DNA of 64,000 nucleotides, taken from positions 1 to 64,000 of the IMG/VR virus record IMGVR_UViG_3300038465_000158; one strand, written 5' to 3'. Within the stretch, counting starts at the first letter, position 1. Every line of letters starts with the position of its first letter. The notes under the pieces were generated by a model. The model did not search any database, had not been told where the DNA came from, and saw only the letters and a list, made by a program, of their open reading frames with translations. Source of the stretch: a virus. Positions 1 to 64,000 of this stretch are shown here, one piece after another. Position numbers and translations under genes: made by a program.

Positions 1-1
1 C

Positions 2-133
2 GTGGAGGCGTATCTACAACAGGAACTACGCCGACTTCACTCAGCGATTGAATCGCGCGGCCCCCTAAGTGACGAACCGCGAGAAAAAGAAAATCACGAT
101 GGCGCGGCACCCGTACTAGGAGGCGACAAATGA
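2..133 (+). CDS. 3' end of mosaic hypothetical protein (partial)
   Basis: Open frame VEAYLQQELRRLHSAIE...GPLSD...GAAPVLGGDK*; ATGA overlap with next gene; carries linker repeats. Confidence 0.7.
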   Translation: MEAYLQQELRRLHSAIESRGPLSDEPREKENHDGAAPVLGGDK

Positions 134-1059
134 GCGCGTGTAAGCGTTGTGGTGCAACGAGGCTTTCAGAACAGCACTGTCGCGTGTGCAACTGGCCCGA
201 CGAGCCTTTCGCCACCCGCGCTGTGTCACCCGTACCGCCGGCAGCGCCGAACGTTCCAGAAGATGTGAGCGTTGATGCTTGGCGCGAGGACACGGCGAAG
301 AATGCGCTGATTGAGTGCGGCTGGCACGGAACGTGGTGGGCTGAAAAGACCGTGACGTTGCTTCGTGAAGCCGGAGTGTTTGACGCTGACGCCGCATCCC
401 TCCGCGCTCGCCCCCAAGAGCCGGGACTTTCAAAAGAGTGGCTCGAAAGTTTGGTTGATGGTCCGAAATCGTGCATCGACTACGCGGATTATCGGGACAC
501 CCCAGGTGCATACTCATTCGCCAAGGCGGGTAATTTCTGTGATGACTGCGGGAGGTTCTGCACCGAGAAGTATTTGAGCGCGGAACACAAATGCCAGCGG
601 TGCCAGCGCATTGACGAGCCTTGTGAGTTCATGCCAGAGCCGCGAGGGGCGTTTGGGATTGCTCAAGGGTGGTGTCGAACGCACGATGTCGGGTGGATTT
701 GGTGCGAGCACGCGAAAACCGTTTCCGCGCCTCCCGTTGCACCGAGCGTGCGAGAGTGCCCGACGAATCACACGTGTATGGACAATTATGACGAAGAGGG
801 AGAATTAACAAAGATTCTGTGGTCCGATGACGCTATCGGCTATGAGTTCTGCCCCGACTGCGGAACGAATCTTTCAGCACCTTCCGGCCCCCTAAGTGAC
901 CCCGAAGGAGAAATTGCGAAAGAGCACCGTCGTTCATTGGCGCACATCGAAGCCGAGAAAGACCCCGAGCGGCATCTGCGGTGGGTCAACTACGCCGATG
1001 GTCTTCAATTCGCTCTTGACGTTTTGGGCGCGGCACCCGTACTAGGAGGCGAAGAATGA
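130..1059 (+). CDS. Mosaic Cys-rich (Zn-ribbon) hypothetical protein
   Basis: GGAGG SD; several CxxC pairs; four linker peptides shared with neighbours. Confidence 0.8.
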   Translation: MSACKRCGATRLSEQHCRVCNWPDEPFATRAVSPVPPAAPNVPEDVSVDAWREDTAKNALIECGWHGTWWAEKTVTLLREAGVFDADAASLRARPQEPGLSKEWLESLVDGPKSCIDYADYRDTPGAYSFAKAGNFCDDCGRFCTEKYLSAEHKCQRCQRIDEPCEFMPEPRGAFGIAQGWCRTHDVGWIWCEHAKTVSAPPVAPSVRECPTNHTCMDNYDEEGELTKILWSDDAIGYEFCPDCGTNLSAPSGPLSDPEGEIAKEHRRSLAHIEAEKDPERHLRWVNYADGLQFALDVLGAAPVLGGEE

Positions 1060-1262
1060 GCGACAAGTGGAAGAGAATAGCGGACGTTCTCGCTGGGAGA
1101 TTGATGTATCACGATTTCTGCGATCACAATCCACCCGAGGAGGACTGTCCGTTCTGCGATGACGAGGCGGCGATGAAGATATATCGCAAGGCCGGTGGGA
1201 ATGTGGGGCTTCCAGCCGCTCAGGGCAAGATGGTTGGGATAAGAGAATTGAAATTCCCATGA
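1056..1262 (+). CDS. Hypothetical protein
   Basis: GGAGG SD, ATGA overlaps at both ends. Confidence 0.75.
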   Translation: MSDKWKRIADVLAGRLMYHDFCDHNPPEEDCPFCDDEAAMKIYRKAGGNVGLPAAQGKMVGIRELKFP

Positions 1263-1807
1263 CCCCCGATTCCCCCGCTGTGTCACCCGTACCGCCGACA
1301 GCGGAACAGAATCGCGGCGATATGTTTCACAGGCCATATGACAATCAAGGAGAAATGATGGACTCAACGTATCTTGTTCGCGAACTGGTGAGCCTGAAAG
1401 AATCAGGTCCGGGGCACAGCGACCCTCACGAAGAGACACCCCAAGCGTGGCGTGACGGAGTGATGGCCGCAATTGAAGTCGTTCGCGAATCTCTTTCCGC
1501 GCCTCCCGTTGCACCGACCCCCGAACCGGCGATCGACCTCATCTTTCGCTGCTCGTCGTGTGGTGTCGTAGCGCCCGGACTTTTGACGATCGCCCCTTCC
1601 GGTCCCCTGAGTGGGGAAGCACGAGAACTGGCCCCGACCTTCTCAAGGGAAGGGCTGGACGCGCTGATTGTTGAGTGGTTCCCAGTGGCCGACAGCACGC
1701 TCTCGCTGAAAGGATGGGCCATGCGAGCCTCCGCACTCCGCGACTCCATCCTCCAGTCAGCCGAGCCGACGCCCGCGCCCAACATAGAAGGGACCAACAA
1801 TGAGTGA
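1259..1807 (+). CDS. Mosaic hypothetical protein
   Basis: Coupled ORF containing VSPVPPTA, SAPPVAP and APSGPLS linkers. Confidence 0.75.
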   Translation: MTPDSPAVSPVPPTAEQNRGDMFHRPYDNQGEMMDSTYLVRELVSLKESGPGHSDPHEETPQAWRDGVMAAIEVVRESLSAPPVAPTPEPAIDLIFRCSSCGVVAPGLLTIAPSGPLSGEARELAPTFSREGLDALIVEWFPVADSTLSLKGWAMRASALRDSILQSAEPTPAPNIEGTNNE

Positions 1808-2372
1808 AGTTCAAAAGTTCCGCAAGAAGCCGGTAGTGATTGAGGCGGTTCAGTTCGTTGACAGCAAGGAGGGCGTGGCCGATGTGCTGCGGTTTTGTAA
1901 AGACGCGCAAATGAACCAGTTCGAGCGCCTCACGGGCTTGACGATAATGATAAAGACGCTCGAAGGTCAGCACATAGCGAGCGTGGGTGACTGGATAATC
2001 AAAGGCGTCCAAGGCGAATTCTATCCCTGTAAGCCGGACATCTTTGAGCAAACGTACGAGCCTGCCACCCCCGATGTATCACCCGTACCGCCGACAGCGG
2101 AAAAAGGAGAAAATGAAATGTTGACAGTTAGCGCCGTGTGCATGTGTGCGAAGTGCGAAAGTTCAGGTCGCTACGGCCGTTACCGGATGGTCGGTCATTG
2201 CACGAACTGCGGCCAGACCGATATTCTGATGTTGTTCCGTTCGGGCGATGAGGCGCACAATCGCGATTGCCCGACATGCGGTAGTCGGGGTCACGGTACC
2301 TTTGGCGGCGTTCACCCCGACAGGCTCGCCACGCCAGACGAAATCCCAGCAGCAGAACCGAACCCGACATGA
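1800..2372 (+). CDS. Conserved phage protein (FRKKPVVIEA...GDWIIKG..GEFYPCKPDIF) with C-terminal Zn ribbon
   Basis: Widespread phage motif; paralog of 3617..4576. Confidence 0.8.
   Translation: MSEVQKFRKKPVVIEAVQFVDSKEGVADVLRFCKDAQMNQFERLTGLTIMIKTLEGQHIASVGDWIIKGVQGEFYPCKPDIFEQTYEPATPDVSPVPPTAEKGENEMLTVSAVCMCAKCESSGRYGRYRMVGHCTNCGQTDILMLFRSGDEAHNRDCPTCGSRGHGTFGGVHPDRLATPDEIPAAEPNPT
1989..2099 (+). repeat. 111-bp direct repeat, second copy at 3809-3919
   Basis: Identical sequence read in both places (offset 1820). Confidence 0.9.
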
Positions 2373-2418
2373 ACAAAAACGAAACTGCCGCCTCTCTAGC
2401 CGAGCAAAAGGAGCCGAA

Positions 2419-3177
2419 ATGACGAGACTTTACAAATGGATGCTGCCGGACAATCGAACGGCGGTGCAGAACAAAATCTGGCCCGTCAAAGTTGGTGAGT
2501 GGACGGCTAGAGAGACACCGGTTCTCTGCCAATCAGGCTGGCACGGGATGAAAGAAAAGCACGTTCTAAGTCATCTTCCTTCACAAATCGGCGCGTCACT
2601 GTGGGTCGTGGAAACCAGGGGCGCGATTCTCCACGGGGACGACAAGTTCTGCGCCCCGCAGATGAAGCTCGCCTACAAAATCGGAACGACCACCGAGCGG
2701 AACTTGCGACTTTTCGCGGCTGACTGCGCCGAGGACGTGCTGCCGATTTTCTGGAGGGTCCGACCCGATGACGACCGACCCAAGCACGCCATTGAAGTCG
2801 CCCGGCGTTACGCCAACGGCGCGGCCACCGAACAAGAACGGGCTGCTGCGGGGGCTGCTGCGTGGGATGCTGCGTGGGCTGCTGCGAGGGATGCTGCGGG
2901 GGATGCTGCGGGGGATGCTGCGGGGGATGCTGCGGGGGCTGCTGCGGGGGCTGCTGCGTGGGATGCTGCGAGGGCTGCTGCGAGGGATGCTGCGTGGGAT
3001 GCTGCGAGGGCTGCTGCGAGGGATGATGCGTGGGATGCTGCGAGGGCTGCTGCGAGGGATGCTGCGAGGGCTGCTGCGAGGGCTGCTGCGTGGGATGCTG
3101 CGTGGGATGCTGCGAGGGCTGCTGCGAGGGAGTTGTACAGCAACTGGCTCGTGGTTCGGATCGAGAGCGACCGATGA
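2419..3177 (+). CDS. Imm5-like domain protein with AA[RWG][AD] repeats
   Basis: AGGAG SD before ATG 2419; LRLFAADCAE.VLPIF..DDRP..AIE.ARRYANG motif followed by Ala-rich repeat. Confidence 0.75.
   Translation: MTRLYKWMLPDNRTAVQNKIWPVKVGEWTARETPVLCQSGWHGMKEKHVLSHLPSQIGASLWVVETRGAILHGDDKFCAPQMKLAYKIGTTTERNLRLFAADCAEDVLPIFWRVRPDDDRPKHAIEVARRYANGAATEQERAAAGAAAWDAAWAAARDAAGDAAGDAAGDAAGAAAGAAAWDAARAAARDAAWDAARAAARDDAWDAARAAARDAARAAARAAAWDAAWDAARAAARELYSNWLVVRIESDR
2845..3132 (+). repeat. 24 x 12-bp coding tandem repeat GCTGCG(A/T/G)GGG(A/C)T
   Basis: Read directly; 12-bp period. Confidence 0.95.
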
Positions 3178-3620
3178 CTGAAAACCCTCCAGCCTCTCTA
3201 GCCGAGGGGGGCGAACAAGATTTGATTTCACGAAAAGCGGCGATTGAGGCCATGAAAAAATGCGAGCGCGTGGCATACGGTCGAGATAACGAACTCTGGC
3301 GTAATGCAGCAAACATTATATCCGCGTTGCCTCTCGCCGCCCCTTCACGAGCCCCCGAACCACTTTCAGTTACTTTCAGGTGCGCCAAGTGCGGCACCGT
3401 AGCGCCGGGAATAATCAGCGTGGCCCCGAGCGCCCCTACAGGGCTAACGAGGGCAAAGATTGAAGAATTGGCGCGGGCCGTCGTTGTGCGATGGCAGTTC
3501 GCATCTACTGAGCCGAACATGGGCAACTGCACGTCATTCGATGAGGGGTTGAAAGTCGGAACGATGATGTTGACCGACGCGATTCTTGCCGCCGTACCGC
3601 TACGAGAGGAGAGCAAATGA
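3174..3620 (+). CDS. Mosaic hypothetical protein
   Basis: ATGA overlap; PEP..FRC..CG.VAPG module shared with 1259..1807. Confidence 0.75.
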   Translation: MTENPPASLAEGGEQDLISRKAAIEAMKKCERVAYGRDNELWRNAANIISALPLAAPSRAPEPLSVTFRCAKCGTVAPGIISVAPSAPTGLTRAKIEELARAVVVRWQFASTEPNMGNCTSFDEGLKVGTMMLTDAILAAVPLREESK

Positions 3621-4576
3621 GCGACGTTCAAAAGTTCCGCAAGAAGCCGGTAGTGATTGAGGCGATGAAACTCACCCGTGAGAACTACATCGACGTGTAC
3701 CTGTGGATGAGTACATCGTGGGAGGAGCGCAGCGTCTCTCAACTTGTGGATGGAACAGTTGAAATCTATATACGCACGCTTGAAGGAAACATGACGGCAC
3801 GCCAGGGCGACTGGATAATCAAAGGCGTCCAAGGCGAATTCTATCCCTGTAAGCCGGACATCTTTGAGCAAACGTACGAGCCTGCCACCCCCGATGTATC
3901 ACCCGTACCGCCGACAGCGCAGCCGAATTACAAAACTCCGGCGTGGCTCGTTGCTCGAAAGAATGAGATGGACGCGAAGGGCCGACAAGACGACGGGAGC
4001 GTGTGCCCCGAGTCAATGAACGGTGAACACTGCGGCCACTTCTACTACGACTGGGCACCAAAGGACGGAGAGCACCCGAATCACACTGGCCCTCACTGTT
4101 GTTATTGCGACCGTGACCGTGTTTCCGCGCCTCCCGTTGCACCGAGCGAACCTTCGATTTACAGCCACGATGAGAACGCGCTCCCCGACAATGAACTTCC
4201 GGGGATGTGGGAACACGCTGACTACGAAGGTGGACGACTGACGGCGGAAGAATTGCGAGAGTTACACGATTCGGGAAGAATTCCTGAACGAAGACTTCTG
4301 TCTCCGGCACCGAGCGTGGGGGAACTGGAATGGCGTGAAATCGAATGCGAAGAATATGAGCGGCGTCTAAACGGCCACGCTTTCAGGGTGTTCTCATCCT
4401 GCACCGACCCAGACGGCGTGTATGGTCAACGTGGCGTCTACACGGAATGGGGAATCGAAGGCGACGATGACTCGACGCTGAAAAGCGAACTTCTGTATGA
4501 CGAGAATCGACTCCCCACCAAATGCACTCACTGGCAGCGCATCCTTTCGGGGGATGCGGAGGAGGGGGAGCGGTGA
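3617..4576 (+). CDS. Conserved phage protein (FRKKPVVIEA family) with mosaic C-terminus
   Basis: Shares identical 39-bp and 111-bp blocks with 1800..2372. Confidence 0.8.
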   Translation: MSDVQKFRKKPVVIEAMKLTRENYIDVYLWMSTSWEERSVSQLVDGTVEIYIRTLEGNMTARQGDWIIKGVQGEFYPCKPDIFEQTYEPATPDVSPVPPTAQPNYKTPAWLVARKNEMDAKGRQDDGSVCPESMNGEHCGHFYYDWAPKDGEHPNHTGPHCCYCDRDRVSAPPVAPSEPSIYSHDENALPDNELPGMWEHADYEGGRLTAEELRELHDSGRIPERRLLSPAPSVGELEWREIECEEYERRLNGHAFRVFSSCTDPDGVYGQRGVYTEWGIEGDDDSTLKSELLYDENRLPTKCTHWQRILSGDAEEGER

Positions 4577-4965
4577 GCAACCAGAATCGAGATTGGAAGC
4601 GCGAGGCCGAACTTTACAAGGGGATGCGACCTGTAGAGAATGTTGACGAAGCAGCCAGTGTCATCAGAGGACTCGCCCCCATCGTGGCTCACGCAGTCAT
4701 GGACAAAGATTTAGAGCGTGCGGAGTTCTATTTCGGCGTGCTATTCGATGCTGCTGAGCGACTAAAGGGATTTCTGAAACTCTCAACACTTCGGGCAGCA
4801 CAACCGCTGACACGCGAAGGGATTGACGTAATTCTCGACAATCTTTTCGAGCCAGAAGGTGACGACGGCGACTACAAGCCGGAGATACGAGCAGCAGCGA
4901 GAATGGGCGCAGAATGGCTCCGTGACGCTCTTTTGGATTCTCTGGCAGACAAGGAAGCAACGTGA
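4573..4965 (+). CDS. Hypothetical protein
   Basis: GTGA overlap, GGAG SD. Confidence 0.7.
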   Translation: MSNQNRDWKREAELYKGMRPVENVDEAASVIRGLAPIVAHAVMDKDLERAEFYFGVLFDAAERLKGFLKLSTLRAAQPLTREGIDVILDNLFEPEGDDGDYKPEIRAAARMGAEWLRDALLDSLADKEAT

Positions 4966-5237
4966 GAGATTTTCGAGAACTTCTGTGTGAGTCGGCAGTT
5001 CGACAACGCAACTGGGGCAAAGAGGCGCGAATGGTGCTGGCCGTCCGGTTGGAAGTGGCGCGGGGAAAGCGAGTCGCGGTTGTGTGCGCCGACAAGCAAC
5101 AACGCGGAGCAATGCGGAAAAAGTACCCCGACATTGCCAAATGCTTCATCGTTCCTAAGCCCTCGAAGTCACGAATCAACTGGATTGTGGACGACCCATT
5201 ATTTCGTTCTCTGGCAGACAAGGGGAACAATGAGTAA
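4962..5237 (+). CDS. Hypothetical protein
   Basis: GTGA overlap; ends in SLADK, as does the previous gene. Confidence 0.6.
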   Translation: MRDFRELLCESAVRQRNWGKEARMVLAVRLEVARGKRVAVVCADKQQRGAMRKKYPDIAKCFIVPKPSKSRINWIVDDPLFRSLADKGNNE

Positions 5238-5469
5238 ATGCATCCCTGCGCGGGAAGTTTGCATTACATTGAAACATAAGACGTCTGGAAAACGACGTTT
5301 ATGTTCAGTCATCGTGCCGCATTATTGGACGAAAAGCCAACTCCTAAAGTATTGTCGACAAGAACATCCAAACGAGACAGTCGTCATTGAAGTTTGGATG
5401 TCGACTAGCAAAGCAGAAAATAGATGGGAGACACGACTGTGGCTAGTCAACCCAAAAGAACTCGTGTGA
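5230..5469 (+). CDS. Hypothetical protein
   Basis: Coupled ORF from ATG 5230. Confidence 0.6.
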   Translation: MSKCIPAREVCITLKHKTSGKRRLCSVIVPHYWTKSQLLKYCRQEHPNETVVIEVWMSTSKAENRWETRLWLVNPKELV

Positions 5470-5660
5470 TCACTCTCCTTCGCGCACACGGCAGTCAATG
5501 GGGACCTGGCAAGGTTCATCGCTATCGCGAGACAGTCGAGTTCGGCGACGTTCCATTCTGTACGAATAAACCAATTCATTGCGAGCGAATCAAAGGCACG
5601 AAGAAAGATGTTACGTGCAAAAAGTGCAAAAAGAGTTTGCACGTGAGTGTACAAAGATGA
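5466..5660 (+). CDS. Small Cys-rich protein (VTCKKC)
   Basis: GTGA overlap; Zn-binding motif. Confidence 0.6.
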   Translation: MITLLRAHGSQWGPGKVHRYRETVEFGDVPFCTNKPIHCERIKGTKKDVTCKKCKKSLHVSVQR

Positions 5661-5666
5661 TATAGT
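5637..5666 (+). promoter_or_regulatory. sigma70/SigA-type promoter for the RNA island
   Basis: TTGCAC-18-TATAGT with TGn extension. Confidence 0.65.
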
Positions 5667-5762
5667 AACTCTGGGTGGTGCCCATAGCCTGACAATCCCT
5701 GAATAGAGGGGATGACGGCCTCGAATAGAGGGGATGACAGCCAGGAAAAGTCTGGCGCTTTA

Positions 5763-5835
5763 GGCCTCGTAGTTCAGCGGTTAGAACGCCAGCTTGTCAA
5801 GTTGGTAGTCGGGAGTTCAAATCTCCCCGAGGTCG
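5763..5835 (+). tRNA. tRNA-Asp(GTC)
   Basis: Acceptor GGCCTCG/CGAGGTC, anticodon arm CCAGC-TTGTCAA-GTTGG, T arm GGGAG-TTCAAAT-CTCCC; no encoded CCA. Confidence 0.92.
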
Positions 5836-5836
5836 C

Positions 5837-5932
5837 GAAGTGCAGCAAGTCGTTTGAGACTCATAGATAGAAGTTGACGACTTCGTCGATAGTGAGTAAG
5901 GGCGAAAGCGTAGGTTTAGTCACCTGTACTTC
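5837..5932 (+). ncRNA. Candidate structured RNA between the tRNAs
   Basis: Closing stem GAAGTGCAG/CTGTACTTC, inner AAGTCGT/ACGACTT stem, GC-GAAA-GC hairpin. Confidence 0.4.
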
Positions 5933-5933
5933 G

Positions 5934-6015
5934 GTTGTTTTGTAATGCTCAGTTGGCACGAGCAGCCTGGAGGTACACCAGGTGGTTCGAGGGTTCGAAT
6001 CCCTCCAGAGCAACG
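5934..6015 (+). tRNA. Atypical tRNA-like element (GTA at anticodon position, nominal Tyr)
   Basis: D arm GCTC-AGTTGGCAC-GAGC, T arm GAGGG-TTCGAAT-CCCTC, but anticodon loop AGGTACA lacks U33. Confidence 0.6.
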
Positions 6016-6030
6016 ATGAAAGGACAGGAA

Positions 6031-6411
6031 ATGGAAAGCATTATCAGGACAATCGGACAATTCCATGAGGCGCTTAAGCCTCTGGATGAGAACGTCACAC
6101 TCTACTTCGAGGATGAAAGTTCAGTCGGCGACATCATCTCATGGCGAGGTGTCTACGCAGAGGCAACTCTCGACCACGGCATTACGAGGTCGCCAGTCAC
6201 TGTCAGAGACATGCGCGAGCAAATCGACAATCTCATGAACGGGTGCACTCTCACTGGCTACAAAGGTGGCGAGTTCATGATGCGAGCACATACCAACATC
6301 TGGGCAGACGAATACGGTCGATGCGACTACATCGCCATCAAGGGACTCTCAATCGATGAGGAGAATGGCCGAGTCATTGTCCACAGAATCAAATTGGGAA
6401 ATTCGATATGA
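6031..6411 (+). CDS. Conserved phage hypothetical protein (SWRG.Y...GYKGGEF.M)
   Basis: AGGA SD; true start lies downstream of the tRNA-like element. Confidence 0.8.
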   Translation: MESIIRTIGQFHEALKPLDENVTLYFEDESSVGDIISWRGVYAEATLDHGITRSPVTVRDMREQIDNLMNGCTLTGYKGGEFMMRAHTNIWADEYGRCDYIAIKGLSIDEENGRVIVHRIKLGNSI

Positions 6412-7013
6412 GTGACATTTTCGACTACGTCACTATTAGAGAGAATCTCGACGGGTCAATATCGATTGTCCCAAAGACGGCTGTGGAAATGGTGAATGAC
6501 CTGCAGTCACGAAGTGAATACGTTCAAGCGCATGCCGCAGAAGCAGAGGAACGCCAACGACAATCTCGACAGGAGATGCTCAGCTTGAAAGGCAAATCTC
6601 CAGACGAAACAGCAGAAGAGATAGCAATTCGTGAACGTATGTTTGCCGCTGACCCTGCTGCTCGAGCAGCATACGAACGAGGACAGCAAGCAGAGCGTGA
6701 ACGACTCGAGGCCATCCAACAAAAAGCACTTGAGTCGCTTCGCACATTCGGAGAGTTTCGTGATGAGGGACTTCTCTGGCTCATCAACACTTCTGTGTTT
6801 CATCCTCGAGGATTCGCTATCGCGTTCGTCTACGATGATGACGACACTGAATTCAAGAATCCGACTGGATGGCGTCTCGTAGGCGACGGCAGCGAACCTT
6901 GGTGGTACAACGAAGGCGAAGATGTCGACGAGATTTTCAACAAAGCAACCGCATTTTTCAATCGAGCAACACAACCAAAGAAAGAGAAGGCAGAAGATGG
7001 CAAAGACAGTTGA
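6408..7013 (+). CDS. Hypothetical protein (GLLWLIN..VFHPRGFA motif)
   Basis: Coupled ORF; motif typical of actinophage proteins. Confidence 0.75.
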   Translation: MSDIFDYVTIRENLDGSISIVPKTAVEMVNDLQSRSEYVQAHAAEAEERQRQSRQEMLSLKGKSPDETAEEIAIRERMFAADPAARAAYERGQQAERERLEAIQQKALESLRTFGEFRDEGLLWLINTSVFHPRGFAIAFVYDDDDTEFKNPTGWRLVGDGSEPWWYNEGEDVDEIFNKATAFFNRATQPKKEKAEDGKDS

Positions 7014-7287
7014 ATTGAAGAGAGACCCAGTCGCCACTGACGCGAAGAACGTCGTTCTGGGAGACCGGTACACGGACAGTGTCACGGACATCAGTGGAGT
7101 GGCGATTATCGTCTACATTCACCTCACTGGATGCGACCAGGTTTGTCTCAGTTACGTCGCAAAGGACGAGCAGAAGTACATCACGGTCGACGCGACTCGA
7201 CTCAAGGAACTTCAGCTTCCTGACGACAAGCCAGCTCGACGCGGCGCAGGCGGTCCAGGCGAAATGCCGATGCGAGTTCCTCAGTAA
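6997..7287 (+). CDS. Hypothetical protein (LG..Y.D.VT..SG...LTGCDQ)
   Basis: Conserved phage motif. Confidence 0.7.
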   Translation: MAKTVELKRDPVATDAKNVVLGDRYTDSVTDISGVAIIVYIHLTGCDQVCLSYVAKDEQKYITVDATRLKELQLPDDKPARRGAGGPGEMPMRVPQ

Positions 7288-7290
7288 GTC

Positions 7291-7641
7291 ATGAACGAGA
7301 AGCGTTGGGAAGACTTTGAAAAGTCACTCTCTGAAGACTGGCAACAACCGACAATAGTCGGCATGGTCATCAAGAGGATGCAGAGATTGGGCTGGGGAAT
7401 TGTCTATCCCGAGGACTGGCCCAATCTCTGTGTACGTTGCAGAACTCTCATCGAGCCTGGAACAGTCCACAACATGTTCAACGGCAACCAGATGTTCGCT
7501 TGCGTCATTGAGAAAGACTTGTGCAGTTGTCATGACTTCGGTGGAGGACCAATTCACCGCGGTAAGAAATGTCGCTGCAATGGCGGCGAAGGATACGAAG
7601 ACCACTATCTGTCTGGAGGAATGGGACATGCGATTAACTGA
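7291..7641 (+). CDS. Cys/His-rich hypothetical protein
   Basis: ORF in tight gene string. Confidence 0.65.
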   Translation: MNEKRWEDFEKSLSEDWQQPTIVGMVIKRMQRLGWGIVYPEDWPNLCVRCRTLIEPGTVHNMFNGNQMFACVIEKDLCSCHDFGGGPIHRGKKCRCNGGEGYEDHYLSGGMGHAIN

Positions 7642-8044
7642 GGAACAATTGCACAATTTGTTGCAACAGTCACTTGATGAAGGTGACCCAATCAATTGGC
7701 CTGGGAAATTCATTGTCAAGATTCTCGACGCGCAAGGCAAGGAGGAAACTCCTGACGAATTGCTAAAAGCACTGGGAGAACTGGTCGATAGCATTTCAGG
7801 TACGGTCAACGCACTCGGAAAAGTTGCGAAGATTCAGCGTGATACTGAACGAATCATGCGCGGTCAAGCAATGGACACCAAAGAAGTCAATGAGCACTTC
7901 GCAGCCAAAGATGAAGAAATCGCTCGACTTCGTGAAATCATCGTCCGAGCACGACTCGGCGTTCATCCGATTGCGAAGTTCCGTGTCGATGCAGAAGAAG
8001 TTCGAGACATTCTCGATGAGATGTATTGGGAAAGGCAAACATGA
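7628..8044 (+). CDS. Hypothetical protein
   Basis: GGAGG upstream; ATGA overlap at 3' end. Confidence 0.65.
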   Translation: MRLTEEQLHNLLQQSLDEGDPINWPGKFIVKILDAQGKEETPDELLKALGELVDSISGTVNALGKVAKIQRDTERIMRGQAMDTKEVNEHFAAKDEEIARLREIIVRARLGVHPIAKFRVDAEEVRDILDEMYWERQT

Positions 8045-8484
8045 ATTCAAATGAAGAACGTCGAGTCAAGGCACTCGAATTGGCCTTAGGGTCAATGTCC
8101 GCGTACAACGAGACAGTCAATAAAGACCATTTGGAATTAGTGAATCGAGCGGAGAAGTTTGACGAGTTTCTTCGTTCGGACAATGTGGAGACTCAAGTTG
8201 CTATCGTGATGACGGGTGAGCAACTGCAAGAGCATTTCAAGACTCGCGTCTCGCATCATTTTCAGCGCGCCGAGACGTACAAGTCTCAAGCAGATGCACT
8301 CGAATTAGAACAAGATGCGACTGACCAGACAATGAGTAACAATCCAGTCATGTCTCTTCGTGACAGCGAACGTCGTCACCGTCAACGCCACGACTACTTC
8401 AAGTTCTTGGAGGACTACATCTCTATAGGCAAGACGTATCAACTCGCTGAGAATGACATCTCACGTTTGGAGTTGACGAATTGA
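8041..8484 (+). CDS. Hypothetical protein
   Basis: Coupled ORF. Confidence 0.65.
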   Translation: MNSNEERRVKALELALGSMSAYNETVNKDHLELVNRAEKFDEFLRSDNVETQVAIVMTGEQLQEHFKTRVSHHFQRAETYKSQADALELEQDATDQTMSNNPVMSLRDSERRHRQRHDYFKFLEDYISIGKTYQLAENDISRLELTN

Positions 8485-8536
8485 GCATTGATTTCATCAT
8501 CAAAGTGAAAAGTTCTTAAAGAATTGCGCTGTTCTT

Positions 8537-8586
8537 TGTAAAAACGTGTTATAATTATTCTATGGCGCAAGGACAAAGGACAGGAG
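8537..8586 (+). promoter_or_regulatory. Repeated promoter (TGnTATAAT at 8547-8555) and GACAAAGGACA leader
   Basis: Related -10 boxes at 9361, 12487, 14314, 15207, 17778, 19154 and 20256. Confidence 0.75.
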
Positions 8587-8593
8587 TTGAGTC

Positions 8594-8836
8594 ATGACAT
8601 TGAAGCGCGGGGTCGAGTACACCGATCAGGAACTCATCACTGCCGAGCATCGTCCTGGCGACCAGGGCCTTCGGAACTACCAAGCAGTGTACGCCAATGG
8701 CGACATCAAGACGTTTGCAGCGCAGACACTCGACGATGCAGTCGTCATCGCGCGAGAAGTCGGAGGCCGGTTCATCAATTCCAGACTGGATTGGTGCCGC
8801 TGGATTCGGGAAACAAAGGAGAAAAATGACGGATGA
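8594..8836 (+). CDS. Hypothetical protein
   Basis: AGGAG SD, downstream of promoter. Confidence 0.7.
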   Translation: MTLKRGVEYTDQELITAEHRPGDQGLRNYQAVYANGDIKTFAAQTLDDAVVIAREVGGRFINSRLDWCRWIRETKEKNDG

Positions 8837-9047
8837 ACAGACCAAGCCCGAAGTGTGGTTGGGCGATTTGGACGGACCGGAGGGCAACGCGTTCTCCATC
8901 CTTGGCAAGTGCAAGAAGGCACTTGACGGGGCTGGGTTGGACTCGCAAGCATTTTGGGACGAAGCCACCAGCGATGACTACACTCAAGTGCTCAAGACGG
9001 CGCACAAGTATTGCGACGTCCAGGACCACTCACTCGAGGAGTTGTAA
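8826..9047 (+). CDS. Small conserved phage protein (GPEGNAFSILG...S.DY)
   Basis: AAGGAG SD; recognisable motif. Confidence 0.75.
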   Translation: MTDEQTKPEVWLGDLDGPEGNAFSILGKCKKALDGAGLDSQAFWDEATSDDYTQVLKTAHKYCDVQDHSLEEL

Positions 9048-9340
9048 TGACGACGAAAATCTCAAAGAAAGTTACCGTCAACATTCCAACTCCCGAGTTG
9101 GAAAAGCAACATGACGTCATTGAGAGTGGCGCAAGCCAAACGCTCACTGATTTCTACGACTGGCTCTGCGAGAAGGGTTTTGTCATCGCCGAGTACGTCA
9201 AGTTCGAGGAGTACCGCGACAAGCAACTTGTGCCGACGTTCGTTCGGCCTGAGAAGTTGTTCGCAGACTTCTTCGACATCGATTTGGACAAAATCGAATC
9301 AGAACGCCGAGCGATACTTGAGGTATTGCGAGAAAGCTAA
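9047..9340 (+). CDS. Hypothetical protein
   Basis: GAGGAG SD, TAATG overlap. Confidence 0.75.
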   Translation: MTTKISKKVTVNIPTPELEKQHDVIESGASQTLTDFYDWLCEKGFVIAEYVKFEEYRDKQLVPTFVRPEKLFADFFDIDLDKIESERRAILEVLRES

Positions 9341-9347
9341 CATGTCG

Positions 9348-9366
9348 TGTAAAGACATGTTATAAT
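9348..9366 (+). promoter_or_regulatory. Extended -10 promoter
   Basis: TGTAAAGACATGTTATAAT. Confidence 0.7.
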
Positions 9367-9390
9367 TGACATGTAGGGAAAGGACAAAAG

Positions 9391-9921
9391 ATGGGTAGAG
9401 CAAAAGCAATTGGGTTCACTGGAACTCAGCAAGGCATGACACCGGAGCAAACTGACCGGTTGTTCATCCGAATTCGCGATCGCGTGTCGCATGTTGACAC
9501 TCCGGCAGCGCACCACGGTGACTGTGTCGGGGCGGATGCAGAATTCGACGCAATCGCGCGTCAGTTCAAGTGCAAAATGGTGATTCATCCGCCGCTTAAC
9601 ACCGCTAAGGAGGCGTTCTGCTTCCAAGAAGGCGACACTTCGTGGCCGCCTCTCGATTACATCGCACGAAATCATCAAATCGTTGACTTGTGCGACGTCT
9701 TGTACGCCGCTCCTGCTGGATTTGAAGAGGAACTTCGTTCCGGAACTTGGTCGACAATCCGGTATGCGTGCAAAGTCGGGCGTGAGACCATCATCATCTG
9801 GCCTGACGGTCTGGTGACGAACATCGAGGCGAACGCGAAGGACTATGACACTCTTCCTCAGTTCACTCACGTTGATTCGCGCGGCAAGAAGGTCGCCAAT
9901 TCCATGGAGTTGCAGCAGTGA
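9391..9921 (+). CDS. SLOG-superfamily (DprA/YspA-like) nucleotide-binding protein
   Basis: IGFTG..., HGDC.GAD, RN..IVD..D.L.A, SGTW.TIRYA motifs. Confidence 0.75.
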   Translation: MGRAKAIGFTGTQQGMTPEQTDRLFIRIRDRVSHVDTPAAHHGDCVGADAEFDAIARQFKCKMVIHPPLNTAKEAFCFQEGDTSWPPLDYIARNHQIVDLCDVLYAAPAGFEEELRSGTWSTIRYACKVGRETIIIWPDGLVTNIEANAKDYDTLPQFTHVDSRGKKVANSMELQQ

Positions 9922-10310
9922 GGTTCGCAATCGTCATCAATGACCCTGGCACTTCAATCAATGGTCTGCCTGAGGGAGTACCGCACACATACGTCGTCGG
10001 GCCGTTTGCTTCGAGTGAGCAAGCTTCGGAGTACGCCTCTGGCAGCGAACTTGCCCTTGGCGCGTTCACAACTGAGGTCGCTGAACTTGAGAGTCCTCTC
10101 GGTGGAGACCGCACGATTGACCGTACTGAACTCGAGCACTACGCAAGTGAACTTCGCATGGCGGAAGCAACAATACGTGAGCAACTTGCTGTGCTTCAGC
10201 GCATTCGAGGTTCGCATCGACGCAATACTGGCAGCATTGACGTGTGCATTGATGACCGCCAAGCATGGCCATGTCGGACAGTTCGCTGGCTCAACGGGGA
10301 GCTAGCGTGA
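9918..10310 (+). CDS. Hypothetical protein
   Basis: GTGA overlap. Confidence 0.65.
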   Translation: MRFAIVINDPGTSINGLPEGVPHTYVVGPFASSEQASEYASGSELALGAFTTEVAELESPLGGDRTIDRTELEHYASELRMAEATIREQLAVLQRIRGSHRRNTGSIDVCIDDRQAWPCRTVRWLNGELA

Positions 10311-10843
10311 GATGGCCTTGGCAACCAAAGTTGCCTGAGGAACTTGCCGCACCTGCGCCAAGACCAACCCCAAAGACTCCAGAGCAACTGTGGAAAGAGC
10401 ACGAGGAGTACCGAAATCGAGTTGCGGACGCTCTAAGACGACGATGTCGATGTAGTCATTCAGCGTTTGAGCATCCCAAGCAGAAACGACAAATGCGAGC
10501 GTTTCCGCCGGGCCAAATTCACATGGTTCCGTCTCATGAATCAATTTGTAATGGAATGATTCAAATTGGTGACACAAATCAATATCGTCCGTGTGACTGT
10601 CCAGTGTATTTAGAGCTCGGTGTGAGAACGTATGACCGTCCACCGGACCCGCATGTACGCGGCGCATATCAATCCAACTATCCTCGAGGACATCGTGTTG
10701 AAGACGTGACTATCTCTGGTAGACCGGGGAGTGCTACAACAGTTTGCAACGTGTGCAGACTCCCAGTAAAATGGATTAGTAGGACAGGCGGTATGCGCAA
10801 TGGCGAGAAGGGCTATTGGCAACACGAAAGAGCGACGAGATGA
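10307..10843 (+). CDS. Cys-rich hypothetical protein
   Basis: GTGA overlap; CxC..H, CDC and CxxC motifs. Confidence 0.65.
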   Translation: MRWPWQPKLPEELAAPAPRPTPKTPEQLWKEHEEYRNRVADALRRRCRCSHSAFEHPKQKRQMRAFPPGQIHMVPSHESICNGMIQIGDTNQYRPCDCPVYLELGVRTYDRPPDPHVRGAYQSNYPRGHRVEDVTISGRPGSATTVCNVCRLPVKWISRTGGMRNGEKGYWQHERATR

Positions 10844-11064
10844 CAACACCTATGCTTTGCAAGAATTGCGGCGATGAAATTACTGGAGACACTGACATCG
10901 GTGTCCCGTATGTTCACGTCTGGTGGAGGTTGTTGAACGTGCCGGAGGAGTTCGGGAAGAACTGCCTCATCTCATCATGGATTCGTCATCACGGTGGCGA
11001 GATTCCAGCAATCGAATTGATTAGCAGTGCAGAACCCGAGGAGGACAATGACCAGAGCGAGTAA
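10840..11064 (+). CDS. Small Zn-ribbon protein
   Basis: ATGA overlap; CKNCG. Confidence 0.6.
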   Translation: MTTPMLCKNCGDEITGDTDIGVPYVHVWWRLLNVPEEFGKNCLISSWIRHHGGEIPAIELISSAEPEEDNDQSE

Positions 11065-11533
11065 CGACGGAGCAGTGCAAGGAGTCACGGCAGGCGACGC
11101 CCTCAAGGTCATTCTCGGCGGCCAAAGCGAAGACGACCAGGTACATGTGTACCCTGAGGAATTCGCTCGTCAAATTCGAGAAGCGCCGCCGGAGCCTTGG
11201 GTCGGTGATGATGCGTACAGCATGTGCGCCAACTATCTCGCTCGCCAGATTCTTGAGTGGTTAGAAGAGGACTTGACTCGACTCAATGACCCAGTCGACA
11301 ATGCATATGAGCCCTGGGAAGTTGACGAAAATGGTGAACGCAATTGGAACGTTCGACCAGCAGTCACCATTCAAGGTTGGTCGGAGCGCATGAAGGAAGA
11401 CGGACGTTTTCCAAACGGCATGTTCGGTTGTACTGGTTTTCAGTGGGGTTGGGCGTGCAACGCCGCAAGAGCGATTCTCGATGCTCCTCCAGTTCCGAAT
11501 CCAGCAATCATCACGATTGGTGGCGATGACTGA
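11048..11533 (+). CDS. Hypothetical protein (TGFQWGWA.NAAR...PNPA)
   Basis: GAGGAGG SD. Confidence 0.7.
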   Translation: MTRASNDGAVQGVTAGDALKVILGGQSEDDQVHVYPEEFARQIREAPPEPWVGDDAYSMCANYLARQILEWLEEDLTRLNDPVDNAYEPWEVDENGERNWNVRPAVTIQGWSERMKEDGRFPNGMFGCTGFQWGWACNAARAILDAPPVPNPAIITIGGDD

Positions 11534-11858
11534 GGAAGACAATTCTGAAGTGTACGATGATTCTGTCTTTGCGGCGTTCAATCACAATCGTGTTGTGAGA
11601 TATGCATTTACTACAGCTCTCACGATTACTCGGCCGATGTTCGAGATAGCTATGGAGCGATACTTGAATGAACAGCATGTACGTCCCGCTCCGCGCACTG
11701 TCTTCAATTCGCTTGACTTGTGGGAGCATGTTGATGCCACTCCGCACAAATTCGTTGATAAGACGATTGACACTGCGCCAAAACGGACGACACGAGTTGA
11801 CGGTCGAGGTCTCATCAAACCAAGGAGTGCAATCACTGACATTCTGGAGGCTGACTGA
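11526..11858 (+). CDS. Hypothetical protein
   Basis: Coupled ORF. Confidence 0.6.
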   Translation: MTEEDNSEVYDDSVFAAFNHNRVVRYAFTTALTITRPMFEIAMERYLNEQHVRPAPRTVFNSLDLWEHVDATPHKFVDKTIDTAPKRTTRVDGRGLIKPRSAITDILEAD

Positions 11859-12088
11859 TGCACTTCGTTTGGCAAGTTTCTGTGAGCATCTTCGGGGCCG
11901 TGTGGAGCTACTGCGCTTGGCGAGGCGTCAAAGAGTACTGGCATCAGTTTCGGATGTGGGAACTTCATCGGCAGCATCCCGACAAGTCGATTTATGCTGG
12001 TAGACTACGTCCGAATAGCAAAGTGCATTATTTCGTTGGAGAAGAAGCGTACAATAAGTGGATGAGGAGTCATGGCAAATTACGGTGA
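11858..12088 (+). CDS. Small membrane protein
   Basis: GGAGG SD; N-terminal hydrophobic helix. Confidence 0.6.
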   Translation: MHFVWQVSVSIFGAVWSYCAWRGVKEYWHQFRMWELHRQHPDKSIYAGRLRPNSKVHYFVGEEAYNKWMRSHGKLR

Positions 12089-12284
12089 TTTGAGAGTTTC
12101 ACGAGTTCTTTCAGAGGACAACGATTTCGTTGTTTTGGAAGTTGGCAAGCGAGACGATGTTGTCTTTCACTTGCAGCAAAGCGAAGAGACTGGCGAGACT
12201 GTTGGTGGCGACAAGTTCATGACAATCATTTTCGTGCGTCAAGTGGATGGCAAAATTGAGACATGGGATCCGTTTAAAGAGTAG
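12072..12284 (+). CDS. Hypothetical protein
   Basis: GAGGAG SD. Confidence 0.65.
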   Translation: MANYGDLRVSRVLSEDNDFVVLEVGKRDDVVFHLQQSEETGETVGGDKFMTIIFVRQVDGKIETWDPFKE

Positions 12285-12473
12285 GTATTTTTGAAATGTG
12301 GATTGAGAATTGCAAATGGACATCCATACAATAAAATGACTACTCAAATTCATTGCTTTCATCGAGCAACTGAGGAATTTCATGGAGTTTTATTTTGCCC
12401 AAAACATGCAAGGCAACTTCAGGAAGTCGGTAGCATTTTACCGCTTATGATTCGCACAACGTAGTCATGGTGA

Positions 12474-12492
12474 TGCATAAATATGTTATAAT
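12474..12492 (+). promoter_or_regulatory. Extended -10 promoter
   Basis: TGCATAAATATGTTATAAT. Confidence 0.7.
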
Positions 12493-12525
12493 GTACGTAT
12501 GCGGTAATGACAAAGGACGGGCTGA

Positions 12526-12651
12526 ATGATTCTTCACTGGGTGGAAAAGGCAATAGAGATCGCGGTTCTCGGTTTGGGAGGCGCTCTTGCGATTGGGGTC
12601 TGCATCATAGGTTACTATGATGTTGAGGCCCAAAGGCACTGGAAGAAATGA
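12526..12651 (+). CDS. 41-aa membrane peptide (below ORF-track cutoff)
   Basis: AAAGGA SD after promoter; hydrophobic IAVLGLGGALAIGVCIIG. Confidence 0.55.
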   Translation: MILHWVEKAIEIAVLGLGGALAIGVCIIGYYDVEAQRHWKK

Positions 12652-12969
12652 GTACATGCCAGCACTTTATTGCATCCATGGCAGAAATCTCAACAGCAAG
12701 GACATCTGTTACAAATGCGAAGAGCACGAAGTCGAGGAGTTCCTCAAATGGCTAGATTCGCTTCTCCACGGAACGCTTTTCGTGGGACGGAACGCCGGCC
12801 CAGCAATCTGACGTTCGTTCAAAATCAGATGTGGGGAAGTAAGAGAAAACCTCTCCTCTGCCGGTTGTTCGGGCACAAACGACATCCACGATATGACTAT
12901 TGCACTCGTGACTACTGGTCACTACCTCAGAAGTTGATGAAGTGAAAAAAGCAAACAAGGACATAGGAC

Positions 12970-13710
12970 ATGAGCAAGCCGGAACAACGACTTAGAAAAA
13001 AGATGCCCGCGGTCGCGAAAGCGCTCGATGAGCAAGAATGGATTTGGGACGTCTCTCGAAAAGGACATCTCAAACTCGTTTCGCCGACTGGGCAAGCAGT
13101 CTATGGTGCTGGTACACCGAGCGATAGACGGTCAGACATGAATCTTCTGGCAGAATTGAAGCGACACGGACTGAATCTGAGCGACGACATCGTCCGTCTC
13201 TACGTGCCGCCGAAGGACAAGGCGCTACCAAACGAGACAATCGCGGCGCAAAAAGCTGCAGACGAAGCTCATGCGCTTGAGTTGACAGTGCAAGAGTCTT
13301 TGAAGTTCATGAACATGGGTGAAGTTGTGAAGTTTCTCGGCGACAAGTTTGCCACAATCATTGAGTGGCGAGACGCTGGATTTCTGCAGGAAACGCGCAA
13401 TCCCAATGGTCACCACAGAGGTCACTACTTTCTTCGGTCGGACGTCGAAGCATTTTCTGTGTCGGAAGAGTACATCGAACTCCGTGGCGGACCGAAACGG
13501 CAGCACAAGGAAAAAGTTGTAGTTGCCCCTGAGCCAGTTCTCATTGAGGACCCTTCCGTGGTACGGTTACAAATGGTAGTAACTAGAAGGTCAACGCAAG
13601 AGATGACCTTACAAGAACTTGCAGAGGCAGTCGCCGACGCAATCGCACCAAAGATTGAGGACCTCGTCAGAGAGACGATGCGCGCTTACTTCAAAGGAGT
13701 GGAGTGGTAG
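12970..13710 (+). CDS. HicA-like domain fused to MerR/excisionase-type HTH
   Basis: KGHLKL.SP.G..V..GTPSD.R..NL...LKR.G plus EVVKFLG...TI.EW.DAG.L...R. Confidence 0.65.
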   Translation: MSKPEQRLRKKMPAVAKALDEQEWIWDVSRKGHLKLVSPTGQAVYGAGTPSDRRSDMNLLAELKRHGLNLSDDIVRLYVPPKDKALPNETIAAQKAADEAHALELTVQESLKFMNMGEVVKFLGDKFATIIEWRDAGFLQETRNPNGHHRGHYFLRSDVEAFSVSEEYIELRGGPKRQHKEKVVVAPEPVLIEDPSVVRLQMVVTRRSTQEMTLQELAEAVADAIAPKIEDLVRETMRAYFKGVEW

Positions 13711-14294
13711 TGGCAAAGACAGAAGATGTTGACGAAGGCAAATGCTACGTCATTCCAATTTCTCCAAACGAAGATGTTTTCGTCTCGGGAAACTTTCCGC
13801 TCACGCAAGTCGAGGCAGACAGACTCATTACAATTCTGTCAGCGATGATGTCGGGTCTCATCGACAACGAAGTTGACCGGTCATTGAAACCGAAGAAGGT
13901 TGAGAAGGCGACACAGTCGGCAACAGAAGTAGCGGTCTTGCCTCCGGAAGGACATGAACCGCCAGACGAACCAGCATCAATTCCGCTTAGAAATGCTGCA
14001 GACGTGCCAGTAGTTTTTCCACCGAGTAAGGACGCTCTTCACACCACGTCTCAAATTTCTGAGGACGACGGCAAAATCATTGAAGATGTGGATGATGGTA
14101 CCTACGTCATCTGGGTGAAAGTTGCTGCTCGTCTTGAGAGCAGGGACATTGACATTTTCCGCTGCAACAAGAAGACCTCAAGTGTCCATTCTGTTCAGCA
14201 AGTCATGGCGACACGGTATCCGTTCCTCAAATGTCAAGTCGTTGACTTGCCAAAAGGAATGTCTCGCATTCAAGTTTCTCGAAAAGATGGTTAG
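13710..14294 (+). CDS. Hypothetical protein
   Basis: TAGTG overlap, GGAG SD. Confidence 0.65.
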   Translation: MAKTEDVDEGKCYVIPISPNEDVFVSGNFPLTQVEADRLITILSAMMSGLIDNEVDRSLKPKKVEKATQSATEVAVLPPEGHEPPDEPASIPLRNAADVPVVFPPSKDALHTTSQISEDDGKIIEDVDDGTYVIWVKVAARLESRDIDIFRCNKKTSSVHSVQQVMATRYPFLKCQVVDLPKGMSRIQVSRKDG

Positions 14295-14295
14295 G

Positions 14296-14319
14296 TTGCA
14301 CGCATAAAGATGTTATAAT
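14296..14319 (+). promoter_or_regulatory. Extended -10 promoter
   Basis: TTGCACGCATAAAGATGTTATAAT. Confidence 0.7.
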
Positions 14320-14355
14320 GTCAACGTGACATTGTAACTAGGACAAAGGACAAAA

Positions 14356-14622
14356 GTGGCTGAGACTGTTGAAGTGGAGATTGATTTTGCTGTTGCGCCG
14401 ATGCAATATCCGGACATGATGAGCGAACTCAAGAAATTTTTCGAGGAAGTGAAGAGTCTCGACGTCGCTGTCGTGATGACCGACCCGATTGGGCCGGGGG
14501 GTGGTTGGCCTGTTCTCAAACTTTCAGGGCAGAAAGATGATGTGGTCATGGTGCTTATGGCTCACGGCTACGAGGACCAGGTAGAGGAGTTGACGTTCGA
14601 TGATGCCGAATCTCAACCTTGA
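14356..14622 (+). CDS. Small phage protein (GPGGGWP motif)
   Basis: AAAGGA SD; conserved motif. Confidence 0.7.
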   Translation: MAETVEVEIDFAVAPMQYPDMMSELKKFFEEVKSLDVAVVMTDPIGPGGGWPVLKLSGQKDDVVMVLMAHGYEDQVEELTFDDAESQP

Positions 14623-15168
14623 CCTCGAGTACATTGACCATCTGGCATTCGGTTCAGGACCAGTGAAATTGATGAACACCTGGGCAAAACTTTCTGAACG
14701 TGCCGGTCGCAATGACATGCCAGCAATTCTCGCTGAAGCACGCTCTACTGGTTCACTCATGCCAAGCGAAGTGGCTAAGGGACTCGCTGACGCGTGGACG
14801 ATGGCTGAATGGCTGGCACGAATCTTCGACAAGGACATCTGGCGAGTTATCTTTGGCATGGCATTGAGCGATGACGATTTCTTGACTGATGACGGTGTTG
14901 TTCTTCCGCACACTGAACTTCCTGAGGTTCTCACTCTCTCTGGCGCGGCGCCCTTCCTGATTACTCAGAAGGTATGTCCTGGACGAGCGACAAGGAAGAA
15001 GCGATCTGGTTCGCTCACCGTCTGGATCATGACGAGTTCGTTGGTCACGTGTACGAAATCACTGTTGGTCGCGAAGTCGTTCTCGCTAAGTTCGACGATC
15101 GAGGTGAAAGCGAATACGTCATCGACCTCGATTTGCTGTTCGAAGATGACGTTCAAGAGGTCGCGTAA
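14600..15168 (+). pseudogene. ADP-ribosyltransferase-fold protein split by a frameshift at (CT)4, 14934-14941
   Basis: Removing one CT joins LPEVLTL to WRGA...GMSWT.D.EEA.WFA.R...RGESE (R-S-E ART triad). Confidence 0.7.
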
Positions 15169-15239
15169 AGTCGAAGTAAGTAGTGAAACCAATAGCAACT
15201 ATATGTTATAGTTTGCCATATCAAGACAAAGGATAAAAG

Positions 15240-15746
15240 ATGAGGAAACCAACGCCAGAACAGGATGAACTCCTGTTGGAAATCAAGGGTCTGCGCAAGG
15301 ACTTGAAGGATATGACCAAACGGGCGGAAACGGCTGAAGAGAAGGTCGGCCTTCAAGAGCAGATTGCCGCTCTCGAATCGCAACAGACGGAGCTTCGAAA
15401 GAAGATTGAACTCGACAAAATTGAGCGCGACCGCCAAGTCGAGAAGCACGAGCGCGAGAAGCGAGAACTCGAGCATTACATCGGCCTTGAGAAGAAGCGT
15501 CAAGAGTTCGAGATTGACCAGGCGAAGCGTGAGACTGAGGTCGCCATCCGTGAAGGCAACCTTGCGACTGAACGAGATGTGTTCGACAAGAACCTCAAGT
15601 TCAATAACGAGCGATTCGAGAAGACCGAGAAGATGCTTCGTGAGTTCTGCGATTCAGTGCTCAATCGTCTCCCAACGGTCACTGTTGACCGGCAAATCAC
15701 GGAGAGTACCTCACGTACTCGTCGGCAAGGCAAGGCAACGGACTAA
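15240..15746 (+). CDS. Coiled-coil protein
   Basis: Promoter and AAAGGA SD; E/K/R-rich heptads. Confidence 0.75.
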   Translation: MRKPTPEQDELLLEIKGLRKDLKDMTKRAETAEEKVGLQEQIAALESQQTELRKKIELDKIERDRQVEKHEREKRELEHYIGLEKKRQEFEIDQAKRETEVAIREGNLATERDVFDKNLKFNNERFEKTEKMLREFCDSVLNRLPTVTVDRQITESTSRTRRQGKATD

Positions 15747-15844
15747 AGTTGCTTGTAAATATCGGACGCGATATTTGGGCAGCGGCAATAGCTTCTATCG
15801 CGTCCGGCATGAAAACATCAAACGACATTCGAAAGGAACTTGAA

Positions 15845-16165
15845 ATGACTGAATGGAACGGCGGTTGCATACCTAGCGGTGCTTATGCAAGCAGCGGAAC
15901 GTCAAGTGATTACATCTACACAACAGGTAATTCGTACGCAATTCAGATGCCGCAACAGGTACAATGGACTGCTCCTACTGGCATGATATTTACAGTGAGC
16001 GACGAAATTTTTGAGATAAATCCTGCAGCTCCCGGCGGTCCAATGAAGAAACTCGGAGATAAAACAAAAAAGGCAGTCACCCCATTCACTGCAATCGACT
16101 GGCTCAAGCAACGAGTTGAAGAGATTCGACTCACGCCAGCAATGATGATGGCTACGGCGGCGTGA
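15845..16165 (+). CDS. Hypothetical protein
   Basis: AAAGGA SD before ATG 15845. Confidence 0.6.
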   Translation: MTEWNGGCIPSGAYASSGTSSDYIYTTGNSYAIQMPQQVQWTAPTGMIFTVSDEIFEINPAAPGGPMKKLGDKTKKAVTPFTAIDWLKQRVEEIRLTPAMMMATAA

Positions 16166-16392
16166 TGGTACCAGATCCAGACCGGTCGCTACCGCGTGAA
16201 CGTCGAACCAATTGGCCGTCGTCTGACGACGTCGACTACGCAACTCCAGTGCAGTTGATGCGATGGAATCGTTTTCTCGAATCGCCGCGAGATGAAGTAC
16301 AACGACGAGTTCTCACAAAAATCATCGACGCGCTCCACGCGCTTCCACGCGATGTCTATGTCACTGCTAGCAAAGAAGCTGGCTGGGACTGA
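16162..16392 (+). CDS. Hypothetical protein
   Basis: Coupled ORF; W.RFL.SP...SK..GW motif. Confidence 0.65.
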   Translation: MMVPDPDRSLPRERRTNWPSSDDVDYATPVQLMRWNRFLESPRDEVQRRVLTKIIDALHALPRDVYVTASKEAGWD

Positions 16393-16676
16393 TGACTGAC
16401 ATCGTTCAACAAATCTTTGACCCGGGGCCTTCGGTGTCCCCAGACTCAGCCCCTGAAGACATAGCGGAGCCCCGGGCCAAAGTAACTATTGACATTGAAG
16501 GTTGTTACACGTTTGACGAAAAAGATATTTGGCCTGACGGAGATGCGCCAAAGAATTGGACGGCTGAGGACGTGAAGAAAGTTGTCAACGACTACAGAAG
16601 TGATTTTTTTGTTCTCAGCGAATTGGATGTGAGCATTTACGTTTCTGATGCGCCTGAAGGAAAGAAGCATGCATGA
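16392..16676 (+). CDS. Hypothetical protein (IWPDGDAP.N.TAEDV)
   Basis: Coupled ORF. Confidence 0.7.
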   Translation: MTDIVQQIFDPGPSVSPDSAPEDIAEPRAKVTIDIEGCYTFDEKDIWPDGDAPKNWTAEDVKKVVNDYRSDFFVLSELDVSIYVSDAPEGKKHA

Positions 16677-16912
16677 CTGATGTGTGGGTACTCAGTCGCT
16701 GCCATCGAGAAGATTTTGAAGGTGCGACATGGGAGAATGACGTGCACAGCGTTCATTCGACGGCTGACCTTGGCAAAGCGCAAGTTCCAAGCAACGTCAT
16801 ATGGCTCGAGAACATGCCGTTTAGCGACCACTTCTTCACGACGAACGTCATCAACATCAGTCATGATTTGCAAGTCTTTTTCAAACTAGAATTGCACACA
16901 GTCGGTGAGTGA
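16673..16912 (+). CDS. Hypothetical protein
   Basis: ATGA overlap. Confidence 0.6.
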   Translation: MTDVWVLSRCHREDFEGATWENDVHSVHSTADLGKAQVPSNVIWLENMPFSDHFFTTNVINISHDLQVFFKLELHTVGE

Positions 16913-17180
16913 GCATGAAATGATACCAGCAAACGATTCATGTCGCGTTTACTGGGGAACTCACGGTTGCAATCGGAAACGACATCATCGAGGTGGGCAT
17001 CGATGCAACCGACTGTATTGGGGTTGCTGCAATTGGCCGCGTATCCACTGGCTTCTGAAACTTCTTCATGTGCATAATGGATGTGTGGGAGCGTGGCCGT
17101 ACTACGGGAAGAAAACTAGATTTTATGGAGAGGACGTTGAGGGTGAAGGTCATTGGGTACCTGCGGACGAGCACGAATAG
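16905..17180 (+). CDS. Cys/His-rich protein (C.VYWG.HGC...PYYG..T.FYGED)
   Basis: Coupled ORF. Confidence 0.65.
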   Translation: MSEHEMIPANDSCRVYWGTHGCNRKRHHRGGHRCNRLYWGCCNWPRIHWLLKLLHVHNGCVGAWPYYGKKTRFYGEDVEGEGHWVPADEHE

Positions 17181-17760
17181 GCAAGACCTGTCGTTAGAAG
17201 TCCAAGAGAAGAGACTTCGACAAGAAGCTGAGTATCGAGGTTTCGACATCGTCATCATGCAAGACCAGATGTCAGGTAGCGTTGCTCCTCGACGGCGACC
17301 CGGCCTCTCTGCCGCTCTAGAACAGTTGGCGAATGGAGATGCTGACGCACTCATCGTTTCTAAACTTGACCGTGTAGCGAGGTCGCTCAATGACATTGCT
17401 CATCTTCTTGAACAAGCGAAGAAGCAAGGTTGGGCATTCATCGCTCTTGATCTTGGCGTCGACACGTCGACTCCAGAAGGCGCACTCGTTCTCGGCATCA
17501 TGGCGAGCATCGCGCAGTGGGAACGGTCACGAATCCAGGAGCGAATCGTTGAAGCTCTTGCGCAAGCGAAGGCGAACGGTAAGACACTCGGTCGTCCTCG
17601 GTTGCATCCAAAGGCCGTTAATGATCGCGCGAGGGAACTTAAGGGCTTTGGACTGTCACTTCATGACATCTCGTTGCGGCTCAAGAGTGAAGGAATCACG
17701 AACGGCAACGGTGAAAGACTGTCGCCGTCGGCAGTGCACAGACTAGTGAAAACTGGTTAG
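17137..17760 (+). CDS. Serine recombinase (resolvase/invertase family)
   Basis: GYLRTST..Q.L.L..Q, SG..RPGL, LIVSKLDRVARS, WER..I.ER, GRP, C-terminal HTH. Confidence 0.92.
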   Translation: MRVKVIGYLRTSTNRQDLSLEVQEKRLRQEAEYRGFDIVIMQDQMSGSVAPRRRPGLSAALEQLANGDADALIVSKLDRVARSLNDIAHLLEQAKKQGWAFIALDLGVDTSTPEGALVLGIMASIAQWERSRIQERIVEALAQAKANGKTLGRPRLHPKAVNDRARELKGFGLSLHDISLRLKSEGITNGNGERLSPSAVHRLVKTG

Positions 17761-17762
17761 AT

Positions 17763-17783
17763 TGTGCATAAAGATGATATAAT
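17763..17783 (+). promoter_or_regulatory. Extended -10 promoter
   Basis: TGTGCATAAAGATGATATAAT. Confidence 0.7.
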
Positions 17784-17835
17784 GTCATCGTAGGGAAATT
17801 CTCTACAGAAGTACTTCAAGCAAGGGCAGGGATTT

Positions 17836-18021
17836 ATGTTGAAGAGATTCAAGAAGCAGAAGAGGTACATGGTTATCGTTGACGGTCAGATCGCATCATC
17901 TGACGTTAAAATGACCAAAGGCATGGCAGAGAAGTTGGCGAAGACGGCGCCGTATGGCGCGGACGTCCGAGTCGTTGCCACGCGAGACATGGCGAAAGTC
18001 ATGGGAGCTTTACTCAGCTAG
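17836..18021 (+). CDS. Hypothetical protein
   Basis: AGGGA-TTT-ATG start downstream of promoter. Confidence 0.6.
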   Translation: MLKRFKKQKRYMVIVDGQIASSDVKMTKGMAEKLAKTAPYGADVRVVATRDMAKVMGALLS

Positions 18022-18041
18022 TTAGAGGAAACGACGGAAGA

Positions 18042-18464
18042 ATGACGAAACGAGCGATTATTTGTGACATCGACGGGACCGTGGCAACTCATGGCAATGA
18101 ACGAGGGCACCACGAGTATGAGAAAGTCGGCGGCGATCGGCCGAATCAGACAATCATTGATCTCGTGCACATTCTTTCGCAAGGGTACTGGATCGTTTTC
18201 GTTTCAGGACGAATGGAACACTGTCGTGAAATCACTGAAGACTGGCTCGAGACGCACATGGGTTCGTGGACTCGGCATTGTGAATTGTTCATGAGACCTG
18301 ACGGCGATCATCGTCAAGACACGATCGTCAAACGTGAGATTCATGACCGAGATCTTGTGCCAAAATACGATATTGTTTGCGCAATCGACGATCGCAATCA
18401 AGTCGTGAAGATGTGGAGAGACATGGGAATCACTTGTCTCCAAGTTGCTGAAGGTAACTTCTAA
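18042..18464 (+). CDS. HAD-family phosphatase, PseT (polynucleotide kinase) 3'-phosphatase-like
   Basis: DIDGT, VSGR, LFMRP..D.R.D..VK, DDRNQVV.MWR. Confidence 0.88.
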   Translation: MTKRAIICDIDGTVATHGNERGHHEYEKVGGDRPNQTIIDLVHILSQGYWIVFVSGRMEHCREITEDWLETHMGSWTRHCELFMRPDGDHRQDTIVKREIHDRDLVPKYDIVCAIDDRNQVVKMWRDMGITCLQVAEGNF

Positions 18465-18669
18465 TGACAATGACAATGAACGACAAAGAAGAACGATGTC
18501 CGATTTGCGGCAGCACGAATCTCGTGAAGACTGCGCTCGGCATCGTCTGCAAGTCGTGCAATTATGACTGGCCGTATCATGAGCATGACGAATAATGGCA
18601 TGGATTGCAGCAATAATTCATGAGGACGACATGGAGTATGATTTGGTCATACCTAACAGAAAGAAGAAC

Positions 18670-18966
18670 ATGGTAAAAATCACAATCTCAGCGAAGGTTC
18701 GCGCTGCCATTCGGCACGCTGTCTCTGTCGCTGTCGGCGCAGTTGCTTCGTGGTTCATCGCAAAGGGAGCGACGATTCATGCTGGATGGCTAGCAGCGAT
18801 GATTCCGACCGCATCCATTTTGTACTACAACGCGGTCACGTGGCTCGAGAAAAAGTTTCCGAAGTTTGGTTGGCTTCTCGGTGTTTTGCCTCAGCCGCCT
18901 GCATCTTCAACTCCTCCGGCGCCTACTCCAACACCTGCCGCAAGGAAGAGTCCAAAGAAGTCGTAA
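18670..18966 (+). CDS. Holin-like membrane protein
   Basis: Two TM helices, YY...WLE..FP..GWLLG, basic C-terminal tail. Confidence 0.6.
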   Translation: MVKITISAKVRAAIRHAVSVAVGAVASWFIAKGATIHAGWLAAMIPTASILYYNAVTWLEKKFPKFGWLLGVLPQPPASSTPPAPTPTPAARKSPKKS

Positions 18967-19035
18967 GTCTTGCTCATCGCCAAGAGCAAGTGAGGAACAT
19001 TTTCTCATCTAGATTGCCCGTCTAGAAAGTTCCTC

Positions 19036-19095
19036 AAGGGATTTGCGGAGTGCACCGTTTGTTGCTTTTCGGTGACTCCGCAAATCCCTTTCTCT
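19036..19095 (+). terminator. Long hairpin / intrinsic terminator
   Basis: AAGGGATTTGCGGAGTGCACCG...CGGTGACTCCGCAAATCCCTT followed by a pyrimidine run. Confidence 0.75.
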
Positions 19096-19140
19096 CATTA
19101 GAAAACTTTTCAAAGTTTTAACACAATTGTGTTATAAGTA

Positions 19141-19159
19141 TGCATAAATGTGATATAAT
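19141..19159 (+). promoter_or_regulatory. Extended -10 promoter
   Basis: TGCATAAATGTGATATAAT. Confidence 0.7.
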
Positions 19160-19189
19160 TTATACGTGGCACTTAACCAAGGAGAAAAG

Positions 19190-19486
19190 ATGAGGGTCCC
19201 AGTAATGACGTCATCAGTTCAAGTCCAGTTCGCGGAGCGCGACGGTACAATGGTCGAGGTCTATGACCTCGAAGTTGAAGGCGAAGGTTTTGTCGCCTGC
19301 GAAACTGCGTTTGCAATCTTCAACTCGTATCCTGATGAAATGTTTTGCGCAGCGCAGTATCGTTCACATGTCGAGAAGTTTCGCAAGCAGGGTCGTCGGT
19401 CGATGAGCGTCGGTGACGTTCTAGTTGTTGATGGCGTCCGTTATAAATGCGCGCCTGTCGGTTTTGAAACGCTAGAGGAGGCGTAA
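19190..19486 (+). CDS. YodL-like domain protein
   Basis: RSMSVGDV+V+DG..Y.C...GF. Confidence 0.7.
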   Translation: MRVPVMTSSVQVQFAERDGTMVEVYDLEVEGEGFVACETAFAIFNSYPDEMFCAAQYRSHVEKFRKQGRRSMSVGDVLVVDGVRYKCAPVGFETLEEA

Positions 19487-19839
19487 TGGAAAAGTTGACG
19501 GTAATGGACATCAACGCCGGGTATCGCAACAAGAAGTGGGGCGGTTTCGGCTATCTTGGCGGACGGCAACATTATTGCGGCGTTCGTCCGTTGATGGAAG
19601 CGTACGGCGACAAGGTCCTTTTGGACTACGCCAACGAGCACAAGTGGACCAAGGAACTTCTATTCGAGTTTTGCAACAGCACCTACGGTCGTCACTATCA
19701 TGACGTGGTCGAGTCTGGCACTCGTGAGCAGATGGCCAAGTCTGGTCCTTCATACTTCGAGGATATAGTGAAGTATTTCACAAACCGGCGTCCTGAAGAG
19801 TGGCAAGACCGATACGGAAAGGAGATGTTTCAAGAATGA
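19486..19839 (+). CDS. Hypothetical protein
   Basis: GAGGAGG SD. Confidence 0.7.
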   Translation: MEKLTVMDINAGYRNKKWGGFGYLGGRQHYCGVRPLMEAYGDKVLLDYANEHKWTKELLFEFCNSTYGRHYHDVVESGTREQMAKSGPSYFEDIVKYFTNRRPEEWQDRYGKEMFQE

Positions 19840-20210
19840 AAGTGACTGAGAAGCAAGCGCAACAGGCGCTCAAAGACATCAACAACTACTTCAACCCTAA
19901 AGTTCCTGCAGACCTTCGGGACATCATAGGCGCGGAACGAATGTACACCGAGCCTACTCTTCGGTTCAACGAAAGTGAAGACCGGTGGGAAGTCTTGTGG
20001 GAGGACGGTCCTTCGCAGTGGGCATACCGGTTCAGTGGAGACCCCAGCGAAGAGACGTGTATCTTGATGCAGCAGGCGGCTCAAGAGTTCGGGCACAAGT
20101 ACGTCCGTCCTGAAGCTCGAGAGGCGCTTGTCTTGAAGAGCGGCGTCGAACACGAAGCGCTCTATTCATTTGCAGTGTACCTGTACAAAGACCAGAAGGT
20201 CTACAACTAA
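19836..20210 (+). CDS. Hypothetical protein (WE.GP..WA)
   Basis: AAGGAG SD, ATGA overlap. Confidence 0.7.
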   Translation: MKVTEKQAQQALKDINNYFNPKVPADLRDIIGAERMYTEPTLRFNESEDRWEVLWEDGPSQWAYRFSGDPSEETCILMQQAAQEFGHKYVRPEAREALVLKSGVEHEALYSFAVYLYKDQKVYN

Positions 20211-20334
20211 TCTTTAGCACTGTTCTCGTGACGGTACATTTGTGCAAAGATGTGTTATGATGTCTATAACATCGTCTACGAAAGAATTCAAATTGGCATC
20301 GGACCGAGATTCACAAGAGTTTAAACAGTCGGTA

Positions 20335-20547
20335 ATGACTGTCGGCGAGCAGATTCGAGAACTTCGTCTTGCGAAGCATCTTTCACAGAGTGAACTGGCT
20401 CAACTTGTCCAGACACGGCAACCTGTCATCAGTCGAATTGAGAAGGGAACTCACGTACCGACGTGGCGCAACCTGGAGCGAATCTCCAGGGTACTCGGCG
20501 CTCGCGTCGAAGTAGAAGTGGTTTCTGAACAACCAGTCGCTGTCTAA
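20335..20547 (+). CDS. XRE-family HTH transcriptional regulator (start uncertain)
   Basis: IRELRLAKHLSQSELAQLV.TRQP.ISRIEKG..P. Confidence 0.9.
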   Translation: MTVGEQIRELRLAKHLSQSELAQLVQTRQPVISRIEKGTHVPTWRNLERISRVLGARVEVEVVSEQPVAV

Positions 20548-20559
20548 CCGGAGTCTTCG

Positions 20560-21138
20560 ATGGTAATTGACAACGACCTCGAAATCATTGACGCAGAAAT
20601 CGTAGATGATAAGTGTCAAAAAATCATTGGTCGCGGCAAAGGTCATCGATGCGCGACAAGGGCTGTCCCTGGCTACCTTTTCTGCCACAAGCATCTTGCG
20701 AACGCGACGGTCGCTGAGATTGCTCTCGTTCGCAAGAAAGATTTGGGTGAACTCACTTTCGAGGAAATTACTGGTCGAAAGGTCACAAACCCTCTCGAGG
20801 AACTATCTCTTCTTGTCAGTGAAGTCATTCTTTACAAAGACTTCTGCGCGGACCAAGTCGCTCGACTTCATGGTGATTATCGATACGAGGGACGAAGCGG
20901 CGAGCAACTTCGAGCAGAGGTAGCTCTCTACGAGCGAAGTCTAGACCGCGTCGGCAAACTGCTCATCGAATGGTCGCGACTTGACATCGACGAGCGATTG
21001 ACGAAGATTGAAGAGGCGAAGGCCGCAATGCTCCTCGAAGTCATCCGTCGTGTTCTTCTCTCAGCAGAACTCTCTGACGAGCAGAGAGCAAAAGCCGAAG
21101 CTGCAGCGGTGAAAGAGCTGAGGGCCCTTAATCGTTAA
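20560..21138 (+). CDS. Probable terminase small subunit
   Basis: Immediately upstream of TerL; N-terminal C..C..C..H finger, GEQLRAEV.LYER.LDR helical region. Confidence 0.65.
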   Translation: MVIDNDLEIIDAEIVDDKCQKIIGRGKGHRCATRAVPGYLFCHKHLANATVAEIALVRKKDLGELTFEEITGRKVTNPLEELSLLVSEVILYKDFCADQVARLHGDYRYEGRSGEQLRAEVALYERSLDRVGKLLIEWSRLDIDERLTKIEEAKAAMLLEVIRRVLLSAELSDEQRAKAEAAAVKELRALNR

Positions 21139-21199
21139 GAATGCATTCGCACCGTCTGGTCTCAACAGGGTTTCAGCCTTTGACCTTGCTGCTGACAGG

Positions 21200-22648
21200 A
21201 TGGAGTTTGACCAGAAGCAACGAGAGATTGCGGCTGACCCTGTCGTGTGGATTAAGGAAGTTCTCAATGAACAGCCATGGAGTAAACAACAAGAGATCGC
21301 AATTTCCGTTCGCGATAATCGTCGTACAGCAGTGAAGAGTTGCCATGACGTCGGAAAGAGTTTCATTGCTTCTAGAATCATCTGCTGGTGGATTTCATCT
21401 CATCCACCAGGGGAAGCCTTCGTCGTCACGTCCGCTCCGACATTCCAGCAAGTCCGTGCTATTCTCTGGCGAGAAGTTGGCAAGGCTCATGCAAAAGGCA
21501 ATCTCATCGGTACAATGAACGAGACAGAATGGAAGATTGGAAAAGAACTCGTTGGCTTCGGTCGGAAGCCTAGCGACTATTCTCCGACAGCATTCCAAGG
21601 TATCCATGCACGGTACGTACTGGTTGTCCTAGATGAGGCATGTGGTGTCCCTGAATCGCTTTGGGATGCTGCCGACACATTGATTCCTAACGAAGCATCC
21701 CGCATTCTCGCCATCGGAAACCCTGACGACCCAACGACGGAGTTTGCGAAAGTCTGTCAGACAAACACTGACTGGAACAAAATCAAAATCAGTGCGTATG
21801 ATTCTCCCAATTTTACTGGTGAACCCGTTTCTAAAGAAGTCAGCGAACTTCTCATTTCGAAGACGTGGGTAGCAGAAAAAGAGAAGAAGTGGGGAAAGAA
21901 TCATCCGTTCTGGCAATCAAAGGTTCTCGGAGAGTTTCCTCAACAGAGCGCAACTGCGCTTCTTCCTCTTAATCAACTGTTTGACGCTGCACGGCGGACG
22001 ATTGAACCGACTGAAGAAGAAATCGAACATGCGACTATTGGTGTAGACGTTGCTCGATTCGGCAGTGACCGCACAGTCATTTCTATTCGTCGAGGTGGAT
22101 GGGCTCGTATCATCCACAGCGCAATTGGAAATGACACAATGGAAACAGCCGGTCTCGTTCGTCGCTATATCAAGACGTACAAGGCTGAACTGACGGCTAT
22201 TGACACAGTCGGAGTCGGCGGTGGAGTCTACGACCGGTTGAGTGAAGACGGAGAAAACGTCTTTGCGATGATTGCGTCTGCTCGACCCCATGATTACGTC
22301 ACATTCGCTAACGCTCGCGCTGAATGGTACTGGAACCTTCGCGAAGTTCTTGAGCGTGGCGAACTCGACATTGATGAGGAAGACGAAGACTTGCTCTCTG
22401 AGTTAGCGAGTCTTCAGTTCAAAGTCGATTCACGTGGTCGAATTCTCTGTGAAAGTAAAGATGAGATGAAAAAGCGTGGTTTAGACTCGCCAGACCGTGC
22501 TGACTCTCTCGTGCTTTCATTTGGCGCTCCAGTCTTTCTCGATTGGAACGCCGCGTACGGTGTTCTTGAATGTGTAAGCTGCAAACGTTCGTTTGTGGAG
22601 GAAGGTCGCACCGCATGCCCGCATTGCAACGCGAAGATTGACTATTGA
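21200..22648 (+). CDS. terL: Terminase large subunit
   Basis: Walker A SCHDVGKS, Walker B VVLDEA, GNP, nuclease GVDVARFGSD, SPDRAD; C-terminal Zn ribbon. Confidence 0.95.
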   Translation: MEFDQKQREIAADPVVWIKEVLNEQPWSKQQEIAISVRDNRRTAVKSCHDVGKSFIASRIICWWISSHPPGEAFVVTSAPTFQQVRAILWREVGKAHAKGNLIGTMNETEWKIGKELVGFGRKPSDYSPTAFQGIHARYVLVVLDEACGVPESLWDAADTLIPNEASRILAIGNPDDPTTEFAKVCQTNTDWNKIKISAYDSPNFTGEPVSKEVSELLISKTWVAEKEKKWGKNHPFWQSKVLGEFPQQSATALLPLNQLFDAARRTIEPTEEEIEHATIGVDVARFGSDRTVISIRRGGWARIIHSAIGNDTMETAGLVRRYIKTYKAELTAIDTVGVGGGVYDRLSEDGENVFAMIASARPHDYVTFANARAEWYWNLREVLERGELDIDEEDEDLLSELASLQFKVDSRGRILCESKDEMKKRGLDSPDRADSLVLSFGAPVFLDWNAAYGVLECVSCKRSFVEEGRTACPHCNAKIDY

Positions 22649-23205
22649 TGACCATCGCTCACTATGAAATCTACGTAGTTGAAAATGATGAATACTGGTA
22701 CGTTGGTAGCGCTTCAGGAAATTCATCTGCAGAAAAACGATTTCAAAAACATATCGCAGGTAAAGGCGCTGATGGATTTAAGAATATATTAGATGTTCAA
22801 TTTACATTTAGAATTTTAGAAACTGGTTTAGATGATGTTATTGATCGTGAACAGCACTGGTTTGAAATATTTCAAGCAATTGACGTACGAAAATGCTTAA
22901 ATAAAAAAGCACCAAAGGCGTCATGGCCGTCTACTTTACCAGGTACTCATCTTTCTGAAGAACGACGACAGAAAATAAGTAAAAGTCGCAGAGGTACTGT
23001 TTTGTCTATTGAAACTCGAATGAAGATAAGCAAAAGTCTTAAAGGACATGAAGTATCTGTTATTACTCGACAAAAAATTGGTGATATACATGCAGGAAAA
23101 ATAGTTACTGACGACGTGAGAAAAAAGATAAGCGAAAGTCGTATGGGTCATGTAGTATCAATTTCAACTCGGCAAAAAATTAGTGAAGCACGGCGTAAAC
23201 AATGA
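22645..23205 (+). CDS. GIY-YIG homing endonuclease with NUMOD3 repeats
   Basis: EIY...YVGS...KRF..H, REQ.W; four G..+S..(T)R.KI(S)-type repeats; visibly AT-rich. Confidence 0.85.
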   Translation: MMTIAHYEIYVVENDEYWYVGSASGNSSAEKRFQKHIAGKGADGFKNILDVQFTFRILETGLDDVIDREQHWFEIFQAIDVRKCLNKKAPKASWPSTLPGTHLSEERRQKISKSRRGTVLSIETRMKISKSLKGHEVSVITRQKIGDIHAGKIVTDDVRKKISESRMGHVVSISTRQKISEARRKQ

Positions 23206-23462
23206 GCAAACTCATACGACGTGAAGCAAGCAAAACTAACGAAGAAACAGTTATAGAATCGCTCACATGGGAAGAGTTCGCCAAACAACAATGCAGTCAT
23301 TGCGGTGGTGTTCATCTTCGCGCATGCCCACGAGTAAAACGGATGATTTTTGATAAAAATCAACTTGTTGAAGTGGAATTCTTTGAGGATGGTCAGTGGG
23401 ATGCCACAAATATTTTGTGGCCTGAAGATGACAGAGTAAAGAAAGAGGAGATAAGTGAGTAA
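23202..23462 (+). CDS. Small Zn-binding protein (CSHCGGVHLRACPRV)
   Basis: Coupled ORF. Confidence 0.7.
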   Translation: MSKLIRREASKTNEETVIESLTWEEFAKQQCSHCGGVHLRACPRVKRMIFDKNQLVEVEFFEDGQWDATNILWPEDDRVKKEEISE

Positions 23463-23787
23463 TTTGCTCAAAGTAAAGGCAGCATTGGAAAATGCTGTGA
23501 ACAAGTTGAACGGTGACTACCCGCCCTATCAGGTACTTCCGGCCGTTCGCGATGCGCTTGACCTCGTCAACGCGGAACTCGAAGAGAATCCGCCCACGAT
23601 TGACGAAGTCGAAGCATTCGAGGAAGAGACCAAGGTCCCTGACCCACCAGAAGCGGAAAGTGACCCAGAGGCCGATAGCAATGCTGACGAGCCCGCGGTC
23701 GACGGACCCGAGCCTGAAACTGAAGCTGAAGCCGAAGAGGACGACGGCAAGAAGAAGTCAAAGGGTTCCAAGCCCGACGCTGAATAA
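23455..23787 (+). CDS. Acidic hypothetical protein
   Basis: GAGGAG SD, GTG start. Confidence 0.7.
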   Translation: MSNLLKVKAALENAVNKLNGDYPPYQVLPAVRDALDLVNAELEENPPTIDEVEAFEEETKVPDPPEAESDPEADSNADEPAVDGPEPETEAEAEEDDGKKKSKGSKPDAE

Positions 23788-23797
23788 CTAGGAGTTT

Positions 23798-26700
23798 CTG
23801 GCCGATTCGCTTGTACGAGGTCTGAAGACACGAGCTAATGCTCAACGTGCTGCTGCGCAAAGCGGCGGCGTAGGAGCAAACGGCCCAGCGCCAATGAACT
23901 ACGGTGCTGGAAGTGTGATGCAACAGTACAACGAGTGGAACTTCGGAATTTCCTACGGCAAAGCACTTCCACGCGCATGGGATGTCTTCGCATCTGGAGC
24001 ATTCGGTCCATTGGCGCCTCCAGTGCCAATGGGCATTGATGCTCCGCAAGACGGAGCAGACCGCCCTGAACCAAGGCGGATGCAGTATCCCATCGCCTGG
24101 AATATGCCGACTGGTCAACCAGGTAGTGAAGGTCTCAAGCTCGTCTCGTTCGCGAACCTTCGCGCGTATGCGGACATGTACTCTGTGGTTCGCGCTTGCA
24201 TCCAAGTCCGCAAGGAAGAGATTCTCGGTCTTGACTGGGACATCATACCAACGGACGGTGCATCGAGAGACATGCGAGATGACCCAGACAAGCATCAAGA
24301 CTTCCAGGACCGTCGAGACGAAGCGCTTCAGTTCTTCAAGCGACCTGACCCAAACTACCACGACTTCTCTGGCTGGATGTCGGCGCTTCTTGAAGACGTT
24401 TTCGTTGTCGATGCACTGACGCTCTACTTGCATCCGCCACGTCTCCGTAACAAGGGTCTATTCGGTTCGAACCTGGCAGCGATTGAAGTACTTGACGGTA
24501 CGACGATTCGTCCGATGCTCGACATCCGCGGCGGCACTCCTCGGCCGCCGCAAGTCGCGTATCAGCAATATCTCTACGGCATTCCGCGAGTGGACCTCAT
24601 GGACATCATCCTGGAGTCAGACATCGACCAGATGGATGACCCAGTAGAGGAATATGACGCCGACCAGATTCTCTATCTTCCATACACTCGACGGACGTGG
24701 ACTCCGTACGGATTTCCTGGCATTGAACGCGCAATCGTTCCAGTGATGACTGGTCTTCGGCGCCAGCAATTCCAGTTGGACTTCTTCAGCGAAGGTTCAA
24801 TCCCTGGCCAATTCGTCATCCCGGGTGATGACATCAGTACTCCGCAACAGATTCGTCAGTTGCAAGACACTTTGAACGCTATTGCTGGTGACCAAGCCTG
24901 GAAGCATAAGATTATCGTTCTTCCTCGTGGTTCTGACACAAAACCACAAAAGCCGCTTTCTCTTACTGATGAATTTGACTACACGGTCGTACAGATGGTT
25001 GCAATGGCGTACAACGTGATGCCGGGTGAAATTGGAATGTCTGGCGGCGGCAAATCTGCATCGGAAGCATCGAGTGCAGCTGGCGCAATGGCGAAAGAAA
25101 GTTCTGACATCAACCGACGAACGTCGTTGAAACCGATGCTTCAATGGCTTGAAAATGCGATTTTCAATCATATTCTTCAAGACATTTGTGGACAAGATGA
25201 CATGCAATGGGTTTGGGTCGGTTTGGAAGAGACAGCCGATGAAGAAACGCAAGCTAGCAACATGGAGATCCTCATTGGAACTGGTGTTCTTTCAATTGAT
25301 GAAGCTCGAGCGCAGCTCGGAATGCCGCCATGGGGACTTCCACTCACAAGTGATCCGGTCTTTGCCACAGCGACTGGACTCACGAGTCTCGGTCTCATTG
25401 CTCCAGCTGCCGCGGACGCTCAACTCGGTGCTCCAGTTGCGGACGCTGCAGCGAACGGCGGAACTCCTTTAACCGCGAGTACTCCACTTCCTGCGCAACT
25501 TCCGTCAGGCGCCAATTCTGCTCCGACGGTCATCGGCCCAGCATCCTCCCCCGCCTCAGCAGGAACGCCAGGTGCGGGTGGACGGCCAGCAGCAAGTGGC
25601 GCGAAGGCACCTTCGGTCTCCGCGCCCGCTGCGGGTTCAAGTACACCGCTCACTGCTGGAAGCAAGAAAAAGCCTAGGAAGCAGTCGAAAGCTCTTGAAA
25701 TCGCTTCGCTGAATGAACTTGATGGTCTGCGACGTGCGCTAAAGAAGCGGAGGCCGATTGACAATTGGAACTCGATGTTCCTCTCTGAAGATGTGGTCGA
25801 AAAAGTTCGCATTGTCTACAACATGACGGCAAGTGTTGAGAAGGCGATTTCTGCTGGTCGTGTCCTCGTCAAGAGCGAACAGCGAGTTCAACGTCGGGCT
25901 GACACGATTGAGGGTATCGCTTCGAATGTCTCTACCGGACTTGCTGACCTTGCGGCTCAAATCGACAATCCTGACGTTGGGATGCTTGGATTCATTGACG
26001 GTGGTACTCAAGTTCTGCAGCAGGGATACCACGCTGCATTCAACGCTGCGGCGCAAGACGCTGTTACTTCGTACAACGGCATCAACCCCATCGGACCGAA
26101 TGACTTCCGATTCCTCGCTGAGCAACGGGCTGAGAAGCAGCGAGGGTACTTGACTGGTCTTGCTCAAGACATCAAGGGTGGAACGACTCAAGCGCAGTTG
26201 AACAACCGCATCAATCTCTACGCGAGTTCTCTCGTCCCAGCTTACGAGCAGGGATACGGATTGACGGTACTTTCCAGTCCACTTCGTGGTCCGAATCCGA
26301 ATGTCGGCCCGTATGACCCGAGTGATATGGGAGACTACGGCGCTCTTAACGACTTGTACTCTGCTGATGCGACGCCCAATGACAGCGGTAATGGGATGTT
26401 CGCGCTGTCTGCTCTCGCTGCGCTAGTCGCAGGCGGGATGCTGGTTGACGACGCGATTGGCGCTGGACAACTTGGCAACAGCAGCGACGTTCCTCCGACA
26501 GATGACGGAACTGTTCCGCCAGCATACGGAATCACTTGGCACGTCAACAACGAAGACCCGTGTGAACTTTGCGCAGACCGCGACGGTCAAGTCTACACAC
26601 TGGACAGTCTACCTTGCTGGCCCGGAGATGGTGGATTCGGAGAATTCTGCGATGGAGCAGCGAATTGTCGTTGCACTCTCGAGTATGGCGATGCTGCAGG

Positions 26701-27529
26701 GACAATCACTGCAGACAATCCGTTCAGTGACATCTCTAACCAGTTCTACCCAGAACGACAAGCGCAAGAAGCGTCAGATGACCAGCGGTCAATTGATGCT
26801 CGCAATGCCGACATCGCTTCTGTCGCTGACATCAGTCCAGGCGCCGCGGACCGTATGGCCGCTCGTGATGCTCAGTTCGGCACTCCGGGTACGCGATTCG
26901 CGCCTGGTGGTAACCTGGCAGCGGCTGAAGTGCCAAGTCTTCTGAAGGCATCTGACATTGAGGACTTGGTCTACGGCTACCTCGCCAAACAATACACGAA
27001 AGATTCGATTGCTTGGGTGAAGGATGCAACATGGACGTACGATCCTGAAGTCGACGTGAGTAGCCTTGTTCTCGCGCGGCCAACACTCGAAACGAATGAC
27101 GAGAAAGTCGCTGCCATCAAGGACAAGATTGGCAACGGCGGTGGAATCAAACCACTCGTGATTGTGAAGACCCTCCAAGGCAATGAGGTAGTCGACGGTA
27201 ACCACAGGGTCAATGCTCTTCGAGAGATGGGTATTCATACTGCGGCAGCGTACGTTGGGGCCGGAAATGACCATCTGGGTCAGTATGCCGTTGCTATGCA
27301 GCATGAAGATGCACAGAAGTTGTACAAAGCACTCGACCCGTCGATGCTCACGACACTTCAAATTGGTGATTTGGTTTACGATGACGATGTCATTGTCTTC
27401 TCGACAACGCGACCCAATGCAACGGTAGTCGCTGTAGTCAAGAACGCTTTGTCAAACGAATTCACACCAGGTCAAGAGATGCTCGTCACTGACATCACAG
27501 ACAATGAGGTTATCCTGGAGATTCAGTAG
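23798..27529 (+). CDS. Portal fused to MuF-like head morphogenesis and ParB/Srx-like domains (proposed CTG start)
   Basis: Portal motifs (YG.P..E, FF.EGS.P, SIDEAR..LG.PP); C..C...DG...PGDG..C...NCRC.L; VVDGNHRV.A. Confidence 0.88.
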   Translation: MADSLVRGLKTRANAQRAAAQSGGVGANGPAPMNYGAGSVMQQYNEWNFGISYGKALPRAWDVFASGAFGPLAPPVPMGIDAPQDGADRPEPRRMQYPIAWNMPTGQPGSEGLKLVSFANLRAYADMYSVVRACIQVRKEEILGLDWDIIPTDGASRDMRDDPDKHQDFQDRRDEALQFFKRPDPNYHDFSGWMSALLEDVFVVDALTLYLHPPRLRNKGLFGSNLAAIEVLDGTTIRPMLDIRGGTPRPPQVAYQQYLYGIPRVDLMDIILESDIDQMDDPVEEYDADQILYLPYTRRTWTPYGFPGIERAIVPVMTGLRRQQFQLDFFSEGSIPGQFVIPGDDISTPQQIRQLQDTLNAIAGDQAWKHKIIVLPRGSDTKPQKPLSLTDEFDYTVVQMVAMAYNVMPGEIGMSGGGKSASEASSAAGAMAKESSDINRRTSLKPMLQWLENAIFNHILQDICGQDDMQWVWVGLEETADEETQASNMEILIGTGVLSIDEARAQLGMPPWGLPLTSDPVFATATGLTSLGLIAPAAADAQLGAPVADAAANGGTPLTASTPLPAQLPSGANSAPTVIGPASSPASAGTPGAGGRPAASGAKAPSVSAPAAGSSTPLTAGSKKKPRKQSKALEIASLNELDGLRRALKKRRPIDNWNSMFLSEDVVEKVRIVYNMTASVEKAISAGRVLVKSEQRVQRRADTIEGIASNVSTGLADLAAQIDNPDVGMLGFIDGGTQVLQQGYHAAFNAAAQDAVTSYNGINPIGPNDFRFLAEQRAEKQRGYLTGLAQDIKGGTTQAQLNNRINLYASSLVPAYEQGYGLTVLSSPLRGPNPNVGPYDPSDMGDYGALNDLYSADATPNDSGNGMFALSALAALVAGGMLVDDAIGAGQLGNSSDVPPTDDGTVPPAYGITWHVNNEDPCELCADRDGQVYTLDSLPCWPGDGGFGEFCDGAANCRCTLEYGDAAGTITADNPFSDISNQFYPERQAQEASDDQRSIDARNADIASVADISPGAADRMAARDAQFGTPGTRFAPGGNLAAAEVPSLLKASDIEDLVYGYLAKQYTKDSIAWVKDATWTYDPEVDVSSLVLARPTLETNDEKVAAIKDKIGNGGGIKPLVIVKTLQGNEVVDGNHRVNALREMGIHTAAAYVGAGNDHLGQYAVAMQHEDAQKLYKALDPSMLTTLQIGDLVYDDDVIVFSTTRPNATVVAVVKNALSNEFTPGQEMLVTDITDNEVILEIQ

Positions 27530-29685
27530 TGGAAGCAATTCAACTCCGCTCTGATGTCTGGTTGCCTAATATCATTCGATTCGGATGGACACCTCGAGTT
27601 GTCAAATACTCTGAAGATGAGGAACGGAACTCTCGAGGTGAGTGGTTTCCTGACGACTTTGACCCCGACTCGGAATTGGCTGAGCAACCAGAAGAACTGC
27701 ATGCTCCGAAGAAACTTCTCAAGTATGACGATGACGAAGAACGAGATTATCACGGTCGTTGGACAAGCGGTGGAGACAGCGGTCCGCCGGAATTGCGGCC
27801 AGTTCCACAGTTAGTTGCTGGTGACACATTTGAGCATGCACGACTTGGAGTCGTTACGGTCGTTTCAACCGAGCCGCAACCACGGAATAATCAGTACACT
27901 CGTATCACAGCCACTGATGCGACTGGCAAGCAAGTCAAGTTTGACATCTCTGGCCGCAAGACGGTGGCACTCATCTCTCGTGGATCTGGAATTGCCACTC
28001 CGCCACCAAAGGAAGAAACCGGACCGAGAGTTAGCATTACAAAAGAAGACACGAAAGAACTTCGTGGGCAAATGAAAGAAGCGCAAACTCGAGTTAACGA
28101 AGACTTGAAAGCACGTAATCTTGCGCAGATGCGTGGTGATATATCGCAACGAGAAGCGCAGATGAAGAATCGTGCTGCAGATGCAATGACATCAACTCGG
28201 AAATTCGGTGCGCAGATCAGTTCGACAATTGATAGTCTTGTTGATCGTGAACTCGGTCGTCTTGACATCAAATCATCTGGTGATGAAAAAGCAGATCAAC
28301 TTGAACGTATGCGATTGTCAAATGAATTGCAGAGTACTCGAACAACTCCAGAATTCAGAGATGCACAAGCTAGATTTCTTGTAGATTATCAAAACGGATT
28401 TGCTACCAAAACGACAGCAGCAATTGGTCAAGCGCTTGAGAATATAGGCGTAGGACAACACGCGCAAAGTATTGGTAATGGTGCCGGCAATACGCTATAC
28501 GAAATTAAGCAAAGTGATATCGACGCATTTAAGGCAGGATTGCATGAAAGTGCAAAAACTTCAACTGCATATAATTTTTCTGCTGGCGGCACGTCAACAA
28601 TTCAACTTGGTGGAACTGCAGTAGACGTTACCAATGCACGAATTGTAAACACGGCCGCATCTGGATCAGCAATGGAAGAAGTCACTGGACGATACATGTA
28701 TAATCCCTACATGTCGGAACTTGTGCTTCCTAGCGGCGGGCATGTGTCAATGTACGACTTATATCAAGCAAATAAGCAAGGTTTTAAAGATCTTGGCATT
28801 TCACTTAGTATGAGCGCTAACGCCGGTCTTCGTGCCACAAATGGGTATGATGCTCGAATGGCGTACAACAATTTGCTTCGTGACGGTACTCCGATGCCTG
28901 GCAAGATCAAACTTGGTCTAGTCACAGAAGACACAATTCAACGTGTGAAAGACGCTTACGCGCCGTACTATGCTGTAAAAGAAAAAATCGCTTCAAGTAC
29001 AGCTGGTCAAAGCACCAAAGATCAGATCGCTCAAGTTCGACAGGCAGTGACATTTGCTGTTCTCGGCCAACTTCGTCCGCTTGGAGACATCAACTCGTTC
29101 GGGACAAATGTGCTTTACAGTAGTGCTGGAAGGTGGACGTACGACAAAGTAGGAAACGCAAAGTACGCAAACTTCGGTAAAGAACTAGTTGGACGAGCGG
29201 CTACGATGCTTCCTGTTGACTGGTTGCAAAACATCAAATCACTGAGAGTCAATACAACTTCCAGCACAGGTAGAAGTTACAACAACGGTGGTTACATTGA
29301 ACTCAAAGTTGGGAAACCACTAAGTGATGTTAAAGAGCCGTTTGACTCACGAGTGAGCACGACAGTTCATGAATTGATGCACGCAATTGAAACATCAACT
29401 AGAGATGTTTCTACTCTCGAAGAAGCGTACTGGCGAGATCGTTGCCCAAACGAGTACAAGACCAAATCAGTTGGAAGCGGTCGTGATAAGGGTGACCCTG
29501 ACACTTTCAAATCTGCATATTCTGGCAGATACTACGGCGGTAGAGGCAACTGGGAAATAGGTTCAATGGGCATGGAAGGCCTCTATGCGGATAAGGTTCA
29601 AACGAGAGAAGATCCCGACTACAAATCATTCATGCTCGGAATGGTCGCTCTTGCTGGCGGAAGAGATAGGAAGAAAACGCAATGA
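27529..29685 (+). CDS. Head-module protein with C-terminal HExxH zincin peptidase
   Basis: Duplicated N-terminal KY..DEER...G.W motif; VHELMHAIE...WEIGSMGMEGL. Confidence 0.7.
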   Translation: MEAIQLRSDVWLPNIIRFGWTPRVVKYSEDEERNSRGEWFPDDFDPDSELAEQPEELHAPKKLLKYDDDEERDYHGRWTSGGDSGPPELRPVPQLVAGDTFEHARLGVVTVVSTEPQPRNNQYTRITATDATGKQVKFDISGRKTVALISRGSGIATPPPKEETGPRVSITKEDTKELRGQMKEAQTRVNEDLKARNLAQMRGDISQREAQMKNRAADAMTSTRKFGAQISSTIDSLVDRELGRLDIKSSGDEKADQLERMRLSNELQSTRTTPEFRDAQARFLVDYQNGFATKTTAAIGQALENIGVGQHAQSIGNGAGNTLYEIKQSDIDAFKAGLHESAKTSTAYNFSAGGTSTIQLGGTAVDVTNARIVNTAASGSAMEEVTGRYMYNPYMSELVLPSGGHVSMYDLYQANKQGFKDLGISLSMSANAGLRATNGYDARMAYNNLLRDGTPMPGKIKLGLVTEDTIQRVKDAYAPYYAVKEKIASSTAGQSTKDQIAQVRQAVTFAVLGQLRPLGDINSFGTNVLYSSAGRWTYDKVGNAKYANFGKELVGRAATMLPVDWLQNIKSLRVNTTSSTGRSYNNGGYIELKVGKPLSDVKEPFDSRVSTTVHELMHAIETSTRDVSTLEEAYWRDRCPNEYKTKSVGSGRDKGDPDTFKSAYSGRYYGGRGNWEIGSMGMEGLYADKVQTREDPDYKSFMLGMVALAGGRDRKKTQ

Positions 29686-30092
29686 CCGAACTTCGTTGGT
29701 CCGCAACAGTTTCATTTGAAGACAACAGAACTCCAATTATTGGCGAGTTGGCAACCTTTGGCGAATTCAAATGTAGTGATCCAGAGATCGAAAGTCTCGT
29801 CAACTACGACATCAATTTCAAAATGTCGGTTAGTCCGATCGCGTTACTTCCACCGATTGATTCTCTTGAAGTGTCGTACGACAATCCTGCTTCTATTGCC
29901 GCATCATTTTTCTGGGCAGTTGTGAACACATGTCGTAGTGACACACCAGATTTTGTGTTTCACGGCAAAAACTACTTGCTTCCTGGCATGACGCTAGACG
30001 ATGTCGTGACCGACGGCCGTACTGACACGTTCACGGATGCGAAGTTAGTCGGGTCCAGCCAACCTCCAGTAAGCGAACTCTTCGCTGAGTAG
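29682..30092 (+). CDS. Small acidic protein, possible immunity/partner
   Basis: ATGA-coupled to the peptidase gene. Confidence 0.55.
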   Translation: MTELRWSATVSFEDNRTPIIGELATFGEFKCSDPEIESLVNYDINFKMSVSPIALLPPIDSLEVSYDNPASIAASFFWAVVNTCRSDTPDFVFHGKNYLLPGMTLDDVVTDGRTDTFTDAKLVGSSQPPVSELFAE

Positions 30093-30167
30093 CAAAAAAG
30101 AAATGTTCCATGTAGTAATATGAGTTTCTAAGTACACAATGCTTAAGGTACCCGGACATGGAGATTT

Positions 30168-32411
30168 CTGGCTCATATAGTTGATGTACCGGTCGAAGCC
30201 GGCGCCGAAGAAGTTTACTTCGGTGTGCCCATCACAAAAATGGAAGTCCAGTCCGATGGCACTGTCATCGTTGGTGGACTTTGCACCAGCGACAACCTTG
30301 ACCTCGACGACCAAATCATCGACTTGGACTTCTCGAAAAAGGGTCTCACTCTCTGGCAGAACACTTGGAAGAACGTTCGCCAAATGCACTCGACAGACTT
30401 GCCGCCTGCTGGCAATGGTCTTCTCATCGATGCCACTCGTCCTGACGGTGTCTACCTTGAGGCTCACATCATTGAGCCCGGTGCTGTTCACCTCACCAAG
30501 ACTGGTGTGTACAAAGCTTTCAGTGTCGGCGTTTCACGACCTCGAATCATTCGAGACAAAATCGCAAAGAACGGCCGAGTCATCGACGGCATCTTCTCGG
30601 AAGTCTCAATTGTGGACTTTCCAGCGAATCCAGTTTCTGCGTTCAGTATCATCAAACGCAAGAAGTCTGAGATAAATAAGATAGCAAAGACGTTGACGGC
30701 AATCGGTTCAATTGTGCAGTACCAAACAGACGAGAAGGGGCTTATGGCCAAGAGAATCAGTGGAACCGCTGCAGAAGTTACAAAGGCTGGAGACCCGGAC
30801 TGCAAAACCTGCGGAGGCAGTGGCAAGATCAAGGACGGCAACATGGATTGCCCCGATTGCGTCAACAAAACTGTCGAACCTGAAGCGACTAAGGCCGCTC
30901 CTTGCGCCGACTGTGGCGGAAGCGGTACCATGCCTGACGGTTCAAAGTGCATGAAGTGCGCAGTTGTTGAATCTGATGTCGAAAAGTCTGATGACGGTTC
31001 TGAAGTCGAGAAGAAAAAGGATGACTCTGATGATTCGGACGACGATTCGGATGATTCAGACGACTCTGATGATTCTGACGATTCTGACGATTCTGACGAC
31101 GACAGCGATGACGATTCTGATGATTCAGACGACGACGATGATTCTGATGACGACGTCAAGAAGACCGTTGACGGCGTGGCGTATGCGCTTCGTCGGGCAC
31201 ACGACGTCCTTTGTGACGCCTATTCTCCCACCGTCATTGCTGCGAGTCACCCATCGGTGGAGAAGATGGGTTACAAGGCACTTCTCGAGCCGGCAGTCAT
31301 TCGTACGTTGCTCAGTACGCTGGCCGACTCGAGCGACCCGCATCAGTTGGCTGAACTCGCTGGCGCTGTCGGCGCTGCGCAGATGCTCACCACGGTTGGT
31401 GATTCGGAAATCGCTGACGCGCACGCGACAGTGAACAAAGCATTCTCGGATGAGTATCCGACGGCGCATCCGACTCCCGGCAGCATCACACCTGGACAGT
31501 TCACGCGTTCATATCTCTCCGCAGGTCGAGTTCCTGCGATGCCGTCTGGTTCGCCTCGAATTCCTGCCGCGAACAGCGACATCGATGCTGATGACTTCAC
31601 GAGCGGTCCGATTACGGACGGTCGCGAATCTCCTTCGCCAGAGAATGGCGGAAGTCACCCGTCCTCGACGAAGACTGCGCAACAGCAAATCGCTGCTGCA
31701 ACAGCGGACACAGTCCTCAACGCGACGACTGCTCTTCACGACCACATCGCTTCAGCGTATCCGACGATTTGCTCGCTCGACCAGGGAGCTGGATTTTCTG
31801 GCGGTGGAGTCGAAAGTCTGAACACTGACGGAAGCATTCGCTCGGTTGCCGCGGCCGCAACGCCGGAACTGTCGAAGGCTGAGAAGAAGGAAAAGAAGGC
31901 TGAAAAGCGAGCCAGGAAGATTGAAAAGGCTCGTGCGCTTCTCGCTGAACTCGAGAACGACAAGGATGACGATGATGTCATCGAAGCCACTCCAGACCCT
32001 TCAGTTCTCAAGGCCGTCACGACGACTGAAGGCGAAATTCTTCTCGACACCGATGCTCTCAATGCAATCATTGAAGGAATCGTTGTCAAGCACCTTGGTG
32101 ACAAGTTCCAGGACATCGACAAGGTTGTCGGTGAAGTACAGGCGGACATCAAGAAAATCGGTAGCGAACCGGACCCTGCCAAGGCCCCAATGAGGGGTGG
32201 CGTTGGATTCGAGCGAGCAATTGAAAAGCAAGCCGTGGCCACAGAGGCGGATAGACTCCGCGAGGTCGCGAATGCAGACGTCAAGGACCAAATCGAGTAC
32301 CTCACGGAACTCAAGAAGTCAGGCAATGCAGAACTTCGTCTGCGTGCTGAAAACGAACTGTCCAAGTTGCTCGAACGTGCGGCGCTCGCGCCTGCATCAG
32401 TAAGCGGCTAG
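30168..32411 (+). CDS. HK97-type prohead protease / scaffold fusion (proposed CTG start)
   Basis: LDLDDQIID, RQMH, GVYKAFSVG, EVSIVD.PANP; CxxCGGSG fingers; Asp/Ser tract; coiled-coil C-terminus. Confidence 0.88.
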   Translation: MAHIVDVPVEAGAEEVYFGVPITKMEVQSDGTVIVGGLCTSDNLDLDDQIIDLDFSKKGLTLWQNTWKNVRQMHSTDLPPAGNGLLIDATRPDGVYLEAHIIEPGAVHLTKTGVYKAFSVGVSRPRIIRDKIAKNGRVIDGIFSEVSIVDFPANPVSAFSIIKRKKSEINKIAKTLTAIGSIVQYQTDEKGLMAKRISGTAAEVTKAGDPDCKTCGGSGKIKDGNMDCPDCVNKTVEPEATKAAPCADCGGSGTMPDGSKCMKCAVVESDVEKSDDGSEVEKKKDDSDDSDDDSDDSDDSDDSDDSDDSDDDSDDDSDDSDDDDDSDDDVKKTVDGVAYALRRAHDVLCDAYSPTVIAASHPSVEKMGYKALLEPAVIRTLLSTLADSSDPHQLAELAGAVGAAQMLTTVGDSEIADAHATVNKAFSDEYPTAHPTPGSITPGQFTRSYLSAGRVPAMPSGSPRIPAANSDIDADDFTSGPITDGRESPSPENGGSHPSSTKTAQQQIAAATADTVLNATTALHDHIASAYPTICSLDQGAGFSGGGVESLNTDGSIRSVAAAATPELSKAEKKEKKAEKRARKIEKARALLAELENDKDDDDVIEATPDPSVLKAVTTTEGEILLDTDALNAIIEGIVVKHLGDKFQDIDKVVGEVQADIKKIGSEPDPAKAPMRGGVGFERAIEKQAVATEADRLREVANADVKDQIEYLTELKKSGNAELRLRAENELSKLLERAALAPASVSG
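31020..31155 (+). repeat. Degenerate 9-bp repeat encoding a (DDS)n acidic tract
   Basis: GA(T/C)GA(T/C)TC(N) repeats. Confidence 0.85.
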
Positions 32412-32436
32412 ACCCTACAAGAAACTCAGGAGGTTT

Positions 32437-34251
32437 CTGGAAACAACTATCAACGAGACCATTGAAGATGCAGGTCGGTACTCCGGCGCATCTGACATGA
32501 TTTCGGGCCGTATGCCGGACCTTGTAAAGGGCGCTGGTTTTGCCAAGATTGGTGGCAATGAGCCACTACGTGACGATGGCGAAATCTTCAAGCGTTCTTT
32601 CGAGGCTGAACGTTCGCTGCGCGCTTCTATCAAGAAGTCGTACACGAACCCGGAATCGGTCCGCAAGAGCATCAACCCGGCGTTCACTTCTCAGTTTGGT
32701 CTTTTCCTCACTGAAGGTGCCAACCCCGGCTACAGCGCCCTCGTCGGCGAACTCAACTCCTTGCTGTCTTCCGAACTTGGAAAGAACATCACGTTGTCGA
32801 GTCCGTTGTCGTCCGGCTTTGTTCCGTTCGACCTCGTTGCGCCGTCGCGACTCATCTACCCGGTGTACTCGCCTCTCCGCAACAAGGTTCCGCGTGTCGC
32901 TGGTCAGGGTACTTCGCACCGTGCGAAGCTGGTCACCGGCGTTTCCGGTTCGCAGACTGGTGTTGCGACCCAACGTATCTCGATTTCTGAGATTCCGAAC
33001 GGTCAAAGCATCAACGGCAACTGGCCGCTGAACCTTCCGGCTGCTGGCGCTCAGCAAGCCGTCGACATGAACATTCCTTACAAGTTCTTCGGTCTGAGTG
33101 AGTCGCTGTCTTGGCTCGCGCAGTTTGCCGGTCAGGGCTTCGAGGACATCTCTGCACTCGCCAACTTGGTGTTGCTGCAGGAGTTCATGCTCGGCGAGGA
33201 GTACACCTTGCTGTCGGGTACGAGCGCCGCTTTGACGGCGCCTGCCACACCGACGCTTGCCAAGCGAACTGCAACTTCGGGTGAGGTCGCGCTTTCCGGC
33301 CTCGGTTCGAATGACCTGTTCGTTCTTGTCACCGCTCTCAACTACTTTGGTGAGACCACGGTGACCGGTACGGCTGCGTTGGTCGCCTCTGCCAATGGTG
33401 ACGTCGTTGACGTTACCATTGCTCCAGTCAACGGCGCGTACAACTACAACATCTACATCGGTCAAGCTGCTTCAGTGCAGCCCGCGAACACGGCCTTCTG
33501 GCTGATGGCCGCCGGTGTCGGTGCCACGACGTTTACGCTTCAGGGTGCAGTTCCGACTTCTGGAACCAACCCTCCCGTTGCTGACACGGGCACCTCTTCG
33601 GCCAACGACTACGAGGGCTGGCTCTCGATTGTTGACGGTCACGCAGGTGGTAAGGCTGGTGGCGCAAGCGTTTACCCAACCGGTTTCACTGGTTCGTACA
33701 TCAACAAGTCCGTTGGCGCGACCCTTTCTCACACTGTTCTCTTCAACGCGTTGTCTGCGATGTGGAACGGTAAGGGAACTGGTAACTCGTCGACGACTGG
33801 TGGATTCCGTGCGGACCCAGCGGAATTGGTCGTGGAAGGTTCGGACAGCTCACGTCTGGCTGAGGAAGTCATCGCAGCCGGTGGAGCAACGAACTACCGC
33901 TTGTTCCTGACTCAGAATGACATCGGTAGCATCACGACCGGTGGCGCAGTTTCTGAGATTCAGAACCCCATCACCCGCAGCATCGTCCGCATCGTCGTTC
34001 ACCCCTGGTTGACTCAGGGCACGGCGTTCCTGAACTCCTACACGCTCCCGATGTCTTGGTCGAATGTGACCAACGTCTGGGAGAACGTGATGGTTCAGGA
34101 CTACCTGTCCATCAACTGGCCGGTGATTGACGCGTCGTTCCGTTACAGCATCTACATGTACGGAGCGCTCGTCAACTACGCCCCGCAGTACAACGGCGTT
34201 CTTCAGGGTCTTCAGCAGACTGTTGCTGGTACCACGGGGACGAACTCCTAG
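32437..34251 (+). CDS. Major capsid protein (proposed CTG start)
   Basis: Position after scaffold, strong codon bias, FDL.AP.R.IYP..SPLRN.+PR..G.G, followed by terminator. Confidence 0.85.
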   Translation: METTINETIEDAGRYSGASDMISGRMPDLVKGAGFAKIGGNEPLRDDGEIFKRSFEAERSLRASIKKSYTNPESVRKSINPAFTSQFGLFLTEGANPGYSALVGELNSLLSSELGKNITLSSPLSSGFVPFDLVAPSRLIYPVYSPLRNKVPRVAGQGTSHRAKLVTGVSGSQTGVATQRISISEIPNGQSINGNWPLNLPAAGAQQAVDMNIPYKFFGLSESLSWLAQFAGQGFEDISALANLVLLQEFMLGEEYTLLSGTSAALTAPATPTLAKRTATSGEVALSGLGSNDLFVLVTALNYFGETTVTGTAALVASANGDVVDVTIAPVNGAYNYNIYIGQAASVQPANTAFWLMAAGVGATTFTLQGAVPTSGTNPPVADTGTSSANDYEGWLSIVDGHAGGKAGGASVYPTGFTGSYINKSVGATLSHTVLFNALSAMWNGKGTGNSSTTGGFRADPAELVVEGSDSSRLAEEVIAAGGATNYRLFLTQNDIGSITTGGAVSEIQNPITRSIVRIVVHPWLTQGTAFLNSYTLPMSWSNVTNVWENVMVQDYLSINWPVIDASFRYSIYMYGALVNYAPQYNGVLQGLQQTVAGTTGTNS

Positions 34252-34269
34252 TACCCCCTAGGAAACAAT

Positions 34270-34305
34270 GGAATGGCGCTGACGAAAGTCAGCGCCATTT
34301 CCTTT
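34270..34305 (+). terminator. Intrinsic terminator after capsid gene
   Basis: GAATGGCGCTGAC-GAAA-GTCAGCGCCATTT then CCTTT. Confidence 0.85.
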
Positions 34306-34318
34306 GTATAATTGCACT

Positions 34319-34603
34319 ATGAGTTCCATCACTGTCCCACCGGGTTGCATGGGAGTCGAACTTCCTAACGGCAAAAAGTTGGACGCGACGAGAAGCGGTA
34401 CTGTCGTATTGGACAGTCCTGCAGAGGAACGAGCAGCGATGAAGTCGTCTCTAGCGACGGCAGGAGTCATCACTCGCCAAACGCTTGGCTTCAGCCACAT
34501 TAAAGAAGGGACCGCAATTTGCACCAAATGTCCTTTTACTGGCTGGTCATGGCAAAAGGTCTGCCCTAAATGCGGCGGAAAAATGACAACGGAGACACAA
34601 TGA
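34319..34603 (+). CDS. Zn-ribbon protein, probably leaderless
   Basis: TATAAT at 34307-34312 ends 6 nt before ATG 34319; CTKC...CPKCG. Confidence 0.7.
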   Translation: MSSITVPPGCMGVELPNGKKLDATRSGTVVLDSPAEERAAMKSSLATAGVITRQTLGFSHIKEGTAICTKCPFTGWSWQKVCPKCGGKMTTETQ

Positions 34604-34923
34604 CGGTATACGGACAGAGTGACGTAAACGAAGTGACAGTTGGTGGCGCTGGCCATTCGCATGTCAGGGCGAAGAACGAAGCTCACATGAAGGTCGATTG
34701 CGCGGTTTGTGAACCCAAACTTCGCGAGATGGGTTGGGTCGGTGACCCACGGCAAATTCCTCTCACGTACGATGAAAGACTCGATGCTGAAAACGCGGAA
34801 CGCGAGATGAATCAGTACACGCGAGAAGAAGTTGTAGCACGAGCACGCGAAGCTGCTGCGGCAGTTCGTTCACCAGGACGTCCGGCTAGGGGCAAGGGCG
34901 CGCAAGGTGGGGCAGCCGGGTAA
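34600..34923 (+). CDS. Hypothetical protein
   Basis: GGAG SD, ATGA overlap. Confidence 0.7.
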   Translation: MTVYGQSDVNEVTVGGAGHSHVRAKNEAHMKVDCAVCEPKLREMGWVGDPRQIPLTYDERLDAENAEREMNQYTREEVVARAREAAAAVRSPGRPARGKGAQGGAAG

Positions 34924-35119
34924 GAAGTGCACGGCTTGTTCCAAGCCGGGCAGATTTGTTACAGGATACTGCGGTTCCTGCAACGCTGCATGTTGTGAAA
35001 AGCATTTGAAATGGTCGACTGAAGAAGCAGAGTGGCGTTGTCCACGGTGCTTACGAGATGAGAAGACGCGAAAGAAGCAAGTGAGCACAGGGATAGGTTT
35101 ATCGCCACACCTTACGTAA
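34907..35119 (+). CDS. Small Cys-rich Zn-finger protein
   Basis: CxxC, CxxC, CCxxH, CxxC. Confidence 0.55.
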   Translation: MGQPGKKCTACSKPGRFVTGYCGSCNAACCEKHLKWSTEEAEWRCPRCLRDEKTRKKQVSTGIGLSPHLT

Positions 35120-36015
35120 CTCCAGAGATTCTCATCAATGCTCCAACTGGAATCTCCTGGAGCACAATCCCTGATTTCGATTCGGACCCTGATGCGCAAC
35201 TAGCAGAACAAACAAATATGTGTTGGCGTGCATCGATGTGGATTGACGGTTATTGCAACCAACCGTTGAGGTCGACAATTGATACTGAGGAATTTCTTGC
35301 TCCGAACTATCGAGTGACAATCGACAATAACGGTCTCGTTCGAGTACTTGTCTCGCGGTGGCCAGTCACGCAAATCATCGGAGCGCAGTACACTTCGTCA
35401 CTCTCTGCTGGGCCGACTTGGTCGCCTATTCCTCTCAATGCAATGTACATAGAAGAGGGACTGACAATCTCTGGTGGCATCTCAATCGAGTCCGCGGCTG
35501 GTTCTGCCGCAATTGACATCACTCCTGGTTACATTTCGTGGTTCAATGGGCGTCGCGGCATTCGACTTCAACTCACGTACGTCAACGGTTGGAGTCATGC
35601 TGGTATCGTCAACTCGGTTGACATCGGAGCGACGTCGTTACTTGTCGATGACTGCACTGGCATGACGTCTGCTGACGCTGGTCGAGGCATGTGGATTTAT
35701 GACGGCAACGCAACTGAATTCGTTGCTGTCACCGCAGTGAGTGAAACATCTGGGCCTGGAACTGCGACACTCGCTTCTCCAGGAACTGTCTATCCGCACA
35801 ATGGAAATGCATCTCAGCCAATTGTCATCTCTGCTCTCCCCGCTTCAATTCAGCAGGCAGCAATTCTCCATTGCTCGATGCAAGCACTTGTTCGTGGAGC
35901 TACAGCGACGACCGTTCAGAATCAACCTGGTTCGACGCAAAACACTGGTGACCCTGGTACAGGAATTCTCAAAGACATCAAAGACATTTTGATGCCGTAC
36001 CGTCGAGTCATCTAG
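35101..36015 (+). CDS. Head-tail adaptor/connector (proposed ATC start)
   Basis: PYVTP...APTG..W N-terminus; AS..ID.YC.Q, Y..GW, LPA.I.QA, L.PYRRV. Confidence 0.75.
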   Translation: MATPYVTPEILINAPTGISWSTIPDFDSDPDAQLAEQTNMCWRASMWIDGYCNQPLRSTIDTEEFLAPNYRVTIDNNGLVRVLVSRWPVTQIIGAQYTSSLSAGPTWSPIPLNAMYIEEGLTISGGISIESAAGSAAIDITPGYISWFNGRRGIRLQLTYVNGWSHAGIVNSVDIGATSLLVDDCTGMTSADAGRGMWIYDGNATEFVAVTAVSETSGPGTATLASPGTVYPHNGNASQPIVISALPASIQQAAILHCSMQALVRGATATTVQNQPGSTQNTGDPGTGILKDIKDILMPYRRVI

Positions 36016-36494
36016 TGGGAGTCAATACTGTCCAACTGAAGGCACAAAGTCTTATTGACGGACTTGAAGCACCGTTGAACAAATCGCCGCTAGTAGTCTA
36101 CATCTCTCCGCCGAATCCAGGTGAACTCAAAGGGCCAGCAGCGTACATTTGGGCGACTATCGGTGATAACCAACGGCGGACTGCTTCACGAGGCCCAGGA
36201 TTCCGCAAGACGATATGGACAGTGTCCACATGGTTGATGTCACCAGGAAGCGCGACGAGTAAAGACCGCGACCAAGCATTTGCTTGTCTTATTGATGCTG
36301 TCATCGAAGCATGGGTGACCGCAGAGATGCCAGTGACTGTGATTGATCCGCAGACTGGTAGAAAAATTCAGCAAGTGGCTATCGGTGAGAAGTTCACCGT
36401 CAATCAGTCGCCTGTCCATGCGCTTCAAGACCAACGACTTTTTCTTTACGAATGTCTTCTTGAATTTCAAATCGAAGAATCGTCGACACCATAA
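36015..36494 (+). CDS. Neck / tail-terminator-like protein
   Basis: Position and size. Confidence 0.55.
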   Translation: MGVNTVQLKAQSLIDGLEAPLNKSPLVVYISPPNPGELKGPAAYIWATIGDNQRRTASRGPGFRKTIWTVSTWLMSPGSATSKDRDQAFACLIDAVIEAWVTAEMPVTVIDPQTGRKIQQVAIGEKFTVNQSPVHALQDQRLFLYECLLEFQIEESSTP

Positions 36495-36958
36495 TGGCGA
36501 ATGTCGGCGACACGTTCAATACTCGTGTCGAGGGGGTCGAACGTATACGGTTCGAGTGGCAAGTTACTCAACGACGCGCTGCCGCAAAAATCATTCCGAT
36601 TGCGCTACTCGAACTGAAGCGAGCAGCGCCAGTTAGCAGCACAAAACCTGACGCTGGACGGTTCAAGCACTCAATTGGATTTCGAGTGATGTCCCTTGGT
36701 GGATTGTTCAGTCTCAATTTCGTCTCTACAGCCCCGTACGCAAAGTATGTTCTCGAACCAACAGCAGGAGGCGCGAACATCGAACCGCAGAATACTTTAG
36801 CATTGCGCTGGAAGAATGGAGTCGGCGATTACGTTTTTGCTAGTTCTGTCATTCGCGGCTCGACTCGAGGGAATGATTTCAATAAGCGAGTCGCGGCAAA
36901 ATTGGAACCAGTGATTATGGAAGCTTTCAAAAGTTCAATCACAATCATCACAACCTAA
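36494..36958 (+). CDS. HK97 gp10-like tail completion protein
   Basis: APV....GR...SI, APYA.YV..T..I.P....LRW. Confidence 0.7.
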   Translation: MANVGDTFNTRVEGVERIRFEWQVTQRRAAAKIIPIALLELKRAAPVSSTKPDAGRFKHSIGFRVMSLGGLFSLNFVSTAPYAKYVLEPTAGGANIEPQNTLALRWKNGVGDYVFASSVIRGSTRGNDFNKRVAAKLEPVIMEAFKSSITIITT

Positions 36959-36975
36959 TGAGGTAATATCTACAC

Positions 36976-37260
36976 ATGGCTCAACTTCGCTACATAGGGA
37001 GTGTCGATAAGACACTGATTGATGTTGCGGCACTCACGAACGGAAAAGTCTTTGAAATTGACGATGCAACAGCAGCACGTCTTCTCAATGCTTTTCCAAA
37101 TGAGTACGAAACAGTTGATGGAACCTCGGTCAAAACCAAGGCGCCGCAAAAAGAAGAAGCAACTACGCCGCCTCCTGCCAACACTTCACCAGAGGACAAC
37201 GCTTCAAAGTCAACCAACGAGGATTCTGCGGATGCAACCGTCGAATCTCCAACAACGTAA
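36976..37260 (+). CDS. Small virion-region protein
   Basis: GAGG SD; LRY.G N-terminus, disordered tail. Confidence 0.65.
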   Translation: MAQLRYIGSVDKTLIDVAALTNGKVFEIDDATAARLLNAFPNEYETVDGTSVKTKAPQKEEATTPPPANTSPEDNASKSTNEDSADATVESPTT

Positions 37261-37273
37261 CTAAGAGAGGTTT

Positions 37274-38248
37274 CTGCCCACAACCATCGTTGAACAGTAC
37301 GGTTCGCTATCTGCAGTAGGTGTAGCAACGGAGGCCACGTTTGGCACTCCAGTCGTTCCTACATCATTTGTCCCGTTCACCGATGTCACCCTGGAAAGGG
37401 ATCCTGGTGTCTTCTTTCCTCAAATCATCATGGGTGTTCGAGACGTCAATGTCTTCTCCCTTCGCGGTGAGTTTAAGAACGCAGGCGACGTCAGTGCTCC
37501 GTTCTTTCCAACCAATGGTCTGGAAATCTTGGCCGCGGCTATCGGCACAGATGTTGTCACTGGAACGAGTCCGCATTACCACCACACGTTCAGTCCAGCG
37601 AACGTTCTCAATTCGCTGACGGTTGAGAAAAACCTCGGTGGTTACCAGTCGCTCCAGTTCACTGGAACACGAGTCGGTAAGTACAGCATCAAGGCAACGA
37701 CTGGCGACACGGAAACTGAGTTCACTGCTTCGTTCATCGGCAAGGATGCCAACGTCCTCGATACTCCTTCTTCGCCAATTACAATCGTCAACGAGAATCC
37801 ATTCGTTTTTGCTGAGGCCTCGATTACGTTATTCGGCAACCTCACGGCGCAAGTCACTGCAATCAACATCGACATCGATAACGGTTTGAAGCCGACGTAT
37901 ACGTTCAACCAGTCGCATGACCTTGAATTTCTGTCGCCTCTCACAAGGCACATCACTGGTTCGTTGACCGTGGTCTTTGACAGTTTGGATGATACCGACT
38001 GGGGCTACTACACCAAGATGATTGACGGTACGTACGGTGCTCTTGTCGCAGATTGGACGCATGCTGATACTGGTGCTGAGTTGACCGTCACATTGCCAAA
38101 GATTTTCCTGACGAAGTACGCCGATGACGTGAAGATGGACAGTATCATTATGTCGACACTGGACTTTGAAGCGGTGTACGACTTGACTGCATCTCCGCCT
38201 CACTCGATTTCGGTCCTCGTCATCAACGCAATTGCAACTGCTTACTAG
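37274..38248 (+). CDS. Major tail tube protein (proposed CTG start)
   Basis: G..S.VG.A.E.TFG.PV.P..F.P N-terminus upstream of ATG 37430; Y.HTF, SLT.EK; precedes chaperone and TMP. Confidence 0.85.
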   Translation: MPTTIVEQYGSLSAVGVATEATFGTPVVPTSFVPFTDVTLERDPGVFFPQIIMGVRDVNVFSLRGEFKNAGDVSAPFFPTNGLEILAAAIGTDVVTGTSPHYHHTFSPANVLNSLTVEKNLGGYQSLQFTGTRVGKYSIKATTGDTETEFTASFIGKDANVLDTPSSPITIVNENPFVFAEASITLFGNLTAQVTAINIDIDNGLKPTYTFNQSHDLEFLSPLTRHITGSLTVVFDSLDDTDWGYYTKMIDGTYGALVADWTHADTGAELTVTLPKIFLTKYADDVKMDSIIMSTLDFEAVYDLTASPPHSISVLVINAIATAY

Positions 38249-38280
38249 GACGCAAACGATATAAAGACAGAGGAAGAATC

Positions 38281-38745
38281 ATGGCAGGAAAAGGTTTCTT
38301 AGCACTATTTAACACGCCTGACCGCATTGAGGTCACGGATGACGGTGCTTTTTGGATTGACATCAAAACATCACTTACCGCGGATGACTACGAGCATGCT
38401 CAGCGAGTTCTTTTCGGCAAGATGGCAATGAAAGGCGGCGACCTTTCAGCGACGCCAGACACAATTTCATATCAGCATGAACTCGTGTTCCGTGCGGTTG
38501 TTGACTGGAACTTGACCGACGAGGACGGCGACTTGCTTCCGCTCGAACCAGAAAAGGCCAAGCATGATTCAATCCGTCGAATCCCACAATCGATTTTCAT
38601 CGACTTGTACAACCGAGTCAATAAAGCGTCTTCGGCGCGCTCAAGTGGTGATGAGCTCCAGTTTCGTGATGACGGTTCAACAGAGTCTCCGGGGGACGAA
38701 AGTTCAACTGGAGAAGTACCCGTCGCTCCAGAAGTTTCTGATTGA
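38281..38745 (+). CDS. Tail assembly chaperone
   Basis: DWNLTDEDG..LP; between tube and TMP. Confidence 0.8.
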   Translation: MAGKGFLALFNTPDRIEVTDDGAFWIDIKTSLTADDYEHAQRVLFGKMAMKGGDLSATPDTISYQHELVFRAVVDWNLTDEDGDLLPLEPEKAKHDSIRRIPQSIFIDLYNRVNKASSARSSGDELQFRDDGSTESPGDESSTGEVPVAPEVSD

Positions 38746-38902
38746 GAGCGCTCTCTACGAGCACGTCGGCTTAAACTTTGAGACTCTCAAATCTAGGCCT
38801 TTCACAGAGGTTCTTGACTACGTCACAATTGCTGATCTGATCGCGAAAGAACGAATCTATCAACAGAAGAAGCATGCTGCTGAGGCGGCGCGGAAGAAAT
38901 AA
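38663..38902 (+). CDS. Tail chaperone frameshift extension (+1 frame)
   Basis: Overlapping ORF ending at the TMP start; TTT CGT at 38662-38667. Confidence 0.6.
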   Translation, partial: FVMTVQQSLRGTKVQLEKYPSLQKFLIESALYEHVGLNFETLKSRPFTEVLDYVTIADLIAKERIYQQKKHAAEAARKK

Positions 38903-41900
38903 TGGCACTTCAAGACCTTACTCTTCTTATGGGTATCGAAGCCCGGGAAAATGTTGTTGGCGTTTGCCAGAGAATTTCTGATGAGGTCGAACGTGTAACT
39001 GGCCTGTTTAAGGACATGGGAGGCACCGCATCTGAGGCTGGTGACCTTATGACGACAGCCATGAGCGATCCAGAGACAACCGCTGGCATTCTCCAAGCAA
39101 GAATGACTGAACTCGCTGGAGCAACTGAACGTCTAACAATCGCAGAGAAAGAGTTTAGAGACGCGACACTCGCGGCGTCGGATATGAGTGATGTCGACGC
39201 CACTGCACTCGATCGCCAAGCAGCCGCAACAAAAGAGTACGAGGGTGCACTTGTTGTAGCGACAAAAGCGCAACATGATGCTCGAGATGCGACTGAAAAG
39301 AATATGGCGGCGCAAGATCTTGCGAACAAGTCAACTGATGAGTCCGCCGGTTTTCTTGCAGCGGCAGGAACTAAGTTAGACAAGATCGGTCCCGCAGCCG
39401 CTGTGGCCACTGCCGGAATCATTGGAATTGCGTATGAATCAGCTAAAGCTGCTTCTAAATTCAATGATGACATCATCACGGTTGCGAATAGCGCAAACAT
39501 CTCAATGAAGGCTGCAAATAACATTGGTCAAGCATTTCTTGACATGTCGACAAAATCAATATTCACGGCGAGTGACATCACGCAGTCGTTCGGAAAAGTA
39601 GCCGGCCAACTCACCCAAGTTGCTGGTCATGCTTTGACGGTAAAGCAATCAGTTGCGTTCATGAATGTCGCAATGCAAGCGGCTGCTGCATCTGGGCAAC
39701 CGCTCTCGACTATCACATCAAACCTCGCAAAGATCATGCAGCAGTACCACATCAGTTTGAAGCAAGCAGCCGCTGGCGAAACCGCGCTCTACAACGAAGG
39801 TCGACTCACTGGCCAAAACATGAATATGGTAACCCAGCAAATCACTCGTTTGAAGGGTCAGTTGGGCATTCTTGCTCCGAACATTGAGCAAACTGCCTCG
39901 TTCATGCTTGACTTGACAGATCACGGTATGAATGCTCGCCGAGCATCTCAAGCCTTGAGCAGTTCGCTGAACACGCTTTTGAAGACGAGCCACTTGACAG
40001 TGCCGACGATGAGTGAGATGGACGCAGCGCTGAAGAAGCTTCCGCCAGATTTGCAGCAGTACGGTAAAGCACTTCTTGACGGCAAAGAGAAAGTTTCCGC
40101 ATTTGACCAACAAATGAAGAATTTTGGCAAAGGTGAACTTCATGGCACCGTCATGGCGAGTTATTTGAAGTCGTTCGAGGGTCTTGCTACTCAAGCAAAG
40201 TCAAGCATCGGCACAATCAACGCGCTGAAACTCTCGCCTGTTCAAGAGGAGTTGTCGCATCTCGGAGTAAGTGTCTTCAACAGTAAGGGCAACTTCATTG
40301 GTTTGGCTGGCGTGCTCGCGAAGGTTGGTCCGAAGCTTAATGATATGCATAACAAGTCGAAAGAACTGACTGCTGCTACGATTCTGTTTGGCACTCAAGC
40401 CAAAGCACTTCTCCCGACTATTCTCGCCGGTGGAGTTGGTTACGAAAAAGCAGCAAAGGCGATCAACGATCAACGAGCAATGACAGAAGCATCACGGCGA
40501 GCGCAGAATAACTATGAAGCCGACATGAAGAAAGTCGACCATGCAATCGAGATGGTCCGCATCGAACTCGGCCAAGCATTCCTGCCTATTCTCGAAAAAG
40601 TCATGAAAGAGTTCGTCAAGATCGTCACACCGATTGCTGACTGGATTCAGAAGAACAAGAAGCTTACAGCCGAAATTCTGGTTGTCGTTGGCGGAATCAC
40701 TGGTCTTATTACCGTACTTTGGGCGACGCACAAAGTGATGAGCGTCGTGAGCAACACGTTCGTTAACTTTGGAAAAGATGTTCAGAAGGCATGGACTGCC
40801 GGAGGAAAACTCGTCTCTGGCATCAAGGACATAATCACGAAGATGACCGGTCTGAAGGCGGCAAACGAAGAAGCTGCCGGAACACAGGATGCCTTGGCTG
40901 GCTCAACTGAAGGTCTTGCTGTCGCACAAGGAGAGGGCGCCGCTGCAACAGAAGCACTCGGCGATGCATCGCTTGCCGCTGCTCCAGAAATTGATGCCGC
41001 TGGCGCTCCAGTTCTCGCAATCGTTGCTGCCATCGCACTTCTTGCGATCGCCATCTATGAGCTGGTGAAGCACTGGAAGACGGTTTGGGGCGCGATTAAA
41101 GATGTCGCAACAGCAGTATGGGATGCATTGAAGACGGCATGGAATGACTTCTGGGGCTTTCTCAAAGCAGCATGGGATACGCTCCTTAGCGTCGGTAAAG
41201 ACATCTTTCATACGTTGGGTATCGGCATACTCGTCGTTCTCGGACCCATTGGCCTTATCATCATTGCAGTCAAAGAACTCGTCACTCACTGGACGACGAT
41301 CTGGCATACAGTTCTTTCAGTCTTTGACACGGTCGCATCTGGCATTTCGAAAGGCGTTCACGACATCATCAGCTTCTTCACTGGTATGCCGTCGAAGATA
41401 CTCGGTTCAATTAGCAAACTTGGGAGCATGCTTCTCAACTTTGGCGAAACGTCTGTCAAGGATATGGGCAAAGGCATTGTCGCTGGCGCAAAAGCAATTT
41501 GGGACTTCTTCACAGCACTTCCTGGCAAAATTCTCTCGCTCGCTGACGGCGTGCTCGATGATATGCTTCACTTTGGTGAGAACATCGTGAAGCGAATTAT
41601 CAGCGGCATCGAGAACCTGGCGAGCGGAATTGGTAAGGCAGTCATGGATGCCATCAAACACATTCCTGGCATTGGTGGACTTCTCGCTAAGGGACTTGGT
41701 TATGCAGGTGATGTCGTGCACGGAGCGGGTGTAGTTATCGGCGGTATAGGGCACGGAATCTCTAGTTTGTTTCATCATGACGGTGGAATCATCAACGGAA
41801 CTCCTGGGTCTGACGTTCCAGCGATTCTACAAGCTGGAGAAGGGGTCTTTACACGAGGGCAGATGCGAGCGCTTGGTGGCATGGTGAATGCACCGAGATT

Positions 41901-42051
41901 CGTTATGGGCACGAGCGGAGGCGGTGACACTCACGTTCATGTTCACGTTCAAGGTGCCGTTTATGGTTCACTTGACAAGTTCGCTGGAGAACTCGGTCGG
42001 CATATCACTGGAACACTGTTGCCGCAGGCCGGCGTCAAACTGGATCACTAA
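38902..42051 (+). CDS. Tape measure protein
   Basis: 1049 aa Ala-rich helical; LGV.V...G.F..L; W-spaced repeats; H.GG...G.DVPA.L..GE.V. Confidence 0.92.
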   Translation: MALQDLTLLMGIEARENVVGVCQRISDEVERVTGLFKDMGGTASEAGDLMTTAMSDPETTAGILQARMTELAGATERLTIAEKEFRDATLAASDMSDVDATALDRQAAATKEYEGALVVATKAQHDARDATEKNMAAQDLANKSTDESAGFLAAAGTKLDKIGPAAAVATAGIIGIAYESAKAASKFNDDIITVANSANISMKAANNIGQAFLDMSTKSIFTASDITQSFGKVAGQLTQVAGHALTVKQSVAFMNVAMQAAAASGQPLSTITSNLAKIMQQYHISLKQAAAGETALYNEGRLTGQNMNMVTQQITRLKGQLGILAPNIEQTASFMLDLTDHGMNARRASQALSSSLNTLLKTSHLTVPTMSEMDAALKKLPPDLQQYGKALLDGKEKVSAFDQQMKNFGKGELHGTVMASYLKSFEGLATQAKSSIGTINALKLSPVQEELSHLGVSVFNSKGNFIGLAGVLAKVGPKLNDMHNKSKELTAATILFGTQAKALLPTILAGGVGYEKAAKAINDQRAMTEASRRAQNNYEADMKKVDHAIEMVRIELGQAFLPILEKVMKEFVKIVTPIADWIQKNKKLTAEILVVVGGITGLITVLWATHKVMSVVSNTFVNFGKDVQKAWTAGGKLVSGIKDIITKMTGLKAANEEAAGTQDALAGSTEGLAVAQGEGAAATEALGDASLAAAPEIDAAGAPVLAIVAAIALLAIAIYELVKHWKTVWGAIKDVATAVWDALKTAWNDFWGFLKAAWDTLLSVGKDIFHTLGIGILVVLGPIGLIIIAVKELVTHWTTIWHTVLSVFDTVASGISKGVHDIISFFTGMPSKILGSISKLGSMLLNFGETSVKDMGKGIVAGAKAIWDFFTALPGKILSLADGVLDDMLHFGENIVKRIISGIENLASGIGKAVMDAIKHIPGIGGLLAKGLGYAGDVVHGAGVVIGGIGHGISSLFHHDGGIINGTPGSDVPAILQAGEGVFTRGQMRALGGMVNAPRFVMGTSGGGDTHVHVHVQGAVYGSLDKFAGELGRHITGTLLPQAGVKLDH

Positions 42052-43556
42052 TGCCTGTTACACCAGATCTCGCCCCGCAAATAGCATGTTACATTACGCC
42101 GCCACATAAGCCGACAGTAAACTACGGAAACAAACTCGCATACAGTGGAGGAAACAACCAGATCTCAGTGACGCAAAACTTTGGTCGGCAAGGCGATACG
42201 GCGACGTTTGACTTGATTGACGGCAATTACGCAAGTGGCGAACCGCCAAACTTGGTTGTGCACCCGACATTCGTTATCCCCGCGTTCTCTGTTGTGAAAC
42301 TCATCGACACGGCAGCATTAACGTACTATGGAGACGATGACCGAGCATCCATTTTTTACGGATATGTCGCTCACCCTCAGTTGTCTTTGAACGGTGTGAG
42401 TGAGATGGACTGGTATCTGTCATGCGTTGACCCTGGCGGCTACGCGAATGCATCAGTCGTGCAAGCAGTGTATGAAGGTATTCCTATGGGAGACGCGATT
42501 GTTGACGTTGTTCGGAAATCGAATTGCGGCGTGCAAGCCAACACGATCGTCAATGGTGGTTTCGTCGAAAAGGGACCGACACTTAATAGAACCGTCATTC
42601 ACTACACAAATCTGACAAAAGCACTTCAGAAGATTTCGAAGATGGCATCATCTCAAAGTGCATACGGTTGGTACATCGATTCGACAATGAATCTTCATTT
42701 CTATGATCAGCAGCAAGCACCAGATTCTGGCGTAACGGTCACTGATACACCGACTGCTGCTGGACTTCTTTCGTACACGGAATGCCACATGGACCTAAAC
42801 CAGAAGATTACGTACGACTTTGACGGTTCATCTCTCTACAATCGAGCACTTGTTGTTGGAGCTTCTAAGACGATCACGACGACTGTGAAAGAGAAGCCGC
42901 TAGACACTTTTGTTGGAGACGGTAGCACGACTGAGTTCAAGATGTCATACGTGCCAGATACAACGGTCCAGTCTGCTTCGACAGCAAAAGCGACAAAGAC
43001 AACGCTACCAGTCGTCACTGTCAATGGCGTACAACAGACTATCACAATCTACGACGGCACGACCGCAGTTACTAACCAGTGGACAATACAACAAAATCCG
43101 AATGGTTCATGGGTTCTTGCAGTCACTCCAAACTTTGGAGTGACCCCAGGGGCTGGAGCAAAAATCTCCTTGTGGTATAGGTACAAATTGACGATAACTG
43201 CCCAGGTGGACCTCAAGCAGTCACAGAATGCAATCGGTGGGCCAAACCGTGGTGTATTTGCGACAGTAGTGAGCGCAACATCTCTTGACTCAACGGCTGC
43301 GGCTCATCAACGCGGCGCAAGAGAACTTGCTGAGTACGGACATCCGCAAGAAAAGATCCAATTTTACACGTCGCCAGAATGGATTGGCGTTTGGCGAGCT
43401 GGTATGACGTTCATTCTTGATAGCCAATTTCTTCTTGATTCGCAACGAGGATTTGCTCCTGGTCTTCATGCAAAGTTCATGATCACTCAACAGACGGTGA
43501 CGTTCACTCAGGGTGGATTCCGTCAATGGCAAGTAACGGCGGTGCGAGTCCAATGA
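42051..43556 (+). CDS. Minor tail / baseplate hub protein
   Basis: After TMP; WYID...LHF, NR..V.G, F.GDG....F. Confidence 0.65.
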   Translation: MPVTPDLAPQIACYITPPHKPTVNYGNKLAYSGGNNQISVTQNFGRQGDTATFDLIDGNYASGEPPNLVVHPTFVIPAFSVVKLIDTAALTYYGDDDRASIFYGYVAHPQLSLNGVSEMDWYLSCVDPGGYANASVVQAVYEGIPMGDAIVDVVRKSNCGVQANTIVNGGFVEKGPTLNRTVIHYTNLTKALQKISKMASSQSAYGWYIDSTMNLHFYDQQQAPDSGVTVTDTPTAAGLLSYTECHMDLNQKITYDFDGSSLYNRALVVGASKTITTTVKEKPLDTFVGDGSTTEFKMSYVPDTTVQSASTAKATKTTLPVVTVNGVQQTITIYDGTTAVTNQWTIQQNPNGSWVLAVTPNFGVTPGAGAKISLWYRYKLTITAQVDLKQSQNAIGGPNRGVFATVVSATSLDSTAAAHQRGARELAEYGHPQEKIQFYTSPEWIGVWRAGMTFILDSQFLLDSQRGFAPGLHAKFMITQQTVTFTQGGFRQWQVTAVRVQ

Positions 43557-43876
43557 CCGACATCAATGCAACACTGTCAATCACATTTTCAACCACTGGA
43601 TTCAATGCAGTTCAACCGTCGTCTCCTCAACAGTACTACAGTCCAGCAACTGGGCAACGAGCGTACACCGTTCAAGATGCTCTTGGAGCGCTAAACGATG
43701 CCATATTTTCAAACACTGATCCGACGTCTACTGGTGGAGATACTCCTGACGTTCTCTATAACTTCGTCACTTCTTCCGATGGTATGATTCTCGTAGATAA
43801 TGCGTTCACTGCATTTGATTTGAATGATTTAATCTACGACGGCGGATTCATTTATGCGCAAGGTGCTTGGCAATGA
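43553..43876 (+). CDS. Minor tail protein
   Basis: Coupled ORF. Confidence 0.6.
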   Translation: MTDINATLSITFSTTGFNAVQPSSPQQYYSPATGQRAYTVQDALGALNDAIFSNTDPTSTGGDTPDVLYNFVTSSDGMILVDNAFTAFDLNDLIYDGGFIYAQGAWQ

Positions 43877-44406
43877 GGGTAGGACTTGACATCAAAGGTA
43901 GGTTCACTCTTGAGACCTTCGACGGCAACAATCGTACTGCTAGATGGGAAACCGATAACACAGTTTGCATCGCTGGACTCACTGACGTTGCTGGAGCTCT
44001 TTCGTACCTTGGAGTGCAGGATATTGCAGACGAAATTGGGACCTCTCCTTACGTCATCACACCGATTTACGGAGCTCTAGGCACAGGTGATGTCACGACA
44101 AATCCTCCTTCAGTCTCAGATATTCAATTAGTCAACGAGATCACTCGAACAACGGCAACAGCATCTGGATTCGTTCCTGCTCTTGGAGCTAATCCCGGTC
44201 AAGCAGTATGGCAATTCCAATTTCCTATCAACAATTCTGGCGCGGATTACGTTCTAACAGAAGCTGGAGTTTTCACATTAGCTGAAGACATCACGAATAA
44301 CGGTGATCTGCTTGATCATGCTGCGTTCAACCCGCTAGCGACGTGGCCAGCCGGTCAAAGTCTTATTCTCTCGCTGCAACTTTCTCTTTATGCGGTGTCC
44401 TGGTAA
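43873..44406 (+). CDS. Tail collar-like minor tail protein
   Basis: N.V...GL, ALGTG...D..L..E..R, LTEAG.F. Confidence 0.65.
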   Translation: MRVGLDIKGRFTLETFDGNNRTARWETDNTVCIAGLTDVAGALSYLGVQDIADEIGTSPYVITPIYGALGTGDVTTNPPSVSDIQLVNEITRTTATASGFVPALGANPGQAVWQFQFPINNSGADYVLTEAGVFTLAEDITNNGDLLDHAAFNPLATWPAGQSLILSLQLSLYAVSW

Positions 44407-45746
44407 TGACGACTCCAAAATGGTCCGCGGCTACTCCAGGTCAACCGATGCTGGCTGGTCAAGTCAATCAGTTTCTTGCTCTTCATTCTGCTGATTTTAC
44501 ATACCAAGGCACACAGTTCAACACAGTGACCCCGGCTGGGTCTGTAGATGGTATTGGAGATAACGGGCAATTAGCATTTCGATTTGAATCACCAAGTAGT
44601 CCAACAACTTTGGGTTGGATAGCACCTGCCGCAGGAATAGACAATGCAGGATGCGATGTTTTTCTCACGTTGCAGACTGACAGTGGAGCTGGTCCAACTG
44701 GAAATATTCTTGCTTCATGCTACATTCCAGCAGAATGGATGCCAGGAAGTTATCCTACGGATGTTTCAACATGGGGATTTCCTCTTCCATATGACATGAC
44801 TGCATCAACGTTTTACAATATCGTGTTCTCTCCGCTATCTGTTATTAGTGGAGGTCCTCCAGGATCTCTTTTTCCGAGTATAAATGATTTCAAGCTGTTG
44901 CATTCAACTGATGTGACTGGCGCGTACACATTTAATGGGACAGCATGGGTTGGGCAATCATATGGCTACGCAATTGCGCTCTACTCAGCGGCACAAACTT
45001 CGTCAGCTAGCACACAAAATCTTGTGAACGTCACTGAAGATGTCTTCAATGCAGGAAATCTTCTCGGCCCTCAGTTGCACAAAAACTACCAGTACAATTT
45101 TGACAATCTCATTGTCTACGCGCAAGAATGGGCGCAAAAAGCAGCATCTGGACCGTTCAATATGCTTTGTCGAGACGACGCAAGTTTTGGCGCTTCACTT
45201 GGTTCATTTTCGCTTGGCCCTCCAGTGAATTGCACAGTCATTCAAGCAACTGGAATCGCTCTTGTCGGCGGCCATTCGATGCAAATGCAAGCAACTGGCT
45301 CTGTTTCATCAATGTCAGTTTCAACACTAGCGTTGCCTGACCCTGCAGGATTGAACGAGTACATTGCAGTAAATTACAGCAGTAGTTATTCGGCTGTTAT
45401 TGCGATAGCACCTGCATCATCTTTGCAAGAAATCAGTGTTGACATTTCATGGTACACAGGCACACCGACTTTTATTTCGACTACAGTTGGAGTTCCTGTT
45501 GTGCAAACCGCAATTGATGAGTTCACGTTTGCGTACAACGTGAACGCGATCGCGCCGATTAACGCCGCAATAGCTCAATTGACGATAAATGTCACAGGAA
45601 GTCTTACTGGTGGAGACAACCATTACGTCGGTCTCGTCGGCATGTTCGCAAATTCCAACACGATTTGGTCGCCGCCTGCGCTTGGTATTTCATCTGCGAG
45701 AACACTCTCGTATAACCCAGCGGATGCGCCAGTCTATGTCTACTAG
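44406..45746 (+). CDS. Minor tail protein with carbohydrate-binding-like C-terminus
   Basis: Beta-rich; N-terminus similar to a segment of 46830..49184. Confidence 0.65.
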   Translation: MTTPKWSAATPGQPMLAGQVNQFLALHSADFTYQGTQFNTVTPAGSVDGIGDNGQLAFRFESPSSPTTLGWIAPAAGIDNAGCDVFLTLQTDSGAGPTGNILASCYIPAEWMPGSYPTDVSTWGFPLPYDMTASTFYNIVFSPLSVISGGPPGSLFPSINDFKLLHSTDVTGAYTFNGTAWVGQSYGYAIALYSAAQTSSASTQNLVNVTEDVFNAGNLLGPQLHKNYQYNFDNLIVYAQEWAQKAASGPFNMLCRDDASFGASLGSFSLGPPVNCTVIQATGIALVGGHSMQMQATGSVSSMSVSTLALPDPAGLNEYIAVNYSSSYSAVIAIAPASSLQEISVDISWYTGTPTFISTTVGVPVVQTAIDEFTFAYNVNAIAPINAAIAQLTINVTGSLTGGDNHYVGLVGMFANSNTIWSPPALGISSARTLSYNPADAPVYVY

Positions 45747-45755
45747 GAAGGAATT

Positions 45756-46829
45756 ATGGTTGATGATTTAGCAGACTTCGCTGCCTCTACCGTCGCGGTT
45801 GCGCCATCGCCACAAATAACGGGTAGGTCACTTGTTGTGCAAAGTGGAGAAGGTGCATACTATCCTACGCCTCCGTTTGACGTGACAATGTCGCCCCCTG
45901 GCGTCAAGTCCACATGGTCGAATTCGGAACTCGGCGTATGCACGAACGTGTCTGGTGACACATTAACGATTACTCGAGGGGCATACGGTTCAAATCTACA
46001 AGTAATAGCAGTTGGTTGGACCGTGGAGAACAACATCACAAAGAATTTGCTTATGCAGATTCTCGCAGCTGTTGCTCCGCTTGCTACAAGTGTTGTTGGA
46101 CCAGATTCGTTTGGGGCTTCACCAGTTGTCGGCACTTCTTCATCAGTTGCTCGTGAAGACCACAACCACGGTCTTCCTGATGCAGCACTTCCACCATGGT
46201 ATCAAATCGGGACTGGAAGTCCAGTCGGTGTCGTCGTTCCTTATGCGATCTATGCTCTTTATCGTGATGATGCAACTGACGGTACTTTCATCGCAACTGG
46301 AACCACTGATGCTGATTGGCTAAGTCTCGGCGGCAATAATGGTGCCAACGGCGGTTTGTCATTTATCACTGGCGGTGCTGGATTTGCTTCAGTCATATTA
46401 GCAGCTCTTGGCGCAGGCGAACAAGCACAATTGCTTTCTGGCGTTGCTAGCGGGTTTACTGTGACAGATAACTACATCACTGTGACTATTACTGGGATGG
46501 GTTCATTCAATCTTTTCATTTCTGCTGGTGATCCGAACACGACATCTATTTCCGCGATCGCGGCTGGTGACTGGTGTGTCGATGTGACAAACTTTGCACA
46601 GTGGGTCGCGCAATCTTCGGGGACTGGCGACTGGTCTCTTGCATCCGGTTGGAAAGGATTGAATGCGTTCTACGCAGGTAGTACTGGTGCCGCAGGAGTC
46701 TTTTTACCGATGCAGCATGCAACATCTGGCGCCCCAGCATACGTAGAGGGCGGTATGTACTACGACACCACTTTGCATAAACTTCGTATCGGTGGTCTGT
46801 CTGCCTGGGAAACTGTCACGAGCGTCTAA
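45756..46829 (+). CDS. Tail fibre-like protein
   Basis: N-terminal domain paralogous to 59350; AREDH.H, G.G.P.GVV, G.MYYDT. Confidence 0.65.
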   Translation: MVDDLADFAASTVAVAPSPQITGRSLVVQSGEGAYYPTPPFDVTMSPPGVKSTWSNSELGVCTNVSGDTLTITRGAYGSNLQVIAVGWTVENNITKNLLMQILAAVAPLATSVVGPDSFGASPVVGTSSSVAREDHNHGLPDAALPPWYQIGTGSPVGVVVPYAIYALYRDDATDGTFIATGTTDADWLSLGGNNGANGGLSFITGGAGFASVILAALGAGEQAQLLSGVASGFTVTDNYITVTITGMGSFNLFISAGDPNTTSISAIAAGDWCVDVTNFAQWVAQSSGTGDWSLASGWKGLNAFYAGSTGAAGVFLPMQHATSGAPAYVEGGMYYDTTLHKLRIGGLSAWETVTSV

Positions 46830-49184
46830 ATGCCATTAGGAACCGACTATCTTGGAGATTCCTATCTCGGCAGCAGCGATCCAGATTCATTTCCTGCTCC
46901 TCCAATTCCAGACAGCGGTGCAATCGAAAATTCGACGTGGCATTCGATTTCTCAAGGGAATGAAGTAAGTTCCGCGGACATCGATCAGCATCTTGTTGTC
47001 CATGCTTCGAGTGCGTCTTATGCTGACGGTACTCTCGCTGGATTTGATGTTGGAGCGACAAACGCACTTCCAATGACATTCGGTGGGCCATACGGTTCAT
47101 CGGCATCTATGGGATGGATCGGTGTTGACGGCACGAACGTATTTGCTGTGGCTCAAGCTTTGACAGACGGCACAACTTCATTTGGCGGTGGAACTCGTCT
47201 TCGTCTTCCAATTTCGTATTCGCAACTCACGCAGAACAGTAATGTTGATATGCAACAATATTCGTCAGCATGTGATCTTGTTGTCTCATTCCAGGGTTAT
47301 GAACCTCTTTTTGGTACTTCTACATATGCGCCAGACGGCAATGACTCTTTTTCAATTTTGATCCCGAAAGAGTTCATCAATTCGTTGCAATCTAGTGCGT
47401 GGCCAGACGCAAATGAATTCATGCCGAGTGACTTCTATACTCTTCCAACGTCGTTCGTTCCTGTGACAACTCTCACTACTGCTACGACGACTGATGTCAC
47501 ACTTTCTTCTAGTTTTGTAGACCAACTAATTGGTGTGATGGACAACACTAGTTTTCCAGTAAGTGGTGGAACTATCGTTCTCACATCGGGAATTTCTATC
47601 GCTACATTGTCGTATACTGGAGTTGATTTGAGCAACAACTTGCTTGGATGCAGTGTTGAGTTTGGTGATATCGCTGACCCGTCTGGAACACTGTATTCTG
47701 CCGGTGCGACCGTGGCAATCTCTGCATCGCTCCAAACTCAATACATCAGCGCTGGTATTTATGTTGTCGCGCAGAACACTCTTACATCAGACACAACAAC
47801 GGCGATAAATGCGGCTTCAGTGAATGGTGCCGCAACAAGTCTTAACACGACGTATTACGCGACGTACTTGGCTGGAAGCATCGGTCCTTGGACGACTGGA
47901 GATTCACTTCCTGAATATAACTGTGCTCTTGTCTACGCTCCAGCCAGTGAAACTCTCTACGCAATAGGACCGTCTGGCACATTGTATTCCGCATCGCTTC
48001 CGCAAGACGGAACAGTCATGGGCACTTGGGGGATTGTCCAACCGACTGTGCCGACTGATGTGACGTTCAATTTTCCAGCATACAATCTACTACCGCAAGA
48101 TGCGCTACCGTCGCTTGCTGTTTGCACACTTGACTCAATTGACTATGTTTTCATCATTGGTGGAATTTCAAACGGTGTTCAGCAATTCACTTGCTATTAC
48201 ACATACATCGCGACAACAACAGGAGCACTTGTCGATTTCGTCCAGACAGCACCGATTCCATTTGCTACGAGCCAAGGTACCGCAAACACATCGGCAGGGA
48301 TGTACAGTTTCTGCCAGAATAGTTGCATCTATGCTCGAGACACGACAAATCTTACGTACTTGACGCTTTATAGCATTCCAGTGTGGATTGATAGCGCTGG
48401 CGATATCAATACTGGTAACTGGACATGTGTAATTTCGCAATATCACAATCCAGTTTTCTCTTCTGTCGGCAACCAATTGATTCTCGGTGTTGGCTACAAC
48501 AATGTCGTGACGAATACGTCAGTTATTGGACTTACACCGGATGGATTCGGTATCAGTGACAACATCAATTCACTTCCTACGTTCTACAGTGGTATTCTTG
48601 CGTATGATGCTCTAGTGAACGCAGCAGTATTTGAAAATGATGACGGCACGTGCTCAGTTCTCTCAAGTTATGGATTTGCAGCATGGCTCTATCCGACAAC
48701 GTGGCTCGACATTCCTATGCCACCGATTGCGTCAAATACGTTTCTCGTCATCACAGCAGCGGGAACTCCACGAACGAATTTCGGTGTGAACATTGGTCTT
48801 CAAAACATCAATATGTACACGCCAGACACCGATTTAGCGCCGATTCTCAACTACCAATTTCCACCGATGGTTGTTAAAACTCCGAACGGATGGTCAAACA
48901 TATTTAAGAGTGGCGACGCAATGCTAGACTTCACATATTATGCATCGTCTCACATTGCATATCCGAGTTTCATCGGTCTATTTGAAGATGGCACCGATAC
49001 TCAGTGGACAATTGCGAAGTACAGTTCACCGAATGACTTGCTTCTTTACGTTGCTGATGTCACGTATGATCCACTCGGAATCAACAATACAGTTTCTGTC
49101 GCTGCGCTGGAATACGACGGTTTGAGCGGATTCAATAATCAACCACAAGCAATTGTCTCATCGATACAAGAGTTGGCATCATGA
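46830..49184 (+). CDS. Minor tail / receptor-binding protein (possible beta-propeller)
   Basis: 784 aa beta-rich; N-terminal MPLG.xYLG..YLG shared with 60670. Confidence 0.6.
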   Translation: MPLGTDYLGDSYLGSSDPDSFPAPPIPDSGAIENSTWHSISQGNEVSSADIDQHLVVHASSASYADGTLAGFDVGATNALPMTFGGPYGSSASMGWIGVDGTNVFAVAQALTDGTTSFGGGTRLRLPISYSQLTQNSNVDMQQYSSACDLVVSFQGYEPLFGTSTYAPDGNDSFSILIPKEFINSLQSSAWPDANEFMPSDFYTLPTSFVPVTTLTTATTTDVTLSSSFVDQLIGVMDNTSFPVSGGTIVLTSGISIATLSYTGVDLSNNLLGCSVEFGDIADPSGTLYSAGATVAISASLQTQYISAGIYVVAQNTLTSDTTTAINAASVNGAATSLNTTYYATYLAGSIGPWTTGDSLPEYNCALVYAPASETLYAIGPSGTLYSASLPQDGTVMGTWGIVQPTVPTDVTFNFPAYNLLPQDALPSLAVCTLDSIDYVFIIGGISNGVQQFTCYYTYIATTTGALVDFVQTAPIPFATSQGTANTSAGMYSFCQNSCIYARDTTNLTYLTLYSIPVWIDSAGDINTGNWTCVISQYHNPVFSSVGNQLILGVGYNNVVTNTSVIGLTPDGFGISDNINSLPTFYSGILAYDALVNAAVFENDDGTCSVLSSYGFAAWLYPTTWLDIPMPPIASNTFLVITAAGTPRTNFGVNIGLQNINMYTPDTDLAPILNYQFPPMVVKTPNGWSNIFKSGDAMLDFTYYASSHIAYPSFIGLFEDGTDTQWTIAKYSSPNDLLLYVADVTYDPLGINNTVSVAALEYDGLSGFNNQPQAIVSSIQELAS

Positions 49185-49681
49185 ATTCAAAACTTCTCTA
49201 CTTAATTTCGCAGACGACTGTAGTAGGGAATCCGATTGGACGTATATCGCAGAATGTCACTAACCAACTCGTTACGACAGCATCCTCAACCGTGCCAGTC
49301 ATTTGGGACACATTTGATTTCGCAATCAACAACATGGTCTCCGGACCGGCAGGTTTCACTGTGCCGTTGCAAGGGTACTACTTAGTGAATGCGACTATGA
49401 CGTTTGGAAGTGCTAGTACTGGGTACACCGACCCACTTGCAAACACAATGGGAATTATTAGTGTCTTAGTCGACGGTATTTTGACAAGTCGCGGCAGTGA
49501 AATGTACTACGTTGACACAACAAGTGCCGGCCCGTATGCTAGTGTGGTATCTGACGTTCTCTACATTGATCAAGGTGGAACTGTCAGTGCAGAGGCATTC
49601 GGTAGCATTCCATCTGGTTCACTTTATTCATATGCAAATGATCATGAGACGTTCTTCTCTTTGGCGTACATATGTGCTTAG
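49181..49681 (+). CDS. C1q/TNF-like beta-sandwich tail protein (paralog 1)
   Basis: V.WD...F.VP..GYY.V...+VSD+LY+..G.TV. Confidence 0.6.
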   Translation: MNSKLLYLISQTTVVGNPIGRISQNVTNQLVTTASSTVPVIWDTFDFAINNMVSGPAGFTVPLQGYYLVNATMTFGSASTGYTDPLANTMGIISVLVDGILTSRGSEMYYVDTTSAGPYASVVSDVLYIDQGGTVSAEAFGSIPSGSLYSYANDHETFFSLAYICA

Positions 49682-49693
49682 AATGGATTTCAA

Positions 49694-51919
49694 ATGGACG
49701 CTGAACTCGAATATTTTCTTGCAATAGCGAATCGAAAGAGAATTCCAGTTGCTCGTATCGGAATCAGTGGCGAGTTTCTTGTCACTGAAAGCCAAACTAA
49801 TATTGGAATAGCAAACATAGATGCAGCTCTCGGCTCTTCAACAGCGCTCGTGACAACAGTTGCTCCGCATGGAATCGCAGTTGGTGAGATTATGACTATT
49901 GAGAACAATCTCACTGAGTCTGCAATCACGACGATCACTGGTGATGGAACGACGGCAACAGTTGCATGCGCTCAACCGCATGCTCTTGTCGACCAAGGAA
50001 CTGTTGTCATCGCGAACAACACTGCAGTATTCACTGATGCTGACGCAACTGGCGACGGTTCAACTGCGACAATTGTCACAACTGAACCGCATGGATTCGC
50101 GGATAGTGCGAGTATCGACATCGGATACACTGTTGCTGGTGTGCCTTCTTCCATCACTGTTGGTATCTCGTCTGTCACTGCTGACGGCACAACTGCGACC
50201 GTTGTGACGACTTCTCCGCATACGTTCATCGATGGTCAAAATGTAACTATCAGTGTTCCGGCTGGTGACGGTTCGATTGCTCAAATTTACTCGAATTCGC
50301 CGACGAGCGGAAACTCTGAAGTGTACTCTCCGAACTTGCCGAACATCGGAGATTCAGTCACGATTACTGGCAATGGATTCGATGCAAGTCTTCTTTCGCC
50401 GACGTTGCATGCCGCAATAGTTACTGGTAACGGAACAACCGCGACAGCTATTACTTCATACGGAACGCTTCCTCCAGAGTTTACTTCTGGAACAAACATT
50501 GAACTCACTGGACTTCGCGCGCACGGCACGATGGTTCAAATTGCTTCGTCTGGGACAACAGTTTCAGTTCTTACATTTACAGCGCATAGTCTTGCTGTCG
50601 GCAGCAGCGTCACACTTCATGGAATCACTGGCCCAACATCGCAGACACGATTCAACGGCACGTGGACTGTTGCTTCAGTTCCGAATCCTGGCGAATTTAC
50701 GTTCACTGCGCCATTCAGTTCATCAATCACGTTCAATCCTTCGCCAGCGACATGGAACGGGGTTTCTGGTTTTAATGGTTCGTGGGTGATTTCTAGCATT
50801 GGGTCAATCACTGTTAGTTCACACGTCTATAAAACAGTTTCATTCGCAAATAGCGTCAATGTGACTACAGCTGGAACGCCAACGTATGGGACTGGCGGTG
50901 TTATTACCGCAGTTTCTTCCTACAATACGTCATTTACCGTTAGTGCTCTCGGTGCCGGTTACTTTGTCATTCCGTACGCGTCAGGCGCTGGAGTATCGAT
51001 CTTTTATGGTGGCCAGTGGGAGACTGGGGCAGGTCTTGGAGGAGTTCAAGTCATCACTGCAATCGACGATAGTTTGACATTTGAATATGCCACTATCGTC
51101 ACGTCTTCGTCTACGAGCGGCTACGCAACAGGAACGTCAGGTTTTGACCAGACTGGTGTGACAATCACGTATCAAGATGCGAACACGTTCACGTACTCAT
51201 GTGCTTCAGATACTGCCGGTGTCGCTGTTGCTGGCTACAACGGCTCTGGTCTTTCTGGATTCAATGGCACTCAGATTCCAATTACTTACATTGACGGTCT
51301 AACTTTCTCGTTTCTTAGCGGAACGCAAGCAGTCATCACAGGCGGAAATCTCAATGGCACAAGTGGATTCAATGCATCACCAGTAACTGTGTTGACGGTG
51401 CCATCATCGACGACCTTCACGTACAAGAATCAACTTGCTGGAGTCGGAGGAACAGCACTTCCGTACGTCTATGGACTTACTTCTGCATCTGGTACCATCA
51501 TCACATTTGACTTGTCGTACGCTGGAGTGACTAAAACGCAATTGTACTGGGACCAACCTGCAGTTTTTTCAACAAACGGCATGGTGGCAAGTTCTAGCGG
51601 AATCACTGTCCCAATTGCTGGGTACTACAGAATCATCTGTCGTGTTGAACTAAGTGGCGCCGTAAATACGGCATACGCATTCGCAGACATCCTTGTAGAT
51701 GGCGTTCTTACTGCAAGAAGTACGTGCATCAACATGCAAAACCCACCGTCTGAATATTGGAGTGTTCTTGTCTCTGACCTCGTGTACTTAACAGCAAATC
51801 AGACCATTAGCATCTTGGTTACCGCGTTCGCGCCATTGAATAGCGGTCAAATTTATGCATTCGGCTCGGGGTACAGTTTTACGTATTTGGCCGCAATTTA
51901 CATGAGCGCAGGAGCGTAG
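49694..51919 (+). CDS. Tail fibre with FCCH-like repeats inserted in a C1q-like domain (paralog 2)
   Basis: Repeated TA.V.T..PH.L..G..V.I and GFNG...T...F; C-terminal VP.AGYY. Confidence 0.65.
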   Translation: MDAELEYFLAIANRKRIPVARIGISGEFLVTESQTNIGIANIDAALGSSTALVTTVAPHGIAVGEIMTIENNLTESAITTITGDGTTATVACAQPHALVDQGTVVIANNTAVFTDADATGDGSTATIVTTEPHGFADSASIDIGYTVAGVPSSITVGISSVTADGTTATVVTTSPHTFIDGQNVTISVPAGDGSIAQIYSNSPTSGNSEVYSPNLPNIGDSVTITGNGFDASLLSPTLHAAIVTGNGTTATAITSYGTLPPEFTSGTNIELTGLRAHGTMVQIASSGTTVSVLTFTAHSLAVGSSVTLHGITGPTSQTRFNGTWTVASVPNPGEFTFTAPFSSSITFNPSPATWNGVSGFNGSWVISSIGSITVSSHVYKTVSFANSVNVTTAGTPTYGTGGVITAVSSYNTSFTVSALGAGYFVIPYASGAGVSIFYGGQWETGAGLGGVQVITAIDDSLTFEYATIVTSSSTSGYATGTSGFDQTGVTITYQDANTFTYSCASDTAGVAVAGYNGSGLSGFNGTQIPITYIDGLTFSFLSGTQAVITGGNLNGTSGFNASPVTVLTVPSSTTFTYKNQLAGVGGTALPYVYGLTSASGTIITFDLSYAGVTKTQLYWDQPAVFSTNGMVASSSGITVPIAGYYRIICRVELSGAVNTAYAFADILVDGVLTARSTCINMQNPPSEYWSVLVSDLVYLTANQTISILVTAFAPLNSGQIYAFGSGYSFTYLAAIYMSAGA

Positions 51920-52419
51920 TGGATAGCGAACTTCTCTATCTTTTTTCTAAAGTACCGAAGGGACCGCAAACTCTTGCACACCTTTCATGCACGACAGGTT
52001 CGACTCTAGCAAATACTTTCGTTCCATGGGACAATTTCCAAACGCAAAATGTTATCAGCGTAGGATCATATGGAGTAGCAGTAGAAGCTAGTGGCTACTA
52101 TGAAATTAGTAGCATCGTAACATTCAGCGAATCGTTAACTGCCCCGTATGTAAGTCCAACACCACCGACAAATGTACGCCTTTCAATCGCTGTCAATAGC
52201 ACCGTCGTCTCATCTGGACTTGCTGTGACAGCGACTGAAGCGCAATACACTTTAGCTGCAATTGTGACAGACATCATCTATTTGAACTCTGGTGACATCG
52301 TCACGATCAAAGCTGCATATGCAAGCCCTGGCAATGTCTATATCTGGGGAATTCAAGATCCAACAGCAATCACAGGTCTTTTCATGACTTATATGTCAGT
52401 TGTCTATCTAGGAACGTAA
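51919..52419 (+). CDS. C1q-like tail protein (paralog 3)
   Basis: MDSELLYL N-terminus; V.ASGYY; TDIIYL.SGD. Confidence 0.6.
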   Translation: MDSELLYLFSKVPKGPQTLAHLSCTTGSTLANTFVPWDNFQTQNVISVGSYGVAVEASGYYEISSIVTFSESLTAPYVSPTPPTNVRLSIAVNSTVVSSGLAVTATEAQYTLAAIVTDIIYLNSGDIVTIKAAYASPGNVYIWGIQDPTAITGLFMTYMSVVYLGT

Positions 52420-52907
52420 TGACCACGACATCACTCAGCAAGATTCCGAAGACCGAGCAACGCGGCTTGTTCGCTTCATCTAGCGGAAACGATGACGAGG
52501 TTGTCTGGCAACCTGCAGGAATTGGCGTTGGCGGATTCACTTTGGCTCTTCCTTTGCTGTGGGCAGACACAGGAGATCCGCCACGATACTTACTCTCGTT
52601 GTTTGGACCAGCGCCAGTTTCCGTGCCAGTCGGGCCAGGAACTCATGTCCAACTCAGTGAAGTTGTTGCTTGGTCGAAAGATGGCGGAACGCCAGAGTAC
52701 ACGATTAACATCACCCAGAATGGCATCGCAGTGCCCGGTCTTACAAGTATCATTGTTGCGTCTTACAACTCACCAGTTTTCGTACCAATTACACCTGTCA
52801 ATGTCGACAATAATGATGAATTCAATATTGAAATGCTGTACAACAGCAGCGGTGGTTCTCATCATTCGATTATCGTCACTCTCTATCTGACAGTGAGTAC
52901 GGCATGA
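52419..52907 (+). CDS. Tail beta-sandwich protein, triplet copy 1
   Basis: SKIPKT.QRG...GNDDEV.W; NITQNG.A; NNDEFNIE. Confidence 0.7.
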   Translation: MTTTSLSKIPKTEQRGLFASSSGNDDEVVWQPAGIGVGGFTLALPLLWADTGDPPRYLLSLFGPAPVSVPVGPGTHVQLSEVVAWSKDGGTPEYTINITQNGIAVPGLTSIIVASYNSPVFVPITPVNVDNNDEFNIEMLYNSSGGSHHSIIVTLYLTVSTA

Positions 52908-53410
52908 GCGAAAGCAAAATCCCGAAAACTGGCCAACGTGGCTATCTTGCGATGACGACTGGAAATGATGATGAAGTTGCGTGGGTGCCAGCAAGTCTTC
53001 CTAGCAGCGGATTCATAACCCCACTTCCTGTCATATGGGCTGAACTGGATAGTAGCGTCGGAACTGGTGGCCCAGTTTCAGCCTTTGGATACACACCAAG
53101 TTTCATGCCCGTTGGCGCGCAAACTACAGCGCAACTAGTCGAAGCAGTTTGTTGGGCAAAAGATACAGCCACTGACTACTACAATTCGTATGAACTTAAC
53201 ATCACGCAGAATGGTACTGCGATTCCAGCACTGACTAATCTTTGGGTTAGTTACAGCACATCACCAGTTATTACTATTCTTTCGCCGCCAGTAGATGTAG
53301 CAAATAATGATGAATTCAATATTGAAGTGACTCGTAACTGGTTCGGTGGAGGATCGCCGTACACTCCAATTATAGCAACTCTGTACATCAAACTATCGGC
53401 AGTGACATGA
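52904..53410 (+). CDS. Tail beta-sandwich protein, triplet copy 2
   Basis: Same motifs. Confidence 0.7.
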   Translation: MSESKIPKTGQRGYLAMTTGNDDEVAWVPASLPSSGFITPLPVIWAELDSSVGTGGPVSAFGYTPSFMPVGAQTTAQLVEAVCWAKDTATDYYNSYELNITQNGTAIPALTNLWVSYSTSPVITILSPPVDVANNDEFNIEVTRNWFGGGSPYTPIIATLYIKLSAVT

Positions 53411-53919
53411 GCAGAAGCAATATCCCAAAAACTACTCAACGTGGTCTTTTTGTGATGTCCACTGGCAATGACAATGAGGTTGCGCTTGTCCCTGGCAGTC
53501 CAGTTGCTGGCGGAGCGACAATAGCAGTGCCAATTACGTGGGTGCATCCACCAAAATTCGGTGCAGGTCCGTATTCGAACTTTGGACCAACACCAATTTT
53601 CATGCCAGTTGACCCAACAACGAATGTGCAACTTATTGGCGGAATGTTTTGGGCATTAGAGACACTTAGCAGCGGCATTGGAATTCTTGGAACTGAATAC
53701 AATCTCAACATTGATAAAAATGGTAGCGCAATAGCAGGTATGACAAATATTTACGTCACGTATTCAACATCTCCAGTTTTTGCATCAATCGCTCCAATTG
53801 ATACTGCAAATGATGATCAATTTGATATTGAACTAATTGACATGAATGCGCCTGGCACCAACCTGTACGGTGCAACAGTTTCTTGCACTCTTTTCTTCGC
53901 TGTGACAGCATTGACGTAA
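53407..53919 (+). CDS. Tail beta-sandwich protein, triplet copy 3
   Basis: Same motifs. Confidence 0.7.
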   Translation: MSRSNIPKTTQRGLFVMSTGNDNEVALVPGSPVAGGATIAVPITWVHPPKFGAGPYSNFGPTPIFMPVDPTTNVQLIGGMFWALETLSSGIGILGTEYNLNIDKNGSAIAGMTNIYVTYSTSPVFASIAPIDTANDDQFDIELIDMNAPGTNLYGATVSCTLFFAVTALT

Positions 53920-54668
53920 TGGAAATTATCGACACCTTTCATTTCAACAATGAAATTGAACTTCTGGATTTGAGAGTTCACATTCTAGAAGACATCGTCG
54001 ATAAATTCATTGTCAAAGAGGCAGATGAAACGTTCACGAGAAACCCTAAGAAGTGTTTGGCGGCTCTTTACGATCATCCAAAGGTATTCACACATAAAGT
54101 CGAATTACCGGATGGCACACCGTGGGAGAGAGACACGTATCAGAAAACAGCAAAAGTCAATCTCGATGAGTTCGGCATTTCGTCTGACGCTCTCATCATG
54201 ATGAGCGATGTCGATGAGATGCCGAGTGTCGAAGCAATTCATCGAATGACAACGGAACTTAAATATGGAATGCTCTGCAGATTTATGCAGCGACCATTTC
54301 AACGGTTTCTCAATGTCGAACAAATTGGGCAACCGTGGAGTGGCACACGAGTTTGTCTCGCTTCCACATATCATTTGCTCAATGACGGTAATTTCTCGCA
54401 TCATATGCCGGCGTATTCAATCGGTAAGGGCGGTTGGCATTGGTCATTTCTCGGCGATACTGAAATGATTATTGACAAGATCAAGTCATATGGCCACACT
54501 CAATTCAATACACCAGAGACAATTCGACTTATCGACGAACGAGTAGCGAACAGTCAAGATGTTCTCGGTCGCACATTCCGATTTCGTACAGTTGACATTG
54601 ATGAAACCTACCCAGTGTATATACGTGAAAACCAGGATAAATTGCGCCACTTGATCAAGTTAAAATGA
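53919..54668 (+). CDS. Glycosyltransferase, GT17-like
   Basis: ID.F.FNNE.ELL.LR..L...VD.F.+.EA..TF, SDVDE, GGWH.S.+G....I..KI.SY.H. Confidence 0.85.
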   Translation: MEIIDTFHFNNEIELLDLRVHILEDIVDKFIVKEADETFTRNPKKCLAALYDHPKVFTHKVELPDGTPWERDTYQKTAKVNLDEFGISSDALIMMSDVDEMPSVEAIHRMTTELKYGMLCRFMQRPFQRFLNVEQIGQPWSGTRVCLASTYHLLNDGNFSHHMPAYSIGKGGWHWSFLGDTEMIIDKIKSYGHTQFNTPETIRLIDERVANSQDVLGRTFRFRTVDIDETYPVYIRENQDKLRHLIKLK

Positions 54669-54689
54669 TTCCATGACCTGAGGAGGTTT

Positions 54690-56096
54690 ATAGCGACATT
54701 CGATCGGAAGACGGCAGGTGTAGGTGCATTAAATTGGGCAAAACTTCAGAACGGCAAACCGTACATCTGGGGAGGCACCGGACCAGAAGGTTTTGATTGC
54801 TCTGGTCTTACGGAAGAGGCATATCTTCATGTAAATGTCCAACTTCCTCGCACCACGTACGAACAATGCAAATTGTACGTTCTTCCGAAGGACGCAAAGC
54901 TCGAACCTGGAGATTTGCTCTTCATTGCGGGCTCTGACGGCACGGTGGCTGAACCTGGCCATGTAATGATTTTCATCGAAGACGGTTGGGTCTTCCAAGC
55001 GCCGTTTACCGGCGAAGATGTTGGTAAGTACGCGTACGACACGACTCAGTACGACGTCGCAACACGACCAGCTCTTGCGCTGCCTCTACCAGTTGTTCCA
55101 CCAACGGTTGAGCAATTGGCCGCGGCAAAAATGGTGCTTCTTCCAAATCAAGCTGCCGCATTTCTCGCACGGCGAAATGGATGGACTGTTCGCTACTGGA
55201 TTCATCAACAGTTCCTTGCGGCGCCTCCAGGATTTCCAACTACTGGTCTGGCGGAATATGCGAACATTCACTATGAGAGTCCTCGTCCGGCACGGCAAGC
55301 TGGGAAGCGCGGAGTTCGCATCAATGAACTTCATCTTCCGGACCTCGAACTTCACAAATTCAAATCGACTGCACCACTCCCGCCATTACCAACAAGCGGC
55401 GATGTCCGTTGCAGTCTCGAAAACATCGGGATGCTCGGCAATGATGAGTTTGGCGACTGTGGTCCAGCCGCTACCGAGCACATTCGCATGATGCAAGCAG
55501 CAATTTCGACTATTAACGGTCAAACGACGTGGGTTCCTGGGTTCCGAATTCCTCACACCGCGTACACTGAAGGCCTCTATTTTGCGTACGGTCGAGCGAT
55601 GGGAGAAGGCGGTCTTCATCCCGACCAGGGAGTTGCAAATGCAACTTGGTTGCTTTGGCTGTACCAGCACAAAATCATCGAAGGATTTGCTGAAGTCAAC
55701 GTCAATGCATCGTCTGGTCTCATCAATGGCGACAATGCTGCTGCTCGAGCTCATCGTGCGATGATTGAGTTCCAAGGATGTCTCGTTGCCGTCAGTCTCA
55801 CCGATGACGCTGAACAACTGTTCCAGGAAGGTCTTCCTTGGACGACGGCAAACGGCGAAACTCCAGATCCGCAAGAAGGTCATGACATTGCTCTCGGTGC
55901 GTACAGTCCGACAGGAGATACGTTCGGGACTTGGGGCGCATGGGAAGAGTCAACTATTGACTGGGACAACGAATGCATCGGCGAATGCTGGGTCATCGTC
56001 ACCAAGGAACTTGCTGAGCGAAGTGGTTACAATTTCGCTGCTATGACTGCTGTGCTGGATACTCTCGTGGACGCGCATCTTCCGGCTGCGGCGTAA
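54690..56096 (+). CDS. Endolysin: NlpC/P60 domain plus papain-like C-terminal domain (proposed ATA start)
   Basis: GKPYIWGG.GP.GFDCSGL...LPRTT..Q...PGDL.F...GHV; MLGND..GDC...GH.I...Y...TWG. Confidence 0.88.
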   Translation: MATFDRKTAGVGALNWAKLQNGKPYIWGGTGPEGFDCSGLTEEAYLHVNVQLPRTTYEQCKLYVLPKDAKLEPGDLLFIAGSDGTVAEPGHVMIFIEDGWVFQAPFTGEDVGKYAYDTTQYDVATRPALALPLPVVPPTVEQLAAAKMVLLPNQAAAFLARRNGWTVRYWIHQQFLAAPPGFPTTGLAEYANIHYESPRPARQAGKRGVRINELHLPDLELHKFKSTAPLPPLPTSGDVRCSLENIGMLGNDEFGDCGPAATEHIRMMQAAISTINGQTTWVPGFRIPHTAYTEGLYFAYGRAMGEGGLHPDQGVANATWLLWLYQHKIIEGFAEVNVNASSGLINGDNAAARAHRAMIEFQGCLVAVSLTDDAEQLFQEGLPWTTANGETPDPQEGHDIALGAYSPTGDTFGTWGAWEESTIDWDNECIGECWVIVTKELAERSGYNFAAMTAVLDTLVDAHLPAAA

Positions 56097-56105
56097 GGCG
56101 CATCC

Positions 56106-56420
56106 ATGCTCTCAGTTGTCGGACATAATCCTTTCACCAATTGGATTACGTATCTTTCAGCCGTCGTCGGTCTCCTTCTCGGCGTCGGTACACTTTACAT
56201 TCGTGTCATTTACCCAAGAGCTCTAGCGCACAAAGAGCACGAGGCTGAACGTGAAGGCATGCGGAAAGAACTTGATGCGAAGGACGAATTTCATAACGGA
56301 TTTCTAGATGGTGTAGACGAAGTGCCGGGTATGACACTTGCTGTGCCGCCTGCCGCAGTACGAATCAAAGCGCTTGAAGACATGATGCAAACCCTACTCA
56401 AACCCGGACAGGAGATTTAG
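56106..56420 (+). CDS. Lysis-cassette membrane protein
   Basis: One TM helix; FLDG...PG...PPA..R+..LE. Confidence 0.65.
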   Translation: MLSVVGHNPFTNWITYLSAVVGLLLGVGTLYIRVIYPRALAHKEHEAEREGMRKELDAKDEFHNGFLDGVDEVPGMTLAVPPAAVRIKALEDMMQTLLKPGQEI

Positions 56421-56914
56421 TGCTTTTGCATTTAGCGCTTCAAAACAGCAAGATACCAGTTTTCAACTCGGTCCATTTCTGGCAAGGTGTAGTCGGAACA
56501 GTCGCTGTGTTAACTTTCATTGCAGCGTTCCTCGCCAAGCCAATTAAAAGGTGGTACGATAAGAGAAGTCTCGAACGGCAAAGACATGAACTGTTCCTAG
56601 ACGGCATGCCTGGTGTAGAAGGATTCACAAAGCCTATTCCACCGGCGTATGAGCGAATGGGGAATCTCGAAACTGGAATGACAAAAGCGAATTCAACACT
56701 CGAGAATCACGGTGAAATTCTCGAGACTATCGTCAACACACTCATTGGTGTCGCAAGAGCTATTGAAGATGTTGACAGCAAAGTCACGCCGAACGGTGGA
56801 GATACGAACAATCCTGGCGACGTGTTGCAGCGACTCGCAAAAGCAACTGGCGTCTGGGTTGAAGAAAAGAAGATCCCAATAACACGTATCAAAAATGAAA
56901 ACAAAAAATCGTGA
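56420..56914 (+). CDS. Lysis-cassette membrane protein (paralog of previous)
   Basis: One TM helix; same motif; V.PNGG. Confidence 0.65.
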   Translation: MLLHLALQNSKIPVFNSVHFWQGVVGTVAVLTFIAAFLAKPIKRWYDKRSLERQRHELFLDGMPGVEGFTKPIPPAYERMGNLETGMTKANSTLENHGEILETIVNTLIGVARAIEDVDSKVTPNGGDTNNPGDVLQRLAKATGVWVEEKKIPITRIKNENKKS

Positions 56915-57507
56915 GAAAGCAAGCTGTAGTCCCTGAAGCGACCGTTGCAATTTATGACTTTGGCGAGCATTGTGAAACAACTGAAGCCGGGGACATGATT
57001 CTTGTCAAGCATGCGCATATCTCCGCGAAATTGATTCGCTTCGGACAACGAATCAAATATTGGATGCTTCGTGTCATCATGCGGCGAAAGGAGTACGACA
57101 AAGCGTACTGCGAAACGAATCATGCGATGATTGTCGTCGTTGGCGGGAAGGACGCTCTCGTCTCCCAGATGCAACCGTCTGGCGGCGGAGTCATCGTTGG
57201 TCTTCGTCGCTATGCTGATTTGCGATACGCCGTCGTACACCCGACAAAAGCGAATGTTGAACAGCGAGCAAATGCGGCAGCATTCGGTAGATGGGCAGTT
57301 GGTAACAAATATGGCTGGCTCTCAATCGCAACTATGATTGTCGGTGTGTTCATCCCATTTTTCGAAGTCGCGATGAGTATCGGCAACAGCATGGTTTGTT
57401 CGACTGCGTCAACCCTCGCGCACCGCTGCATGGGGTTGATTCCTGACGAGGCAGACACTGGAGTGTTTCCTGCAGATGATGCTCGCTACTACGATGTAAG
57501 GTTGTAA
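56911..57507 (+). CDS. Permuted papain-like NlpC/P60 (YiiX/YaeF-like) hydrolase
   Basis: GD.IL, HA.IV before G.KY..., late +CS catalytic motif. Confidence 0.7.
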   Translation: MRKQAVVPEATVAIYDFGEHCETTEAGDMILVKHAHISAKLIRFGQRIKYWMLRVIMRRKEYDKAYCETNHAMIVVVGGKDALVSQMQPSGGGVIVGLRRYADLRYAVVHPTKANVEQRANAAAFGRWAVGNKYGWLSIATMIVGVFIPFFEVAMSIGNSMVCSTASTLAHRCMGLIPDEADTGVFPADDARYYDVRL

Positions 57508-57510
57508 TCG

Positions 57511-58152
57511 ATGTCACCACTCACTTACGAAGGCGAGACTGCAGTCGCCTATCCAGCAGTATTCGGTGGAGTCGCTGCTCCAGCAATATACTACGTCGGG
57601 CTGCAGACAAGTGAGATCTATCCTGGAGCAAGTCAAAGCATCGCGAATGGCGCAGTAATTATCCCAACAGCATTTGACACATTTAGCGAACCAGGAACTG
57701 GCACTAATAGAATTTTTGTCTGTTCAACAGCAGGGACAACCGATGTAGCTGAGCCAAATTGGGACGCTGTCGTATCTGGTGGAACGATACTTGACGGCAG
57801 TGTCATCTGGCAAGATGTTGCGTCAACAACATCACCGTTTTGGCTGAGTTCTACGCCAGTCTTTAACGAAGTTTCTGCATCAGAATATGCACGAGTTGAG
57901 TATGACAACAATCAAACAAATTTTCCTTCGCCAAGCGGTTCAAACCCGACCGTAGGCACAAATGCGAATATCATCGGGTTTGCGACATCATATGTTGCAT
58001 GGGGTACTCTTGCCGCAGTCACATTTCATGACGCGTACAGCGGCGGCAATGTAATCTCATTTGCGTACCTTTCAAAGCATTTGACAATTAGCGGCGCTGG
58101 AATCACACCAAGTATCCCAGCGCTAACGGGACTTACGCTTACTGTCTCATAA
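57511..58152 (+). CDS. Minor tail protein
   Basis: YARV...TN...I.F...WG.+...DA..GGN; inserted AGTT..EP.W...DG.V.W module. Confidence 0.65.
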   Translation: MSPLTYEGETAVAYPAVFGGVAAPAIYYVGLQTSEIYPGASQSIANGAVIIPTAFDTFSEPGTGTNRIFVCSTAGTTDVAEPNWDAVVSGGTILDGSVIWQDVASTTSPFWLSSTPVFNEVSASEYARVEYDNNQTNFPSPSGSNPTVGTNANIIGFATSYVAWGTLAAVTFHDAYSGGNVISFAYLSKHLTISGAGITPSIPALTGLTLTVS

Positions 58153-58215
58153 AAATACAGTGCTTCGGATGTTAATATTCAAAGTAATGGTTGTTGTCCA
58201 CCGCATAGGAGATTT

Positions 58216-59346
58216 ATTTTCGTAGAACTCGGTAACAAGTCCGCAGCCTTCCGGGATGAGAAGACTGGAGAAATGGTTTCGCATCTTGACCGGCTTGGTG
58301 GAGCACCTACGGTCACGTATGCCACTGTTGGCCATGTGAATGCTGGACTCCATGACAGTGGCATTGAAATTCCGAAGTTCAAGACACACTTGTACGAATC
58401 TGTCATTATGAACAAGGGCGTCACGAACTTTGACGGTGCTGGCGTTACTGAAGGAGCTGGCGCTGCCGCCCTTTGCGACTTGGTGCACCCAGACGGTTCG
58501 TGGATGGCGAACTCAACGGACGCACGTCCGACGTGGGTATGGTCCGACGATCCAGACTTCGGTAAGTTGCTTTCTGCTTACTACGAAGTTCCTTACGGTC
58601 GACCAGATGACTTGTTCTTAACGCATCACACGCAGTTTGGCCCTCCTGGGTCGACTCCTCCTTCAGTTTCGCCAGCAGTCGCTCTTATCAAGGACATCAC
58701 GAATCTCTTGGTCAACACTGGCCGAGACATGTGGGCCCAGGGCCAGGGTCGTTCGCAAGTAGTTCTTGCGCAGCAAACAGCAACTGCGGCTGGTACAACG
58801 TCGATTACTGGAACGGGCACACCGTTCACCGCATCTGCGTACATCGGAATGATCGTGGTGGACAACTCGACTGGAGTTTGGGGAAACATCCAGTCGAACA
58901 CAACTTCAGTCTTGACTGTCGACCGTTGGTACAACCCCGCCACTCCTGGTGGTGCTGCTGCCACCACACCTGGCGCAACTGACAAGTTTACGATTGTTCA
59001 GGCTGTCTCACCGGCGCAGTTCATGGGAATCACCGCGAACGCGACAGCGGCAGGAGCCACAGACACTCAGTTGCCATCAGAAATCGTTACTGGTGGCGGT
59101 GGACTTGTTCGAGCCGTCACCACGTACGCGCACTCGGCCGGCACGAACACGTACACGTCGGCCAACACATTTACTGCGAACGGTTCTGACTCACTTCCAG
59201 TCACCATTGCGAAGATGGGTCTGTTCAACTCAATGGTGGTCGCTTCGACGATCAATATGTGGTTTGAGACGTTGCTGAATGCAACAGCGACTCTTACCAT
59301 TTCCGGCGACGCACTCACGATCACGGACACCGTCACAGGGTCTTAG
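58216..59346 (+). CDS. Virion structural protein, tail collar-like (proposed ATT start; alternative ATG 58273)
   Basis: DT.L..E+..GL.RA..Y.H..G, K.GLFN, GD.L..T; Thr/Ala-rich. Confidence 0.7.
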   Translation: MFVELGNKSAAFRDEKTGEMVSHLDRLGGAPTVTYATVGHVNAGLHDSGIEIPKFKTHLYESVIMNKGVTNFDGAGVTEGAGAAALCDLVHPDGSWMANSTDARPTWVWSDDPDFGKLLSAYYEVPYGRPDDLFLTHHTQFGPPGSTPPSVSPAVALIKDITNLLVNTGRDMWAQGQGRSQVVLAQQTATAAGTTSITGTGTPFTASAYIGMIVVDNSTGVWGNIQSNTTSVLTVDRWYNPATPGGAAATTPGATDKFTIVQAVSPAQFMGITANATAAGATDTQLPSEIVTGGGGLVRAVTTYAHSAGTNTYTSANTFTANGSDSLPVTIAKMGLFNSMVVASTINMWFETLLNATATLTISGDALTITDTVTGS

Positions 59347-59349
59347 TCG

Positions 59350-60666
59350 ATGGACACCCTCGTCAATGGGGGCTATTCGACGGTAGCCACGGCACCTTCA
59401 CCAGCGACGTCAGGACTTACGTTGGTAGTTGCAGCGGGTGACGGCGCGAAGTTCCCGGCGACTGGTTCATTCGACGTCGTACTCTGCCCGGTCGGTCAAT
59501 TGCCGTTATTCTTCGGTACGAATAAGAATGCGGAGATTGCTCGTTGTACGCTCGTCTCGACTGACACGCTAACGATTGTTCGCGCGCAGTACGGGACGAC
59601 CGCGCAGACAGTTGCTGTCGGTTGGGCAGTGGACAATGCGGTCACGGCGAACCTACTATCCCAACTAGTCGCTGTCTCCAACGCCTCCTACGCGGGCAAG
59701 AACGCCATCATCAATGGCGGGATGGAGATAGCCCAGCGCGGGACTTCGTTCTCGGGTTCAGGTTCAACGACCTACGGACTCGACCGCTGGTGCTTCCAGT
59801 CCTCGGGGAGCAACACGACATTCGCTCAATCGTCGTCGTCACCGCCTGCGCAATTCCGTTACTTTCAGTCGGTGACAGAAACGAGTGCCACCAGTTCGAC
59901 GTGGTATCTCGCCCAGTCGATTGAGACCAATAACGTCATTCCATTTCAGAATCAGGTCGTCACGCTCTCATTCCTGTATAAGATGCCAGTGAACTTCACG
60001 AATGCCGTCACGGTGTCACTTCGCTACTCCACTGGGACCGACGCAAATCTCTTGAACGCCGGGACTGCCATCACGATCACCGCAGGGTTGAACGTCAATA
60101 CTTCGACTGGTGCCATAACGAACGAATCCGCCTGGACGCAAGGAACCGCTACCTTCACCGTCCCCTCCACCGCGACGTCGTTGGCCGTTCAATTCTCATC
60201 GGCAACGGACATAGTCAGCACCGGACAGTTCAACGTGACCGGAGTACAACTCGAACTCGGTTCCGTCATGACACCGTTTTCCAGGTCCGGGGGAAGCATC
60301 GAGGGAGAGTTGGCGTTGTGCCAACGTTACTATTATGAAGCCAATAGTGCGCAGGCCAGTGACGTTTATAACGTCTATGGAGCGGGTCAGTGCATAGCCG
60401 TTACAAATGCAGTCTGTTATATCAATTTCCCGGTGACTATGAGAGCCGCACCAGCGACGTTCACCTCATCAACTGCATCGGGGTTTGCGATTGATTCAGC
60501 GAACGGAACTGGTACGTCGGTGACTGCTATTGCTATGAATAGAAGTACACCCGCTAATGCAGACATTGCAATCACCGTTGCTTCCGGAATGGTTGCAGGT
60601 AACGCAACTACTTTGCATTCAAATGCAAACCAAACTTCATGGCTTGGGCTTAGCGCGGAGTTGTAA
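59350..60666 (+). CDS. Tail fibre with carbohydrate-binding module
   Basis: KN.IING.M.I.QRG...Y..DRW ... TGVQLE.G..TPF...EL..CQRYY. Confidence 0.8.
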   Translation: MDTLVNGGYSTVATAPSPATSGLTLVVAAGDGAKFPATGSFDVVLCPVGQLPLFFGTNKNAEIARCTLVSTDTLTIVRAQYGTTAQTVAVGWAVDNAVTANLLSQLVAVSNASYAGKNAIINGGMEIAQRGTSFSGSGSTTYGLDRWCFQSSGSNTTFAQSSSSPPAQFRYFQSVTETSATSSTWYLAQSIETNNVIPFQNQVVTLSFLYKMPVNFTNAVTVSLRYSTGTDANLLNAGTAITITAGLNVNTSTGAITNESAWTQGTATFTVPSTATSLAVQFSSATDIVSTGQFNVTGVQLELGSVMTPFSRSGGSIEGELALCQRYYYEANSAQASDVYNVYGAGQCIAVTNAVCYINFPVTMRAAPATFTSSTASGFAIDSANGTGTSVTAIAMNRSTPANADIAITVASGMVAGNATTLHSNANQTSWLGLSAEL

Positions 60667-60669
60667 TAC

Positions 60670-63600
60670 ATGCCCCTCGGCTCCAATTACCTAGGGCAGG
60701 CGTATCTCGGGCAAGGTCGCGCGCCGCAGCGATTCACTAGGACCGCGACCGATTCGAGTGTCAACACTGATGCGGTAGTCCGCACCTACGGTCCGACAAG
60801 ATTTGCTACTGATTTTTCACTTAACACTGATGCTGCAACTCGTACATTTGCTCAAATTCGTACAACTACGGACAGTTCCGTCAATACTGATGCTACTACT
60901 CGAACTACTCAAACACTTATTCGTACGACCACGGACAATTCCGTCAACACCGATGCCATTATTCGCGCAATTCAAGTCTTCACTAGAACAGCAACGGATT
61001 CTAGCATCAATACTGATGCAGTAACTCGCATCCAAGGACGAACACGTTCGGCAACTGATGCTTCAGTGAATACAGATGCAATCATTAGATCAGTTCAAAC
61101 ATTAGTCAGAGCCGCGTCAGATTCGAGTGCCAATACTGATGTCGTAACGGCTACCAAAGTCTTTATTCGTGCTGCTAGTGATTCAAGTATCAACACGGAT
61201 GCAGTCGTACGAGCAGTTCAAATTTTCATCCGCGTAGCGACAGATAGTTCCGTCAATACAGATGTAGCTGCAAGAACGATTTCGCGTGTCAGAACTACTA
61301 CTGATTCGTCAATAAACACGGATTCTGTATCGCGCAACGTTCAAATATTTAGTCGCGCCACAACGGATACCTCAACTAACACGGATTCTGTCACTAGAGG
61401 GCCTCTGATATTTACTAGAACGGCTACAGACACTTCTCTCAACGCAGATGCTGCAGTTCGAATTGTCGCGATTACTCAAACGGCAACTGATTCATCAATC
61501 AACACTGATGCAGCCGTTAGAAGTGTTCAAATCTTCATCCGCACCGCAACAGACGCAAGTTTGAATACTGATTCCGTAGTTCGTTCGTTCGTCAAACTTC
61601 GAACTACTACTGATTCATCAATCAATACGGATGTCGTTACTCGAGCAACAATTATCTTCATTCGCACAACAGCCGATTCATCAGTGAACACGGACAATGC
61701 TGCACATTCGTTCATAATAGCAAGGACTGCAACTGATTCATCGGTCAATACCGATGTAGTCGTCCGTTCGGTCTTAGCACTTGCCAGAAGCGCAAGCGAT
61801 TCGAGTATCAACACAGACATCGTTATTCGTACGATGCAGATATTTGTACGCACAGTAACGGATGCAAGCATCAATACCGATGCTGTTGCACGTACTTTCA
61901 TTTTTGCTCGGTCTGTAGCAGATTCTTCAGTCAACGCAGATGTTGCAACAACACCGCTGGTAAACCGAACAGCATCAGACGCATCTGTCAATACGGATAC
62001 TGTGCTTCGTACGTTCATCTGGATTCGAGTTGCTAGTGACAGTTCTGTCAATACGGATGCAGCTATACGAGCGGCGCAAACGCTCGTTCGTACGGCGACG
62101 GACAACTCAATCAACACAGATTCTGCTGCGCGGTCGAGTCAAATCTTTGCAAGAAGTGCAACTGACGCATCTGTCAACACTGACAATGCTATACGATCTT
62201 TGACCGTAATCCGCGTCGCAACCGATACATCAATCAATACGGATGCAGTTATTAGAAGTGTTCAAACGTTCATCAGAACGATAAGTGATTCTAGCACCAA
62301 CACTGATGTAGCAGTAAGAATTCGTTCCGCTGTCCGTGCAGCGATTGATTCGAGCATCAACACGGACGCGATAGTTCGTGCCGTGCAAACGTTCATTCGA
62401 AGTGCCACAGATGCAGCACTGAACACTGATGCTGTGGTTCGATCGTTCGTTGAGATTCGAACGATAACTGATACGTCTCTTACTGCCGACACGGTTATTC
62501 GAACTCAAACGTTCGTCAGAACAGTAACTGACGCGTCAGTCAATACAGATAGTGTCATTCGGCAACTGACGTTTGCACGAACATGCTCTGATGTATCTAT
62601 CAATACTGATTCTGCTTCTCGCACAAGATTGATCATTCGGACTACTGCTGATGCATCAATCAACACGGATGCTGTTGTTCGATCAATTCAAGTTTTCGTA
62701 CGATCAACGAATGATTCTTCTGTTAACACAGATTCAGTAGTCAGTACATTGACAATTGTTCGAAGTAGTGCAGATTCATCGCTCAATACGGATATGATAT
62801 CCAGAGCGATTCAAGCATTTATTCGTTCCGCGGTAGACGCAAGTATCAACACTGACAGCGCATCACAAAGTCAAATAGCAATTCGAATAGCGGCAGACTC
62901 ATCAGTCAATACTGATGTTACGACTCGCGGGACCCAAGTTTTTGCTAGAACTGCTGGCGATAACTCAATCAATACAGACACTGCTATTCGAGCAAGAACA
63001 ATAAGTAGAACTGCTGCTGATGCTTCAGTAAACACCGATGCTGTAGCACGAACTATTCAAATATTCATTCGAAGTAACACAGATTCGTCACTTAATACTG
63101 ATGCGACGGTAAGGTCGACGCATATATTCGTCAGAAGCGCCGCGGAATCAAGTCTCAATACAGATGCAGTCACTCGGTCAATCATCATCTTTATTCGCAA
63201 CGCAGTTGACTCATCAGTGAACGCAGATGCTATTACTCGAACTCAAGCAATTTCTCGTTCAACTTCTGACACGAGCCTCAACACTGATACGGTCGTACGA
63301 ACGTTCATACGAATTCGAACGACGAATGATTCTAGTCTCAACACAGATTCTGTTCAACGGTCATTCATGCAAATTCGAACAAGCACGGATGCTTCTGTCA
63401 ATACTGATATCGCAACTCAATCAGAATCTCTACACAGAGTTGTCACTGATTCATCGCTTAACACTGATGTGACAATTCGAGCGGCGCAGTTGTTTATTCG
63501 AGGCATAACGGATTCGAGTCTCAATACTGATAATGCTGGCATCTCCAACGCAATTCTTCGTTTTGCTTCAGACACCTCAATTGACACAGATGCAGTAGCA

Positions 63601-64000
63601 AGAACGCAAGCAGTATTTATTCGTTCTACTACTGATTCTTCTACAAACGTAGATGCAGTTACACGAGTAGAGACTGAAAATCGAAATGCAATAGACAACA
63701 GCAATAACGCTGACACAACAACTCGTTCTGCCGCGTTCGTTCGCTCTGTTTCAGACACTTCACTCAACTCTGACATTGCTACTAGATCAACAACCGCGGT
63801 TCGTGCAGCGGCAGATTCTTCAATCAACAATGACAATGCTACAAAATCAACAATGTACTTCAGAATTTGCGCGGATGCAAGTACAAATGCAGATTCTGCT
63901 TCACGGTCGGCGACGTTCGCTAGCCGAAATGCGATTGACTCATCGCTCAATGTAGACGCTACCATTCGCAGTCAAGTCTTCGTACGATCTATTGCTGATG
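60670..64000 (+). CDS. Giant tandem-repeat protein, 3' partial (about 1110 codons in window), missed by ORF track
   Basis: ATG 60670, no stop to window end; about 50 repeats of 20-21 aa R.(A/T).DSS+NTDA+.R. Confidence 0.9.
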   Translation, partial: MPLGSNYLGQAYLGQGRAPQRFTRTATDSSVNTDAVVRTYGPTRFATDFSLNTDAATRTFAQIRTTTDSSVNTDATTRTTQTLIRTTTDNSVNTDAIIRAIQVFTRTATDSSINTDAVTRIQGRTRSATDASVNTDAIIRSVQTLVRAASDSSANTDVVTATKVFIRAASDSSINTDAVVRAVQIFIRVATDSSVNTDVAARTISRVRTTTDSSINTDSVSRNVQIFSRATTDTSTNTDSVTRGPLIFTRTATDTSLNADAAVRIVAITQTATDSSINTDAAVRSVQIFIRTATDASLNTDSVVRSFVKLRTTTDSSINTDVVTRATIIFIRTTADSSVNTDNAAHSFIIARTATDSSVNTDVVVRSVLALARSASDSSINTDIVIRTMQIFVRTVTDASINTDAVARTFIFARSVADSSVNADVATTPLVNRTASDASVNTDTVLRTFIWIRVASDSSVNTDAAIRAAQTLVRTATDNSINTDSAARSSQIFARSATDASVNTDNAIRSLTVIRVATDTSINTDAVIRSVQTFIRTISDSSTNTDVAVRIRSAVRAAIDSSINTDAIVRAVQTFIRSATDAALNTDAVVRSFVEIRTITDTSLTADTVIRTQTFVRTVTDASVNTDSVIRQLTFARTCSDVSINTDSASRTRLIIRTTADASINTDAVVRSIQVFVRSTNDSSVNTDSVVSTLTIVRSSADSSLNTDMISRAIQAFIRSAVDASINTDSASQSQIAIRIAADSSVNTDVTTRGTQVFARTAGDNSINTDTAIRARTISRTAADASVNTDAVARTIQIFIRSNTDSSLNTDATVRSTHIFVRSAAESSLNTDAVTRSIIIFIRNAVDSSVNADAITRTQAISRSTSDTSLNTDTVVRTFIRIRTTNDSSLNTDSVQRSFMQIRTSTDASVNTDIATQSESLHRVVTDSSLNTDVTIRAAQLFIRGITDSSLNTDNAGISNAILRFASDTSIDTDAVARTQAVFIRSTTDSSTNVDAVTRVETENRNAIDNSNNADTTTRSAAFVRSVSDTSLNSDIATRSTTAVRAAADSSINNDNATKSTMYFRICADASTNADSASRSATFASRNAIDSSLNVDATIRSQVFVRSIAD

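What the first reader, a model, noticed from the sequence alone, without database searches (positions are those of the whole stretch)
59..5223. Ordered in-frame linker repeats suggest combinatorial domain shuffling of accessory genes
Unrelated cargo segments are joined by near-identical DNA linkers that occur in the same order. A (VSPVPPTA, 28 bp): 219, 1276, 2072, 3892. B (SAPPVAP, 24-28 bp): 721, 1494, 4121. C (GPLSD, 15 bp): 59, 886, degenerate near 1595. D (GAAPVLGG plus the next gene's GGAGG SD, 26 bp): 101, 1027. E (SLADK, 17 bp): 4938, 5207. C and D are 27 nt apart in one gene and 126 nt apart in the next. Synonymous sites are largely conserved, pointing to DNA-level recombination joints rather than peptide selection. 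Inference: a frame-preserving cassette-exchange system generating chimeric small proteins, reminiscent of lambdoid ea22/eaa mosaicism but unusually regular.
Basis: partly seen in the sequence, partly recalled or inferred. Interest (0 to 1): 0.75.

Follow-up and report, generated by a model that had tools for sequence, protein, structure and literature searches.

The report
Shared in-frame linkers shuffle phage protein modules
The first operon of an uncultured 97-kb phage encodes small multi-module proteins joined by short proline-rich linkers whose DNA is identical between unrelated neighbours and between distant phages, and related phages carry other module combinations cut at these linkers, a clear multi-linker case of the known cut-and-paste evolution of phage accessory genes.

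Summary
All five repeat families (A-E) lie at the stated positions, in frame and as direct repeats. They occur only in the first 5.2 kb of the 96,685-bp virus record. I found further linkers: H (393-426), F (4305-4332), T (4541-4567) and a gene-junction repeat (3598-3625).

The same 22-34-nt words occur with 100% identity in three other phage lineages, next to sequence that does not align. One of these lineages shares only about 47% amino-acid identity with this phage in other genes.

Metagenomic proteins show module swaps at the linkers:
- The g7 frame carries g1's zinc module between A and B.
- g1's zinc ribbon is joined through A to g3's cargo.
- At least five different cargos sit between A and B.
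- Five different left partners and six different right partners meet at B.

So domain shuffling at the linkers is supported. A dedicated "cassette-exchange system" is not: the block has no recombinase, the linkers share no core site, and no copy is inverted. The linker order is conserved, which fits in-register homologous recombination on short identical DNA. The phage encodes a PD-(D/E)XK nuclease next to a Sak4-like AAA_24 protein.

This scan has reported the same phenomenon before on other phage DNA.

The parts
2..133 (+). g0: 3' end of the first gene of the operon. Its tail consists of linker C (58-73), a 9-aa spacer and linker D (101-126).
   Evidence: The same C-plus-spacer word is 93% identical in G001, where linker F follows it instead of D. 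The 5' part probably lies at the other end of the record as a wHTH-like ORF, but a direct join is out of frame; this is inference.
130..1059 (+). g1, 309 aa: Zn ribbon - A (219-246) - module - H (393-426) - module - Zn module - B (721-748) - Zn ribbon - C (885-900) - helical module - D (1027-1052).
   Evidence: Weak zinc-ribbon Pfam hits. Its modules recur singly in P0001, P0121, P0122, P0123, P0125 and P0145.
1056..1262 (+). g2, 68 aa, a small Cys-containing protein without linkers, ATGA-coupled on both sides.
   Evidence: no family hit.
1259..1807 (+). g3, 182 aa: short leader - A (1276-1303) - cargo - B (1493-1520) - CxxC module - degenerate C (1601-1615) - module.
   Evidence: P0130, P0144 and P0145 keep its A-B cargo but have a different segment after B. 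L293 shows the same g3-g4-g5 order in an independent contig.
1800..2372 (+). g4, 190 aa: PGDYG-like / phrog_419 N-terminal domain - A (2072-2099, the end of a 111-nt repeat at 1989-2099) - Zn-ribbon C-terminus.
   Evidence: phrog_419 E=8e-36.
2419..3177 (+). g5, 252 aa, Imm5-like protein with a 12-nt tandem array (2780-3190). It carries no linker and lies inside the block.
   Evidence: Pfam PF21805 E=6.5e-11, 42.7 bits against a cut-off of 25. Tandem repeat. Homologues in G001 and L374 at 67-71% nucleotide identity.
3174..3620 (+). g6, 148 aa, a diverged paralogue of the g3 B-C module in which linker B has decayed. The g6/g7 gene-junction word lies at 3598-3625.
   Evidence: 55% identity over 27 aa. 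The junction word is 26-28 nt identical at two gene junctions in L374.
3617..4576 (+). g7, 319 aa: PGDYG-like domain - A (3892-3919) - Cys/His module - B (4121-4148) - module - F (4305-4332) - module - tail T (4541-4567).
   Evidence: P0001 is the same frame with g1's Zn module between A and B. P0009 and P0148 reuse its post-B module, F and T. F is 28 nt identical in G001.
4573..4965 (+). g8, 130 aa, with a 51-nt island at 4778-4828 and gene-end word E (4938-4954).
   Evidence: 47% aa identity to the G002/G003 homologue, but the 51-nt island is 96% identical and a 22-nt island is 100% identical.
4962..5237 (+). g9, 91 aa, with gene-end word E (5207-5223) just before the next gene's start.

Best explanation
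The first operon of this phage (g0-g9, high GC, translationally coupled) encodes accessory proteins built as strings of small modules. Many of the modules are zinc ribbons. They are separated by short proline-rich linkers. Each linker is encoded by one fixed DNA word of 22-34 nt, shared by paralogues in this genome and by distantly related phages.

These words are long enough to act as in-frame crossover points for homologous, short-homology recombination. The recombination could be between paralogues, between co-infecting phages, or with prophages. The likely agents are the phage's own annealing/exonuclease functions or host RecA. A crossover inside a linker keeps the reading frame and falls between folded units, so the chimeras are viable. 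Repeated crossovers keep the linker DNA uniform while the modules diverge or are replaced.

Gene-end words (D, E, the g6/g7 junction, T) do the same job at gene borders and also carry the next gene's ribosome-binding site.

Shown: the repeats, their frame, their DNA identity across lineages, and recombinant architectures in relatives.
Inferred: the recombination mechanism and which enzymes carry it out.
For: 1. DNA identity. Exact in-frame direct repeats are confined to 1-5223, with identity ending sharply at the linker edges.

2. The same words in other phages, 100% identical, with flanks that do not align:
- A, C and F in G001.
- B in G002/G003.
- H, 34 nt, in L374.
- Elsewhere G003 shares only about 47% aa identity with this phage, and the Imm5-like genes are 67-71% identical in DNA.

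3. 93 of 96 silent-site codon comparisons are identical.

4. Recombinant architectures in relatives:
- P0001: g7 N-terminus - A - g1 Zn module - B - g7 C-terminus.
- P0145: g1 Zn ribbon - A - g3 cargo - B - new Zn knuckle.
- P0148: A - new cargo - B - g7 module - F - T.
- P0121: B fused to F through their shared 12-nt GCACCGAGCGTG.
- P0130: g3 cargo - B - new cargo.

5. Several of these junctions occur on many contigs: 7 for P0121, 9 for P0130 and 16 for P0144.

6. Most cargo segments have no detectable similarity to each other.

7. Linker order is conserved: A comes first wherever other linkers are present, H precedes C in 9 of 9 proteins that have both, B precedes F in 5 of 5.

8. More distant proteins carry diverged versions of the linkers, such as LRAEPPT three times in P0136. 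This is the pattern of concerted evolution within lineages.

9. Linker-only mini-ORFs look like emptied sites: a 29-aa ORF in G001 and two 22-aa ORFs in L374.

10. The phage encodes a PD-(D/E)XK nuclease (E=4e-20) next to an AAA_24, Sak4-type protein (E=8e-12).

11. Established knowledge: phage recombinases recombine short and diverged homologies (De Paepe 2014, PMC3945230). In T-even adhesins, exchanges occur within or near the conserved motifs (Trojet 2011, PMC3157838).
Against: - No recombination event was observed.
For these, breakpoints are placed at protein level only.
- Words of 22-34 nt are at the lower limit for efficient homologous exchange.
- The linkers are also conserved peptides in about 20 proteins, so selection on the peptide may contribute.
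- P0002 (g7 N-terminus + g4 C-terminus) spans the 111-nt repeat and could be an assembly chimera.
- Relatives are few in IMG/VR: one to three lineages per linker.
- The single-sequence AlphaFold model of g1 was too poor (pLDDT 38) to show that the linkers are inter-domain coils.
Confidence: 0.65

Rival explanations
1. The linkers are functional peptides: docking motifs, flexible spacers of fixed length, or cleavage sites that release the modules from polyproteins. Their DNA identity would reflect only recent common descent. The shuffling would then be a by-product of ordinary illegitimate recombination filtered by selection.
For: The peptides APSGPLSDPE, SLRARPQEPG, VSPVPPT and SAPPVAPS recur in about 20 different proteins. 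C is exact in P0123, although the adjoining Zn ribbon is only about 40% identical to g1. In the model of g1 the linkers fall in coil regions, but that model is weak.
Against: Silent sites are identical in 93 of 96 comparisons, and between phages whose shared genes are about 47% identical in protein. P0122 keeps the Zn ribbon at 66-75% identity but has lost both flanking linkers. P0136 uses a different linker dialect. Eight different words would need eight partners or one very tolerant one.
Confidence: 0.14
2. A dedicated, programmed diversification system. A phage or host enzyme recognises the linker words and moves cassettes in frame, as in integrons or shufflons, or by pilin-type gene conversion from silent paralogues.
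For: The layout is unusually regular. Several linkers lie in a fixed order, paralogous genes in the same operon could act as donors, and linker-only mini-ORFs look like empty sites.
Against: No integrase, invertase, reverse transcriptase or nuclease domain is found in g0-g10. The words share no common core, have no inverted repeats and occur in no inverted copies. An independent contig has the identical g3-g4-g5 arrangement, so there is no sign of high-frequency switching.
Confidence: 0.08
3. The words are DNA or RNA signals kept for regulation, for example ribosome-binding or re-initiation sites, RNase sites or operator sites, and they merely happen to be translated.
For: D, E, T and the g6/g7 junction contain the Shine-Dalgarno sequence and the start of the next gene. 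B contains CCTCCC, complementary to the GGAGG sites. A C-like word lies just before a possible start in L378.
Against: A, B, C, H and F lie deep inside ORFs with no start codon after them. They have no common sequence or hairpin. Promoter and terminator scans of the block are at background level. This reading does not explain why module swaps fall at these words.
Confidence: 0.05
4. The repeats, or the variant architectures, are assembly chimeras from mixed populations.
For: Repeats of 22-111 nt can mislead short-read assemblers. P0002 spans the 111-nt repeat and is known from only two short contigs.
Against: L293 reproduces g3-g4-g5 from another sample. P0121, P0130 and P0144 junctions occur on 7, 9 and 16 contigs, up to 79 kb long. 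The A-RE-Zn-module joint of P0001 and P0121 does not exist in the window phage, so it cannot be a chimera of its parts. The linkers sit in four lineages with otherwise unrelated flanks.
Confidence: 0.03

Closest known systems
Motif-mediated module shuffling in T-even tail-fibre and adhesin genes: gp37 His boxes and gp38 glycine-rich motifs between hypervariable segments (Tetart 1996/1998 as cited in Trojet 2011, PMC3157838)
   Same: Short conserved in-frame motifs alternate with variable segments in a fixed order. Natural and laboratory exchanges occur within or near the conserved motifs.
   Different: In gp38 the motifs form one domain's structural core in a virion protein, and the segments are loops of a single fold. 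Here the words are proline-rich spacers between separate, mostly unrelated small domains in non-structural first-operon genes. The same words are spread over several genes of one genome.
Mosaic Ea22 and other exo-xis early proteins of lambda and Stx phages (PMC10834534)
   Same: These are early, non-essential accessory proteins with a shared frame and unrelated 'portable' C-terminal domains.
   Different: There is no sequence relationship: no Ead/Ea22 hit in Pfam. For Ea22 a set of fixed DNA linker words has not been described in that paper. Here at least eight words lie in series.
Botstein-type linker or boundary sequences and PeSL cassettes at gene borders (Botstein 1980 and Arbiol 2010, both cited in PMC3157838)
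   Same: D, E, T and the g6/g7 junction are short conserved words at gene borders, shared between phages with different genes on either side.
   Different: PeSLs carry a promoter and a stem-loop. These words carry only an SD and start codon and are translated as the tail of the upstream protein. Linkers A, B, C, H and F lie inside genes.
C-terminal cassette replacement in polymorphic toxins at conserved pre-toxin motifs such as VENN in CdiA or the Rhs core end (my own knowledge, not checked here)
   Same: A short conserved coding word marks the joint where unrelated C-terminal modules are exchanged by homologous recombination. An Imm5-like gene lies in the block.
   Different: No toxin domain was detected. 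There are several joints per protein instead of one. The setting is a phage early operon, not a secretion locus.

Membership tests
Motif-mediated in-frame module shuffling (T-even adhesin type) | Short conserved coding motifs alternate with variable or unrelated segments. | tested here: met
Motif-mediated in-frame module shuffling (T-even adhesin type) | Natural relatives differ by segment exchanges whose borders fall in the motifs. | tested here: met
   At protein level for P0001, P0121, P0130, P0145 and P0148. At DNA level for G001, G002/G003 and L374.
Motif-mediated in-frame module shuffling (T-even adhesin type) | Exchange at the motifs is seen in phage crosses. | not testable with these tools
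   The phage is uncultured and its host is unknown.
Lambda Ea22 / Ead family | Homology to the Ead/Ea22 coiled-coil region (IPR025153). | tested here: not met
   No such Pfam or PHROG hit for g0-g10.
Site-specific cassette systems (integron, shufflon) | A dedicated recombinase gene next to the cassettes. | tested here: not met
   No integrase or invertase domain in the block. The rest of the genome was only partly scanned.
Site-specific cassette systems (integron, shufflon) | One conserved core site, palindromic or present in inverted copies. | tested here: not met
   At least eight unrelated words, all direct, with no inverted copies.
PeSL / gene-boundary cassettes | A conserved word at gene borders carrying a promoter and a stem-loop. 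| tested here: not met
   D, E and the g6/g7 junction lie at gene borders but carry only an SD and start codon. Promoter and terminator scans are at background level.
PGDYG-like / phrog_419 domain (N-termini of g4 and g7) | A significant profile match. | tested here: met
   phrog_419 E=8e-36 and 8e-34. Pfam PGDYG is only sub-threshold.
Imm5-like putative immunity protein (g5) | A Pfam PF21805 match above the gathering score. | tested here: met
   42.7 bits against a cut-off of 25.
Phage Sak4-type annealase with partner exonuclease (proposed agent of the exchanges) | AAA_24 and PD-(D/E)XK genes lying side by side. | tested here: met
   L376:8974-9894 PDDEXK_1 E=4e-20; L376:9897-10598 AAA_24 E=8e-12. 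Their activity and their role in the exchanges were not tested.

The most novel reading that the evidence does not exclude
The linker words are a built-in recombination grammar. The phage's own annealase/exonuclease pair would use the paralogous genes of the operon, and co-infecting relatives, as donor cassettes. This would produce in-frame chimeric accessory proteins at a high, selected rate during infection. It would be a population-level diversity generator for host-takeover or anti-defence proteins, analogous to pilin-type gene conversion but operating in a virus.
Probability: 0.12. Interest if true: 0.85.

Novelty: new variant of a known kind. Interest (0 to 1): 0.55.

Why it matters
Botstein's old proposal that phages recombine at short conserved linker sequences has few clean examples, and most of those lie between genes or in tail fibres. 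This block is an unusually legible case inside genes. About eight DNA-fixed, frame-keeping words lie in a conserved order. They are shared across phages that are otherwise near saturation divergence, and many natural recombinants are cut at them.

If exchange really depends on the DNA words, that would explain how phage accessory proteins explore domain combinations so quickly. It would also suggest a search rule for finding module borders and fast-evolving host-interaction genes in uncultured phages: short words with fixed silent sites between unrelated flanks.

The same pattern has turned up repeatedly in this scan on other phage DNA. It may therefore be a general and under-described feature of phage early genes.

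Tried and rejected
Three B-like hits with silent changes (L177, L191, L194) first looked like evidence for peptide selection. They proved to be the reverse strand of tail-collar-type genes (GATGGAET), so I rejected them.
2. Genome-collection scans for A and B gave only chance matches in GC-rich bacteria. They found no prophage and no host.
3. The one metagenome scan found only the same phage again.
4. The search for related loci with P0001 returned only distant PGDYG-domain homologues.
The DNA of the key recombinant proteins could not be examined.
6. A single-sequence AlphaFold model of g1 was uninformative (pLDDT 38).
7. PADLOC gave no hits.
8. Promoter and terminator scans were at background level.
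9. Joining the two record ends directly does not put g0 in frame with the last ORF.
10. A degenerate scan for linker C found one diverged copy, in L378, lying outside any long ORF. I did not follow it up.
11. One search was a mistyped test call.


Full report
**Context**

The window is the first 64 kb of a 96,685-bp IMG/VR virus record that CheckV rates as complete. Positions 1-5660 hold one run of + strand genes joined by ATGA or GTGA overlaps. I call them g0-g11. They are followed by a tRNA-Asp. This block has 58% G+C, against about 49% for the rest of the genome.

Family hits in the block:
- g4 and g7 have a PGDYG-like N-terminal domain (phrog_419, E=8e-36 and 8e-34).
- g5 is an Imm5-like protein (PF21805, 42.7 bits against a cut-off of 25).
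- g1 and g4 give weak zinc-ribbon hits.
- Nothing resembles a recombinase.

**The observation**

- A: 219/1276/2072/3892
- B: 721/1493/4121
- C: 58/885, plus a degenerate copy at 1601
- D: 101/1027
- E: 4938/5207

A whole-genome list of exact repeats shows that these words occur only in the first 5.2 kb. All copies are direct, and none occurs in inverted orientation. All are read in one frame and give VSPVPPT/A, SAPPVAP, GPLSD, GAAPVLGG and SLADK. Identity ends abruptly at the edges of each word.

Of 96 codon comparisons with the same amino acid, 93 use the same codon. About 43% would be expected from the block's codon usage. The copies in relatives were found by exact DNA search, which biases that part of the count. 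Copies inside the window found by peptide alone show the same result, except the degenerate C in g3.

Comparison with relatives revealed more words:
- H (SLRARPQEPG, 393-426)
- F (APSVGELEW, 4305-4332)
- T (ILSGDAEEG, 4541-4567)
- a g6/g7 junction word (3598-3625)

**Two classes of word**

- A, B, C, H and F lie inside genes between segments.
- D, E, T and the g6/g7 junction lie at gene ends. They include the next gene's Shine-Dalgarno sequence and start codon, so part of their conservation has an ordinary cause.

**Relatives at DNA level**

Exact-word scans of IMG/VR found three other lineages:
- G001 has A (32 nt), C (29 nt), C plus its spacer (56 nt at 93%) and F (28 nt), all otherwise 100% identical. 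Between them lies sequence that does not align with the window.
- G002/G003 have B (28 nt) and islands of 51 and 22 nt in a g8 homologue that is only 47% identical in protein.
- L374 has H (34 nt) inside a protein whose sequence after H is unrelated to g1. It also has the g6/g7 junction word twice.

Outside this block, G003 shares only distant homologues with the window phage, for example 47% over 117 aa. The Imm5-like genes are 67-71% identical in DNA. Words of 28-34 nt with no difference therefore cannot be vertical remnants.

An independent metagenome contig (L293) carries g3-g4-g5 in the same order and nearly identical. The window's arrangement is therefore not an assembly accident.

**Relatives at protein level**

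Searches with g7, g1, g3 and P0128 and a cluster look-up gave about 20 proteins built from the same vocabulary. The main recombinants are:

| Protein | Architecture |
|---|---|
| P0001 | g7 N-terminal domain - A - g1's Zn module (100% identical) - B - rest of g7 (100%) |
| P0145 | g1's N-terminal Zn ribbon - A - g3's A-B cargo - B - a new Zn knuckle |
| P0130, P0144 | g3 cargo - B - the same new Zn knuckle; found on 9 and 16 contigs, up to 79 kb |
| P0148 | short leader - A - new cargo - B - g7's post-B module - F - new cargo - T |
| P0121, P0141, P0142 | new N-terminus - A - Zn module - B fused directly to F |

- In P0121 the B-F fusion runs through the 12 nt (GCACCGAGCGTG) that the two words share in the window. 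It occurs on 7 or more contigs.
- P0123-P0128, P0139 and P0140 are H-cargo-C proteins. Their cargos show no detectable similarity to each other.

Counting partners:
- A joins 5 different left partners to 6 different right partners.
- B joins 5 left partners to 6 right partners.
- At least five different cargos sit between A and B. One has no Cys residues, and two are Cys-rich with different Cys spacing.

**Order and dialects**

Linker order is conserved:
- A is the first linker in every protein that has it.
- H precedes C in 9 of 9 proteins that have both.
- B precedes F in 5 of 5.
- C precedes F in 2 of 2.

One possible exception is an H-like word after a C-type word in P0131. A conserved order is what in-register homologous exchange among collinear genes would preserve. 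A free cassette system would not need it.

More distant proteins use related but different linkers. P0136 has LRAEPPT three times and AAPPVPLSDP. P0122 has ISAP and LAPPVG around a Zn ribbon that is still 66-75% identical to g1's. Linkers are therefore uniform within a lineage pool and diverge between pools, which is the pattern of concerted evolution. This argues against a strictly conserved peptide function.

Linker-only mini-ORFs look like sites from which the cargo has been lost. They are a 29-aa ORF in G001 (C + spacer + F) and two 22-aa ORFs in L374.

**Mechanism**

The best-supported reading is homologous exchange on short identical DNA that happens to encode tolerant inter-module spacers. 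The words (22-34 nt) are near the minimum length at which homologous recombination is known to work. That figure is my own knowledge.

Phage recombinases are known to use short and diverged homologies (PMC3945230). The phage encodes a PD-(D/E)XK nuclease next to an AAA_24, Sak4-type protein. Their role in these exchanges is inference.

A dedicated site-specific system is unlikely: there is no recombinase in the block, no shared core and no inverted repeats.

Pure peptide selection does not explain the fixed silent sites. Still, the peptides may well matter as spacers or cleavage sites, and I could not test that.

Assembly chimerism is excluded for most junctions by their recurrence on many contigs. 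It remains possible for P0002, which spans the 111-nt g4/g7 repeat.

**Comparison with known systems**

- Closest mechanistic parallel: the conserved-motif / variable-segment design of T-even adhesins, where exchanges fall in the motifs (PMC3157838).
- Closest biological parallel: the mosaic Ea22-type early proteins (PMC10834534). The block is not homologous to Ea22.
- The broad survey of phage protein mosaicism (PMC10684548) contains no occurrence of 'linker' or 'breakpoint' in its main text.
- This scan has already reported very similar DNA-fixed linkers in other phages. Those notes are unchecked, but they suggest the pattern is widespread.

I therefore rate this a new variant of a known kind.

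**Limits**

- The host and the function of the modules remain unknown.
- The structure model was uninformative.

Noticed in passing
window 2780-3190: The Imm5-like gene g5 contains about 24-30 tandem 12-nt units encoding four-residue A/D/W/R repeats. Homologues in G001 and L374 (two copies in L374) have arrays of different length.
   Followed up: partly
window 1-5223 compared with the rest: The linker block has 58% G+C against about 49% for the rest of the phage. The three other linker-bearing lineages have 57-60% overall, which suggests the block was imported from a higher-GC phage pool.
   Followed up: partly
L377:12200-12685 and window 1-133: The record ends in a wHTH-like ORF that runs off the end, and the record begins with the tail of g0. 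A direct join is out of frame, so a few bases may be missing at the ends. An AT-rich region with repeated AAATAAAG words precedes that ORF.
   Followed up: partly
L376:11937-14494 and L376:3014-3886: Weak, sub-threshold hits to amino acid:DNA transferase (E=1e-4) and 5-hmdU DNA kinase (E=1e-5), plus a thymidylate-synthase-like gene. These hint that the phage DNA carries hypermodified thymidine.
   Followed up: no
L376:6090-6686: A GIY-YIG / NUMOD3 homing-endonuclease gene lies directly after the family A DNA polymerase gene.
   Followed up: no
window 5651-5664 and 17770-17783; genome 80581 and 87244: The word AAAGATGATATAAT recurs four times (the 5651 copy is a 14-nt variant, ACAAAGATGATATA, shared with 87244). 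It looks like this phage's own promoter -10 region. One copy lies right after the linker operon, before the tRNA-Asp.
   Followed up: no
L005:6886-6975; L374:2431-2503 and 2733-2804: Relatives carry mini-ORFs of 22-29 aa made only of linker words and translationally coupled to the next gene. They may be emptied cassette sites or coupling devices.
   Followed up: partly
window 4778-4828: A 51-nt island is 96% identical to G002/G003 inside g8, whose protein is otherwise 47% identical. It encodes LRAAQPLTREGID, which resembles linker H, so this may be one more linker.
   Followed up: partly
window 12473 and genome 71103: An exact 22-nt AT-rich repeat (ATGCATAAATATGTTATAATGT) occurs at two distant places and looks promoter-like.
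   Followed up: no

Follow-up and report, generated by a model that had tools for sequence, protein, structure and literature searches.

In Escherichia coli, infC (the gene for IF3) and pcnB begin with AUU, and infC is autoregulated through the discrimination exerted by IF3. CTG, ATT, ATC and ATA are all rare starts in NCBI table 11. The loop of the bacterial initiator tRNA reads CUCAUAA. Phages that recode stop codons carry suppressor tRNAs or release-factor genes. Pairing of U(-1) of the message with A37 of tRNAfMet has been shown in E. coli by compensatory mutation (Hollerer and Jeschek 2023, PMC10018350), and extended codon-anticodon pairing of this tRNA is also attributed to Esposito et al. 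2003, as cited in that paper. Among phages, the Cluster O mycobacteriophage Corndog produces its tape-measure protein by non-canonical translation, from an ACG start or by ribosome bypass (PMC4351075).

The window analysed here, 64,000 nucleotides, belongs to the genome of an uncultured phage of 96,685 bp (~97 kb) that infects Actinomycetota. The host assignment is based on two WhiB genes and is made at the level of phylum only, since the phage WhiB query shares just 34-42% identity with assorted Actinomycetota, values of up to 50% being confined to short partial matches. The original prediction was that a series of late genes start with near-cognate codons placed after an SD-like run and TTT, and that early and translationally coupled genes are spared. 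All seven sites named are present, each with an SD-like run, TTT and a codon other than ATG, GTG or TTG:

23790..27529, + strand: portal gene, 1243 aa; AGGAG at 23790-23794, TTT at 23795-23797, CTG start at 23798
30160..32411, + strand: gene for a 747-aa head-module protein (protease-like); GGAGA, TTT, CTG start at 30168
32429..34251, + strand: major-capsid-family gene, 604 aa; AGGAGG, TTT, CTG start at 32437
35094..36015, + strand: gene for a 304-aa protein of the head-tail region ("adaptor"); weak SD GGGATAGG, TTT, ATC start at 35101
37265..38248, + strand: tail tube gene, 324 aa; GAGAGG, TTT, CTG start at 37274
54682..56096, + strand: NlpC/P60 endolysin-like gene, 468 aa; AGGAGG, TTT, ATA start at 54690
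58208..59346, + strand: gene for a 376-aa protein, upstream of a tail-fibre-like gene; AGGAGA, TTT, ATT start at 58216

Every site is preceded by an in-frame stop at a distance of 2-21 codons (for the portal gene, a TAG 2 codons before the CTG), and the first ATG, GTG or TTG comes 32 codons downstream at 23798, 19 at 30168 (a GTG), 20 at 32437, 39 at 35101 (an ATG), 52 at 37274, 61 at 54690 and 19 at 58216 (an ATG). In each case, conserved coding sequence bounded by the in-frame stop precedes this canonical codon, and on comparative evidence the stretches between the two codons are coding. The GGAG-type SD core sits at a working distance, 2-4 nt before the weak start (the SD of the adaptor gene is weak); the spacing is in line with initiation and equals that of the phage's canonical genes with a strong SD, such as AGGAGGACA-ATG at 11048. 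Early and coupled genes use ATG, GTG or TTG, and weak starts are limited to late genes in two of the genomes surveyed below, G000 and G001. The late genes with their own SD that had been offered as ATG comparators (34600, 36976, 38281 and 45756) do begin with ATG, as do about half of the late genes that initiate independently.

The codons could in principle mark something other than initiation, namely assembly or base-calling errors (perhaps through modified DNA), RNA editing, or frameshifting or bypass from the upstream gene. We give this almost no credence: the same codons occur in independent assemblies from many samples, different weak codons are found at one site, and the SD spacing fits initiation. 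Consensus errors are ruled out by the independent assemblies only. Fusion by frameshift or bypass was rejected separately, as each site is preceded by stops in the frame of the upstream gene and in the target frame, and a hop would be needed at seven places.

The labels portal, tail tube and endolysin are supported by Pfam, while "protease", "adaptor" and "structural gene" found no backing in Pfam, PHROGs or PDB sequence searches. In the portal protein, PF04860 (Phage_portal) matches residues 129-508. From the aligned start codon onwards, the portal proteins share an N-terminus of the form L(A/S)..S..(R/K)GLK.RAN, and relatives have TTT-TTG, TTG, GTG or ATG at that codon. The 747-aa head-module protein is probably a prohead protease/scaffold fusion; it has no Pfam or PDB name and its sole PHROG match is of unknown function. 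Its alignment with relatives starts exactly at (L/M)AHI, and GGAG(A/G)-TTT-CTG is found in six distinct relatives (8 loci), with ATT-CTG at two loci, TTT-TTG at one (L009) and TCT-GTG at one (L017). The sole basis of the capsid label is the order of the genes and the name given to Atlas clusters (major capsid protein). The first ATG of this gene is codon 21, inside a conserved RYSGASDM block, and the public record begins at that residue. Capsid relatives in the low-GC clade have TTT-CTG, TTT-ATC or TTT-TTG; those with high GC mostly have ATG or GTG, two have ATA (as CAT-ATA or TAT-ATA), and one, L090, has GGAGG-TTT-GTG. The capsid start is ATG in L012 and L013 and GTG in L016 and L020. PDB sequence searches were empty for the late proteins queried, and the AlphaFold models obtained (pLDDT 45 for the capsid protein, 34 for the N-terminal domain of the protease-like one) were of too low quality to be used in fold searches.

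The adaptor gene differs from its relatives, all of which, where the aligned start is readable, have GTG or ATG before (A/T)TPY(V/I) and lack TTT; the window gene has acquired both TTT and ATC. A small zinc-ribbon ORF ending at 35119 has its stop 18 nt downstream of this ATC. For the tail tube, the extension had been described as the typical N-terminus of the family, and this holds: position 1 of the PF18906 (Phage_tube_2) profile falls on residue 10, and distant homologues of 317-327 aa align over 98-99% of its extended length. No ATG comes before codon 53, and the public call is truncated (272 aa against 324). Nucleotide differences from three relatives within the extension affect mostly third positions, with ratios over codon positions 1:2:3 of 10:3:29, 12:4:31 and 10:5:30. 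Relatives of the tube gene have TTT-CTG at three loci and TTT-TTG at four (one sequence), and the others have ATG or GTG. The extension of the endolysin-like protein does contain the catalytic part, as predicted, with NlpC/P60 profile positions 1-91 on residues 22-116; the first canonical codon is a TTG at codon 62. A close relative, L041, keeps AGGAGG-TTT-ATA, and the four larger clade genomes hold no homologue of this gene. The 58216 gene, whose neighbour at 59350 matches tail-fibre PHROGs, has AGGAGA-TTT-ATA in the relative L054, with the N-terminus I(F/L)VELGNK conserved. For each of these last two genes there is a single close relative, and it too has a weak codon.

Aligning homologous genes from related phages thus bears out the expectation that their starts map to the same codons and that near-cognate use is conserved. 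For five genes, the weak codon aligns with a canonical start in orthologues. Across related phages, the aligned codon is CTG, TTG, ATC, ATA, ATG or GTG, and such variety at one position argues for true initiation sites and not for sequencing errors. The weak codons interchange while TTT stays: CTG, ATC and TTG in the capsid gene, ATT and ATA in the 58216 gene, and CTG and TTG in the portal and tube genes. Four further genomes from the low-GC clade also carry the design, chiefly on protease-like, capsid and tube genes. We surveyed five clade genomes (G000-G004) for ORFs of at least 100 codons with an SD-backed weak codon at least 17 codons before the next ATG or GTG. TTT stands at -1 in most qualifying ORFs, including all capsid and tube genes and 4 of the 5 protease-like genes. 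The design is near fixation on these three genes across ~30% protein divergence. When 6 kb were compared by blastn with 50,697 phage records, nothing matched.

The connection between TTT and weak codons is strong. All seven weak starts have TTT as the -1 triplet, against at most 2 of the 114 canonical starts (Fisher p = 5.7e-10), and U at -1 and -2 is enriched at weak starts relative to the other starts of the genome; T is the rarest -1 base of canonical starts (13/114). A strict motif (GGAG, GAGG, AGGA or TAGG, then N0-1, TTT and CTG or ATH) exceeds chance: it occurs 8 times on the + strand, the expectation for one strand being 1.4 +/- 1.4, and all but one of these 8 matches stand at the head of a long ORF. 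One motif copy, at 12384, was set aside as unsupported (13 open codons), as were two further candidate weak starts, the ATC that precedes the terminase gene at 21131 and the ATC at 73834. In one Actinomycetota genome with 53% GC, 400 kb of sequence yielded no case of the design. Promoter scans (sigma-70-type) and terminator scans of the late region stayed at chance level, and we saw no link between weak starts and the starts of transcription units. The exception in these scans is one strong terminator after the capsid gene.

Homology, conservation and the codon exchanges in relatives give good support to the view that these late genes, unlike early or coupled ones, start at near-cognate codons in an SD-TTT context. 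Our preferred reading, to which we assign a probability of about 0.72, is that the seven genes undergo near-cognate initiation through an inherited and selected design in which a strong SD and a U tract assist the initiator tRNA. On this reading, CUG, AUC, AUA and AUU, following UUU 2-4 nt past a GGAG-type SD core, would be genuine translation starts, and the first residue would be fMet. The design would have been passed down and maintained by selection across a clade of uncultured Actinomycetota phages of lower GC, where it would mark late genes that initiate independently (portal, protease-like, capsid, tube and endolysin-like). Most likely, the U tract makes the initiator tRNA bind more firmly to an imperfect codon. 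We suggest that the U residues at -1 and -2 can pair with A37 and A38, which adjoin the CAU anticodon, giving UUAUH four contiguous pairs and UUCUG two pairs on either side of the mismatch. The purpose might be tuning, or dependence on initiation fidelity. There are points against this reading: TTT is not exclusive to weak starts (GGGA-TTT-ATG occurs at 17836, and the L090 capsid gene has TTT-GTG), two relatives have ATT-CTG at the protease-like gene, and the ATA capsid starts of high-GC relatives follow CAT or TAT. Nor does this reading explain why the virion proteins made in greatest abundance should have weak codons. The U tract of the capsid gene has, in addition, a complementary A tract upstream of it and could there act through RNA structure; RNAalifold found no consensus fold or hairpin in capsid start regions, and local folds of the seven start regions revealed no common structure.

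The same design might instead reflect compensated neutral drift, in which a strong SD and the U tract render the identity of the start codon almost irrelevant in this host, with no regulatory role. The frequent exchanges of CTG with TTG and of ATT with ATA among close relatives would fit, as would the alternation across the family between a weak codon with TTT and a strong codon with another triplet, which is expected if stabilising selection acts on the total strength of the start region. Corndog is a further precedent, since the ACG start or bypass behind its tape-measure protein does not visibly reduce expression (PMC4351075). Drift, however, predicts ATG and GTG after TTT as well, and neither was found there in the low-GC clade at the late genes concerned, such as capsid, tube and protease-like. 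Nor does drift sit easily with the near fixation of the design, or with the adaptor of the window, which gained both TTT and ATC when its relatives keep GTG or ATG. We consider this explanation possible but on balance unlikely.

The avoidance of ATG and GTG after TTT has also to be weighed for a regulatory proposal, that weak starts hold virion and lysis proteins low until start-codon discrimination is lost in the infected cell. The routes could be a falling ratio of IF3 to ribosomes, modification of IF3 or a phage factor, much as in infC derepression. The changes from CTG to ATC (capsid) and from GTG to ATC (adaptor) would proceed most simply via ATG, yet ATG is avoided, which suggests selection for the weak codon itself. 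The confinement of weak starts to late genes in G000 and G001 also agrees with the proposal. Of 34 sampled Actinomycetota genomes, 30 start infC with ATA or ATC and one more with CTG, so that IF3-type discrimination is probably active in the host phylum, which leaves the proposal plausible. In the same sampled class, rpsJ always starts with ATG or GTG. Against a switch of this kind, about half of the late genes with initiation of their own begin with ATG, and the context of the phage starts is not that of infC. The -1 triplets of infC are GCC, GTC, CGG, CAC and similar (mostly C at -1, never TTT) and its SD lies mostly ~9 nt from the start. Set beside this, UUU at -1 and a 2-4-nt spacer look built to boost initiation and not to stay repressible. 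Candidate effectors did not emerge either: PF00707 (IF3_C) and PF01165 (S21/bS21) gave nothing at E <= 1 in a six-frame search of the 96.7-kb genome, there is no extra tRNA, and Pfam searches with 50 other proteins (30 early, 10 late and 10 encoded past the window) put a name to hardly any of them and to no translation factor. A proposed alarmone synthetase domain had no Pfam hit. We regard such a fidelity switch, for which direct support did not emerge, as distinctly unlikely. The fuller form of the idea, in which late genes carry a dedicated SD-UUU-CUG/AUH signal that is efficient only once initiation proofreading is relaxed, and late translation is gated thereby, we treat as a long shot. 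None of our results shows a timed switch.

The strictness of the motif might also suggest that the phage has a private decoding device, an initiator-like tRNA or an RNA-binding protein that reads SD-TTT-NNN. ARAGORN finds a single tRNA in the whole 96,685 bp, tRNA-Asp (GTC), and no initiator-type tRNA; moreover, four different codons are used, which is beyond one altered anticodon. Most early proteins belong to no family, which leaves room for a protein factor; overall, we judge such a device highly improbable.

Near-cognate initiation at these genes has practical consequences. Gene finders miss the weak-start design: an endolysin-like call made from the first canonical start would lose the NlpC/P60 part with the catalytic Cys motif, and the truncated public calls for tube and capsid indicate that catalogues of uncultured actinophages probably mis-state many late-gene starts. 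That weak codons sit on the proteins needed most raises the question of whether start-codon fidelity is used to time or balance late translation.

Like infC and pcnB, the phage genes are SD-led and start with AUH or CUG. Those two, however, are single regulatory genes of low abundance, while the phage has seven such genes, including capsid-family, tube and portal. Gating by initiation fidelity, if true, would be the start-codon counterpart of stop-codon recoding, in that late genes bear a signal that standard decoding handles poorly; unlike the recoding phages, this one has no matching device that we could find in its 96.7-kb genome. Corndog, too, is an actinobacteriophage, and in its case peptides of a structural gene map upstream of any canonical start. 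There, ACG stands where relatives carry ATG, with no loss of expression seen. Only one gene is involved, it uses ACG after an HNH insertion, bypass is possible and no shared context motif was reported. A further parallel is with extended pairing of the initiator tRNA, where a U 5'-adjacent to the start favours initiation and, in the chloroplast work, affects a weak non-AUG start. The evidence there comes from reporters and tRNA mutants; the phage clade has an invariant natural UUU on weak starts, with pairing predicted from sequence. The link between weak codons and UUU would thus add natural evidence, from many genes and several genomes, for extended pairing of initiator tRNA, which has hitherto been based mainly on reporter libraries.

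All seven sites at which the original prediction placed a Shine-Dalgarno (SD)-like run, a TTT triplet and a near-cognate (weak) start codon are present as it described them, and the pattern exceeds chance. A strict motif has eight matches on the plus strand against 1.4 +/- 1.4 expected per strand; seven of these lead into a long ORF and one into 13 open codons. In the comparison set of 114 canonical starts from rough gene calls (82 ATG, 24 GTG and 8 TTG), T is the rarest -1 base (13/114), and TTT is the -1 triplet at no more than two of the 114, versus seven out of seven weak starts (Fisher p = 5.7e-10). An in-frame stop lies 2-21 codons 5' of every weak start. The GGAG core is 2-4 nt from the weak codon, a distance shared by the canonical genes of the phage (for example, AGGAGGACA-ATG at 11048), so that its spacing is unremarkable here.

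Weak start sites, plus strand, with the distance to the first ATG, GTG or TTG
23798, CTG after AGGAG-TTT: portal, 32 codons
30168, CTG after GGAGA-TTT: protease-like, 19 codons
32437, CTG after AGGAGG-TTT: capsid family, 20 codons
35101, ATC after ATAGG-TTT: 'adaptor', 39 codons
37274, CTG after GAGAGG-TTT: tail tube, 52 codons
54690, ATA after AGGAGG-TTT: endolysin-like, 61 codons
58216, ATT after AGGAGA-TTT: 376-aa protein of unknown function, 19 codons

Two of these sites have local features of their own. A small ORF encoding a Cys-rich, zinc-ribbon-like protein (34907-35119) overlaps the ATC at 35101 by 19 nt, and this start may be translationally coupled to it. In the capsid start region (32416-32441), the A-rich run that immediately precedes the SD and the U tract that follows it are complementary (AGAAAC/GTTTCT); the same complementarity occurs at capsid loci L065-L073 from related phages (AAAACT/AGTTTT and GAAAC/GTTTC) in a register that varies between phages. 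RNAalifold predicted no consensus structure for the capsid start regions, and a search of the start regions for a common RNA structure found none.

The sequence between each weak codon and the first canonical codon is, by comparative evidence, coding. The claim that the tail-tube extension is the N-terminus of the family holds, since the extended protein matches the tail-tube Pfam profile from residue 10 onwards; more distant homologues of 317-327 aa cover 98-99% of this protein, and the closest public calls are shortened to 272-274 aa. Against three relatives, the 52-codon tube extension shows nucleotide changes at codon positions 1:2:3 of 10:3:29, 12:4:31 and 10:5:30. The endolysin-like extension does take in part of the catalytic domain, with NlpC/P60 spanning residues 22-116 of the extended protein and the first canonical codon at 62. 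The Atlas capsid record begins at residue 21 of the extended protein, read as M.

IMG/VR holds a related phage clade of 40-55% GC; one member, G001, is a complete genome of 88 kb that carries terminal repeats. When starts are aligned, the weak-codon positions match the starts of relatives and near-cognate use recurs.

Aligned starts in relatives
Capsid: TTT-CTG (four distinct sequences), TTT-ATC, TTT-TTG; ATG in L012 and L013, GTG in L016 and L020, ATA in L015 and L017
Protease-like: GGAG(A/G)-TTT-CTG (six distinct sequences), ATT-CTG, TTT-TTG, TCT-GTG
Tail tube: TTT-CTG, TTT-TTG, ATG, GTG
Portal: TTT-TTG, TTG, GTG, ATG
'Adaptor': GTG or ATG wherever the aligned start is readable, never with TTT
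Endolysin-like: TTT-ATA in one close relative
58216 gene: TTT-ATA in one close relative

The alignment of the protease-like proteins runs from residue 1, (L/M)AHI. As the weak codons are orthologous to canonical start codons, we take them to be the initiation sites. Consensus error is ruled out, because the weak codon at a given site differs between independent assemblies. Of the long ORFs in five clade genomes that have an SD-backed weak codon at least 17 codons ahead of the next ATG/GTG, most carry TTT at -1, among them all capsid and tube genes and four of five protease-like genes. Among 79 capsid-family loci, every low-GC member combines a weak codon with TTT; members of 60-70% GC whose start the script could place begin at ATG, at GTG or, in one case, at TTG, apart from two that have ATA, and one such locus reads GGAGG-TTT-GTG. 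In G001, translation of a 1498-aa virion protein (reverse strand, 59604-64100; loci L059-L063) also begins at TAGGAG-TTT-CTG; the homologous gene of the window has a GTG start and is coupled. This G001 protein also bears a KYSADQPRDSHGRFA motif.

Across relatives, weak codons thus swap while TTT is kept, and strong codons occur without it. The capsid change from CTG to ATC and the adaptor change from GTG to ATC each need at least two substitutions, with ATG as the simplest intermediate; that lineages did not remain at ATG suggests that the design was selected. We conclude from these comparisons that the codons are real near-cognate starts in what appears to be a selected context.

The loop of the bacterial initiator tRNA is CUCAUAA. 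UUAUH would form four contiguous pairs with it, and UUCUG would leave a first-position mismatch flanked by two pairs on either side; from this predicted pairing, we suggest that the U tract compensates for the imperfect start codon, which fits the data. In Escherichia coli, compensatory mutation of tRNAfMet position 37 showed that U(-1) pairs with A37 and raises translation; earlier work in chloroplasts had seen this effect where the start was a weak, non-AUG codon (PMC10018350).

The IMG/VR virus record is 96,685 bp (rated complete by CheckV), and the window is its first 64 kb. Nearly all genes are on the plus strand, running from an early block of unnamed genes through terminase and the head, tail and lysis genes (~23.4-66 kb) to DNA metabolism. 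The early block contains a serine recombinase (17143-17757; Pfam Resolvase, E = 9e-39) in a genome that otherwise looks lytic. Two WhiB-family genes beyond the window (genome 92757-92966 and 94086-94229, minus strand), the only evidence of host phylum found, point to Actinomycetota; their best bacterial matches reach just 34-42% identity across most of the query sequence, which leaves the host at phylum level.

Early and late start regions visibly differ in style. An early-gene leader motif, (G)ACAAAGGA(C/T)..., stands just before ATG/GTG at 9375-9393, 12505-12528, 12950-12972, 14338-14358 and 15222-15242, with further copies at genome 80620-80641 and 81990-82011, and an extended -10 (TGTTATAAT) precedes it at 12488-12497. 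In the late region, a single strong intrinsic terminator occurs. It has a 14-bp stem, lies 3' of the capsid gene and is directly followed by TATAAT, with the ATG of a small zinc-finger-like gene (34319) 6 nt on; this arrangement, which occupies 34270-34321, suggests a leaderless transcript. At 38281-38902, a 154-aa gene and an overlapping 112-aa ORF in a different frame, ending at the ATG of a 1049-aa tape-measure-like gene, have the classic tail-assembly-chaperone layout, which accounts for what looks like a gap before 38902 and calls for no weak start.

The original prediction proposed that late translation is gated by start-codon fidelity, a testable hypothesis that is possible but at present unsupported. 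The phage genome contains no IF3_C or S21 homologue and no tRNA gene besides its sole tRNA-Asp, and Pfam named no translation factor among 50 other phage proteins; most early proteins have no family, so such a factor may lie among them. Of the late genes with independent initiation, about half have an ATG start. As a control for the host phylum, starts were read at up to 34 loci for each gene in a sample of 81 genomes from a single Actinomycetota class. At 31 of 34 loci (L187-L220; ATA/ATC in 30/34), infC begins with ATA (20), ATC (10) or CTG (1), usually in the form AGGAGTGA-N5-ATA-GCA, and automated infC gene calls in these MAGs are likely to be wrong. rpsJ starts with ATG or GTG at all 30 loci, and no SD-TTT-weak start heads a long ORF in 400 kb from a 53%-GC genome of the same class. 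Hosts of this phylum thus probably discriminate against weak codons, and hosts like those sampled do not employ the design for an abundant protein.

In our literature search, no paper described phage late genes that consistently begin at weak codons behind one and the same triplet. Among actinophages, the closest parallel is the tape-measure gene of Corndog, for which ACG initiation or bypass has been proposed (PMC4351075); the present phage is distinguished by how many genes are involved, by a UUU that never varies and by conservation throughout the clade. Its start context is also unlike that of infC in the sampled Actinomycetota, where the -1 triplet is GCC, GTC, CGG or similar and never TTT, and the SD is mostly ~9 nt away, versus TTT and 2-4 nt in the phage; it resembles a booster instead.

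Follow-up and report, generated by a model that had tools for sequence, protein, structure and literature searches.

Isolated near-cognate start codons are known already. In Escherichia coli, infC (IF3) and pcnB are initiated at AUU, and both are isolated, weakly translated, autoregulated genes. The phage lysin gene described here is like them, and like the near-cognate starts of NCBI table 11, in that a gene with a Shine-Dalgarno sequence would be started by the initiator tRNA at a codon one mismatch away from AUG. It is unlike infC and pcnB in that eight genes of the same genome are involved, including those for the portal, capsid and tail tube, with a fixed UUU before the start codon and a spacing of 3-4 nt. 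The best initiators in E. coli after AUG, GUG and UUG are AUA, AUC, AUU and CUG, which work at 0.02-3% of AUG (bioRxiv 10.1101/063800); the four codons of the signal in this genome were exactly these second-tier initiators. The tape-measure protein of the mycobacteriophage Corndog, which likewise belongs to an actinobacterial host, is translated from upstream of the earliest canonical start, probably from ACG and at a normal level (PMC4351075). As here, it is a case of a structural gene in which no canonical start precedes the part known to be translated, in Corndog the peptides found by LC-MS/MS; close relatives of Corndog have ATG at the same codon, and expression was not visibly reduced (PMC4351075). 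Corndog differs in that a single gene is affected, that ACG is a second-position mismatch made by an HNH insertion, and that its authors report no common upstream signal and do not exclude ribosome bypass (PMC4351075). Deinococcus deserti is a further example of near-cognate starts, as cited in PMC4351075.

Initiation is favoured by a U at -1, which pairs with A37 of tRNAfMet (Hollerer and Jeschek 2023, PMC10018350), and chloroplast work cited in that paper (Esposito et al. 2003) reported that U at -1 rescued a weak start codon. The U directly 5' of the start codon is a likeness to the UUU seen here. However, the effect was modest and came from reporters and E. coli AUG genes (PMC10018350), whereas in this phage UUU was all-or-none at natural near-cognate starts, where its role is presumed. 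The lysin itself is like the modular LysA-type lysins of actinophages, which hydrolyse peptidoglycan, have several domains and no signal peptide, and are encoded beside small membrane proteins, and its NlpC/P60 domain was nearest to actinobacterial and actinophage proteins. Unlike LysA-type lysins, it carries a second domain that is papain-like (C1-fold) and belongs to an unnamed family, PHROG 19005, with no assigned function; no wall-binding domain was recognisable in it. A literature search returned no account of near-cognate starts used systematically by virion or lysis genes of phages, and none of UUU as an accompanying signal.

The window analyzed was the first 64 kb (64,000 nt) of a 96,685-bp viral record, IMGVR_UViG_3300038465_000158, from an uncultured phage of ~97 kb, in which every gene lies on the + strand. 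It was compared with L002, the closest relative with DNA, which comes from a separate metagenome assembly and was the sole lysin orthologue compared at the DNA level. The features of the lysin locus were the following.

53919..54668, + strand, glycosyltransferase family 17-like gene (Pfam PF04724, E 1.4e-16; ORF list)
54659..54689, + strand, conserved lysin leader (L002 comparison)
54673..54681, + strand, mini-ORF ATG ACC TGA, two codons, +1 frame (GTG ACC TGA in L002)
54680..54686, + strand, Shine-Dalgarno sequence GAGGAGG, with AGGAGG at 54681-86 (identical in L002)
54687..54689, + strand, TTT at -3 to -1, the hallmark of this genome's near-cognate starts
54690..54692, + strand, ATA, proposed initiation codon (kept in L002; fits the Shine-Dalgarno-TTT-NNN rule)
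54690..56096, + strand, predicted lysin coding sequence, 468 aa (ORF; the L002 alignment spans the entire ORF)
54753..55037, + strand, NlpC/P60 (peptidase C40) catalytic domain (Pfam PF00877; residues 22-116 from ATA)
54873..54875, + strand, TTG, earliest canonical in-frame start (gene-caller start of the 407-aa product P0001; not conserved)
55350..56096, + strand, C-terminal domain, predicted papain-like cysteine peptidase (AlphaFold pLDDT 88.6; Foldseek)
56106..56420, + strand, small protein with one hydrophobic span, holin-like (translation; no family match)
56420..56914, + strand, second small protein with one hydrophobic span (translation; no family match)

The lysin frame was open from the glycosyltransferase stop TGA 54666-68, which shares that frame, to 56096. 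A first-pass annotation, made from the letters of the window, had named this TGA and TTG 54873, the earliest ATG, GTG or TTG, as the limits of an interval coding for the NlpC/P60 catalytic Cys motif; the limits held, CTG 54678, AGGAGG 54681-86 and ATA 54690 lay where it had put them, and the motif was inside, with the Cys codon TGC 54798-800 located 25 codons upstream of TTG 54873. The Cys is therefore part of the product only if translation begins upstream of this TTG, which has no Shine-Dalgarno sequence. Because gene callers take only ATG, GTG and TTG, their product P0001 is missing the catalytic Cys, and the same N-terminal truncation was seen in P0002, the product called for L002, and apparently in P0003, a protein 57% identical that is called from an internal Met. 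A stretch of 68 codons free of canonical starts is expected by chance with P about 0.03 and is not rare alone; the interval is noteworthy because a conserved, selected catalytic motif lies inside it, not because of its length. After the in-frame stop, indispensable conserved residues are reached before any canonical start. The translation begun at 54669 matched Pfam PF00877 (70.6 bits, cut-off 23; E 1.2e-19), covering profile positions 1-91 of 105, and the alignment opened with profile position 1 at residue 29 of that translation. Among 12 homologues (numbering from 54669), D43, S45, G46 and H98 were invariant, and C44 and Q110 were nearly invariant. The NlpC/P60 catalytic set was present, with Cys in DCSG at a helix start and His in the PGHV motif; the Gln in FQAP is likely the third catalytic residue.

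Counted from residue 1 after the stop, the whole lysin ORF was 77% (tblastn) or 79% (alignment) identical to that of L002. For the 59 codons before TTG (54696-54872), dN/dS was 0.094 with a dS of 1.3, matching the next 66 codons downstream (0.083); in the other two frames of the same stretch the ratio was 1.4 and 2.1, which is neutral-looking. Differences between the window and L002 were distributed 10/6/25 over the three codon positions. The low dN/dS in the lysin frame thus argues that the domain is under purifying selection there and that, as judged by this substitution pattern, the upstream NlpC/P60 codons are neither a relic nor an error. The earliest canonical starts of the two genes were non-homologous codons: TTG 54873 was aligned to GTC in L002, and the earliest ATG of L002 was aligned to GAA 54813 of the window. 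Homology between the two sequences had a sharp onset (54659/54660), some 30 nt ahead of ATA, and ended at the lysin stop codon; upstream of 54659, identity was only about 40-47%.

The block comprising the leader and ATA (54659-54692) was identical at 31/34 positions, when synonymous sites inside the gene were 62% diverged; were the block neutral, this would occur with P 1e-10. The 34 nt, GTTAAAAT through GAGGAGG-TTT-ATA, thus had 3 differences only, and GAGGAGGTTTATA was unchanged between the window and L002. A 3-nt in-frame indel directly followed ATA in the alignment. GAGGAGG stood 3 nt before ATA 54690, a working distance for a Shine-Dalgarno sequence; ATG 11048 and ATG 79330 of the same genome also use a 3-nt spacing after GGAGG. 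At the homologous lysin codon, L002 had ATA, and a more distant homologue, P0011, had a Met 1-2 codons away. CTG 54678, which the TGA of the mini-ORF overlaps, was as conserved in L002 as ATA, yet it is located upstream of the Shine-Dalgarno sequence. Leader RNA folded no better than shuffles (z +1.1 to -1.4), and a sigma-70 scan for a promoter found nothing in the leader. GTTAAWAT was dropped as a promoter motif, with 3 copies against 1.9 expected and one copy within a gene. A 19-nt leader pattern matched the contig of L002 and also L016, an unrelated locus, and the latter match was taken as chance.

The same signal was found elsewhere in the genome. When ORFs were required to have a Shine-Dalgarno-like run, TTT and then the codon, close behind an in-frame stop and with no canonical start up to and including that codon, eight were recovered (CTG x4, ATC x2, ATA x1, ATT x1), each with the Shine-Dalgarno-TTT signal.

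23798, + strand, portal (PF04860), CTG start
30168, + strand, near-cognate start ORF, CTG
32437, + strand, capsid, CTG start
35101, + strand, near-cognate start ORF, ATC
37274, + strand, tail tube (PF18906), CTG start
54690, + strand, lysin, proposed ATA start
58216, + strand, near-cognate start ORF, ATT
70680, + strand, near-cognate start ORF, ATC

All eight codons fell within CTG/ATA/ATC/ATT, for which the chance expectation is (4/57)^8 = 6e-10. TTT occupied -3 to -1 at 8/8 near-cognate starts versus 0/43 ATG, GTG or TTG starts led by a Shine-Dalgarno sequence (Fisher 1.6e-9), and the near-cognate starts were spaced a short 3-4 nt from the Shine-Dalgarno sequence. In the tail-tube gene, the Pfam profile already starts at residue 10 when translation is taken from CTG, and the earliest ATG appears only at codon 53. 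G001, a complete 88-kb relative, had the same signal on its portal-size, protease-position, capsid and tail-tube ORFs. A loose scan (Shine-Dalgarno sequence, 2-8 nt, near-cognate codon) was uninformative, giving 11 matches where control codon sets averaged 7.7; significance is confined to the tight TTT signal. A single short ORF, at 17836, has TTT-ATG, behind a weak GGGA run.

The capsid gene allowed the start position to be followed across the lineage. The codon that directly follows the Shine-Dalgarno sequence was compared among capsid orthologues on 18 viral and 7 genome contigs, with the following distribution.

CTG: window, L018, L019, L021-26, L043, L049
ATC: L020, L034
ATA: L031, L033
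TTG: L027
ATG: L028, L046
GTG: L032/L045, L036

A conserved capsid motif, RYSGASD, lay upstream of the earliest ATG, and canonical starts were found at the homologous codon within the same phage group. Since orthologues vary among ATG, GTG, TTG, CTG, ATC and ATA at one position, near-cognate codons hold the start position and are exchanged with canonical ones; on this comparison they are real, interchangeable start codons in the lineage, swapped with canonical ones in evolution. The first-pass annotation had singled out the lysin as the hardest proof of non-AUG initiation here, and that ranking did not stand, the capsid series being more direct. Because the lysin signal is identical in form, the capsid evidence, including the ATA starts elsewhere in the family, carries over to the lysin by analogy. 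The capsid has prophage relatives in Actinomycetota (Arthrobacter, Streptomyces, Actinoallomurus), an indication that the host range falls within that phylum. No capsid relative was found among cultured GenBank phages, and the lysin region had no DNA match.

The lysin is very probably translated from ATA 54690 to give a 468-aa product with two peptidase domains, as one instance of a lineage-wide near-cognate design. Support for ATA 54690 comes from the absent canonical start, the selection on the N-terminal codons, the conserved signal, the exclusivity of TTT and the codon interchange in the capsid gene. Initiation at a non-canonical codon, as the first-pass annotation had claimed, was the sole reading to survive the tests, and its preferred candidate, ATA behind GAGGAGG, was still the best. 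Two other non-canonical codons, CTG 54678 and ACG 54711, are both kept in L002, CTG being the commonest near-cognate start in this genome and ACG the start proposed for Corndog (PMC4351075). However, CTG 54678 comes before the Shine-Dalgarno sequence and lacks one itself, ACG 54711 is 24 nt past GAGGAGG, and neither is preceded by the TTT that marks the near-cognate starts; we gave a start at either codon a small chance. ATA could also be reached by termination-reinitiation after the glycosyltransferase or the ATG/GTG-ACC-TGA mini-ORF, instead of by de novo binding. Such coupling would suit the overlapping stop/start motifs AATGA, CATGA and CTGA at 54665-54681, the retention of the mini-ORF in L002 and a leader conserved far above neutral sites. 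It is nevertheless very unlikely: the upstream gene of L002 stops 49 nt short of ATA, L002 reads ATA ATT in place of the first ATGA, the strong Shine-Dalgarno sequence is enough for de novo initiation, and no such mini-ORF was present at the seven other near-cognate genes.

That the upstream stretch is a remnant in decay or results from misassembly, with the 407-aa protein from TTG 54873, or a shorter one, as the sole product, is what the gene callers give (P0001), and the papain-like C-terminal domain does stand alone elsewhere (L017/P0004). This was judged highly improbable against upstream codons evolving at dN/dS 0.094 with dS 1.3, a catalytic Cys and whole motif intact in two independent assemblies, and a TTG that is neither conserved nor accompanied by a Shine-Dalgarno sequence; the 407-aa product would moreover retain a useless two-thirds of the NlpC/P60 domain. 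A glycosyltransferase-lysin fusion of about 720 aa, made by readthrough or recoding of TGA, was scarcely credible. The first-pass annotation had named readthrough as an outcome that would overturn its claim, and the two genes do share a frame with no stop but TGA between them; yet readthrough is refuted because L002 has TAA at the equivalent position, not TGA, and a different upstream gene, an unrelated 351-aa protein in another frame that ends 49 nt before ATA. Recoding is opposed by the other genes of the genome, which end normally at TGA, and by tRNA-Asp being the only tRNA gene. Frameshifting was rejected as a route from ATG 54665, which is not conserved, and from ATG 54673, which needs a -1 or +2 slip without a re-pairing codon.

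With ATA 54690 as the start, the protein would join the NlpC/P60 domain to a second putative peptidase. The C-terminal 250 residues were predicted to adopt a papain-like peptidase fold (AlphaFold pLDDT 88.6). Foldseek matched the model to Der p 1 (2as8) and xylellain (3ois) with probability 1.00, E 3e-4 and TM 0.40-0.52, and more weakly to cathepsin L (6jd8; E 1.4e-3), placing the predicted structure with papain-like folds (clan CA, C1-like). A Cys codon at 55458-60, in the motif GDCGPAATEH, and a His codon at 55881-83 were invariant in 15 homologues; as C57 and H198 of the 15-sequence alignment they are putative catalytic residues. A search with the GDCGPAATEH pattern matched only the contig of L002 and L017. 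In L017 the C-terminal domain is a stand-alone protein (P0004); an NlpC/P60-like protein has a gene of its own next to it, along with similar membrane proteins. The product of 56420..56914 was paralogous in its central part to that of 56106..56420. L002 also has a holin-like gene after the lysin, and cassette synteny was kept in L002 and L017. The lysin and the two holin-like genes are read as a lysis cassette from these features. A virion-associated role for the lysin is conceivable, because the best PHROG matches of the N-terminal domain were tail proteins and fibre-like genes flank the cassette. Ten capsid-related phage records contained no further lysin orthologue, the holin-like gene was absent from the five of these ten that were searched for it, and two metagenome scans for lysin orthologues returned nothing, or short motif matches only.

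In the mechanism we propose, the 30S subunit would bind the strong Shine-Dalgarno sequence GAGGAGG, and fMet-tRNA would pair with the AUA three bases downstream through a third-position mismatch. In the initiator anticodon loop, A37 and perhaps A38 would probably be drawn into the pairing by the UUU at -3 to -1, which, together with the strong, closely spaced Shine-Dalgarno sequence, may offset the start-codon mismatch. The design would be lineage-wide, with virion, lysis and RuvC-like genes starting at CUG, AUC, AUA or AUU behind the same signal in the phage and its relatives. Because AUA in E. coli reaches no more than about 0.02-3% of AUG, its efficient use would need a host or context effect. 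Since the capsid and portal genes use the device, it must be more than a weak start in the natural host. The earlier hint that a weak codon serves lysis timing was unsupported, because capsid, portal and tail tube use the same device.

No IF3_C or IF1 domain was found in G000 or G001, and the genome has no initiator-like tRNA, its sole tRNA gene being tRNA-Asp. One tentative reading, which we consider doubtful, is that the signal marks late genes (head, tail, lysis, resolvase) as a translational class, switched on when start-codon proofreading relaxes, for example by IF3 loss or modification; the lysin ATA would tie lysis to this switch. Under such a class mark, the unmodified host apparatus would translate the marked late genes poorly, and proofreading would be relaxed by the phage or by the state of the infected cell.

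What this near-cognate start case adds is the UUU rule, and it is clean at the level of a catalytic residue. Gene callers truncate portal, capsid and tail-tube genes across a whole lineage of uncultured phages, and a Shine-Dalgarno-UUU rule could recover near-cognate starts in metagenomic annotation. Since UUU precedes every near-cognate start, the genome offers a clean natural setting in which to test extended initiator-tRNA pairing. Should the device turn out to be limited to late genes and to depend on the condition of the initiation machinery, it would add a new layer to the temporal control of phage genes.

The strict TTT rule (a Shine-Dalgarno run, TTT at -3 to -1, then a CTG, ATC, ATA or ATT start) was compared with the start contexts of distant capsid genes. 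The start context was CAT/ATA and TAT/ATA in the ATA-starting genes of contigs L031 and L033 (near 1400-1430), and TTA/CTG and TTC/CTG in the CTG-starting genes of contigs L043 and L049, indicating that the strict rule holds only for the sub-lineage of the window. Outside the window, a RuvC-like gene (KVVAVDPG) at genome position 70680 carried ATGG-TTT-ATC three codons ahead of a GTG; this ATC was the sole TTT-type near-cognate start located outside the virion and lysis block. Two further candidate ATC starts lacked TTT, one at window position 21131 (GAGG-N7-ATC), heading a 505-codon ORF whose first ATG lies 23 codons downstream, and one at genome position 73834 (AGGAG-N7-ATC). Both were indistinguishable from background in a loose scan (Shine-Dalgarno, 2-8 nt, near-cognate codon, TTT not required).

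Upstream of the lysin (54690..56096, +), overlapping stop/start motifs (AATGA, CATGA and CTGA) formed a cascade through all three frames at 54665-54681. This stretch contained a two-codon mini-ORF, ATG ACC TGA, whose counterpart in the lysin relative L002 was GTG ACC TGA. Four paralogous genes in a row (51919-53919; each about 165 aa, all with an N-terminal IPKT-QRG motif) lay directly 5' of a GT17-family glycosyltransferase gene, which is not commonly located beside fibre and lysis genes.

In the related lysis cassette of locus L017 (518-3276), the NlpC/P60-like and papain-like peptidase domains were encoded by separate genes, with two small membrane-protein genes between them, suggesting either a fusion event in the origin of the window's lysin or a fission event in that of the L017 arrangement. 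In the window, the holin-like genes were followed by a gene for a 198-aa protein (56911-57507), which matched no Pfam or PHROG family; in L017, a similar gene came after the papain-like one.

P0011, a 570-aa JGI metagenome protein homologous to the window's lysin, contained a LAGLIDADG-type intein (precomputed PF14528). In alignment A1, the intein split the NlpC/P60 motif precisely at the bond joining the catalytic Cys to the Ser that follows it (junctions GFDC/CLVGETLV ... VVHN/SGLT); the P0011 lysin would stay inactive until the intein is spliced out.
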